Shown here one piece after another: positions 1 to 34,271 of a stretch of DNA of 34,271 nucleotides. Each line of letters starts with the position of its first letter. Position 1 is the stretch's first letter. Under the pieces are notes generated by a model. It was not told the origin of the DNA, searched no databases, and was given only the letters and a program-made list of their open reading frames with translations. The DNA lies in contig PLEQ01000232.1 in assembly GCA_003136475.1 (NCBI GenBank), forward strand, positions 1 through 34,271, read 5' to 3'. The position numbers and the translations under genes were made by a program. Origin of the DNA: Deltaproteobacteria bacterium (GTDB taxonomy: Bacteria > Bdellovibrionota_B > Oligoflexia > Oligoflexales > Bog-1112).

Positions 1-530
1 TTTGAGATGGAGGGGGCTTTAAGTACAGTGGTGTTGCCAGGTACAGTTGCCCAGCTTTCAGCCGAAGTGCCACCATTTGCTATAAGAACTTGTCCCGAAG
101 TACCATTAGCCAATCTCGTGGGGGTTCCACCAGCGCCAGCGTAAATAAGGTCTCCACCAGTAGTCATAGGGTTAGATAGTCCGTTATTACCAGATGTAGA
201 AACAGACCAAGTTCCGGAAGAGGTTCCATTAGTTTGGAGTTTAACCGTTATCGCCCCTTTAGATACGAGAGTTCCATAAGAAGTACCAGCAGCATCAGTA
301 AAAGCTGCACCGCCATTAAATTGTAAGGTAAGGGAACCAGAGGACTGGTTATAAATTTCAAAAAATTGACCAACCGACATTGTAGTAGCACTTGGAAAAA
401 CTACTGTTTGTGTAGATGAACCAGTAAAAGTTTGAATTTGCTTTGACGTATTGACTAAAGTAGTGGTACCAGCCGCTGTTGCGGTAGTTGCTACCTGAAA
501 AACATTCATCCCATACTGAAAACTTCCCAC
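1..530 (-). CDS. Fibre-like virion protein, 5' part only (runs off the window edge)
   Basis: Not in the ORF track. GTG at 530 is preceded by AAGGAG and the frame stays open to position 1: MGSFQYGMNVFQVATTATAAGTTTL...NPMTTGGDLIYAGAGGTPTRLANGTSGQVLIANGG. The last motif is shared with the 870-aa fibre (SPMTTAGDLTF...RLPIGSTGQVL). Confidence 0.8.
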   Translation of the reverse strand, partial: MGSFQYGMNVFQVATTATAAGTTTLVNTSKQIQTFTGSSTQTVVFPSATTMSVGQFFEIYNQSSGSLTLQFNGGAAFTDAAGTSYGTLVSKGAITVKLQTNGTSSGTWSVSTSGNNGLSNPMTTGGDLIYAGAGGTPTRLANGTSGQVLIANGGTSAESWATVPGNTTVLKAPSIS

Positions 531-545
531 AGAAAACTCCTTTGA

Positions 546-1268
546 TTACAAATATTTAAATTGATAACCATTCATTTGTTTTAATTCGCCTCTGGCAACC
601 ATGGCAATACCGCTTCTACTTACTGGCAAGTTAAGAGAAGCAATTTTTACTGAATCGTAAATTTGATTGTTGTTTAAACAAAAAATCTTTTTTCTTTTAG
701 AAAGGCCTAAATTAGGATTCTTTTTACCCTTCTTAGATTTTGAAATTTTCTCACAAGTTTCTTTAGAACTTTTGCGCCCAAAGTTTGGATTATTTTCTCC
801 AATTTTTCCGAACATATGATTCTTTTCACCAATCTGGGCTTCAGAAATTTTTTTATTGTGACTTTCTGAATTTTTCTTGCCTATTCTAGAAGAAATAAAT
901 TTTAAGAGTGTCTCTTTTGACATAGCAGGCTTATTTTTAGCCGATTCTGACATTTTTTTACGAGTTTCTTCGGATGGTGACTTGTTTCCACCGCCTAAAT
1001 TCAAATTATATCCATTAGGCTTTAGGGTATTAAAATATTCTATATAATACTGTTCTAAATCATTAAGGCTGTTTACGTCCTTAGCGATATCTATCTTCTC
1101 AAAAACAAAATTATTGAATCCATATTTGCGAATAGCATTGTACAATGGATAGTTAGTTCCAACACTGGATTCGTATTTGTGTTCGTTAATACGGACAGAT
1201 AGAGTCCTAAGGGTTTGCCCTATGTACTGATTTCCGTTTGTTTTATTTGTAATTCTATAAATAATCAT
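546..1268 (-). CDS. Free-standing GIY-YIG homing endonuclease with NUMOD3-type repeats and a C-terminal NUMOD1-like domain
   Basis: IIYRITN...YIGQT...R...H; LEQYYIEYFNTLKPNGYNL; SEETRKKMSES and Lys-rich repeats; C-terminal IYDSVKIAS...I..VARG...GYQFKY. Confidence 0.92.
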   Translation of the reverse strand: MIIYRITNKTNGNQYIGQTLRTLSVRINEHKYESSVGTNYPLYNAIRKYGFNNFVFEKIDIAKDVNSLNDLEQYYIEYFNTLKPNGYNLNLGGGNKSPSEETRKKMSESAKNKPAMSKETLLKFISSRIGKKNSESHNKKISEAQIGEKNHMFGKIGENNPNFGRKSSKETCEKISKSKKGKKNPNLGLSKRKKIFCLNNNQIYDSVKIASLNLPVSRSGIAMVARGELKQMNGYQFKYL

Positions 1269-1287
1269 CTTAATCTCTATATATCAT

Positions 1288-1296
1288 ATAAGATTG
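1288..1296 (-). promoter_or_regulatory. Putative phage late promoter CAATCTTAT
   Basis: Exact copy of the recurrent motif (ATAAGATTG on +), about 20 nt upstream of the endonuclease ATG in a 32-bp gap. Confidence 0.75.
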
Positions 1297-1300
1297 ATGC

Positions 1301-2158
1301 TTATGCCGTTAGGGATACCGTATAGCAATTAATGGCATAATTGCCCGAAAGAGTGTCCACGTTCCAACTAAAAGTAACGGTTGTATCAGTTTTACCTGTA
1401 ATTACAATAGGTTGAAATTGTGGATTAGCGTCTGTCAGATTTTGCATAGTGGCGATTACCCCATAACCCGTAGTTCCATAATTAATGGGTAAAGTGGCAG
1501 TGGCCGTAAGGGCCCCATTTCCAACGATAGCCTGGGAATTTGCTCCAATAAAATATGGCTGAATATAGTTAACACTAGAAGTAGGCACATTTACGGAAGT
1601 AGTCTCTGCAGTTGTAGACGATGCGGTAATAACTACAGTTTGAAATTGTGGATTAGAATCGACAATGTTTTGCATCCCAGTAACAACGCCGAAACCAGAT
1701 TCTTGGGAGAACGTATAGGTGGTAGTTGAACTAGTAGATGCGTTCCCAAATGACGTTTCGCCTTCCACAAATGGTTTAGGGACAATTATATAAGAAATTA
1801 TGTAATTATTTGTATCTAAAGGAGAATTCCATTCAACGACGAATCCCGTTGTGGTCTTACTGGTAACTTCTGCCATTTGAAATTGAGGATTAGGATCTAC
1901 TAAATTCTCAAACATGGCGAATACTACGTAAGAAATGTCTGGTTGAGAACTAATAGTAGCTGTATATGAGGTAGTCCCCAACCCACTAGTCAAAGATACT
2001 TGTTTGGCAACGTATCCAGCACTGCCGGTAATACCAGAAAGAGCGGCATTGATTAAAGATAGAATGTCGGCCAAATTGTCTCCTGCAGGGGATCCAATAT
2101 TGGAAAGTGCCGCTCTGTTAATTACCTGTCTACTGTCTAATGGTTTATAGCTACTCAT
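1301..2158 (-). CDS. Virion/fibre-associated protein with three tandem ~80-aa beta modules (H-type-lectin-like fibre-tip-type domain)
   Basis: Three repeats: YVVFAMFENLVDPNPQFQ..VTSKTTTGF..W, FGVVTGMQNIVDSNPQFQ..IT, YGVIATMQNLTDANPQFQ..ITGKTDTTVTFSW. Lies in the fibre gene cluster. Confidence 0.65.
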   Translation of the reverse strand: MSSYKPLDSRQVINRAALSNIGSPAGDNLADILSLINAALSGITGSAGYVAKQVSLTSGLGTTSYTATISSQPDISYVVFAMFENLVDPNPQFQMAEVTSKTTTGFVVEWNSPLDTNNYIISYIIVPKPFVEGETSFGNASTSSTTTYTFSQESGFGVVTGMQNIVDSNPQFQTVVITASSTTAETTSVNVPTSSVNYIQPYFIGANSQAIVGNGALTATATLPINYGTTGYGVIATMQNLTDANPQFQPIVITGKTDTTVTFSWNVDTLSGNYAINCYTVSLTA

Positions 2159-2167
2159 AAATTCTCA

Positions 2168-3112
2168 TTAATTATTGGCAATAGCCTGCCAGTGCAATAC
2201 GTAGTTGGCAGTAGCAGTTCCAACGTTCCAGGATGCCGTAAAGCCTGTAGTGGCCTGAGCTGTTATTGTAACTGATTGGTATTGTGGGTTGGTATCGGTA
2301 GTGTTTAGTAGATTTGCTACAACTGAATAGTTCGTACTACCAAATGCCGTACTGAACGTAATTGCTTTTGATGTTGCAGCACTGCTAAGAGTGGCAGATC
2401 CTGAAAAAATTCCCAACATTGTTAGGACTTGGGCCGTCGTCAAGTCGCTTGGTGTAGCTGGTGAACCAGTATTGTTCCCTTTTACGGTATTTGCTGCCAT
2501 GCTATTTAGGTTAGCGTTTGTAATAGCAGCAGAACCGGAAAGATTTGTATTTGTAAGCCCAGTAATAGTATTGCTACCAGCAGCAATGGTTTTATTTGTG
2601 AGAGTTTGAGCCAAAGACAAAACTGCTACAGTATCGGTACCAGTTATATTGGGAAAATTTAAATTTTGGGAAGTACTTTGGTTGGCAGATAAGGTAAGTT
2701 GGGTCCCAGTGGTACTTCCACTTGTACTAATTTGCAGTTTCTTAGTCGCATCAGTAACGTCTTCAAATAATGCGAATGTCTGAATTGTTGTTCCAGAACC
2801 ATTAATTGCGGCTCCATTAATGATAGGGGATGTTTGAAAAACAACTTTTCCGGTACCAGTAGTTCCAGTTACGGCAGTACCTGTAATAGCAGCAACAGTG
2901 GTAGATATTGATCCACTACTACCCGTTCCGGTTACATCGGAAGTAAGAGTAATAGTCGGCAAATCACTAGCAGCTAATGACCTAAAAGCTGCTCCGCCAC
3001 TGCCAGTAGCGGCTAGAACCTGAACGGAAGTAGCGGCACCGGACCCAATGTCCGTTCCTTGGACTTGGGTAGCCGTAGGTTTTCCGGTGACTAGTTTTTG
3101 AAAATTACTCAT
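2168..3112 (-). CDS. Tail-fibre-like protein with a C-terminal H-type-lectin-like domain
   Basis: T/S/G-rich; fibre motifs AQTLTNKTI and MAANTVKGNNTG...DLT..QV..ML; C-terminus ITFSTAF...YSVV...NPQYQ...TTGFT.SW...WQAI. Confidence 0.75.
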   Translation of the reverse strand: MSNFQKLVTGKPTATQVQGTDIGSGAATSVQVLAATGSGGAAFRSLAASDLPTITLTSDVTGTGSSGSISTTVAAITGTAVTGTTGTGKVVFQTSPIINGAAINGSGTTIQTFALFEDVTDATKKLQISTSGSTTGTQLTLSANQSTSQNLNFPNITGTDTVAVLSLAQTLTNKTIAAGSNTITGLTNTNLSGSAAITNANLNSMAANTVKGNNTGSPATPSDLTTAQVLTMLGIFSGSATLSSAATSKAITFSTAFGSTNYSVVANLLNTTDTNPQYQSVTITAQATTGFTASWNVGTATANYVLHWQAIANN

Positions 3113-3125
3113 ATCCGCCTTATAT

Positions 3126-3134
3126 CATAGATTT
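3126..3134 (-). promoter_or_regulatory. Possible degenerate late promoter (AAATCTATG)
   Basis: Only the AATCT core is conserved. It sits about 14 nt upstream of ATG 3112 and shares the downstream ATGATATA context with the copy at 1288. Confidence 0.3.
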
Positions 3135-5745
3135 ACGCAACGCCAACGAATACTGGCCAGACATCGATAACGTTAGAAGTCACAGTTGCACTTCGAGTCT
3201 GAACGATACCAATCCTAGTAACGGCTTGGCCACTCGAAGAAGGAGCGGTTGTAGAAAAGGTTCCGCTTGCAGTCAAGAAAACTGCCAATCCGTCTGTAGT
3301 TGCACCGAATGCGCTATCAGAAGAGCTTAGAGCAAACGATCCCGCAGTCGTTACCGTAATATTTTGACCAGCGGATACTGCCGTACCAGAAGAGGCCATA
3401 CCTATCACGTACATAAGGTCGTGTGAGCTTGTCGTAATGTCCGCAGCATACACTCTGGTTGACGTTTCGCTATTAGCAGTAATGCCCCAACGAACCGCAT
3501 ATGAGGTGTTAGCACTGAATGATTGACCAGCAACTAAGGTCCTCTTCAACGAAGGAGCATTTAAAACCTCAATAGTACTACCAGAACCGTTTTGATCGGT
3601 AGTAATGCCATCCGTTACGGCTCCTAGTTTTGCTGCAGTGACTGCACCAGCTTGAATAGTGGTTGCTCCAGAAGCAACAATCGCCACATCGCCAGACATA
3701 GCAACATCAGCTGCGACATTTGATCCATTACCAACCAAGATGTGATTAGTGGTTAGGGCAATAGAACCTGGAGTTACTGATGGAGCAGCCCAAACAGGAA
3801 CACCACCCGCGACCGTTAATACATTTCCAGTACTACCAATAGCAAGATTTGCATAGGTGTTAGTTCCATTACCATAGATTAATCCGCCGGTAGAAGTAGC
3901 TGGAGCAAGAGCGTTAAAGGCAGTTGCTGCGCTAGTTTGTCCCGTACCACCATGAGCGATATCGATAGCCGTACCATTCCAAACACCAGTAGCAATAGTT
4001 CCAAGGCTAGTTAGGCTAGAATTTACTACGGTGCTGTTTAGGGTAGTTCCTGAAAGGGTTCCCGCAGGAGCAACTACAGCATTACCACTGGCAGCTGTAA
4101 TCAAACCCTTAGCATTTACCGTGAAAGAAGGAATCGACGTAGAAGATCCAAAAGATCCGACGTTTGAGTTAACAGTAGCAAGAGTGGCGGCTGAACTACC
4201 AGGACCAGAGGCAGTTACGTCTCCAGTCAATGCAGTGATATAGCTACCCGCAGGTTGTTTATTTTTAAAGGTATTCCAATCAACTGAACTCAAATAACCA
4301 TCTGTAGAAGTAGTTGATTGAGTAATGCTTACCGTGCGACCGGTTAATACGAGCGGTGCGCTAAAAGTATAAGCAGTAGGACCCGCAAACTCAGTAAATG
4401 TAGCCGTTGGAACTGCTGAATTTGCAACGAATGCGCTATCAGCATAAACTGTACCGTTTAATACTAACCAAGCATCGCCAGCCGCATTTGGTAAGCCATT
4501 AGCGGTCAATACATAAGCGGTACCAATTCCAGTCACGGCATATTCACCATTTTGAGAAGCCGTGGTTTGGTTGCCGAGAATTACTAGATCGCCATTCTGA
4601 ACAGAATAACCATCAATAGTTAGGGTAGCAGCGCCAGTTAGTGGAACATTGGAGTTGGCATACGCCTGAGCTGGACCTTTCCAAGTTAATCCACTAATCG
4701 CGGCTTGCAATTGTCCTAGATTGACTGCATCGCCCGAAGACGTACCGTTAGCAACGTTATTGATCTGATTGCTATTCATATTAACGGTGCTAGAGAACGA
4801 TCCAGCTGCCGCATTTAGAGTTCCAGTGAAAGTTGGAGATGCGCTTAGAGCAACCGTGGAACCAGTACCAGTGGTAGTAGCTGCGATAAGGGCCGTACCA
4901 TTGCCAGCTAGAACTGGTGTATTAAGAGTCGTTTCAATAGTAATAGCAGGAGTGGAAGTAGCAGTTGCAACGGTTCCAGCGAAACCATTTGTAGATACTA
5001 CGGAAACAGAAGTAACCGTTCCACCAGTAGCTGGAGCAGCCCAAACAGGTAGGCCACCAGAAACAGTTAGTACTTGTCCGGTAGAACCGATTGGCAATCT
5101 GTCTGGAGCAGGAGTCGAATTTTCAAAAGTCAAGTCGCCAGCAGTAGTCATTGGAGACATGTTGACTTGGGCAGCAGCTTTAGAGGCAGCGTTTGTACCA
5201 CCATTGGCATAAGGAAGGACGCCAGTTACACCACTAGTTAGTGGTAGACCAGTAGCGTTAGTGAGTACTAACGCAGTAGGAGTTCCCAAAGCCGGGGTAA
5301 CCAAGGTTGGTGATGTAGCTAATACAACCGATCCAGAACCAGTCGTAGAAGCTGCAGAAATAGCTGTACCATTACCTTGTAGAATGCCCGTAATGGTCGT
5401 AGAAAGAGTCAATGCTGGGGTTGTTCCGCCCGATGACGTGCCAGCAAAACCGTTCGTTGAATTAACGGATATTGACGTTACCGCTCCAGTAGAAAGAGGA
5501 ACCCAAGTTAAAACGCCGGTACCGTCATTAGAAAGAGTATAGCTTGAAGAAGCTGCTTGAGCCGCAGGCCAAACAATCGAGTATGTGGAAGTCGTAGCAG
5601 AAGCGGAAATTACGATGTGGCCAGACGTAGAACCGTCCATTTGAAGGCCAGAACCTCCTAATTCCAGTATGTTACCGGCTGTTGAGAGGTTTACACTACG
5701 CTGTGCGCCATTAACTAATGCGCTAAATGTTGAGTAATTGGCCAT
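3133..5745 (-). CDS. Long fibre protein (tail or head fibre), 870 aa
   Basis: T/S/G/A-rich with internal duplications (VTSISVNSTNGFAG / VTSVSVVSTNGFAG; IGSTGQVLTVSGGLPVWAAP / IGSTGNVLTVAGGVPVWAAP). Has a YadA-stalk-like motif (QINNVANGTSSGDAVNLGQL), a TVNAKGLITAAS fibre motif and a C-terminal cement/DUF2190-like beta domain. Confidence 0.8.
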   Translation of the reverse strand: MANYSTFSALVNGAQRSVNLSTAGNILELGGSGLQMDGSTSGHIVISASATTSTYSIVWPAAQAASSSYTLSNDGTGVLTWVPLSTGAVTSISVNSTNGFAGTSSGGTTPALTLSTTITGILQGNGTAISAASTTGSGSVVLATSPTLVTPALGTPTALVLTNATGLPLTSGVTGVLPYANGGTNAASKAAAQVNMSPMTTAGDLTFENSTPAPDRLPIGSTGQVLTVSGGLPVWAAPATGGTVTSVSVVSTNGFAGTVATATSTPAITIETTLNTPVLAGNGTALIAATTTGTGSTVALSASPTFTGTLNAAAGSFSSTVNMNSNQINNVANGTSSGDAVNLGQLQAAISGLTWKGPAQAYANSNVPLTGAATLTIDGYSVQNGDLVILGNQTTASQNGEYAVTGIGTAYVLTANGLPNAAGDAWLVLNGTVYADSAFVANSAVPTATFTEFAGPTAYTFSAPLVLTGRTVSITQSTTSTDGYLSSVDWNTFKNKQPAGSYITALTGDVTASGPGSSAATLATVNSNVGSFGSSTSIPSFTVNAKGLITAASGNAVVAPAGTLSGTTLNSTVVNSSLTSLGTIATGVWNGTAIDIAHGGTGQTSAATAFNALAPATSTGGLIYGNGTNTYANLAIGSTGNVLTVAGGVPVWAAPSVTPGSIALTTNHILVGNGSNVAADVAMSGDVAIVASGATTIQAGAVTAAKLGAVTDGITTDQNGSGSTIEVLNAPSLKRTLVAGQSFSANTSYAVRWGITANSETSTRVYAADITTSSHDLMYVIGMASSGTAVSAGQNITVTTAGSFALSSSDSAFGATTDGLAVFLTASGTFSTTAPSSSGQAVTRIGIVQTRSATVTSNVIDVWPVFVGVA

Positions 5746-5788
5746 TTTAAATTTCCCTTATAAGTATTTCGGAGGACTTGTTATAGAG

Positions 5789-5797
5789 TAAAGATTG
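5789..5797 (-). promoter_or_regulatory. Putative late promoter variant CAATCTTTA
   Basis: 7/9 match with the CAATCTT core intact, in the 96-bp gap about 44 nt upstream of the 870-aa fibre gene. Confidence 0.6.
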
Positions 5798-5841
5798 CTT
5801 TCATTAGTTTTAACCATTCTTTAATCAATTAAAACCATGGG

Positions 5842-6297
5842 TTATAGTACGCCAACAATTTGGGTGAAGAGAGAAATATCGAATTCGGAAGGGTTAGCTT
5901 CATTAGGAACTAAAACGCCCATAAAAATAGCGGCATATCCAGATAGAAACCCATTTACTCCAACAGAGGGAACTATATTAGTTGGATTAGCGTCTATACC
6001 AATATATAGGGGGGTTCCTAAGGGATACGAATTAGTATTTGTGTATAATTTTAATCTACCGTTGGAGATGACTCCGCCCAAAGCTGAGGCCGGAATACGA
6101 AATTGTGCATATCCTACCCAATTATCCCAACTGGCTTGATTTGATACATCTAACGGAACAATTAAGCCTGAGGAATTAACGGAACATGCCATAGCTTGGG
6201 GAATGGCCGTGATGGCAGAGGCATTGGTGTAAGTAGTTAATAGGCCTTCTGAAGTTCCTGTAGATTGTGGATTGAACGATACTGGACTATATGACAT
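5842..6297 (-). CDS. Small virion protein, cement/DUF2190-like fold
   Basis: Pattern NAS...IP....V...G......VG.A...I.....G.V...G....GTPLYIG resembles the C-terminal domain of the adjacent 870-aa fibre. GGAG RBS lies inside the end of the upstream endonuclease gene. Confidence 0.55.
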   Translation of the reverse strand: MSYSPVSFNPQSTGTSEGLLTTYTNASAITAIPQAMACSVNSSGLIVPLDVSNQASWDNWVGYAQFRIPASALGGVISNGRLKLYTNTNSYPLGTPLYIGIDANPTNIVPSVGVNGFLSGYAAIFMGVLVPNEANPSEFDISLFTQIVGVL

Positions 6298-6990
6298 TTA
6301 ATTGTTCTCCACTTTTATGAAAGTATACCCATTTACTTGTTTGTATTTTCCATTAGTTACTGAGGAAATATTACCTTTGCTTATTTTTAATCTTCGAGAG
6401 GCGTCACCTATAGAGTTAAAACTAATACTGAGTTCAGGACAAAATATTTTTATTTTTCTTTTTTCATTACAATTTTTAAATATAGTTTTTGAAGCTTCAG
6501 ATGGGAATTTACCAAAACTATGGTGTTTTTGTCCCTTTACAGATTCTGAATGCTTCGTTCTAGATTCTAAGGATCTTTTTTTGCCCTTATTAGCCATAGA
6601 TATTTTAAGTTTAGATTCCGAAGTGTGTTTTTTACCAAACCAGTAGGATTTTTCTCTTTTTTTAGATTCGGACATCTTCCGTTTTGTCTCTTCGGAAACT
6701 ACGTGATTGTTTCCTCCTGTATGCAAATTATATCCATTAGGAGACAAGGTATTATGGTATTCTATAAAATACTCTTCTGCATTATTGAGATCCTGAATAT
6801 TATTGTAGATACCAATAATCTCTTTATAAAAAGAATTTATGCCATTCTTTTTAATGGCATTATAAATATAAATTGAATGTCTTTTATCTTGGCAATGCTC
6901 TTTCCACCTAATCTCAAAATCTCTTATAGTTTGTCCTATATAGGATTTTCCGCTGATCTTATCGGTTATTTTATAAATAACGCCAAACAT
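6298..6990 (-). CDS. Free-standing GIY-YIG homing endonuclease (NUMOD3/NUMOD1-type C-terminus)
   Basis: GVIYKIT...SYIGQT...RWKEH; AEEYFIEYHNTLSPNGYNL; SEETKRKMSES, FGKKHTSESKLKIS; FNSIGDASR.L.I..GNIS. Paralogue of 546..1268. Confidence 0.92.
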   Translation of the reverse strand: MFGVIYKITDKISGKSYIGQTIRDFEIRWKEHCQDKRHSIYIYNAIKKNGINSFYKEIIGIYNNIQDLNNAEEYFIEYHNTLSPNGYNLHTGGNNHVVSEETKRKMSESKKREKSYWFGKKHTSESKLKISMANKGKKRSLESRTKHSESVKGQKHHSFGKFPSEASKTIFKNCNEKRKIKIFCPELSISFNSIGDASRRLKISKGNISSVTNGKYKQVNGYTFIKVENN

Positions 6991-6991
6991 A

Positions 6992-9943
6992 TTAAAATAC
7001 CCACCAGCCTGAAGATCCGTTAGCTATAAAGGAAGCTGATTGATATTGCACACTTTGAATAAAAGAGCTATTGCCATCTATAGTATCAGATCCTGAAGTT
7101 ATAATAGTTAAAGTGTTGGGGGTACTGTCTATTTTTTTACAGTATATGATTCTTCCAATATTTGGGGAAGACAAAAATAAAGTAAAAGTAATCGGCCCAG
7201 AAGTACAATCTGCTGCCAAGAAACAATCGGTATTTAAAATAGTATAATTACCAGTCTTAATACTAATAGCAACCGGACCCGTTGCACTATTTGCTCCAGG
7301 AGGACCTTGTGGACCAGTTGGGCCAGCTGGACCTGGGGGTCCTTCTCCGCCACCGCCGCCACCGCCACCGCCAGCACCGATTCGGAATTCTACTTCATCT
7401 CCTATAACTAAACCACCGCCGGGAAGGGTAAGGATTTGAATTTGATTGGATGGAGACCCAGTAGCACCAACTTCGGAATACGCTCCGGACTCGATGTCCA
7501 TGAATTGGCCATTTAAATATACCTGTAGGGTTCCTTTTCCTACAGTATATTGAGCTAGAGTATCGCCCTCTCTAGAATTTAGAGGTATGGTTATAATAGT
7601 ACCGTTAGCTACTGGACCATTTAAGGAGGATGGCGGCGTAGCACCGGAGGCAACAATTTCAATTACCTCATCGTAGGTCGGAGAATCCAGAGATGCGAAA
7701 AGATTTCCTAGAGCTTGATCAAGTTCTTTAATAGCGAGAGTTAAATTATCGCCATCCTTAATAACATAATTGCCAACACCAGTTCCAGATTGTGCTGTTG
7801 ATATAGTAAATGGGGCGCCAACATTACCATTAGAAGCATTGTTGCTAGTTCCAGCAGAAGTATTGGTTACAACTACTGTACCTACTCCGGCGACAGCGCT
7901 AAAATCATAAGGAGGAAATGTATTAAAAGCATTTGCTAATTTAGTAGCTACAGCTGTAGCAGTATCTGAGCTTAGAATGTCTACTTCAATAGCGTCATTG
8001 GTATTTGGTACAGTAGGAGCAGTTCCTGAACCACTGACTTTAAACCAGACTATATATTGTCTAGCATCAGCAGATGAATTAATCAAAAAGTATTGACTTG
8101 GACTAATAGTAGAGCCAGAACCGATAGTAATGTCTGTAATTTGAGGTACTGAGCCAGGATCTAAAGCGGAAACATATTTAGGACTAGCTGAAGCCGCAGA
8201 TGGAGATCCAATGTATTGGAGGAGTTCAAGAGAAGTAGTACCAGAAACTTCCACGGATTCGCCGTTATCCAATTCATGAGATAAAAATCTAATGTAAACT
8301 CGTGGTGCGCCACCATTATCTTCGCGCATAAATAACCAGAAAACATTCCCGCCAGCTGGAACAGTCGCTCTAGAAGAAATGTAAATGTCTCTGGTTGTGG
8401 TAGGAGTTGGAACAGCCAGATAGCTGCCAAAGGCGTACTGTGCTGGTGCGCCAACCGCTCCCGTGTTATCCCCAGAAGAAACATTCGAAGTCAATGTTAC
8501 TTGAGAAACTGAATCTACAGTTAAGATCTGATAATATCCAGCAATGGGATCAGAACTAAGCTTAATGTAGTCACCGGCTAGTAAGCCTGGAGTCCAACTA
8601 GCAGAGCCTACTGAAGTTACAGTTGGAGAACCTGCAACAAAAATAAGTTTTGGAATAATTGGTTGATCACGAATCAATGTAATATATGCAACTTGATCAT
8701 CAGAAAGAGTGATGTCTGAAGATGAGGGGTTGGCTGCTAGTACATAGGAAAGTTCAGATCCAACTACACGGATATCGATAGGATCATCCCAGTTAATTTG
8801 GCCAGGAACAGTGATGACGCTTGGACTATAAAAAGTAATTCCAATGCCAGTCCCATTAAGGGTAGCGGTCTGAGACATTGTAATAGTAGAGCCAGAAATA
8901 CTGATGATGGTAGTTTGGCTGGGAATACCGGTGCCAAAAATATAGTCTCCGTTTGATAAGCCCGCAGTTGAGGCTAGAGACGTAAGTTGATTACTTCCCG
9001 ACGTAATGTTTCCAGTAGTAACTAGAAGAGGATCTGAATTAGGCAAAATACCATTTGAGATCTCGCCTGGTCCAGTAATTACAGTGTTGCCAAGATCTTG
9101 GTATAGAGATAATAATGTAGGAAGTGAAGGAGATGGAGGGGTTGGTGTAGGTCCACTAAACCAGAAAGGAGTTCCTTTAATCTCCAGAAGGGTAGACATG
9201 ATAGCATTCATCCAATCCTTCATGGATGCTAGCTGTTTGTCGCCACCTACGAATGGATCTACTGAATTAGAAGTAGTTGTAACTGGAGACTGAGTCCTAC
9301 CTTCGCTCCACGGATACACGAAATTGGGATTAGGGTTCAATCCACCAGTCTCTAAACTGCAGAGCATCCAGCGACAATCGCTTATAGATACTACATTTCC
9401 ATTTCCATCAGTAACGACTTCAGCTATTGGAAGAACGTTTACGGCCCACACACTAGTTGTAATGTATATTTTAAATGTTAGAGTTTGTGCCGCTGGAGCA
9501 ATTACTGGAGTTTCATCATTAGCGGCAGCGTTCCAAATGTATTTAGTTACGTCGGTTGAAGAATCTGCAAACCTTACATAGTCGATTCCAACGTAGTTGG
9601 TGCTATTGGCAGTAAAAGATCCTGAAATATTGGTATTTGTGGCCGCATTGAGGGTTTGATTGGGTGTTCCCTCTGGAACCTGAAAAATCGTACCGGAAAC
9701 ACTGGCATTAATATTTAAAACAGCACCTGGATCTACTTGTAATTGTAGGCCATTTGCTGGGGAACCGATAGCTCCAGACGTAACTATACCAAAACCACGG
9801 ACAATATATCCCTGACTAGTTCCTGTCCAGATACCAGTTACTAACTCGTCGAAATCATTACGAACGCCAGATTCGATGCGCCTTGCATCAGAAATATCGT
9901 ATCTTTGTTCTGACAAAAGGTTAGAAGTAGTTAAAATAGCCAT
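6992..9943 (-). CDS. Baseplate-associated / fibre-attachment structural protein with a poly-Gly and collagen-like segment, 983 aa
   Basis: N-terminus (YIVRGF.I...LQLQVDPG..L...NYVGIDY) resembles baseplate-peripheral proteins. Followed by beta-rich modules, G9-EGPPGPAGPTGPQGPPG, and the common fibre C-terminal domain KTGNYT...D....DCTSGPITFTL....GR....KKIDS..N...I....DTIDG. Confidence 0.7.
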   Translation of the reverse strand: MAILTTSNLLSEQRYDISDARRIESGVRNDFDELVTGIWTGTSQGYIVRGFGIVTSGAIGSPANGLQLQVDPGAVLNINASVSGTIFQVPEGTPNQTLNAATNTNISGSFTANSTNYVGIDYVRFADSSTDVTKYIWNAAANDETPVIAPAAQTLTFKIYITTSVWAVNVLPIAEVVTDGNGNVVSISDCRWMLCSLETGGLNPNPNFVYPWSEGRTQSPVTTTSNSVDPFVGGDKQLASMKDWMNAIMSTLLEIKGTPFWFSGPTPTPPSPSLPTLLSLYQDLGNTVITGPGEISNGILPNSDPLLVTTGNITSGSNQLTSLASTAGLSNGDYIFGTGIPSQTTIISISGSTITMSQTATLNGTGIGITFYSPSVITVPGQINWDDPIDIRVVGSELSYVLAANPSSSDITLSDDQVAYITLIRDQPIIPKLIFVAGSPTVTSVGSASWTPGLLAGDYIKLSSDPIAGYYQILTVDSVSQVTLTSNVSSGDNTGAVGAPAQYAFGSYLAVPTPTTTRDIYISSRATVPAGGNVFWLFMREDNGGAPRVYIRFLSHELDNGESVEVSGTTSLELLQYIGSPSAASASPKYVSALDPGSVPQITDITIGSGSTISPSQYFLINSSADARQYIVWFKVSGSGTAPTVPNTNDAIEVDILSSDTATAVATKLANAFNTFPPYDFSAVAGVGTVVVTNTSAGTSNNASNGNVGAPFTISTAQSGTGVGNYVIKDGDNLTLAIKELDQALGNLFASLDSPTYDEVIEIVASGATPPSSLNGPVANGTIITIPLNSREGDTLAQYTVGKGTLQVYLNGQFMDIESGAYSEVGATGSPSNQIQILTLPGGGLVIGDEVEFRIGAGGGGGGGGGEGPPGPAGPTGPQGPPGANSATGPVAISIKTGNYTILNTDCFLAADCTSGPITFTLFLSSPNIGRIIYCKKIDSTPNTLTIITSGSDTIDGNSSFIQSVQYQSASFIANGSSGWWVF
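7293..7373 (-). repeat. Poly-glycine (GGY)n codon run followed by a short collagen Gly-X-Y repeat
   Basis: ccgccaccgccgccaccgccaccgcc on + at about 7347-7372; the adjacent sequence encodes GPPGPAGPTGPQGPPGA. Confidence 0.85.
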
Positions 9944-9962
9944 CGATAAAGCCCCTTACTCA

Positions 9963-9971
9963 ATAAGATTG
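9963..9971 (-). promoter_or_regulatory. Putative late promoter CAATCTTAT
   Basis: Exact copy about 20 nt upstream of ATG 9943, followed by an AAGGGG RBS. Confidence 0.8.
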
Positions 9972-10009
9972 TCACCTATCCTATATCGTATTTAGCATTT
10001 CATTGGCTT

Positions 10010-10018
10010 CAATCTTAT
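10010..10018 (+). promoter_or_regulatory. Putative late promoter CAATCTTAT on the plus strand (back-to-back with 9963-9971)
   Basis: Exact copy in the opposite orientation, about 26 nt upstream of GTG 10044, which has an AGGAG RBS. Confidence 0.7.
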
Positions 10019-10043
10019 GATAGGATATCTACAGGAGACTGTT

Positions 10044-10427
10044 GTGGCCAAAAATACCCGTGGAAGCAAAGAATTCACCCGTGAACAACGCCTCATAAAG
10101 GAAAATCGGCAATTAAAACGAGAGCTTGCTCATCTTCGCAAACAAATAACTAGAATAGACGTAGACCGATTTGAAACCATCAAAGAAATGGTTACGGACT
10201 ACCAAGAGGCTGAGAGGCTTCAGGAAAATCTAGGAAATCCCAATTCCAATATAGAGGCCTTGAAGAAACAATGGGAGTGTAGGGATTGTGGTACCGGAAC
10301 ATTGGAAATAAGTCTTTATTCAAAGATGGGGCAAACTTTTTATTATAGGAAGTGCAACAATTGTCCCAAGAGAACCAAAGGTCAGCGTTACGATAGCAAT
10401 TCAGTTAAGGGAATTATTAAGAAATGA
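10044..10427 (+). CDS. Coiled-coil plus C-terminal zinc-ribbon protein
   Basis: Start moved from 10017 to the in-frame GTG 10044 (AGGAG at 10033-10037; ATG 10017 overlaps the promoter motif). Heptads LIKENRQLKRELAHLRKQI; CRDC...KCNNC. Confidence 0.8.
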   Translation: MAKNTRGSKEFTREQRLIKENRQLKRELAHLRKQITRIDVDRFETIKEMVTDYQEAERLQENLGNPNSNIEALKKQWECRDCGTGTLEISLYSKMGQTFYYRKCNNCPKRTKGQRYDSNSVKGIIKK

Positions 10428-10624
10428 TGTTTGAAGAAGGTTCGGTTATTATTTTGGCACACACTCTACAACTCGGCACAATTATTCATATGGGACAAGA
10501 CGTGTGGGTGCTCCTAACTTGTGGAGATATTTGGGTTGGAAATCAAAGAGAAATTCGATTTCCCCAGGATCAAGCCGATTTAGATGCTTGCGTACTTAAC
10601 GTAGATAAGTTTAAAGGACGTTAA
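10424..10624 (+). CDS. Hypothetical protein, 66 aa
   Basis: ATGA overlap with the upstream gene; abuts the next gene. Confidence 0.65.
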   Translation: MMFEEGSVIILAHTLQLGTIIHMGQDVWVLLTCGDIWVGNQREIRFPQDQADLDACVLNVDKFKGR

Positions 10625-10834
10625 ATGGCTATTACAATACATTTTGCTGGGATGATCCTTAAATATCCAAGTGGGAGTGGTCCAAGAACTTGCCAGGGAT
10701 GTGGAGGATCGGCTTATGCGCATTATGGAGAAGATAGGGACGGCGGATTTTTCTATCTAGAAACTTGTTTCGAAGGTTGGAATCCCAAAGAACCCGAAAA
10801 AAGTATTCCGTGTACAAAAGTTTTAGTTAAGTAA
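10625..10834 (+). CDS. Hypothetical small Cys-containing protein, 69 aa
   Basis: AAGGA RBS, CQGC motif; stop overlaps the stop of the convergent gene. Confidence 0.6.
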   Translation: MAITIHFAGMILKYPSGSGPRTCQGCGGSAYAHYGEDRDGGFFYLETCFEGWNPKEPEKSIPCTKVLVK

Positions 10835-11573
10835 TCCAATATTTTTGATAGGGATTGTTGCCATTGGGCTGATAATATAGAGCAGCAACGCCTTGCATCA
10901 GGGTTCCAGGATAGTCTTTAGCCAATCTCTTCATCCAAAAATAGCTGGCAATCCAGCACATCACACTGTTTTTCTTCATGTTGTTCATGAGATGCCAAGA
11001 AAGCCTACGTCCATCCGTGTCTGAAGTTGGATCATTCCAGCAACTAACGAAAATAGAAATAGCCGCACAAAAATAAAAGAAAAAAGCCCAATGCCTCATT
11101 AAGTAGTGGAAGGGATTCCACATGGACGGAAATGAAGCGTTAACCATAGCGGCAATGATTTGGGGTTGACGGGCTAAAAAACTATCTTCAGTGAACTTCC
11201 CAGGATCCGGATTATTCATAAAGCCTAGATATCTGATCATGCCCCATAACAAGTCTCTAGGTAAATCTGTTATTCCAAGCTCTCTACAGGCATTAAGTAC
11301 GCCTAAATAATCGTCCGGACCTTCTAGGCCGTCAGATTGGCCTGCCGGAACACGATTGAGCATATGGCTACTAATACAACAATCAATATGGCCATGAAAA
11401 TAATCTATATCGGCTTGAGTAAGCTCTCCAGATTTCTTAAGTATGGTTATATATTCGCTCAAAAACATCACGCCATTATCAGATGCACTTAATGTGCCAG
11501 GTCCTACGGGACCAGGAGCTAATAGTCCGTTGCCGTCAAAATATCCTTTAAAATCATCACGTATATTGTTCAT
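10827..11573 (-). CDS. Hypothetical protein, 248 aa, probably late-expressed and leaderless
   Basis: Long ORF with a hydrophobic stretch (WAFFFYFCAAISIFVSC). The CAATCTTAT motif ends 4 nt before the ATG and there is no SD. Confidence 0.8.
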   Translation of the reverse strand: MNNIRDDFKGYFDGNGLLAPGPVGPGTLSASDNGVMFLSEYITILKKSGELTQADIDYFHGHIDCCISSHMLNRVPAGQSDGLEGPDDYLGVLNACRELGITDLPRDLLWGMIRYLGFMNNPDPGKFTEDSFLARQPQIIAAMVNASFPSMWNPFHYLMRHWAFFFYFCAAISIFVSCWNDPTSDTDGRRLSWHLMNNMKKNSVMCWIASYFWMKRLAKDYPGTLMQGVAALYYQPNGNNPYQKYWIT

Positions 11574-11577
11574 ATAT

Positions 11578-11586
11578 ATAAGATTG
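11578..11586 (-). promoter_or_regulatory. Putative late promoter CAATCTTAT
   Basis: Exact copy; the minus strand reads CAATCTTAT-ATAT-ATG. Confidence 0.78.
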
Positions 11587-11612
11587 ACTTCGTAATAAAA
11601 TCAGGATATAGT
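11584..11612 (+). promoter_or_regulatory. Sigma70-type promoter TTGACT-17-TATAGT
   Basis: 5/6 and 5/6 matches to consensus with optimal 17-nt spacing; ATG 11620 follows 7 nt after the -10. Confidence 0.75.
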
Positions 11613-11619
11613 TAAGAAT

Positions 11620-12051
11620 ATGGATATAGCTTCTATTATTTTAAATGCGGCTAAAGCAGTAAAAGTATCTGGAACTCTTCTTTTGGCAATTTGTAACCAT
11701 GAAAGCAATGGTTTTACTTTAAATTATACTCCTCATGATAAGGGAAGTCCTTCATTTGGATCGTGTCAAATTAAAGAAAGTACTGCAAAAATGTTGGGCT
11801 TTAAAGGTAATGTAAAAAAGCTCAATGATCCTAAAATAAATGCCAAGTATGCAGCACTATATCTACAATATCAAGAACGTCGTTACGGAAAAGATAATTG
11901 GATAGCAATCACCTCCAGTTATAATGCTGGATCTTATGTTTTAAGTAAGAAAAACCCAAAATGTCCTAAAAACATTAAATATGTTAATTTAGTAAGAACA
12001 AAACTTCCTGAATTCTTAAAAAATAAATTAGAATGTCAATTAAATAAATAA
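11620..12051 (+). CDS. Lytic transglycosylase (SLT domain)
   Basis: LLLAICNHES (catalytic Glu), SFGSCQI...TA, L.DPKINAKYAALYL and SSYNAG correspond to SLT family 1 motifs I-III. No evident signal peptide. Confidence 0.9.
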   Translation: MDIASIILNAAKAVKVSGTLLLAICNHESNGFTLNYTPHDKGSPSFGSCQIKESTAKMLGFKGNVKKLNDPKINAKYAALYLQYQERRYGKDNWIAITSSYNAGSYVLSKKNPKCPKNIKYVNLVRTKLPEFLKNKLECQLNK

Positions 12052-12062
12052 AAAAGAATATC

Positions 12063-12782
12063 GTGCACATACAACATAATAATTTAATAGATCAAAAATT
12101 TGGAAAATTAACAGTTATAAAAAAAGATAGTCCAAATAAAGATGGCAAAGCTGTATGGTTGTGTAAATGTGAATGTGGAACCATAAAAAGATTTAGATTA
12201 AGGAGCCTTCTTAGTGGCGACACTAAAAGTTGTTTGCGCGGCTCATGTCGTCCGAATTTTACCGATCTTACGCAAAAACGATTTGGAAAATTAGTTGTAT
12301 TGGCGCTATCTCATAAAAAAGGAGAGGCTACTACTGCCCACTGGGAATGTAAGTGCGATTGTGGGATCTTAGTCACAGTAGCATCTGGTAGTTTAGTTAG
12401 CGGTGGCACTAAATCCTGTGGATGTATGAAAAGAGACAGTCAATATGAAACAATAAAAAATGATGCATATTCAAATCATCGAAAGGGCGCCACGGCACGG
12501 GGCATAGTAACTCATCTATCTAAGAAGGAATATATCGATATAGCTTCAATGAATTGTTATTATTGCGGACGAATAGATATTAAAAAGAACAGACTTACAA
12601 AAGTTACCATTAATTTAAATGGTATTGATAGAAAAAACAATGAATCTTATTATGAAATAGATAATTCCATACCTTGTTGTAAATTATGCAATATGATGAA
12701 AAGAAAAATACCTCATGATGATTTTATCACAATTATAAGATATATATATGGGCATACTGAAAATATAAACTTAGATAAGTGA
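12063..12782 (+). CDS. HNH-like (His-Me finger) endonuclease with two N-terminal FGKL-V...W-C-C-CG...SC zinc repeats
   Basis: KFGKLTVI...WLCKCECG...TKSC and RFGKLVVL...WECKCDCG...TKSCGC; C-terminal CYYCG...NGIDRKNN...DNSIPCCKLCNMMK. This architecture is typical of phage mobile endonucleases. Confidence 0.82.
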   Translation: MHIQHNNLIDQKFGKLTVIKKDSPNKDGKAVWLCKCECGTIKRFRLRSLLSGDTKSCLRGSCRPNFTDLTQKRFGKLVVLALSHKKGEATTAHWECKCDCGILVTVASGSLVSGGTKSCGCMKRDSQYETIKNDAYSNHRKGATARGIVTHLSKKEYIDIASMNCYYCGRIDIKKNRLTKVTINLNGIDRKNNESYYEIDNSIPCCKLCNMMKRKIPHDDFITIIRYIYGHTENINLDK

Positions 12783-12988
12783 ACTTTATGATAACCAAAC
12801 ACTATTTGTGTGGAATAGACTTTCAGCACGAAATGGACGAAGGTCTAGCCGATTTCTATGATTCTGTGGAAGAATTAAAAGAGAAAAAGAAGTGTTGGAA
12901 ACAATGCGGAATCGTAGAAATCTTTCTAGATGAAAGCGCAGAAATGATTAGTTACAAATGGATAGAGAAACAAGCTTTATGGCCATAA
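12779..12988 (+). CDS. Hypothetical phage protein, about 69 aa
   Basis: GTGA overlap with the upstream gene (alternative ATG at 12788); motif YLCGIDFQHE...YDSVEELK....CWKQCGIVEI. Confidence 0.7.
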   Translation: MNFMITKHYLCGIDFQHEMDEGLADFYDSVEELKEKKKCWKQCGIVEIFLDESAEMISYKWIEKQALWP

Positions 12989-13191
12989 GAAATGTTCGTT
13001 TTTGTTGGTCATGTGGGAAAAAACTTTGGGGAAATCATAAAGAAGAGTTGACTATCGACGGATATTCTAAAATCCTTCACAAAGATTGCGCCAAAAAAAT
13101 AAAGAATGGATATAATTTCAAAAAAGATGAAAGCGGATCTTATCATTCTATGATGTGGACAACAGGGGAGCCTTGGGATGAGGAAGATTAG
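12979..13191 (+). CDS. Small zinc-finger-like protein
   Basis: CWSCGKKL...LHKDC. The in-frame ATG 12979 is preferred over 12958 because it gives a smaller overlap; start uncertain. Confidence 0.62.
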   Translation: MAIRNVRFCWSCGKKLWGNHKEELTIDGYSKILHKDCAKKIKNGYNFKKDESGSYHSMMWTTGEPWDEED

Positions 13192-13622
13192 CTCAAATCT
13201 AGTGGATAGTAGAGAATCTGTCCGATGAAATCGAAACTAATATTATACAGCCCCTTTTTGGAAACAGTCTCTCTAATATTAGAGATCTGCGCCTTAGGTA
13301 TACTCCAAAGCGTCTCGCCAGTTGAACGATCTTCTAGACGAAGTGCGGTATAGTTCGTAGCACCAAGATTTGAAAATAATTGGACAGCATTTGTGGCTTG
13401 TAATCCACCGGAATTCTTTGTCCTAATTACCCCAGCAGACCCCCTGACAACAGTCTGACCACCAGTAGCTATTTCTTGAGCGTATGGGCTATTAATACCG
13501 TATATCGAATACGCACCAATATCATTGGTAACACTTACATCCTGCGTAACAGCATAAATTTTATTGTTTATGTATAGTCTACATAATGCTGCTGATACTG
13601 TTAGGGTTTGTTGATTTGCCAT
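13188..13622 (-). CDS. Tail-tube-like protein
   Basis: 144 aa. The pattern LYINNK.....QDVS.....G...IYGINS...QEI...LEDRSTGETL..I.......ET.......ISF.F resembles SPO1/phage K-type tube proteins. Last gene of the wedge operon. Confidence 0.62.
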   Translation of the reverse strand: MANQQTLTVSAALCRLYINNKIYAVTQDVSVTNDIGAYSIYGINSPYAQEIATGGQTVVRGSAGVIRTKNSGGLQATNAVQLFSNLGATNYTALRLEDRSTGETLWSIPKAQISNIRETVSKKGLYNISFDFIGQILYYPLDLS

Positions 13623-13625
13623 ATA

Positions 13626-15566
13626 TTAAGGACCGTAAATATAAGAAATTTCATTAGCGCTAGGTGACGGACTTTGCCATCCGCCTAAACCTATATCATT
13701 AGGATAAAGTATTGTAAAAATTACGGTAACGCCAGCCGCCACGATATCATCAATAAGACCTTGGGCCCACACTCTTCCCGAAGCAGTATCCGTCAAGTAT
13801 GGTTGGTAATAAGACCCATTCGTTGGCAATACGATAGGACTGTTTTGGGTTACTAATAGGACAGATTCTCCAATTGGATGATCTTGTTGTATGAAATATG
13901 CTGGAGAAATAAGAATTGTTCCAGAACTTGGTACCGCAATATATGGAATTGGACCTTCCTGATTTTGAGTTCCGTAACCAAGTACGATAAACCCGGACTC
14001 ATTGGGAAAACCATTTGAGCTAGCTACCGTAATTACCCTGCTAGTTTCTCCATTAACTTCTTCTGTCAAAGTAGTGCTTGTTCCACCGACAACGAATCCC
14101 TGTTGAGTGTCAAAAATATAGGGTCCTAATGTAGTAGGTAAGCTTGGGCCAGCGTCGGTTTCTGTGGATACCGTAACGTTTTCTAAAATAAGTACATTGT
14201 CTACAGTAGACAAAGTCAGCAGTGGATATGCTGCAGCTATAGCGGCCATAGCTTTAGTGGCCACAGTTGCAGCAGAATCGCTACTATTTATAGTTACTTC
14301 AATGCCGGTAAACCCCGCAGGAGCTGGATTCGTATTGCTGCCACCAAAGACATTCAACCAAACATAAAATAAGTAGGAAGTTCCAAGATCATCCATTATA
14401 AAATATGCAGCTTGTCCTGTGGAAGAATACGTACTTCCTTCCGAAAATACGAATTGTGCTACTGGATATTCCGTAACTCCGTGCAAATGTGCAGACCCTA
14501 TTCTAGAACGTTTGATAACTTGGGTAACGGCAGGCATGAATATCTGGAGTATATTTTTTTGAGTTTGATATACTGCAGCATAATATTGTTTACTTAATAT
14601 GGTTTCCCTAATCGGTACATAAAATAATATTGCAGAATCTGTTCCTTGAACCACAATTCCTGGGCTTCCGGTAGGATTATTTATTTCAAAATAGGCAATT
14701 CCAACTGCACCATCTTGTGCTGATACTACCGTAAAAGTGCCTTGATTTGGGGAAGACGTAAATCCTCCTCCATAAATATTTACATATTGCATTGGCTGAA
14801 CATCGCCAATTCCAGGATTCGCCCCACCAGTCCAAGTAAACCTTAAATTACCTCCAGGTTGAAGAGAAATGGTCCATTGAGTAGAAAAGTTACCAGAAGA
14901 CGGTACGGTAGAAGGGAATAGAAAAACGTTCTGGGATCTACCGCCCAAAACTGTTACTGAAGAAGATGCTCCAATAGTACTAGAAAGTAACTGCACATAA
15001 TTTCCATTACCATCATTATTAACTATGGCACTCCCAGAAACACCTAGATTACTTAAACCGATAGAAATAGCGTTGGCAACTTCTTGGGCAGTAGCTGCAG
15101 CTATTGAAGTAAATTGGGATGAAGTAAAAGTGATAGTACTAGTATTTGCGCCATCAAAATTGACGATTAGGGTATCTCCATTTTGGAGAGCATATGGCTC
15201 AAAAGTTTGAGCATTGCTGGTAGCCTTGCAAAACTCATCACCAAAAACCGCATCTAAAATATTGTTGATTAAATCCCTTACCTGTTTACGATTTTTAACC
15301 TGTATTCCTATCGTGCGAAATACGTCATCCGACAAACCAATTCTAGGGTCTCTGGTAATGCCATAATCTGCCAAAAGCAGATCTAAGTAATTTCCTTGAG
15401 CTGTAGTGATATAAAGGCTGTCATTAACCGCTTGGATAGAATTCACCAAATAGGATGAGGATGTGGCAAGAGCGTCTAGAACAGCGTCCACATTCTTACC
15501 TTTAAGATAGGGATTAAGATAGCTTCTAAGTCTAATATATTCTTGCTCTTCAGTTGTTACAGCCAT
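13626..15566 (-). CDS. Baseplate wedge subunit (P2 gpI / T4 gp7-like) with inserted beta domains
   Basis: N-terminal LYITTAQGNYLDLL..DYGITR....SDDVFR and C-terminal IVAAGVTV; directly downstream of the J-like gene. Confidence 0.78.
   Translation of the reverse strand: MAVTTEEQEYIRLRSYLNPYLKGKNVDAVLDALATSSSYLVNSIQAVNDSLYITTAQGNYLDLLLADYGITRDPRIGLSDDVFRTIGIQVKNRKQVRDLINNILDAVFGDEFCKATSNAQTFEPYALQNGDTLIVNFDGANTSTITFTSSQFTSIAAATAQEVANAISIGLSNLGVSGSAIVNNDGNGNYVQLLSSTIGASSSVTVLGGRSQNVFLFPSTVPSSGNFSTQWTISLQPGGNLRFTWTGGANPGIGDVQPMQYVNIYGGGFTSSPNQGTFTVVSAQDGAVGIAYFEINNPTGSPGIVVQGTDSAILFYVPIRETILSKQYYAAVYQTQKNILQIFMPAVTQVIKRSRIGSAHLHGVTEYPVAQFVFSEGSTYSSTGQAAYFIMDDLGTSYLFYVWLNVFGGSNTNPAPAGFTGIEVTINSSDSAATVATKAMAAIAAAYPLLTLSTVDNVLILENVTVSTETDAGPSLPTTLGPYIFDTQQGFVVGGTSTTLTEEVNGETSRVITVASSNGFPNESGFIVLGYGTQNQEGPIPYIAVPSSGTILISPAYFIQQDHPIGESVLLVTQNSPIVLPTNGSYYQPYLTDTASGRVWAQGLIDDIVAAGVTVIFTILYPNDIGLGGWQSPSPSANEISYIYGP
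14275..14300. repeat. 26-bp exact direct repeat, copy 1
   Basis: GAATCGCTACTATTTATAGTTACTTC, identical to 16640-16665; encodes EVTINSSDS in both wedge proteins. Confidence 0.9.
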
Positions 15567-15567
15567 G

Positions 15568-18500
15568 TTAAGAGCCTATCAATGAAACAGAAATATCTGT
15601 AGCGGGATTTACTATGAAAGCTTTTTCACCAGTTACTAACACGATTTCATCGTTTGTAACAGAATAAGTAGGGCTTGTAATGACCACACTAGTTATACCA
15701 GGAATTAACCTTACTGTTTCTACTATGCTGCTAAGATCCAAACTTTGACCTAGAGGGTTAGCTTGAACCAGAGCATACACTGAACTTTGAATCTGAGAAG
15801 TAATTTGGGCAAATGAAACGCCAATCGCTGTCCTAATAGCCAATGCAATCTGGATTCTCTTTAGTAATGGCTCTCTGATAAAGATGTCTGTTCCGGCAGC
15901 ATTCACACCAGGATAGGTAACAGGATCTCTTGGATCCCCATATATTACTCTATTAGCCTGTCCAATCAACCCAGTATCGTAATTATAGCTGTCTATGCCA
16001 TTCACAATAGTGGTTGGAAAATTCAACTTTCCTAGAGAGGTCATTGCCACTCCTGCTGACAAATCTATTTTGTCATATTGAGCAGAAGTATTGAATACTA
16101 TATTGTTAAAATTTGCAGTTCCGGATTGTAGGGAAACATATGACACCTGTTTATATCCAGTATATGCCTTACCTTCTTGTACAGATAACGATACGGAATT
16201 GCCGTCCAGATTAGTATTAAATTGAGTAGAAATAACACCAGCAATCACTATTGTCGTAGGGCTTAATACTTGTAGAATATTGTATGTTCCAGCGTTTCCG
16301 GCTCCCAAAACCGTTCCATTAACTAACAACTTGTCTCCTGGAACTGTAGCTTCATATGTGAAGAACTGTATTTGTGGTCGATCTATTGAAAAAGTGACCG
16401 ATGAAATTCCTGATTGTGTTACGGCTGAAGGATTTATCACGCTCAAGAAAGGTCTTTGTCCCGATTGTGTAACAATGAAACTAAAAGCAGCAGGCATTGA
16501 AACATCTACTGGAATGTTGGTTTGGGCCGCAACCGTGGCAGTAACCGTTACTATATTGGTAAGGGCTACATAAGATGCCGTCATGGCCGTCAAATGTCCA
16601 TTAATAGCAGCATATGTTGCAGAAGCAACTGTAGCAGCGGAATCGCTACTATTTATAGTTACTTCGATACCAGTAAATCCTATTGGTGCTGGATCCGTAT
16701 TGCTTCCGCCTAATACGTTGTACCAAATATAGTATTGGTTTGCATTCCCGCCATTGTAAATCTCAAAATATTCTCCAGGACCCGTTGAAGTAAAGGTAGC
16801 TCCTGAAGGTAGGATTAATTGAACAACTTGTTGCTGTGATGGTCCAGAGTTTACCACCATGAAATTGCCTACATTGCCACCAGTAAAGCCGGATCCGAAT
16901 GTAACGATATCTCCTGGAAGAGCTACGCCAAGAGAAGGTGGGGTTCCTGTTCCTGTCCAACTTAATGTTTCAGTCCCACCAGATGTGGTTACATTGAAAA
17001 CGGTAGAAGAATCGTATCCAGTAGAAATGATGTTTGCAATACAAGTTACTTCTTCTTCAACAACATTTGTGTTTTCGTACCAAACGCTATTATTAAACAT
17101 ACGAATAACTCTATATGTTCCCTGATTAAGAGGAGAGAATGGGGAAGATAGGATTAAAGTATCTCCCTCAGATACTGAAATAGTAGAGTTAAATTCACCA
17201 GCAGTAATTGCTGTTCCGGTCTCAGTAGTCGCATTTGAATTTGATACGAAAAATGACAGTCCGTTTGTTCCAATACCTTCTATAAAAAAAGCACCATTAT
17301 TCCCTGGATTGGTCATACCAGAAATGTGTATGAGGTCCCCTATGGAAAGATCGGCAAAATTTGTATTTCCAGAAGCAACAGTATAAGTAGCCGTGGTGTT
17401 GGCCACAGTGACATTTACGGTCCATCCGCCAGAATCGTTTAGATTAGCGACCGTGCTAAAATTTGGAGATGTCCCAACACCATTCCAACTTAAGCAAGCT
17501 AGAGAGCCCTGCTTCTCTATTCTGAATGTATCTCCTTCTACCCTTACAAAATTCTTAGGACTTCCAAAATAAAGTTCCCCAGATTCTTGATTTAGCAAGG
17601 TTACTGTAGATTTTCCAGAAGACGGCGTATTGCTTAATACGGTCACGCTTGTATTGGCGCTTATGCCAGTATCTTTATTTTGAGAAGTTTCTGCTTGTAG
17701 TCTAAACCATTGATCGCTAGCAACTGCTTGACTGGCTACACTATTAGCAGAAACGATCATCTCGTTATTACCGAGTAATTCTCCGGAAGTCAATATCGGA
17801 ACAACGTACTCGTTTCCACTACCGCCAATTATTTGGATAGATCCTATCGATCCAATAGTATTGGTGGCCAATTGAAGTTTGGTACCGCGTTCCACAACTT
17901 CTACGGTTCCGACCGTAGTAAATCCGGTAACAGCTAAAATATTCCAAAAATCTTTAACCTGATCTATAGTAGTTGGAATAAGCATTACGGTTTCTCCACT
18001 TGTGAAGAAACTGTATCCCGGTGCGCTAGGGTATGTTAGAGAATTTTTAAGAGTAAATTGGGGACTTCCGCTAACATTCGAACTGAAAATCCAATTAATG
18101 CCGTCCAATAAATAATATGATGTTATAGTAAAATTACTATTTTCGTAAGTACTAAGAACGATAGTTCCGGATCCATCTCCATTAACTATGGCAGACGTTA
18201 TATATTTATTCAAATTTGCATTGACATACGTATTTACTGCTGAAGCCGTTGTTGGCGTAGCAGTATAAAACTGAATGCCAGTAGGAACTGTGGTGACAAC
18301 ATTTGATTGAGCAACAGCGGTTCCAGTTGGTACTTGTACACTAAAGGAGGTAGCCGTAGGAGTAAATCCTACGGCGGTTGACACCCTAAAGGTTCCGGTA
18401 TTGGCTATATTGAATCCAGTAGATGGGGCTATAGTAACATATGAACCACCAGATACGGAGCCTAGTCCTGGAGCTACGCCTGTACCATTGTAAGTATATG

Positions 18501-21500
18501 TTACTTGATCGACGCCCGCTACAGGAGTATTCGATGTAATTGTTACGTTCCATTGCGTGCTAGAAGTAATGGTCGTAGAAATTGGATTTCCAGAAATCAA
18601 GCTTATCTTGATACTAACATTATTGTTGGGAGTTACGGTTACAACTGAATTGATTGGTTGATTGGCAGAAGTAGGATACGTGTACGATACATTGATAAAC
18701 TCCCCACTTCGACCAAACGGAGTTGATCTATAAAGCAACGATGTATTAGAAGCTGCACTACTAACCACATACTTTGCTTGCATCAATACTTTATAATTTG
18801 CAAAAAAATCTGTGGGCGTAGAAAAATTGGCAGAAAAACTGGCTGTAGTTCCAGCAGCAGTATCGTAAGCGTTGAAACTAAAATTATTGGCTGGATATGT
18901 ACTATTCACTAATGCAGCTCTAAATAGAGGCATTGTATATGTCTCACCAACTGTATTGTTATCCACGATAGCGACTAGAGTATCATTGTATCCAAAATCT
19001 AGCGGATTTGCCACGTAAAAACGATCGTTGACCCTTAATCTCCTGACATCTGGATAAACTGGTAAAATATTAACAGTATTACCACCAGAAATAGCGGACA
19101 TTTGTACAGTTTCTTTAGAAGGCTGCTCATCGTCCAAGAGAGTTCCTGGAACAACGCCGTACGGATTTAAAAACTGTATTAATTCATTTGGATCAAAACC
19201 GGAAATGGTTTGAGTAGAATTAAAAGTGGTCAAAAAAGAATCTGGTGGTTCAGCAAATGAGTCCGAACTGATGGTAGAATGGAAGAATAGGGGAAGTTCT
19301 GCCTGAGAAGCTTGTGTTTCATAATTGGCTATCAAAGCTGGCTGACTAGAACTATTGGTTCCACCAACAAATCCTATGAGCGCTCCCTGTGAATCTGCAG
19401 TAACTACAGTAATTTGACCTGTGGTGGCTTCCGTATTAGTAACTACAGTGATGTTGGTATCATCAAAAACAGCAAAAGTTAGCTCATCTGTTTGAGACTG
19501 TAACTCATCTGCGATTACATTGAGAGTGCTAGTTCCCGACAATACTTCGAATTTTTGTGGTACATTAGGAGTTCTTACAACGACGAACCCCTGAATAAAA
19601 GCAGCATTTACCACGGGCGTTACGGCAGCGGCTTCGGCTGCAGTGACCTTTACACTCAAGGTAGAACCAGTTTGGGCATACACCCTGCCTTCTAGTCTAT
19701 CCGTAGAAGGAATCTCTGTAGACCAAACAATGACATAGTCTCCAGGGATAACATTTGAAAATGAAGATGAGGAATTGCTGGTATAGGTAACAATATTTCC
19801 AGATACTGAAACTGTAAGTGTTGATCCACCAACAATAGTTGGTATAATTATCGCATCGGTGTCAATAGATATCCAAATATACGCATTCGATGTTAGTGTA
19901 ACAGATCCAGAAGACACAGTTCCAGCCTTAATATTTGCTTGAGTAATAAGGGTGCCAGCAGATAGTGAGTCGCCGGCCTTGAGAGCTGTAGCCAATTGAA
20001 TCTGCGCCGTGTTTCTATCCAAAATATATTCGGAAGCAGCACCCGTAGAGCTTAAGTCTGTATTGCTAATAAAACCTTTTGCAATGAGAGAAGTTGGATT
20101 ACCCACGGTATTGACTACTGTTACTTGGGCTCTGTCTATGGCTCCTAAATTGGAAGTCAATTCAATAGTAGATCCAACAATAGAAGCTGTAATTCCAGTA
20201 ACGACATTGTTTAAAACATTAACCCATGATTGAAGACTGTTCGAAGATGATAGGGTTGTGTATGTGCCTTCGGCAATAAAATCCGCATCTGTGAGAGTGT
20301 AAGTAATTGGAGAAGTACCGTCTACCGATAAACTGAGAGTTTCTCCGGAAGCTATTGTGGGAGACCATAAGCTTTGAGGTTGTGTAAATATAGATGCGGT
20401 AGTTCCATCTTCTATTAAGAACACGCCATTTTTATAAAGTCTTAGAGTTTCGGCTTTCTGTGATGGAAATTGCAAAATGGTATTTGCATCTACAACCAGC
20501 GAGCTGGCAGGCGTAGTGATTTGAATAACATTGGTTACTTCGTCTTCAGGACGAATAACCACAAATGTTCCACCACCTGCAGTTACAGCTTCATAATTTA
20601 ATGAAGTGTCTCCATTTAAACTTGCACAAACTTCATATGCAGTGGCAGATCCCGGATTTTGGAAATCCGATGCTTGAAATTCGTGCTCATAAGTTATATC
20701 GCCAACAATAACCGCTAGGAATTCGCCACCCTTTAAATTAAAAGGTTCTGCTTGAACAGTTTGGAGTAAGGCCTTAGTGACTGAAGTCTGTGTTCCACCA
20801 GTTTGGAGCTGAAAAAACTTTTCTCCACCCAAAGCTGAATTTACTATAGTTTCAATTGGTACGCCCTGATGTGTGGCTTCATAACCAGCGCCATTATCAA
20901 CATATACAATAGTATTGGCAGAAGAATTTAAGATATCGGTACTTACGATGGTATCTGAACTATTAGGACTCTGTACGCCCTGCAAAGAAGACTCAATGGC
21001 AGTAACGGTTCCAAGTCCAGTAGAGGCTAGTTTATTTTTAACCCTAATACGAAGTTGATTGTCTGTTTCCGTATCTGAACCAGTAGTCAAAGCTAATGGA
21101 TTAATAACGGAAGAGTTTGGTAGCCCTGGAGGATTACCAGAAAATTGTGATATGGCTCCTGCTGGAACATTTCCAGATGCACCGGGTAGTTGAGCAGTGA
21201 TGGGGATATTAGATACCGTGGTTTCTCCATCTAAAATTACACCCTGTTGAGTAACAGAATATTGTACCGTGGCTGTAGTGCCAATTCCTGGGGAGATGAC
21301 GATCGTGTTGACTGGAATAGTTCGTACTCCACCCTGAGATAGAATTACCGATTCGCCAATATTATGATATTTTGTAGTGGGCGAAGAAAGATTTATGGCG
21401 TAATAAGATCCAACAGGAGTAATGGATGAGTATGGTAGTGGGCCTTCTACGTTTACCGTCCCTCTTCCGATATAGATCGCTCCAGAAGATGGGAAGTTAG

Positions 21501-21900
21501 ACGCATTACTAACATAAATAGTAGTTGATCCGGCAATTGGTGGATTTACGCCTGCATAGATAACGGTAAATATTTTCTGAAAAGAAAGATCGGTCACAGT
21601 AACAAAACCGGTAGCAACTTTGGCTCCCAAAGGAGTAACACCGTCTTGAATGGCTAAATTTTGGAGAGCCGGTCCAGTTGCGCGATCAAGAGAGTAATCA
21701 CGAAGAATCTGAAAAATATCCCCAGAAGATCTGGCCACCATAAGGGCCACGAGCTGAAAGAAGGCAACGTTGGGCGCACCAACATTAAGATCGTCCACAC
21801 CTATTGATGCCGCATAGCTAGAAAGAGCCTGACCTAGTAGCTGTTGGTAGGAAAGTGGCTGTGGTAAACTGCTGCTAGGGGGAGTCGGGGAAGTTGCCAT
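15568..21900 (-). CDS. Giant baseplate J / gp6-like wedge protein, 2110 aa
   Basis: N-terminal J motifs LDRATGPALQNLA..GV....A..ATG.VT, AQLPGASGNVPAGAI and GSDTETDNQLRIR; J-type C-terminus (LGQSLDLSSIVETVRLIPGITSV). About 1600 aa of beta-rich insertion lies in between. Confidence 0.88.
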   Translation of the reverse strand: MATSPTPPSSSLPQPLSYQQLLGQALSSYAASIGVDDLNVGAPNVAFFQLVALMVARSSGDIFQILRDYSLDRATGPALQNLAIQDGVTPLGAKVATGFVTVTDLSFQKIFTVIYAGVNPPIAGSTTIYVSNASNFPSSGAIYIGRGTVNVEGPLPYSSITPVGSYYAINLSSPTTKYHNIGESVILSQGGVRTIPVNTIVISPGIGTTATVQYSVTQQGVILDGETTVSNIPITAQLPGASGNVPAGAISQFSGNPPGLPNSSVINPLALTTGSDTETDNQLRIRVKNKLASTGLGTVTAIESSLQGVQSPNSSDTIVSTDILNSSANTIVYVDNGAGYEATHQGVPIETIVNSALGGEKFFQLQTGGTQTSVTKALLQTVQAEPFNLKGGEFLAVIVGDITYEHEFQASDFQNPGSATAYEVCASLNGDTSLNYEAVTAGGGTFVVIRPEDEVTNVIQITTPASSLVVDANTILQFPSQKAETLRLYKNGVFLIEDGTTASIFTQPQSLWSPTIASGETLSLSVDGTSPITYTLTDADFIAEGTYTTLSSSNSLQSWVNVLNNVVTGITASIVGSTIELTSNLGAIDRAQVTVVNTVGNPTSLIAKGFISNTDLSSTGAASEYILDRNTAQIQLATALKAGDSLSAGTLITQANIKAGTVSSGSVTLTSNAYIWISIDTDAIIIPTIVGGSTLTVSVSGNIVTYTSNSSSSFSNVIPGDYVIVWSTEIPSTDRLEGRVYAQTGSTLSVKVTAAEAAAVTPVVNAAFIQGFVVVRTPNVPQKFEVLSGTSTLNVIADELQSQTDELTFAVFDDTNITVVTNTEATTGQITVVTADSQGALIGFVGGTNSSSQPALIANYETQASQAELPLFFHSTISSDSFAEPPDSFLTTFNSTQTISGFDPNELIQFLNPYGVVPGTLLDDEQPSKETVQMSAISGGNTVNILPVYPDVRRLRVNDRFYVANPLDFGYNDTLVAIVDNNTVGETYTMPLFRAALVNSTYPANNFSFNAYDTAAGTTASFSANFSTPTDFFANYKVLMQAKYVVSSAASNTSLLYRSTPFGRSGEFINVSYTYPTSANQPINSVVTVTPNNNVSIKISLISGNPISTTITSSTQWNVTITSNTPVAGVDQVTYTYNGTGVAPGLGSVSGGSYVTIAPSTGFNIANTGTFRVSTAVGFTPTATSFSVQVPTGTAVAQSNVVTTVPTGIQFYTATPTTASAVNTYVNANLNKYITSAIVNGDGSGTIVLSTYENSNFTITSYYLLDGINWIFSSNVSGSPQFTLKNSLTYPSAPGYSFFTSGETVMLIPTTIDQVKDFWNILAVTGFTTVGTVEVVERGTKLQLATNTIGSIGSIQIIGGSGNEYVVPILTSGELLGNNEMIVSANSVASQAVASDQWFRLQAETSQNKDTGISANTSVTVLSNTPSSGKSTVTLLNQESGELYFGSPKNFVRVEGDTFRIEKQGSLACLSWNGVGTSPNFSTVANLNDSGGWTVNVTVANTTATYTVASGNTNFADLSIGDLIHISGMTNPGNNGAFFIEGIGTNGLSFFVSNSNATTETGTAITAGEFNSTISVSEGDTLILSSPFSPLNQGTYRVIRMFNNSVWYENTNVVEEEVTCIANIISTGYDSSTVFNVTTSGGTETLSWTGTGTPPSLGVALPGDIVTFGSGFTGGNVGNFMVVNSGPSQQQVVQLILPSGATFTSTGPGEYFEIYNGGNANQYYIWYNVLGGSNTDPAPIGFTGIEVTINSSDSAATVASATYAAINGHLTAMTASYVALTNIVTVTATVAAQTNIPVDVSMPAAFSFIVTQSGQRPFLSVINPSAVTQSGISSVTFSIDRPQIQFFTYEATVPGDKLLVNGTVLGAGNAGTYNILQVLSPTTIVIAGVISTQFNTNLDGNSVSLSVQEGKAYTGYKQVSYVSLQSGTANFNNIVFNTSAQYDKIDLSAGVAMTSLGKLNFPTTIVNGIDSYNYDTGLIGQANRVIYGDPRDPVTYPGVNAAGTDIFIREPLLKRIQIALAIRTAIGVSFAQITSQIQSSVYALVQANPLGQSLDLSSIVETVRLIPGITSVVITSPTYSVTNDEIVLVTGEKAFIVNPATDISVSLIGS
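16640..16665. repeat. 26-bp exact direct repeat, copy 2
   Basis: Identical to 14275-14300. Confidence 0.9.
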
Positions 21901-21921
21901 ACTTTATATTAAATCTCCTAC

Positions 21922-21954
21922 AAATAAGATTGTGGGTTGCCAAATCTTATTTTT
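21922..21954. terminator. Inverted repeat / possible terminator overlapping a late promoter
   Basis: AAATAAGATT-gtgggttgcca-AATCTTATTT (10-bp arms, 11-nt loop), ending in a T5 run on the plus strand. The stem is AT-rich. Confidence 0.45.
21924..21932 (-). promoter_or_regulatory. Putative late promoter CAATCTTAT
   Basis: Exact copy about 24 nt upstream of the J-like ATG, followed by TAGGAG. Confidence 0.8.
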
Positions 21955-21993
21955 CTAGGTTTTTGTGTACCATAATTGTTATATATCACAGGC

Positions 21994-24630
21994 TTATAGT
22001 TGTGATGTAGGTAATTGGAATGATACCGGAAAAACTCCCTGAATGCCGCTTAGCCCCACCCCTAAATTAATTACTAGACTTGGGGGTGTAATTAGTACTT
22101 GTAATCCGGAAATATTAGAAAAACGAGGATCAGCTGTAATTAAGTTCGTGATTTCATTATATATATCAGAAGCAGATGTGTCAGAAACCATAGTTCCAGG
22201 CTTAGTCCCCAATCCAAAGCTTGGATTGGACAAATCGCTCCCAAGTGGTGTTCCAAATTTAATGGCTAAAGCCTGTATTAGATTAGGAAGTCCGGCAGCC
22301 AATTGAAAGTCTCCGGTATTGTTTACAGCTAAATCGCCTTGTGGAGTCAATAACCAAGATACTTTGGATAATCCTACCAAATCTACATTGGCAACACTGC
22401 TAGGAATTGTAATTTGGTCGTCTGCGGTAGTCTGGAGATCAGAAGGAATCCAAATTACGTTTTGGGAATTTACAGTGCCGGGTAAATAGGCCTGTAAATA
22501 CGCTTGATTAGCGGTCGTAAATGTGTCCAAATTTGGTAGTCCATCCAACGTTATAAGAAAACTAGTTTGTGACAGAGACACTATGTTTATAATAGTACGA
22601 GCAACTGGATTTTGGTTGTTTGCATAGAGATATATGGTTTGGCCAATAAAAAGATCTGTATCGGAGCCTACTACAATATTTCTGCCATCGGCATTAGATA
22701 ATAAAGAATACTGGAATCCATCCGGATCTATATATGGCTCTTGTAAGAAATTTAATGTAGCTATCTCCAACCATCTAGCAGAATCTCCTAAATATCTCTG
22801 CGCAATTTGTTCCATATTCAGTCCTGCTGGAACTGGAACCTGAATTTTGGAGTTAGAAATAGAAAATTCAATTCCAGAAGTTGCGGCTAGAGCATTGACA
22901 TATTCCATATTATTTAAAATTTGATTGTTATCAAGCTGATTGGTTGCAGTCAATATGTCATAACTTTCAACTAATTCATAAAATGATTGTAAGATATAGT
23001 ACTGATCCAGAGTCATGGTATTTTCAGTTGCAATAGGGGGAGGCGTATTGAAAAGTGTGCTATAGTACGAATCACCAGCACCAAAAGAAGTTTCTAATTG
23101 GGTGCATAGTGTAAGAATAACCCCACGCATTGTTTTCAAATTTGCAACCGTAAAATTGCTTACAGTATTTAATTCATTACTAAGAGCTGTTGATTGGGCA
23201 GTATTTAATGTTAAGCTATTTACGGGAACTTGGCTAAAAAGCATTGGATTCTGCAGAGGATTGGCAAATATCGTACTTGATGGGTTTAACGTAGAAGATG
23301 CAATTGCATTAGGTCCCAACTGACCATTTGCTACTGCGGCTGAAGAAAGGCCTTCATTTTTTTGTTGCAAGGCTTGTACGTTAGATAAATTGGTTTGCGT
23401 GGTATTGTCAGTAGCCGCTGGACCAAAGAGATTGTTTGGGTTAACAGTAGATAAAAAATTTGATATAGTGCTTTGAGCATCTTTGGTTAATTGAGCCGGC
23501 AAATCATTAACGGCTAAAGCTACTCCCGCCAATTGTTTTACAAAAATTCCGGTCTGTCGAATGATGTTTAAAATATTGTCAACATCTGACCTAACGGCCC
23601 CGATCAAATTGGTTGCAGCAGCCGCAGTATTTTGTGCAGCTTGAATTATATTTAGTATATTCTGGAGTACGCCAGGACCAAGAGGCGTTACTTGAAGTGG
23701 GACGGCGACTAGGTTATCATTTAAGTTAACCCTGCGCCATGCTTTAAATTGTAGGTTGTAGTCAATTTGCAAGGGCTTATTTGCATTTTCATTCCAAGTA
23801 AATCCTACTGGTGTGACTACGAAACTTTGATTCTGTTTGGGGATATCAAAGACCAAACGCCACCCGGCATTATCGGGATTTCTTTTGGCTTCAGCGTATT
23901 GTTCCAAAAACTGAGTTAGCATGAGAGTCTGATAATAACCAGTACCCAGACCATTTTCGGGATCTTGGGGATCTCCTGGTCTTATAGTAGTAGGTTTAGA
24001 CGCATTAGAGCCATTAGTGACGTTGTTAATAATTGATTGAAATTGAGTGGCAACGTTTTGTGCGGCCCCTATGGTACCACCAAAAACGGACTGAAGTATG
24101 TTGGGCGTTCCTGGAGGATTAACAGTTGAAGGTCTTCCGGGCCATACGCCAAAAGTTCCTTGAATAGAGATATTCTTAAAACGAACTCCGGAATGTTCTT
24201 CTAAGATACCACGTAAAGTAGCGGAAGTATTAATAGAATATGCATCTGTAATAGACAATTGTTGTGGAGTTATAGGCAAAAAGAATTCCCAGGCCGTACT
24301 CAATGGAGTAAAAGCCAAAGTACCGTTGCCAAGTGGGTTGACCGTAACTTTTGAAGGTAGGTTGCCCCCAACTACCTGATTATTGTTGGAAGTGTCTATA
24401 ACAACAAGCCTATAGGGTACTAGCTTATCCCAGAGTTCCCCTTTGGGAGACAAATATTGAAAAAATGTACTGTTTACAATAGGTTGAGCATTAGAATTGG
24501 GCGCAGTAGTAGGACCGGCATTGGGAACTACTGCCCAAGGGAGGTTACCGAACAAGGAACTGCCTCCTGGAGGCGCCGTAAGGCTTCCTAAAGCTGAACT
24601 AAGACCTAAAGAATCAAGTAAGCCTGGCAT
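21994..24630 (-). CDS. Baseplate fusion protein: tube-initiator-like N-terminus + LysM + gp25/gpW-like C-terminus
   Basis: FFLPITPQQLSI...ISIQGTFG and F.W......L...Y.L.F (gp48/gp54/gpU-type); GLNMEQIAQRYLGDSARWLEIATLN.L..P (LysM); GDL....GDFQLAAGLPNLIQAL...F.TPLGS...NPSFG...I...I.ADPRF (gp25-like). ATG 24630 is preferred over TTG 24633 given the AGGGG RBS. Confidence 0.78.
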   Translation of the reverse strand: MPGLLDSLGLSSALGSLTAPPGGSSLFGNLPWAVVPNAGPTTAPNSNAQPIVNSTFFQYLSPKGELWDKLVPYRLVVIDTSNNNQVVGGNLPSKVTVNPLGNGTLAFTPLSTAWEFFLPITPQQLSITDAYSINTSATLRGILEEHSGVRFKNISIQGTFGVWPGRPSTVNPPGTPNILQSVFGGTIGAAQNVATQFQSIINNVTNGSNASKPTTIRPGDPQDPENGLGTGYYQTLMLTQFLEQYAEAKRNPDNAGWRLVFDIPKQNQSFVVTPVGFTWNENANKPLQIDYNLQFKAWRRVNLNDNLVAVPLQVTPLGPGVLQNILNIIQAAQNTAAAATNLIGAVRSDVDNILNIIRQTGIFVKQLAGVALAVNDLPAQLTKDAQSTISNFLSTVNPNNLFGPAATDNTTQTNLSNVQALQQKNEGLSSAAVANGQLGPNAIASSTLNPSSTIFANPLQNPMLFSQVPVNSLTLNTAQSTALSNELNTVSNFTVANLKTMRGVILTLCTQLETSFGAGDSYYSTLFNTPPPIATENTMTLDQYYILQSFYELVESYDILTATNQLDNNQILNNMEYVNALAATSGIEFSISNSKIQVPVPAGLNMEQIAQRYLGDSARWLEIATLNFLQEPYIDPDGFQYSLLSNADGRNIVVGSDTDLFIGQTIYLYANNQNPVARTIINIVSLSQTSFLITLDGLPNLDTFTTANQAYLQAYLPGTVNSQNVIWIPSDLQTTADDQITIPSSVANVDLVGLSKVSWLLTPQGDLAVNNTGDFQLAAGLPNLIQALAIKFGTPLGSDLSNPSFGLGTKPGTMVSDTSASDIYNEITNLITADPRFSNISGLQVLITPPSLVINLGVGLSGIQGVFPVSFQLPTSQL

Positions 24631-24644
24631 CAAATACCCCTACA

Positions 24645-24653
24645 ATAAGATTG
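24645..24653 (-). promoter_or_regulatory. Putative late promoter CAATCTTAT
   Basis: Exact copy about 15 nt upstream of ATG 24630. Confidence 0.8.
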
Positions 24654-24717
24654 TCAGTTCCTTCATAATCGATATATCAGAGATAAGACCAGGGTATTTC
24701 TATGATATATAAGAAAC

Positions 24718-25257
24718 ATGAGAATTTTAAGATCTATACTAATCGGAACTCTTCTCGGACTATTATTGTCTTGTGCCATGATGTTTAGGGAAGTGAGACC
24801 TGTACCCAATTATAAGGGCGTGGATCAGGAAGCAATCCCATACGTTAATGAATGGCTTGAGCTGGCCAAATTAAATGGGATTACTTTTTACAATACGGTA
24901 ACCGTAGGATTCTCGAACATAGAGAGATCAGAGGTTATTGGCGAATGTAATTATTCTTATTTTTTTAGAGAAATCGATTTAGATCAAACTTATTGGAAAA
25001 CTTTTACTAAAATTCGGAAAACAGCATTATTGTATCACGAACTAACACATTGTTATTGTGGTAGAAAGCATGACTATGCTGTCGGTAAAGAATATGACAA
25101 CAACGAACGTCCTTGGTTTCCGTTAAAACGCGAAGGATTTTTTCTAGATGGATGTCCTCTGAGTCTTATGTATCCATACGTAGTTGAAGATTCTTGTTTT
25201 ATTTCTCACTATGCAGAATATACAAAAGAAATGTATAATCGCTGTGAGCCATTCTAA
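24718..25257 (+). CDS. Predicted lipoprotein zinc metallopeptidase (metzincin-like)
   Basis: MRILR + hydrophobic stretch + LLSC lipobox; HELTHCYCGRKH zinc motif; SLMYP Met-turn. Confidence 0.8.
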   Translation: MRILRSILIGTLLGLLLSCAMMFREVRPVPNYKGVDQEAIPYVNEWLELAKLNGITFYNTVTVGFSNIERSEVIGECNYSYFFREIDLDQTYWKTFTKIRKTALLYHELTHCYCGRKHDYAVGKEYDNNERPWFPLKREGFFLDGCPLSLMYPYVVEDSCFISHYAEYTKEMYNRCEPF

Positions 25258-25604
25258 TGATGACCAAACATGAAACAGATCTAGTCAGATTAGTGTATGC
25301 TCGATTCATGGAATCGGAAGATGATACTTGGGGAGACATAGACTGTAATCTGGAAATGTTTGATTGGCTCTCTGACAAAGAATTAATAGAAGAAACAAGA
25401 ATAAAAATTTTAGAGCATTCAAGGGGAACATTTAGGTGTGCGCAAAATCACGAGCAAGGCATTTGCTTTGCCCCTTTAGTATTAGAAGCCGTAATTGCCA
25501 TAAACAAGTTATATGAAGAGACCGGAAGATTACACGAAAAAAATAGATATATTTTGACCTATTATCTTTCAATGAGTGAATTACGTTTAATATACGTTTT
25601 TTAG
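25257..25604 (+). CDS. Hypothetical acidic protein, 115 aa
   Basis: TAATG coupling to the peptidase gene; no recognised motif. Confidence 0.72.
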   Translation: MMTKHETDLVRLVYARFMESEDDTWGDIDCNLEMFDWLSDKELIEETRIKILEHSRGTFRCAQNHEQGICFAPLVLEAVIAINKLYEETGRLHEKNRYILTYYLSMSELRLIYVF

Positions 25605-25864
25605 TGAAGACGCATTTGTTGAATAGACATTCCAGCAATTAAGTCTAAGGCGTATTTGCGATCCTTTTCTGTACCATCTTTTACTATTCCAGATAGGTCT
25701 TTCAAAGCATTATTGTACACCTTAATAACTTCTAGTTTAGTGAATAGAAAAAAATTGTCTTCGCACAAAAAATCTCCACCAAATTGCACGCAATAATAAT
25801 TCCTTTCCATTCTTTCTACTTCTTGTTCTGTATATCCAATATATGCTGATTTTTTTTTGCCCAT
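25601..25864 (-). CDS. Hypothetical protein, 87 aa
   Basis: TAAGGT RBS; last gene of the TMP-hub-spike operon; stop overlaps the convergent gene. Confidence 0.7.
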   Translation of the reverse strand: MGKKKSAYIGYTEQEVERMERNYYCVQFGGDFLCEDNFFLFTKLEVIKVYNNALKDLSGIVKDGTEKDRKYALDLIAGMSIQQMRLH

Positions 25865-25872
25865 ATTTTACC

Positions 25873-26580
25873 TTATGCCGCCGTTCCAGTACCGGTTCCT
25901 ACTCCTGGTAGATTGCATATCTGTGCCGGACTGGTTACACAGATACCTGTAATCGTAAGAGTTCCTGTAGAATTCTGTTCTATTAATGCAACATATGATT
26001 CAGAAATTGCTTGAGCTAATCTTGGCCAAAATTTCCCCAGAAAGTTAGGGGCACCAGACATTATCTGGGTTTGAATAGTCGGAGCTACCAATCCCGTAAA
26101 ATCGCCATTATTAATGGTTCCACTCCCCGCATAAATCAAAGGATCTACTGATGTTAAAATCCATGCCGTTGGATAATATGACAAAAAAGAATCATTAATT
26201 CCTTCGCACAACGCTTTTAAATATTCTCCAGAATTTCCTGGCTCAGGAGGATATGGATCATGTTTAGTACTACCAAAGTCGGCTATTACATAGTTTCTAG
26301 TTCTTGTGTATAGATCTTCTATAAAAAAAGTTGGATCTGTAACGATACCGACTCCTGCACCCACTCCTGGAATAGGGGGAGCTGCCGTAAAACCAACATC
26401 AGAGGATGTGAATTCTACTGTAGGTGCTCCTAAGGCAATACCTAAGCCGATTGCCTGACACATCTCAATATAAAATGCAGGATTTTCCTGAGCAAGCGGA
26501 TGTCTTCCAGCTATAGCGGCCATTCTAGAATCTACATTCGTTTGAATAAGATTTGCTAAAACAGATCCTACTACTGGCAT
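25873..26580 (-). CDS. Spike-associated virion protein (possible spike-tip or baseplate accessory)
   Basis: Coupled to the spike gene; repeated helix motif (MCQAIG, LCEGIN, LAQAIS) and terminal GTGTGT. Function inferred from position. Confidence 0.5.
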   Translation of the reverse strand: MPVVGSVLANLIQTNVDSRMAAIAGRHPLAQENPAFYIEMCQAIGLGIALGAPTVEFTSSDVGFTAAPPIPGVGAGVGIVTDPTFFIEDLYTRTRNYVIADFGSTKHDPYPPEPGNSGEYLKALCEGINDSFLSYYPTAWILTSVDPLIYAGSGTINNGDFTGLVAPTIQTQIMSGAPNFLGKFWPRLAQAISESYVALIEQNSTGTLTITGICVTSPAQICNLPGVGTGTGTAA

Positions 26581-26581
26581 G

Positions 26582-27496
26582 TTATTGCCCAGCCATTACT
26601 GTAGGAACACCTATGGTAGGAACGCCTGTTATTAAATCTACAACTGGATCGGTCATATTTGTTAAGACCATTCCGGCTTGTCCATTTAGTTGAATAGTTG
26701 ATCCAGTAACAACGGCATTACCAGTGGCAGTAATATCACAATTACCTCCAGCATTTATTACGGTATCATTGCTAGAAGTTATATTTACAGCACCCGAAGC
26801 GTTAATGTTACAATCAGTTTTTGTGGTAATAGTTAGTGCTCCACTCTTATCTGCCAAAATATCAATAGTAGAGTGGTTAAACTCAAACGATCCATCAGTC
26901 TTGATTTGAAATGTGGTAGTTCCTTGTGAAGAATCGGTTGGTTCTCCTTCACTATCTGTAGCTCCATTGAATGTTAGCGCAGTGCTTCCATCTGTATTGA
27001 CCTTTATATTTACTCCATTATATTCTCCTTCTAAAAAAGGATCTGTGCTAACTAAGTTAGTTTGTCTGTCTGGATGAGTAACAGAACCAATAATTATTGC
27101 TTTCTCGCTCAGGGCATCTAAGCATAGAAGCAAAACTATGGCCCCATTTTGTCCTTTAAAATTCATTAAGCTTTCATTGACATTTAATTTAGTCCTAATT
27201 CTTAAAGCTTTTTCAAAATAATCAGCGATAGATCCCATACCTTCAGAAGCTAAACAATTTTTATAAGTATTTGACGCAACTCCCTTATTTTCGTCTTGTT
27301 GGATAGCGACAACATCGTATTCTGTAGTTAGTTTTGAAATATTGTTTGGATCGTTTACGTCATAGGCGTTAACGACCATACCCACGCGCAAAGGTGTGTT
27401 TTTATACGTCCTATTAAATCCTCTAGAAAAGTCTTCTACATTAGATCCCAAAAGACCATGGGGAAGAACGGTTCCATTCCTTAAAAAGTTGGTCAT
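26582..27496 (-). CDS. Baseplate central spike (gpV / gp5-like)
   Basis: N-terminal OB-fold-like region (RVGMVV..Y...EYDV...GAIVLLLCLD.....IIIG...HP), then beta-helix repeats (CNINASGAVNITSS.DTVINAGGNCDITATG) and IQLNG; follows the hub gene. Confidence 0.8.
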   Translation of the reverse strand: MTNFLRNGTVLPHGLLGSNVEDFSRGFNRTYKNTPLRVGMVVNAYDVNDPNNISKLTTEYDVVAIQQDENKGVASNTYKNCLASEGMGSIADYFEKALRIRTKLNVNESLMNFKGQNGAIVLLLCLDALSEKAIIIGSVTHPDRQTNLVSTDPFLEGEYNGVNIKVNTDGSTALTFNGATDSEGEPTDSSQGTTTFQIKTDGSFEFNHSTIDILADKSGALTITTKTDCNINASGAVNITSSNDTVINAGGNCDITATGNAVVTGSTIQLNGQAGMVLTNMTDPVVDLITGVPTIGVPTVMAGQ

Positions 27497-29463
27497 TATT
27501 TTTTCCTACTAGGCTTTATTGGGGGTGTTTTTGTAAGTTTTATTTGAGCTGGTTGAGGAAAAGAAGTATCGGGCTTATCTAAAGGTTTTTTCTGATCTAT
27601 TCCTGGAGAACGCTGAGGAATGTCCTGACTTTCAGAAACACCTGGCAATATTTGATTATTTCTGTAATCTATTTCTCTCTCTTTATATGCATTAGTATGG
27701 TCCATACCAGGATAGATTGTCCCACCATTTTGGTTACTATTGCTTAATATAGAAAGGCCTTGACTAACACTTATAGTAGTTCTAAAGCTTTTTCTTCCAC
27801 TTTCCGTATTTATTTCACCCCTGTGGGTTACTTGTTCTATATGGTATACGATTCCATCATATTCTAAATTGTCCCCAACAGTAATAGGATCTACAATACC
27901 AACACAGTTCAGTGTTCCATTAAACTTGAGGTGTCCACCAATCAAGGCATCTCCGACTATCTTGGCCCAAAAAGGACTATTGAATGATTCTTTTGCTGCT
28001 CCAACAGGAACTACATCAAACATTCCGCTTACTACTATAGGCCTTAATCCACTTCTCTGTATGTCATTTACATCTTGAACATAATTAATTAATTGGGTTT
28101 CTATGGCATAATCATTGCCACTGTTAGTTTGACCAGTCTTACCAAAAATTTGTACGTAATTCACCCTAGCAGCTTCATCTCTGCCCAAATCTTGAGCTAT
28201 AACTATGGAAGGATCTATTTTCCATCTGGGAACCGTTAAAAATCCTGTAGTATTGGGGGCTCCACTCGCTGATTGATTGGCTACTACAAAATCTGGGGTA
28301 GTAAATGGTATTTGTCTGAAAACAACAGTGGGAACAACTCTATCTGCATTAGGTGCTATCCTAAAACAAGAATAAAATTCATTAACTGGCTTATTAACAT
28401 ATTGACTTAATATGTCCCATACTTTTACTTGATCCCAATATTCAATTTTTAGTACCGAAGTACCGGTACAATCTACAGGGGTAAACCAAAACCTAGTTGG
28501 TTTGCCTGAAATTGTATCGGCTACTTGAGATAGCCCAGAAGGATTAAATCCCTCATGAAGAGAGAGATTTGAATTCGTTCTAGTATATGATTGAAGACCA
28601 AATACGAAATTATAGATATCTGCAGCTGTTTTTACGTTAGAATTACCCAATAAATTACCGACTACCAATGGCATAAAAAGAGTTCCATTGGGAGTAGTTT
28701 GAAATAGCGGAGAGGAATTTTGATTAGTGTCTGGAGTACCTACCCCTATAAACGCTGATGCTAACTGCATTATCAATTGTCGTAAAGAAAAAGGATTTTC
28801 CGAGTTAGCCAGTGTCTCCCACCTCTGTAAAATTTGACTTGCGAATGTAAGATATCCAGGATTTTGGAGCGCCACAGCCTGATTAAAATAAATCATGTTG
28901 TTAAATTCAGTGAACGCATATCCCGTAATGCTAATAACTCTAGTGACAGCACCGGTTTGGGCATTTGTAACGGCCAATCGTTCTCTAACAGACTGTACTT
29001 TAAAAAACCCTTTAAATCCATCATCTATTTCATTAATTGGTTCCTTACCATCGTCAGCCCTGCTTGCTACGTCTTCGGCGTCACTTTCCCAATTTAACAT
29101 GTTGACAAAAACGAAGTCTCCTGGGGCTATTTCCGTCAAATAATCTACATTAGTTTGTACCAATATCGCTTCCATGCTGGGGGTATAAGAAGATTTACTG
29201 GAAGTAACAGAAATGCTAATACAATCGTTTCTAACGACCAGAGTTTCTTTTACTGATTTTAGTTGAGATAGTAAAGAAGAATTTGGGTCTCCACCATTAG
29301 TTATGGAATTGCTAATTCTTAAAGTATCTCTGTATTGCCATCTAACAAAAGTCAGCACCCAAGCTGGACTTGATTGATTAACCAAACCATCGTCTATTCC
29401 GCCATCGGATCCATAAGCCGGATCTGGACCAATATCATATGTATAGGCTCTAGAGTCAGACAT
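27496..29463 (-). CDS. Baseplate hub protein (gp27 / gpD-like)
   Basis: Lies between the TMP and spike genes; CISISVTSSK...I.PGDFVFV...F.G..KVQSV...ITG; C-terminal NGTL...G....ITVGDNL....YHIEQVTH......F.TT..V. Confidence 0.75.
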   Translation of the reverse strand: MSDSRAYTYDIGPDPAYGSDGGIDDGLVNQSSPAWVLTFVRWQYRDTLRISNSITNGGDPNSSLLSQLKSVKETLVVRNDCISISVTSSKSSYTPSMEAILVQTNVDYLTEIAPGDFVFVNMLNWESDAEDVASRADDGKEPINEIDDGFKGFFKVQSVRERLAVTNAQTGAVTRVISITGYAFTEFNNMIYFNQAVALQNPGYLTFASQILQRWETLANSENPFSLRQLIMQLASAFIGVGTPDTNQNSSPLFQTTPNGTLFMPLVVGNLLGNSNVKTAADIYNFVFGLQSYTRTNSNLSLHEGFNPSGLSQVADTISGKPTRFWFTPVDCTGTSVLKIEYWDQVKVWDILSQYVNKPVNEFYSCFRIAPNADRVVPTVVFRQIPFTTPDFVVANQSASGAPNTTGFLTVPRWKIDPSIVIAQDLGRDEAARVNYVQIFGKTGQTNSGNDYAIETQLINYVQDVNDIQRSGLRPIVVSGMFDVVPVGAAKESFNSPFWAKIVGDALIGGHLKFNGTLNCVGIVDPITVGDNLEYDGIVYHIEQVTHRGEINTESGRKSFRTTISVSQGLSILSNSNQNGGTIYPGMDHTNAYKEREIDYRNNQILPGVSESQDIPQRSPGIDQKKPLDKPDTSFPQPAQIKLTKTPPIKPSRKK

Positions 29464-29465
29464 AG

Positions 29466-31763
29466 TTATTTACCAATCGTAGCCTGTAACTGTAGATCGC
29501 CGTTATTCATAGTCATCGGTCCTGTACCCCTGTCTAATGGATATCCGGACTCAAAATTTCTTTGGGCTGGCATCACTCTTTCATTGTAATATTTTTCAGC
29601 CAATGGGTTATTTTCCGTTTTCATTTTATTGTACGTATTATAAAATTTCTGTAATTCTTCTGAATGGCCAGAGAAAGCGCCGGAAGCTTTGGCGGCATTT
29701 GTAGCTACTGTACCTAATATCTCAGATAGCGTTTTTAATGAAACTCCCGCTTCTCCTGCGGCTGCGCCGACCAACTGATCTAGGCTTCTTCCAGTTCCTT
29801 CTGCTCCAGCCCCAAGTTCTTTAGATGTCTGAGCTTCATAATCTTTTCTTAATTTGGTAGTGCCTGGCATTCCTTCCATCCCTTGTATGGCTTGCCCGAC
29901 AAGAAACTGCTGCATCTTTTGTGGACTAGCACCTTGCATTTGGGGATTAAAAGCGGATGTACTAGCGGCGAGATCTTTATATACACTCATCACTGTAGGA
30001 GAAAGAGTAGGGTTATATCCAGCAGTTGAGCCGCCGTGTTCTCCAGCGTATTTGGCAATATCTTTACCTAGAAGATCTAGTTTGCCTTGTGCCCCCGGTG
30101 CAACTAAACCAGAAGCCTGGGCTCCAGCTTTATTGATCTGACTTTGAAATTGTTCTGCTGTTAATGCGGTTTTTCTTCCTTTATTTGCGGCAAGTAATTG
30201 TGATTGAAACTCTGGACTATTAACGTCCAAATTGCCTCTGGTCTCAATCATTCTTTGAAGGACTAAGGGATTTCCTCCAGAAGCCTTCATAAGATCCGGA
30301 AAGTTTCTCATTATTACAGCCGCGTTAATTGCTCCAGTTCTGCCGGATGTTTCTGTGGTAGTACCCTTATAAGCTTCATATGCAGATCTTGCGTTTTCCA
30401 AACCCTTCATGGTATTGGCACCAGTAGCGAAATTGCCCATCTGATCTGCAATATTTGCAGCACCTGCTCTAGAAGTGACGCCAGATTGACTAACTACTTC
30501 TGCAACATTTTGTATGAATTTGCTATTTTCTGCAGCAAATTTTGATTTGTCCAATCCCATGGCTTGGGCGGTAGAAAAAATATCTATCAAGGCAGCCTTA
30601 CTAGTTTCAGCACTTCCCAAAGTACCGCTCAATGAGCCCAAAACATTTGTCGAGTTATTCAAATTCAGGCTACGCTGAGCTTGCAATGCCAGTACTGAAC
30701 CACGACCCATAGAGGTAGATCCACCGGCCCCCATAATACTGCTTGTAGCTTGCATACCTTGTTCTGGCATAAAACCAGCATTGGTGGACGACTGTAGATA
30801 TCCAAATAGGTCCTTATCATTAAGTCCCAATGTTCTTTGGGCACCTAAATATCCTGTAGCATTTCCTTGAAGTCTTTCGATAGCATCTCTCTTAAATGGA
30901 TCCTGTGCTTTTAGGCCTTCAAGAGCAGTATTTCTATTTTGGGCAAATTCTTGCCCCTGCATGGCATTATATTTTTCTGGATTAAAGGCTAGCGCTCTAC
31001 CCCTTTCGGTTAATAGGCCCACACCTAAAAAATCTTTTATGGTATCTAAGGTTTTAGTTCTATCCTGTTCTGTTTGGGCCATTTCGCCAGCCCTTTTTCT
31101 TTCTCCCCCGAATATGCTTTCGTAAACAAATTGTCCAGATTGCATTTGAGAAAGAGTTTGGCCAGTAGTCCCAGCGATTGCTGCGCCACGCATTTGGGTG
31201 GTTATTATTGGAGATCTAATCGCCTCTCCTACGACTTCCATGACCTTGTTAATCATCATGGCAGCAGAACCGCCAATAACCGCTGACATGGCGCCCTTAC
31301 TTAACATCTCTCCAAAACCACCACCGCCACCAGTTGCAGCTGGCTTAGATGGCATCACGCCTCTAGCCCTATCAAATGCTTTTTGAGACTCCTGTAATCT
31401 AGTTTGAAGAACTTGCTGGGTATTTTGTAAAGACTGGAGATCTCTCTCTGCTTTCAAACGCTTATTGGCTACTTCTAAGCCTTCTTTTTCTAACTTAGTG
31501 ATTCTTGCGATCTGAGCTTCTTTTTTTGCAAGGTCTCTGTTAATCTGTTCTAATCCAGCTTTTTCTTGTTTTATTTTTTGGTCTAAAGCCCTACTGGTCT
31601 GTGAAGCTTCTTTAATAGATTCTATGCTGGGAGCCATCTTCTGAGCAGCGGGTCCTAACTTTAGCTTTTGGGATTCCTTATCGATCTTAGATATGGCATC
31701 CTTAACCGCATTTAAGAGTTCAGTGGCATCACCTGAAATTTTGAGTTTAACGTCATTTGCCAT
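29466..31763 (-). CDS. Tape-measure-like protein, 765 aa
   Basis: MANDVKLKISGDA start, N-terminal coiled coil, then an Ala/Gly/Gln/Met-rich helical body; directly upstream of the hub gene. Confidence 0.72.
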   Translation of the reverse strand: MANDVKLKISGDATELLNAVKDAISKIDKESQKLKLGPAAQKMAPSIESIKEASQTSRALDQKIKQEKAGLEQINRDLAKKEAQIARITKLEKEGLEVANKRLKAERDLQSLQNTQQVLQTRLQESQKAFDRARGVMPSKPAATGGGGGFGEMLSKGAMSAVIGGSAAMMINKVMEVVGEAIRSPIITTQMRGAAIAGTTGQTLSQMQSGQFVYESIFGGERKRAGEMAQTEQDRTKTLDTIKDFLGVGLLTERGRALAFNPEKYNAMQGQEFAQNRNTALEGLKAQDPFKRDAIERLQGNATGYLGAQRTLGLNDKDLFGYLQSSTNAGFMPEQGMQATSSIMGAGGSTSMGRGSVLALQAQRSLNLNNSTNVLGSLSGTLGSAETSKAALIDIFSTAQAMGLDKSKFAAENSKFIQNVAEVVSQSGVTSRAGAANIADQMGNFATGANTMKGLENARSAYEAYKGTTTETSGRTGAINAAVIMRNFPDLMKASGGNPLVLQRMIETRGNLDVNSPEFQSQLLAANKGRKTALTAEQFQSQINKAGAQASGLVAPGAQGKLDLLGKDIAKYAGEHGGSTAGYNPTLSPTVMSVYKDLAASTSAFNPQMQGASPQKMQQFLVGQAIQGMEGMPGTTKLRKDYEAQTSKELGAGAEGTGRSLDQLVGAAAGEAGVSLKTLSEILGTVATNAAKASGAFSGHSEELQKFYNTYNKMKTENNPLAEKYYNERVMPAQRNFESGYPLDRGTGPMTMNNGDLQLQATIGK

Positions 31764-31799
31764 TTAAATTGCCCCAGAACCGTTATAAGATACCATAAG

Positions 31800-31808
31800 A
31801 TAAGATTG
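31800..31808 (-). promoter_or_regulatory. Putative late promoter CAATCTTAT, with two extra partial ATCTTAT copies
   Basis: Exact copy about 37 nt upstream of ATG 31763; ATAAGAT also occurs at 31785 and 31795 on +. Confidence 0.78.
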
Positions 31809-31845
31809 TCGGTATTCCATATGCCTATATCATCCAAAATAATCA

Positions 31846-31873
31846 TTGACTGAACTGAAATTTATGGTATTCT
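31846..31873 (+). promoter_or_regulatory. Sigma70-type promoter TTGACT-16-TATTCT with extended -10 TGn
   Basis: Same -35 as 11584; TGG-TATTCT; ATG 31881 follows 7 nt after the -10 with no SD. Confidence 0.65.
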
Positions 31874-31880
31874 GCTAAAT

Positions 31881-32072
31881 ATGGCAAAAAGTCTCAAAAA
31901 GAATCATAAAAATAAAACAAAATCAAAGTCTAAGGAGATCCGGTACTTAGAGAAGCTTATCAAATATAGTACGCAATGTATAGATGGTAAATCTCCAGAA
32001 TTAGATTCCCTTTTCAGACAACAAGCTTACCGTCTACAAGAAGAGATTAATAAACTGGTTAAAAATCAATGA
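31881..32072 (+). CDS. Small basic hypothetical protein, 63 aa
   Basis: Lys-rich N-terminus; first gene of the island; ATGA overlap with the next gene. Confidence 0.68.
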   Translation: MAKSLKKNHKNKTKSKSKEIRYLEKLIKYSTQCIDGKSPELDSLFRQQAYRLQEEINKLVKNQ

Positions 32073-32254
32073 GTTATATAAAAGAATATTTAGATTCATT
32101 TTTTATAATTATATCTCGTATATCAATGGTATTATTGGGAATTTCCGCCTATACAGGATCTACCTTAGCCGTATTTGCAATATACTTATCCTGTGTTTTT
32201 GCTATTGCTAGGCCCATTGCTCTTTTTATCAACAAAATGGAGAAAAAATCTTGA
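32069..32254 (+). CDS. Small membrane protein, 61 aa
   Basis: About 45 nearly continuous hydrophobic residues (probably 2 TM segments) and a basic tail; coupled to both neighbours. Confidence 0.65.
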   Translation: MSYIKEYLDSFFIIISRISMVLLGISAYTGSTLAVFAIYLSCVFAIARPIALFINKMEKKS

Positions 32255-32736
32255 AAAAACTCATAGTTCTATTTTTATTTTTATCTAGTTATGCTATCGC
32301 TGATGAAGCCTTTGTTGGTTATGGTCTTGGCATCCTAAGAGGTGCAGATACTTTCTTGGGTCAAACTAAGTATCTAGATTTAGGGTACAGAGAGTTCATG
32401 TGGGATGGTCTTTATTGGCAAACCAAACTCGGTGGCATCGGGGAAGGATCTCCAGATTCTACCAGAAGTGGCGGAGCGTTCCTTTCTACAGGGATGGGAC
32501 TAGAAGTCGATCTTCATCCAATTGAATTGCGTGGAGGAGGTGCCATAGCTGGAATTACCACTCCGGATAGTCAACTAGGTGGATATTTTCAGTTCAATGA
32601 AGATATGTCTCTAGGTCTTCGTGACAAAAAAGGAGATGGTATTGCTCTACAATACAATCATATTAGTTGTGCATCTTTCTGCAATCCCAACTTAGGTCGT
32701 GACTTCGTCATTTTGGAATTAAGCCAGAAATGGTGA
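32251..32736 (+). CDS. pagL: PagL-like lipid A 3-O-deacylase (outer-membrane beta-barrel)
   Basis: Sec signal peptide MKKLIVLFLFLSSYAIA; amphipathic strands; LGGYFQFNE; YNHISCASFCNPNLGRD aligns with the PagL motif HxSNAGxxxPNxGxE; terminal aromatic W. TTG start with GGAG RBS. Confidence 0.78.
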   Translation: MKKLIVLFLFLSSYAIADEAFVGYGLGILRGADTFLGQTKYLDLGYREFMWDGLYWQTKLGGIGEGSPDSTRSGGAFLSTGMGLEVDLHPIELRGGGAIAGITTPDSQLGGYFQFNEDMSLGLRDKKGDGIALQYNHISCASFCNPNLGRDFVILELSQKW

Positions 32737-32739
32737 TAT

Positions 32740-33000
32740 ATGAAAGAAAATAAGACTACGGTGGACGAAGAGCGTAAGAAAATTAGAAAAATACTAAAAA
32801 ACACATATCCTGGATGTAAAACCTACATCCGGGCCCAAGACGACAGTATTTGGACTGTCCGTGTTATTCATGAAAAGTTCGCGAACCAGGGTGTACATAC
32901 GAGTATCACCGAATTAGTAGATTTACTTACGCCACATGTAGAAAGTTGTATGGTGGTGGAGCCCATCTGCCAAGCAACTTGGGATAGTAGGAGATGGTAA
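32740..33000 (+). CDS. Hypothetical protein, 86 aa
   Basis: Tightly packed in the operon; no recognised motif. Confidence 0.68.
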   Translation: MKENKTTVDEERKKIRKILKNTYPGCKTYIRAQDDSIWTVRVIHEKFANQGVHTSITELVDLLTPHVESCMVVEPICQATWDSRRW

Positions 33001-33351
33001 ATGTTCATGCCTAATCAACCTCAAGTCAATAAATATTATTATCCGGATGGAACTATATCCCTAAGTGAGCCGTCAGACGGCCAAGTGTTTTTTGTTTGGG
33101 ATATGAATGCAACTCATCCCAAAGAGGTATGGCAATGGGATACCAAAAGTATGCAATGGCTAAATGTCACGGCCTCCAATGGTCCCCCTGCCCCAACTGT
33201 TATTGAACTAGACGATACCTTCAACCTTGCCGAGGAGTTTGAGCGCATGGTTAGAGAAGGTGCTAAGCAAAAGAAATGCGAATGCGGATCAGAATCTGTT
33301 GGATCTAACGTTCATAGTTCATGGTGTCAGAAGTGGAGTTCAGATTCTTAA
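33001..33351 (+). CDS. Hypothetical protein with a C-terminal CxC...HxxWC metal-binding motif
   Basis: AGGAG RBS; KCECGSESVGSNVHSSWCQKW. Confidence 0.75.
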   Translation: MFMPNQPQVNKYYYPDGTISLSEPSDGQVFFVWDMNATHPKEVWQWDTKSMQWLNVTASNGPPAPTVIELDDTFNLAEEFERMVREGAKQKKCECGSESVGSNVHSSWCQKWSSDS

Positions 33352-33358
33352 GCATTTA

Positions 33359-33604
33359 TTGGGTGCAGTATTAGTAGGTGGAATTGTCTTTGGGCTTATA
33401 CTTATAGCTTACGAAGATGGTCTTCCAGTACTTTTCTTTAAAAGATTGAAGTGTCGTTTCGGATACCATAGCGTTTATGTTCGATTTGGAAAGACTAAAA
33501 TTAATAAATACTACTGTATAGTATGCAAAAAACCAAGAACGCATCCTGGATTGAAAATCGTTGACGGCGGCAATAAAATGGGCAATAATAGGTTTGAGTT
33601 TTAA
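33359..33604 (+). CDS. Small membrane-anchored protein with a DUF1660-like C..GxH...CxxC motif
   Basis: TM segment LGAVLVGGIVFGLILIAY, then RLKCRFGYH...YYCIVCKK. Start uncertain: the track's 33227 overlaps the previous gene by 125 nt, so TTG 33359 is used. Confidence 0.55.
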   Translation: MGAVLVGGIVFGLILIAYEDGLPVLFFKRLKCRFGYHSVYVRFGKTKINKYYCIVCKKPRTHPGLKIVDGGNKMGNNRFEF

Positions 33605-33613
33605 GGAGATAAA

Positions 33614-34228
33614 ATGAATCCGACAGAATACGAAAAAAATGTTTTAATTACAGAATCTAATGATTTTTCAGCAATTAAAGGACGTATTGATGATCGAATG
33701 ATTCGATTACTACATGCGGGACTGGGATTAAGTTCTGAATTGGCAGAACTTACTGATGCCTATGCTAGTCCAAAAAATGTCAATATCGATTGGGTAAATA
33801 TAGCTGAAGAGAGTGCGGATTTATTGTGGTACTGTGCTGTTGCAATTAACGCTCTGGGATTTAATCATGACGAAGTATCTTCTCTTGAATCTGAAGCAAG
33901 TGAGCCTCTAGTTCAAAAACATTCCACTCTTTGTCTCAAGGCAGCTCTTCTAGCTGCCGTATGTGCTACTGGCGAATACAATGATTTGCTTAAAAAGCAT
34001 TTGTTTTATGGTCGAGAACTAAATGTAGAAAAAATGAAGAGGGTATTACAAGCACTGTGTTTGGCCGTTTCTCGACTATGTTTTATCAGTGGAACAACCA
34101 TCGGTGAGGCCCGGCAAACCAATATAAACAAACTCAAGGCCCGTTATGGAGAAAAATTTACTGAAGCCGCTGCTTTGAATCGGGATCTTGAAACGGAACG
34201 TAAAATTCTAGAGGATGGTGTAAAATGA
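33614..34228 (+). CDS. mazG: MazG-like nucleoside triphosphate pyrophosphohydrolase
   Basis: LHAGLGLSSELAEL...EESADLLWY; GEYNDLLKKHLFYG; NINKLKARYGEKF. AAGGAG RBS. Confidence 0.85.
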   Translation: MNPTEYEKNVLITESNDFSAIKGRIDDRMIRLLHAGLGLSSELAELTDAYASPKNVNIDWVNIAEESADLLWYCAVAINALGFNHDEVSSLESEASEPLVQKHSTLCLKAALLAAVCATGEYNDLLKKHLFYGRELNVEKMKRVLQALCLAVSRLCFISGTTIGEARQTNINKLKARYGEKFTEAAALNRDLETERKILEDGVK

Positions 34229-34271
34229 AATATTTAATCGTACTTGTCATTTTTTGTTTTAGTGGATGCGC
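34225..34271 (+). CDS. Predicted lipoprotein, 5' fragment only
   Basis: ATGA overlap with mazG; MKYLIVLVIFCFSGC(A) has an FSGC lipobox; truncated by the window end. Confidence 0.55.
   Translation, partial: MKYLIVLVIFCFSGC

Follow-up and report, generated by a model that had tools for sequence, protein, structure and literature searches.

A CAATCTT box as a candidate one-box promoter of Mx1-like phages that encode a sigma factor lacking region 4.2

The stretch of DNA analysed here (34,271 nt, hereafter the window) comes from an uncultured relative of Myxococcus phage Mx1, and its gene blocks are headed by a short recurrent word with the core CAATCTT. We propose, with a probability of roughly 70%, that this word is the single -10-type box of a promoter class specific to Mx1-like phages, and that it is read by the phage's own sigma factor.

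The 9-mer CAATCTTAT occurs in seven exact copies in the window against 0.67 expected, and none of 100 shuffles reached seven or more. A first-pass annotation of the window had listed these copies with their strands and had put the chance expectation below one, and both statements proved accurate, as did its report of an eighth site, a 7/9 variant at 5789 (CAATCTTTA) in which CAATCTT is intact. Variants of the 9-mer with one mismatch are at chance level (13 extra copies, making 20 in total vs 16.6 expected; 26 of 100 shuffles reach 20). The coding fraction of the window is 0.96, and all eight sites fall within the remaining ~4% of non-coding DNA, which had been described as a few percent. As had also been claimed, each site has the orientation of the next gene downstream:

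1288..1296, minus strand: box CAATCTTAT; heads the GIY-YIG homing endonuclease gene 546-1268; predicted +1 near 1283
5789..5797, minus strand: variant box CAATCTTTA; heads 3133-5745 (product of 870 aa, Ig/head-decoration-like) and two further genes in tight succession; predicted +1 near 5784
9963..9971, minus strand: box CAATCTTAT; heads 6992-9943 (product of 983 aa, homologue of Mx1 139197-141188) and the tightly spaced genes after it
10010..10018, plus strand: box CAATCTTAT, the sole plus-strand box; heads the small-gene block 10017/10044-10834; predicted +1 near 10023
11578..11586, minus strand: box CAATCTTAT; CAATCTT stands exactly 6 nt before the ATG of 10827-11573, without a Shine-Dalgarno sequence
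21924..21932, minus strand: box CAATCTTAT; heads 15568-21900 (baseplate wedge/J-like protein of 2110 aa), plus 13626-15566 and 13188-13622
24645..24653, minus strand: box CAATCTTAT; heads the baseplate hub gene 21994-24633 (likely start ATG 24630)
31800..31808, minus strand: box CAATCTTAT; heads a five-gene block, from 29466-31763 down to 25601-25864, that contains a baseplate-assembly-like protein

On the minus strand, the end of the 9-mer lies 19, 43, 19, 4, 23, 11 and 36 nt from the called start at sites 1288, 5789, 9963, 11578, 21924, 24645 and 31800, respectively. The core is present in all seven gaps of at least 30 nt upstream of minus-strand genes and in none of the tightly packed gene junctions of the window, which bears out the earlier description of boxes at every such gap (~30 bp or more) and of coupled genes without them. 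The boxes at 9963 and 10010 form the two arms of a divergent pair. At 10010 an ATG (10017) overlaps the box, while an in-frame GTG at 10044 is preceded by AGGAG and is the more likely start of the plus-strand block.

The 9-mer is thus real as a repeated word, but the pattern in relatives indicates a shorter functional core of 7-8 nt, CAATCTT plus A. The A follows in 72% of gene-upstream sites, and information is confined to the consensus g-CAATCTT-A-w. No conserved position upstream of the box and no -35 partner appeared among 13 sites or among 68, in line with the first-pass annotation. In an unbiased ranking of sense-strand 7-mers in windows from -60 to +20 of ORF starts on contigs C6, C54, C279 and C429, CAATCTT came top, with 19 copies upstream vs 25 elsewhere (1.56 expected upstream, z 13.9); C6 and C54 were assigned to one phage by their equal GC content and complementary gene content, and the bin contains a second Mx1-like phage. 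The same 7-mer ranks third in Mx1 (10 upstream vs 22 elsewhere, 1.19 expected). Since 25 of the 44 copies on the phage contigs lie outside gene-upstream positions, the 7-mer by itself is insufficient. The word CAATCTTA is gene-upstream at 16 of 21 sites in the phage contigs vs 3 of 75 in those contigs of the bin that look host-like.

The box had been proposed to head each structural transcription unit, with enrichment over the whole genome expected at genes including those for capsid and terminase. Tail and baseplate blocks do carry it, but the capsid operon (C54 and Mx1) has only an AATCTC variant without an exact box, and no box was found upstream of terminase. Some boxes precede non-structural genes, namely homing endonucleases, the small ORFs 10017-10834 and a helicase-containing unit (C279:11385). 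Free-standing GIY-YIG or HNH genes stand directly behind boxes at window position 1288, at C175:1039 and in L039, L054 and L066.

Beyond the window, the CAATCTT box is present in Mx1 (OR576727.2) and in five complete uncultured relatives, and it also recurs at orthologous intergenic positions. Mx1 resembles the window phage in carrying an orthologous sigma gene and CAATCTT before 13 plus-strand genes, among them the orthologues of 15568-21900 (Mx1 129965) and of 21994-24633 (Mx1 121392), the latter with the exact 9-mer 4 nt before it. None of the Mx1 sites precedes a minus-strand gene (13/86 plus vs 0/164 minus annotated CDS, Fisher p 5e-7, with CDS totals from PMC10720576). Across the family, a co-oriented ORF start lies -3 to 60 nt downstream of 59 of the 192 distinct sites; three control words in the same test gave 5/119, 2/109 and 9/215. 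The 79 copies of CAATCTTA in five complete IMG/VR relatives (vs 31 of a reversed control) are strongly biased in strand (0/6, 2/8, 2/19, 6/15 and 4/17), and in one complete IMG/VR relative inspected by eye a start codon follows 17 of the 20 fetched sites. Upstream of the gene after terminase, the exact 7-mer is found in 15 of 21 distinct relatives and TAATCTTA in two further ones, the last four having misplaced start estimates; conservation of the flanks at this gene is absent among the relatives. The word is kept in phages of 34-55% GC, Mx1 included. Unlike the window phage, Mx1 has 55.5% GC and boxes without the AT extension, and its Myxococcus host has 68.8% GC (PMC10720576). The Mx1 genome announcement is silent on promoters and on the sigma factor (PMC10720576), and our literature searches found no description of the CAATCTT box in print. 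The box is found at block heads only, is strand-specific, ranks top de novo, is conserved, and is no gene-upstream word in host-like contigs. This is the behaviour expected of a promoter element, and it supports the earlier proposal of a single-box, phage-specific promoter.

The spacing between box and gene is consistent with this role. The distance from CAATCTT to ATG has its mode at exactly 6 nt (nine sites by ORF calls), with more such sites at Mx1 13010, 36550, 75276 and 121392 and in G003, and no Shine-Dalgarno sequence precedes the ATG at the 6-nt sites of Mx1, G003 and the window. This geometry fits a -10-type box that makes leaderless mRNAs, and it is from the 6-nt spacing that we infer where transcription would start; for the box at 11578, the predicted +1 is the A of the ATG itself (11573), which would give a leaderless mRNA. 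Most sites are 15-35 nt away from the start, and a normal Shine-Dalgarno sequence lies in between. A second box, TGATATA, has its spacing mode at 8 nt (17 sites), which puts the ATG at the same offset as in the CAATCTT class if TATAnn is its hexamer. TGATATA was found upstream of the sigma gene in 27 of 27 distinct relatives and CAATCTT in 0 of 27, and the placement of this gene behind a different box suggests a cascade. One RNA run contains the sequence, in contigs of 165-344 nt that are too short to show starts.

A phage-encoded sigma factor or RNA polymerase had been predicted elsewhere in the genome, and a matching gene is found on a separate contig of the same bin:

C54:5314-6354, minus strand: predicted sigma70-family protein P0001, 346 aa

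Judging by its sequence, P0001 is a divergent sigma70-family factor with regions 2, 3 and 4.1 and without region 4.2. It is 39% identical to an Mx1 'putative RNA polymerase sigma factor' (CDS 2071-3078), and the two genes share their neighbourhood (helicase, sigma, small protein and phosphoesterase, in the same order). Against the PDB, one family profile (A2) gave a best E of 3e-11, and the best 60 of its 67 matches at E<=0.01 were all sigma factors; a second profile (A1) gave 62 matches at E<=1, of which the best 60 were again all sigma. Profile positions 139-341 align with RpoD residues 374-567 (617-aa chain), covering regions 3 and 4.1, and the P0001 alignment stops at the '...VLRMRF' segment, where region 4.2 starts. 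Homology in region 2 is supported by the profile search and by Foldseek: the best 50 matches listed for the P0001 model (pLDDT 79.5) are all sigma chains, with a best E of 2.1e-5. The model ends in two short helices (311-328 and 333-341), and all 22 aligned family members end no more than 5 residues past an 'LRLKG' motif; the helix-turn-helix of region 4.2, the -35 reader, is absent from P0001 and from these members. Sigma70_r4 had no match on C6, C54, C279 or C429, nor in any of the 103 small ORFs of these contigs, across which the phage is fragmented, and phmmer found nothing in the PDB for two ORFs near the DNA polymerase gene. None of the 22 family members matches Pfam as sigma at E<=0.1, the Mx1 protein scores 19.5 bits vs a cut-off of 24, and the only functional match in PHROGs at E<=1 was the weak and generic phrog_351 'RNA polymerase sigma factor' (E 1.8e-4). 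In the profile alignment, other residues stand in place of the aromatic ones that serve sigma70 in melting. Every relative carries the truncated sigma, which is encoded in 401 clusters at 50% identity, and its co-occurrence with the box makes P0001 a candidate reader.

We envisage that host RNA polymerase core, carrying the phage sigma70-family factor encoded at C54:5314-6354, probably binds CAATCTT alone, and that the polymerase would melt the DNA at the box and start ~7 nt after its last T. Where the ATG stands exactly 6 nt past the box, the mRNA would be leaderless; elsewhere it would have a leader of 10-35 nt with a Shine-Dalgarno sequence. An earlier promoter class (TGATATA) would drive the phage sigma, which would in turn switch on the CAATCTT promoters, presumably late and for the most part at tail, baseplate, portal and sheath genes. 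A broader reading, which we consider less likely than not, extends to a large and widespread family of soil and peat phages: their sigma would have lost its -35 reader and would act at one-box promoters often positioned such that late mRNA opens directly with the A of ATG. How translation begins would then depend on the promoter as well, so that a leaderless late programme would be built in and portable across hosts; its possible span, from Myxococcus (68.8% GC) to the hosts of relatives of 34-47% GC, is equally speculative.

Late transcription in T4 uses a promoter at about -10, with gp55 as sigma, gp33 as co-activator and gp45 as clamp. The Mx1-like arrangement is similar in having one box of ~8 bp and no -35 ahead of virion genes, with a probable reader that is a phage-encoded sigma-family protein without -35 reading. 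The T4 passages of PMC2988020 describe a late promoter of 8 bp without an upstream element, and a split sigma made of gp55 and gp33; by analogy, the truncated sigma may be one half of a two-piece factor. The Mx1-like box, however, is CAATCTTA and not the T4 word, and P0001, with 346 aa and regions 2, 3 and 4.1, is not a minimal region-2 protein of the gp55 kind. No gp33-like partner turned up on the contigs over which the phage genome is fragmented. Like extended -10 promoters of primary sigma70, the box confines recognition to the -10 region, has no -35 and would start transcription ~7 nt after the hexamer; unlike them, CAATCTT has no TG at -15/-14, its hexamer is far from TATAAT, and it is not gene-upstream in host-like contigs. 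TGATATA, a separate word of the window phage, looks closer to the extended -10 type. Phage phiEco32 encodes a sigma factor, gp36, with single-element middle/late promoters. Going by this description, the two systems share a phage-encoded sigma70-family factor and a one-box promoter, but differ in word, phage group and sigma family.

The box might instead be a promoter whose reader comes from the host, either a primary or alternative sigma or the polymerase assisted by a phage activator. Its letters could be parsed as a -10 hexamer in which A occupies -11 and T occupies -7, single-box extended -10 promoters read by primary sigmas appear in the promoter passages of PMC2988020, and our link between phage sigma and box comes from co-occurrence. 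We nevertheless consider this unlikely: the 7-mer is constant over phages of 34-55% GC, including one with a host of 68.8% GC, whereas the other promoter-like word varies (TAGATCAAC in Mx1 vs TGATATA in the clade of the window phage), only 3 of 75 CAATCTTA sites are gene-upstream in host-like contigs, and every relative has the truncated sigma. That last observation, a conserved sigma without a -35 reader, would directly explain a one-box promoter, and it makes just as improbable a role as the site of another phage protein, whether a late regulator (activating or repressing) or a phage RNA polymerase too divergent to have been recognised. There is room for such a protein, as 187 of 250 Mx1 genes, about three quarters, are without known function (PMC10720576), and Pfam may miss phage polymerases that are divergent (for PF00940 the control had no match anywhere, which makes that search uninformative). 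Yet no RNA polymerase beta or beta-prime Pfam domain was found in the complete Mx1 genome, with controls matching in 14/14 genomes, and a word that is short and asymmetric and keeps a constant, -10-like distance to leaderless ATGs would suit a sigma better than a dimeric regulator.

Somewhat less probable still is that the word acts in RNA, where it might mark a processing site or, 6 nt before some starts, serve as an atypical element for ribosome binding or translation enhancement. Six nucleotides is also a typical Shine-Dalgarno spacing and the 6-nt sites have no Shine-Dalgarno sequence, but the majority of sites lie 15-35 nt upstream with an ordinary one in between, and the box stands only at block heads while packed internal genes without it need a translation signal equally. 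To our knowledge, the word is also not complementary to the anti-Shine-Dalgarno sequence. We strongly disfavour chance or a selfish repeat without a role in expression, carried for example by homing endonuclease genes: several boxes do directly precede free-standing GIY-YIG or HNH genes, but most stand before conserved virion genes, at positions that are orthologous in distant relatives, the seven copies were reached in 0 of 100 shuffles, and mobile endonuclease genes that carry the phage's own promoter are the simpler reading.

If the proposed reading of CAATCTT by the phage sigma is confirmed, a regulatory map would be at hand for a large phage group of which almost nothing has been cultured, showing the membership of the sigma-dependent class, the starts of transcription units and the set of leaderless genes. 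It would also be a second, independently built solution of the T4 type, in which a one-box promoter goes together with a sigma that has no -35 reader. Because both Mx1 and Myxococcus xanthus can be grown and manipulated genetically, the prediction is directly testable, and a short, host-independent pair of sigma and promoter could serve as an orthogonal expression switch.

The word that the first-pass annotation had singled out, CAATCTTAT, occurs seven times in the window compared to an expectation of 0.67, and none of 100 dinucleotide-preserving shuffles of the window reached seven copies. One variant joins these exact copies:

Window 5789, variant box CAATCTTTA, sharing the core CAATCTT

All of the copies and the variant lie in non-coding DNA, which makes up approximately 4% of the window, and all are co-oriented with the next gene, as originally described. 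The core is present in 7/7 minus-strand upstream gaps of at least 30 nt and in none of the tightly packed junctions, in agreement with the proposal that every minus-strand gap of about 30 bp or more carries one. The sequence around the boxes contains no conserved position and no -35 partner; the lack of a conserved -35 had also been stated. One-mismatch variants of the 9-mer, however, occur at chance frequency, and while its recurrence stands, the motif itself is better described as the 7-mer core.

The window, 34,271 nt long, is one whole contig from a metagenomic bin of 520 contigs. It carries genes for phage tail and baseplate proteins (wedge/J-like, hub and assembly), two GIY-YIG and one HNH homing endonuclease, a transglycosylase and a MazG-like enzyme, arranged in long, tightly packed minus-strand blocks separated by short plus-strand blocks of small genes. 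Three further contigs of the bin are phage-like and have the same GC content as the window (~40%):

C54 (69 kb), terminase, portal, major capsid, sheath, GroEL and helicase
C279, ribonucleotide reductase and helicase
C429, DNA polymerase, primase and recombinase

The nearest cultured phage is Myxococcus phage Mx1 (47.8% capsid protein identity). A tblastn search with Mx1 ORFs against the bin revealed a second Mx1-like phage of ~45% GC (contigs C175, C316, C287, C271, C461, C249, C170 and C145), with its own sigma factor (C175:7135-8064), terminase, portal, sheath and hub. With two Mx1-like phages in it the bin is therefore mixed, which casts doubt on its 'host' assignment. A search for relatives with the single hub protein found no related loci; with the sigma factor alignment as query we recovered 34 IMG/VR loci, which were used in the family counts. 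Separately, C429 encodes a 70-aa protein (29587-29799, minus strand; the same as 11587-11799 of IMG/VR locus L016) with a match to the Acb2/Tad1 hairpin domain at 31.3 bits (E 2.4e-7; Pfam cut-off 27), a candidate anti-CBASS/Thoeris sponge judging by sequence.

The core is shared with these relatives. Among sense-strand 7-mers near ORF starts, CAATCTT ranks first on this phage's contigs (19 copies near ORF starts vs 25 elsewhere; 1.56 expected) and third in Mx1. The Mx1 genome (55.5% GC) contains 32 copies, 25 of them on the plus strand, compared to 6 for the reversed control. Thirteen lie directly upstream of plus-strand genes; the 164 minus-strand genes have none (Fisher p 5e-7; gene totals from PMC10720576). 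Over the distinct sites from this phage, the second phage, Mx1 and the 34 IMG/VR loci, CAATCTT is gene-upstream at 59/192, and three control words at 5/119, 2/109 and 9/215. The following base is A in 72% of gene-upstream sites and 19% of other sites, and G is favoured just 5' of the box in the gene-upstream set. In five complete IMG/VR relatives CAATCTTA was found 79 times vs 31 for controls, with a strong strand bias, and at 17/20 sites fetched from one complete relative and inspected by eye a start codon follows the box. The same word is gene-upstream at 16/21 sites on the window, C54 and C279 vs 3/75 in 2.5 Mb of host-like contigs. The exact 7-mer precedes the gene that follows terminase in 15/21 distinct relatives, and TAATCTTA takes its place in two; for the remaining four the start estimate was misplaced. 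The spacer around the box at this gene is not conserved. In the 21-kb loci surrounding the sigma gene the raw count of the 7-mer showed no enrichment (139 vs 116 for the control); few boxed genes lie there, and the signal appears in position-aware counts only.

Which genes carry the box bears on the claim that it heads each structural unit as a late promoter. In Mx1, boxed genes include those for portal, prohead protease and tailspike, as well as the orthologues of window genes 21994-24633 and 15568-21900. However, no exact box was found before the capsid and terminase genes. Terminase has no box, and the capsid operon is preceded only by an AATCTC variant (TAATCTC at C54:25873-25879 and CAATCTC at about 18260 in Mx1), possibly a version of the box with lower strength or different timing. 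Furthermore, homing endonuclease genes, small ORFs and a helicase-containing unit also have boxes at their head. The words 'late' and 'each structural unit' therefore claim too much.

Two classes of site emerge from the distance between CAATCTT and the start codon. In the first the distance is exactly 6 nt, a sharp mode made up of nine sites by ORF calls; further 6-nt sites are found in Mx1 (13010, 36550, 75276 and 121392) and in the IMG/VR relative G003 (five). No Shine-Dalgarno sequence accompanies the 6-nt sites. The window box at 11578 is one of them, the seventh nucleotide past its last T being the A of the start codon ATG (11573). The second class is broad (~15-35 nt), and here an ordinary Shine-Dalgarno separates the box from the start. 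With AATCTT at -12 to -7, the 6-nt sites would have the canonical distance to +1, and the genes behind them would thus be leaderless; alternatively, the register may be CAATCT at -12 to -7. In metatranscriptome run X8, ~10% of sampled words were present; its 16 small contigs on window 5001-25000 lie within structural genes with uninformative ends, and run X13 gave no contigs. A DNA contig from another sample (run X2) connects window positions 11183 and 11514 directly and so lacks 330 nt of gene 10827-11573; the support is weak (one contig, depth 4, short side 20 nt).

Free-standing GIY-YIG/HNH homing endonuclease genes are numerous:

Window 546-1268, 6298-6990 and 12063-12782, homing endonuclease genes
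C175:1039 (second phage), homing endonuclease gene
L039:2813, L054:883 and L066:4712 (IMG/VR loci), homing endonuclease genes

Several are preceded by a CAATCTT box of their own, 6 nt away as in the putatively leaderless genes, which would fit adoption of the phage's promoter by these mobile genes.

A single-box promoter had been taken to imply a phage-encoded sigma factor or RNA polymerase elsewhere in the genome, and such a sigma factor is indeed present. Mx1 has an annotated 'putative RNA polymerase sigma factor' (2071-3078) between helicase and phosphoesterase, and its orthologue at the syntenic position is C54:5314-6354 (minus strand; 39% identity, E 3e-64). Pfam did not recognise the family, while a profile of 119 members matched sigma factors among solved structures at E 3e-11, every match among those listed being a sigma factor. 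The alignment spans RpoD residues 374-567 and ends where region 4.2 would start, as do all aligned family members. The AlphaFold model is all-helical (pLDDT 79.5), and its best 50 listed Foldseek matches are sigma chains. The family is large: one database yielded 697 matches, and a second yielded 401 clusters at 50% identity. Some members are 590-820 aa long (P0173, P0176, P0184, P0194, P0204, P0215 and others) and match in two stretches with a break near residue 218, which suggests, from sequence, an insertion in region 2, possibly an intein.

The gene directly downstream of the sigma gene (C54:4837-5292, minus strand), conserved in this position in 20 IMG/VR loci, was considered as the missing region 4.2 and rejected: its small product is GroES-like by eye and has no Pfam or PHROG match. 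The phage also encodes GroEL. No sigma4-like mini-protein was found by Pfam among 103 small ORFs or in two PDB checks. Pfam searches of the complete Mx1 genome detected neither a beta nor a beta-prime polymerase domain. A Pfam search for a T7-type RNA polymerase also gave no match, and its control likewise matched nowhere. The link between this sigma factor and the CAATCTT box is predicted from their co-occurrence. At C54:8422-9713 (minus strand), flanked by the helicase/sigma block on one side and the HNH-GroEL-terminase block on the other, two neighbouring ORFs match one half each of a single transposase family (phrog_506); they may represent a phage-borne IS element that has been split or frameshifted.

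Another single-box word, (ta)TGATATA, most often lies 8 nt before the ATG (17 sites); its offset equals that of CAATCTT if TATAnn is the hexamer. TGATATA is the strongest upstream 7-mer in the 34 IMG/VR loci (101 upstream vs 102 elsewhere). Its sites on this phage's contigs include:

Window 24703-24709, plus strand, heading the plus-strand block at 24718
Window 3121-3127, minus strand
Window 1280-1286, minus strand
Window 31826-31832, minus strand
Window 24673-24679, minus strand
C54:6393, minus strand

Upstream of the sigma gene, TGATATA is present in 27/27 distinct relatives and CAATCTT in 0/27, which fits a cascade; TGATATA probably marks an earlier promoter class. Mx1 has a different second word, TAGATCAAC, before its minus-strand (non-structural) genes and in its tRNA region (for example at 43245, 44652, 52238, 84524, 101831 and 125842 of OR576727.2). 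It is unlike the TGATATA of the low-GC relatives, while CAATCTT is common to both. The window also contains a two-box element resembling a canonical promoter (31846-31873, plus strand: TTGACT, spacer, TG-g-TATTCT), ending 7 nt 5' of the ATG at 31881 of a plus-strand small-gene block.

T4 late transcription, as described in PMC2988020, uses an 8-bp box with no -35 element, and gp55 and gp33 as a split sigma. The likeness lies in a short single box without a -35 and, here, a phage sigma without region 4.2. However, the box word differs and this sigma still has regions 2 to 4.1, unlike the minimal gp55, which places the CAATCTT system outside the T4 late system. Ma-LMM01 (PMC5780444) is unrelated. 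We found neither the box nor the sigma family described in the main texts on Mx1, myxophages, and phage sigma factors, late promoters and leaderless mRNAs, and the Mx1 genome announcement (PMC10720576) mentions neither. [quoted passage not shown]
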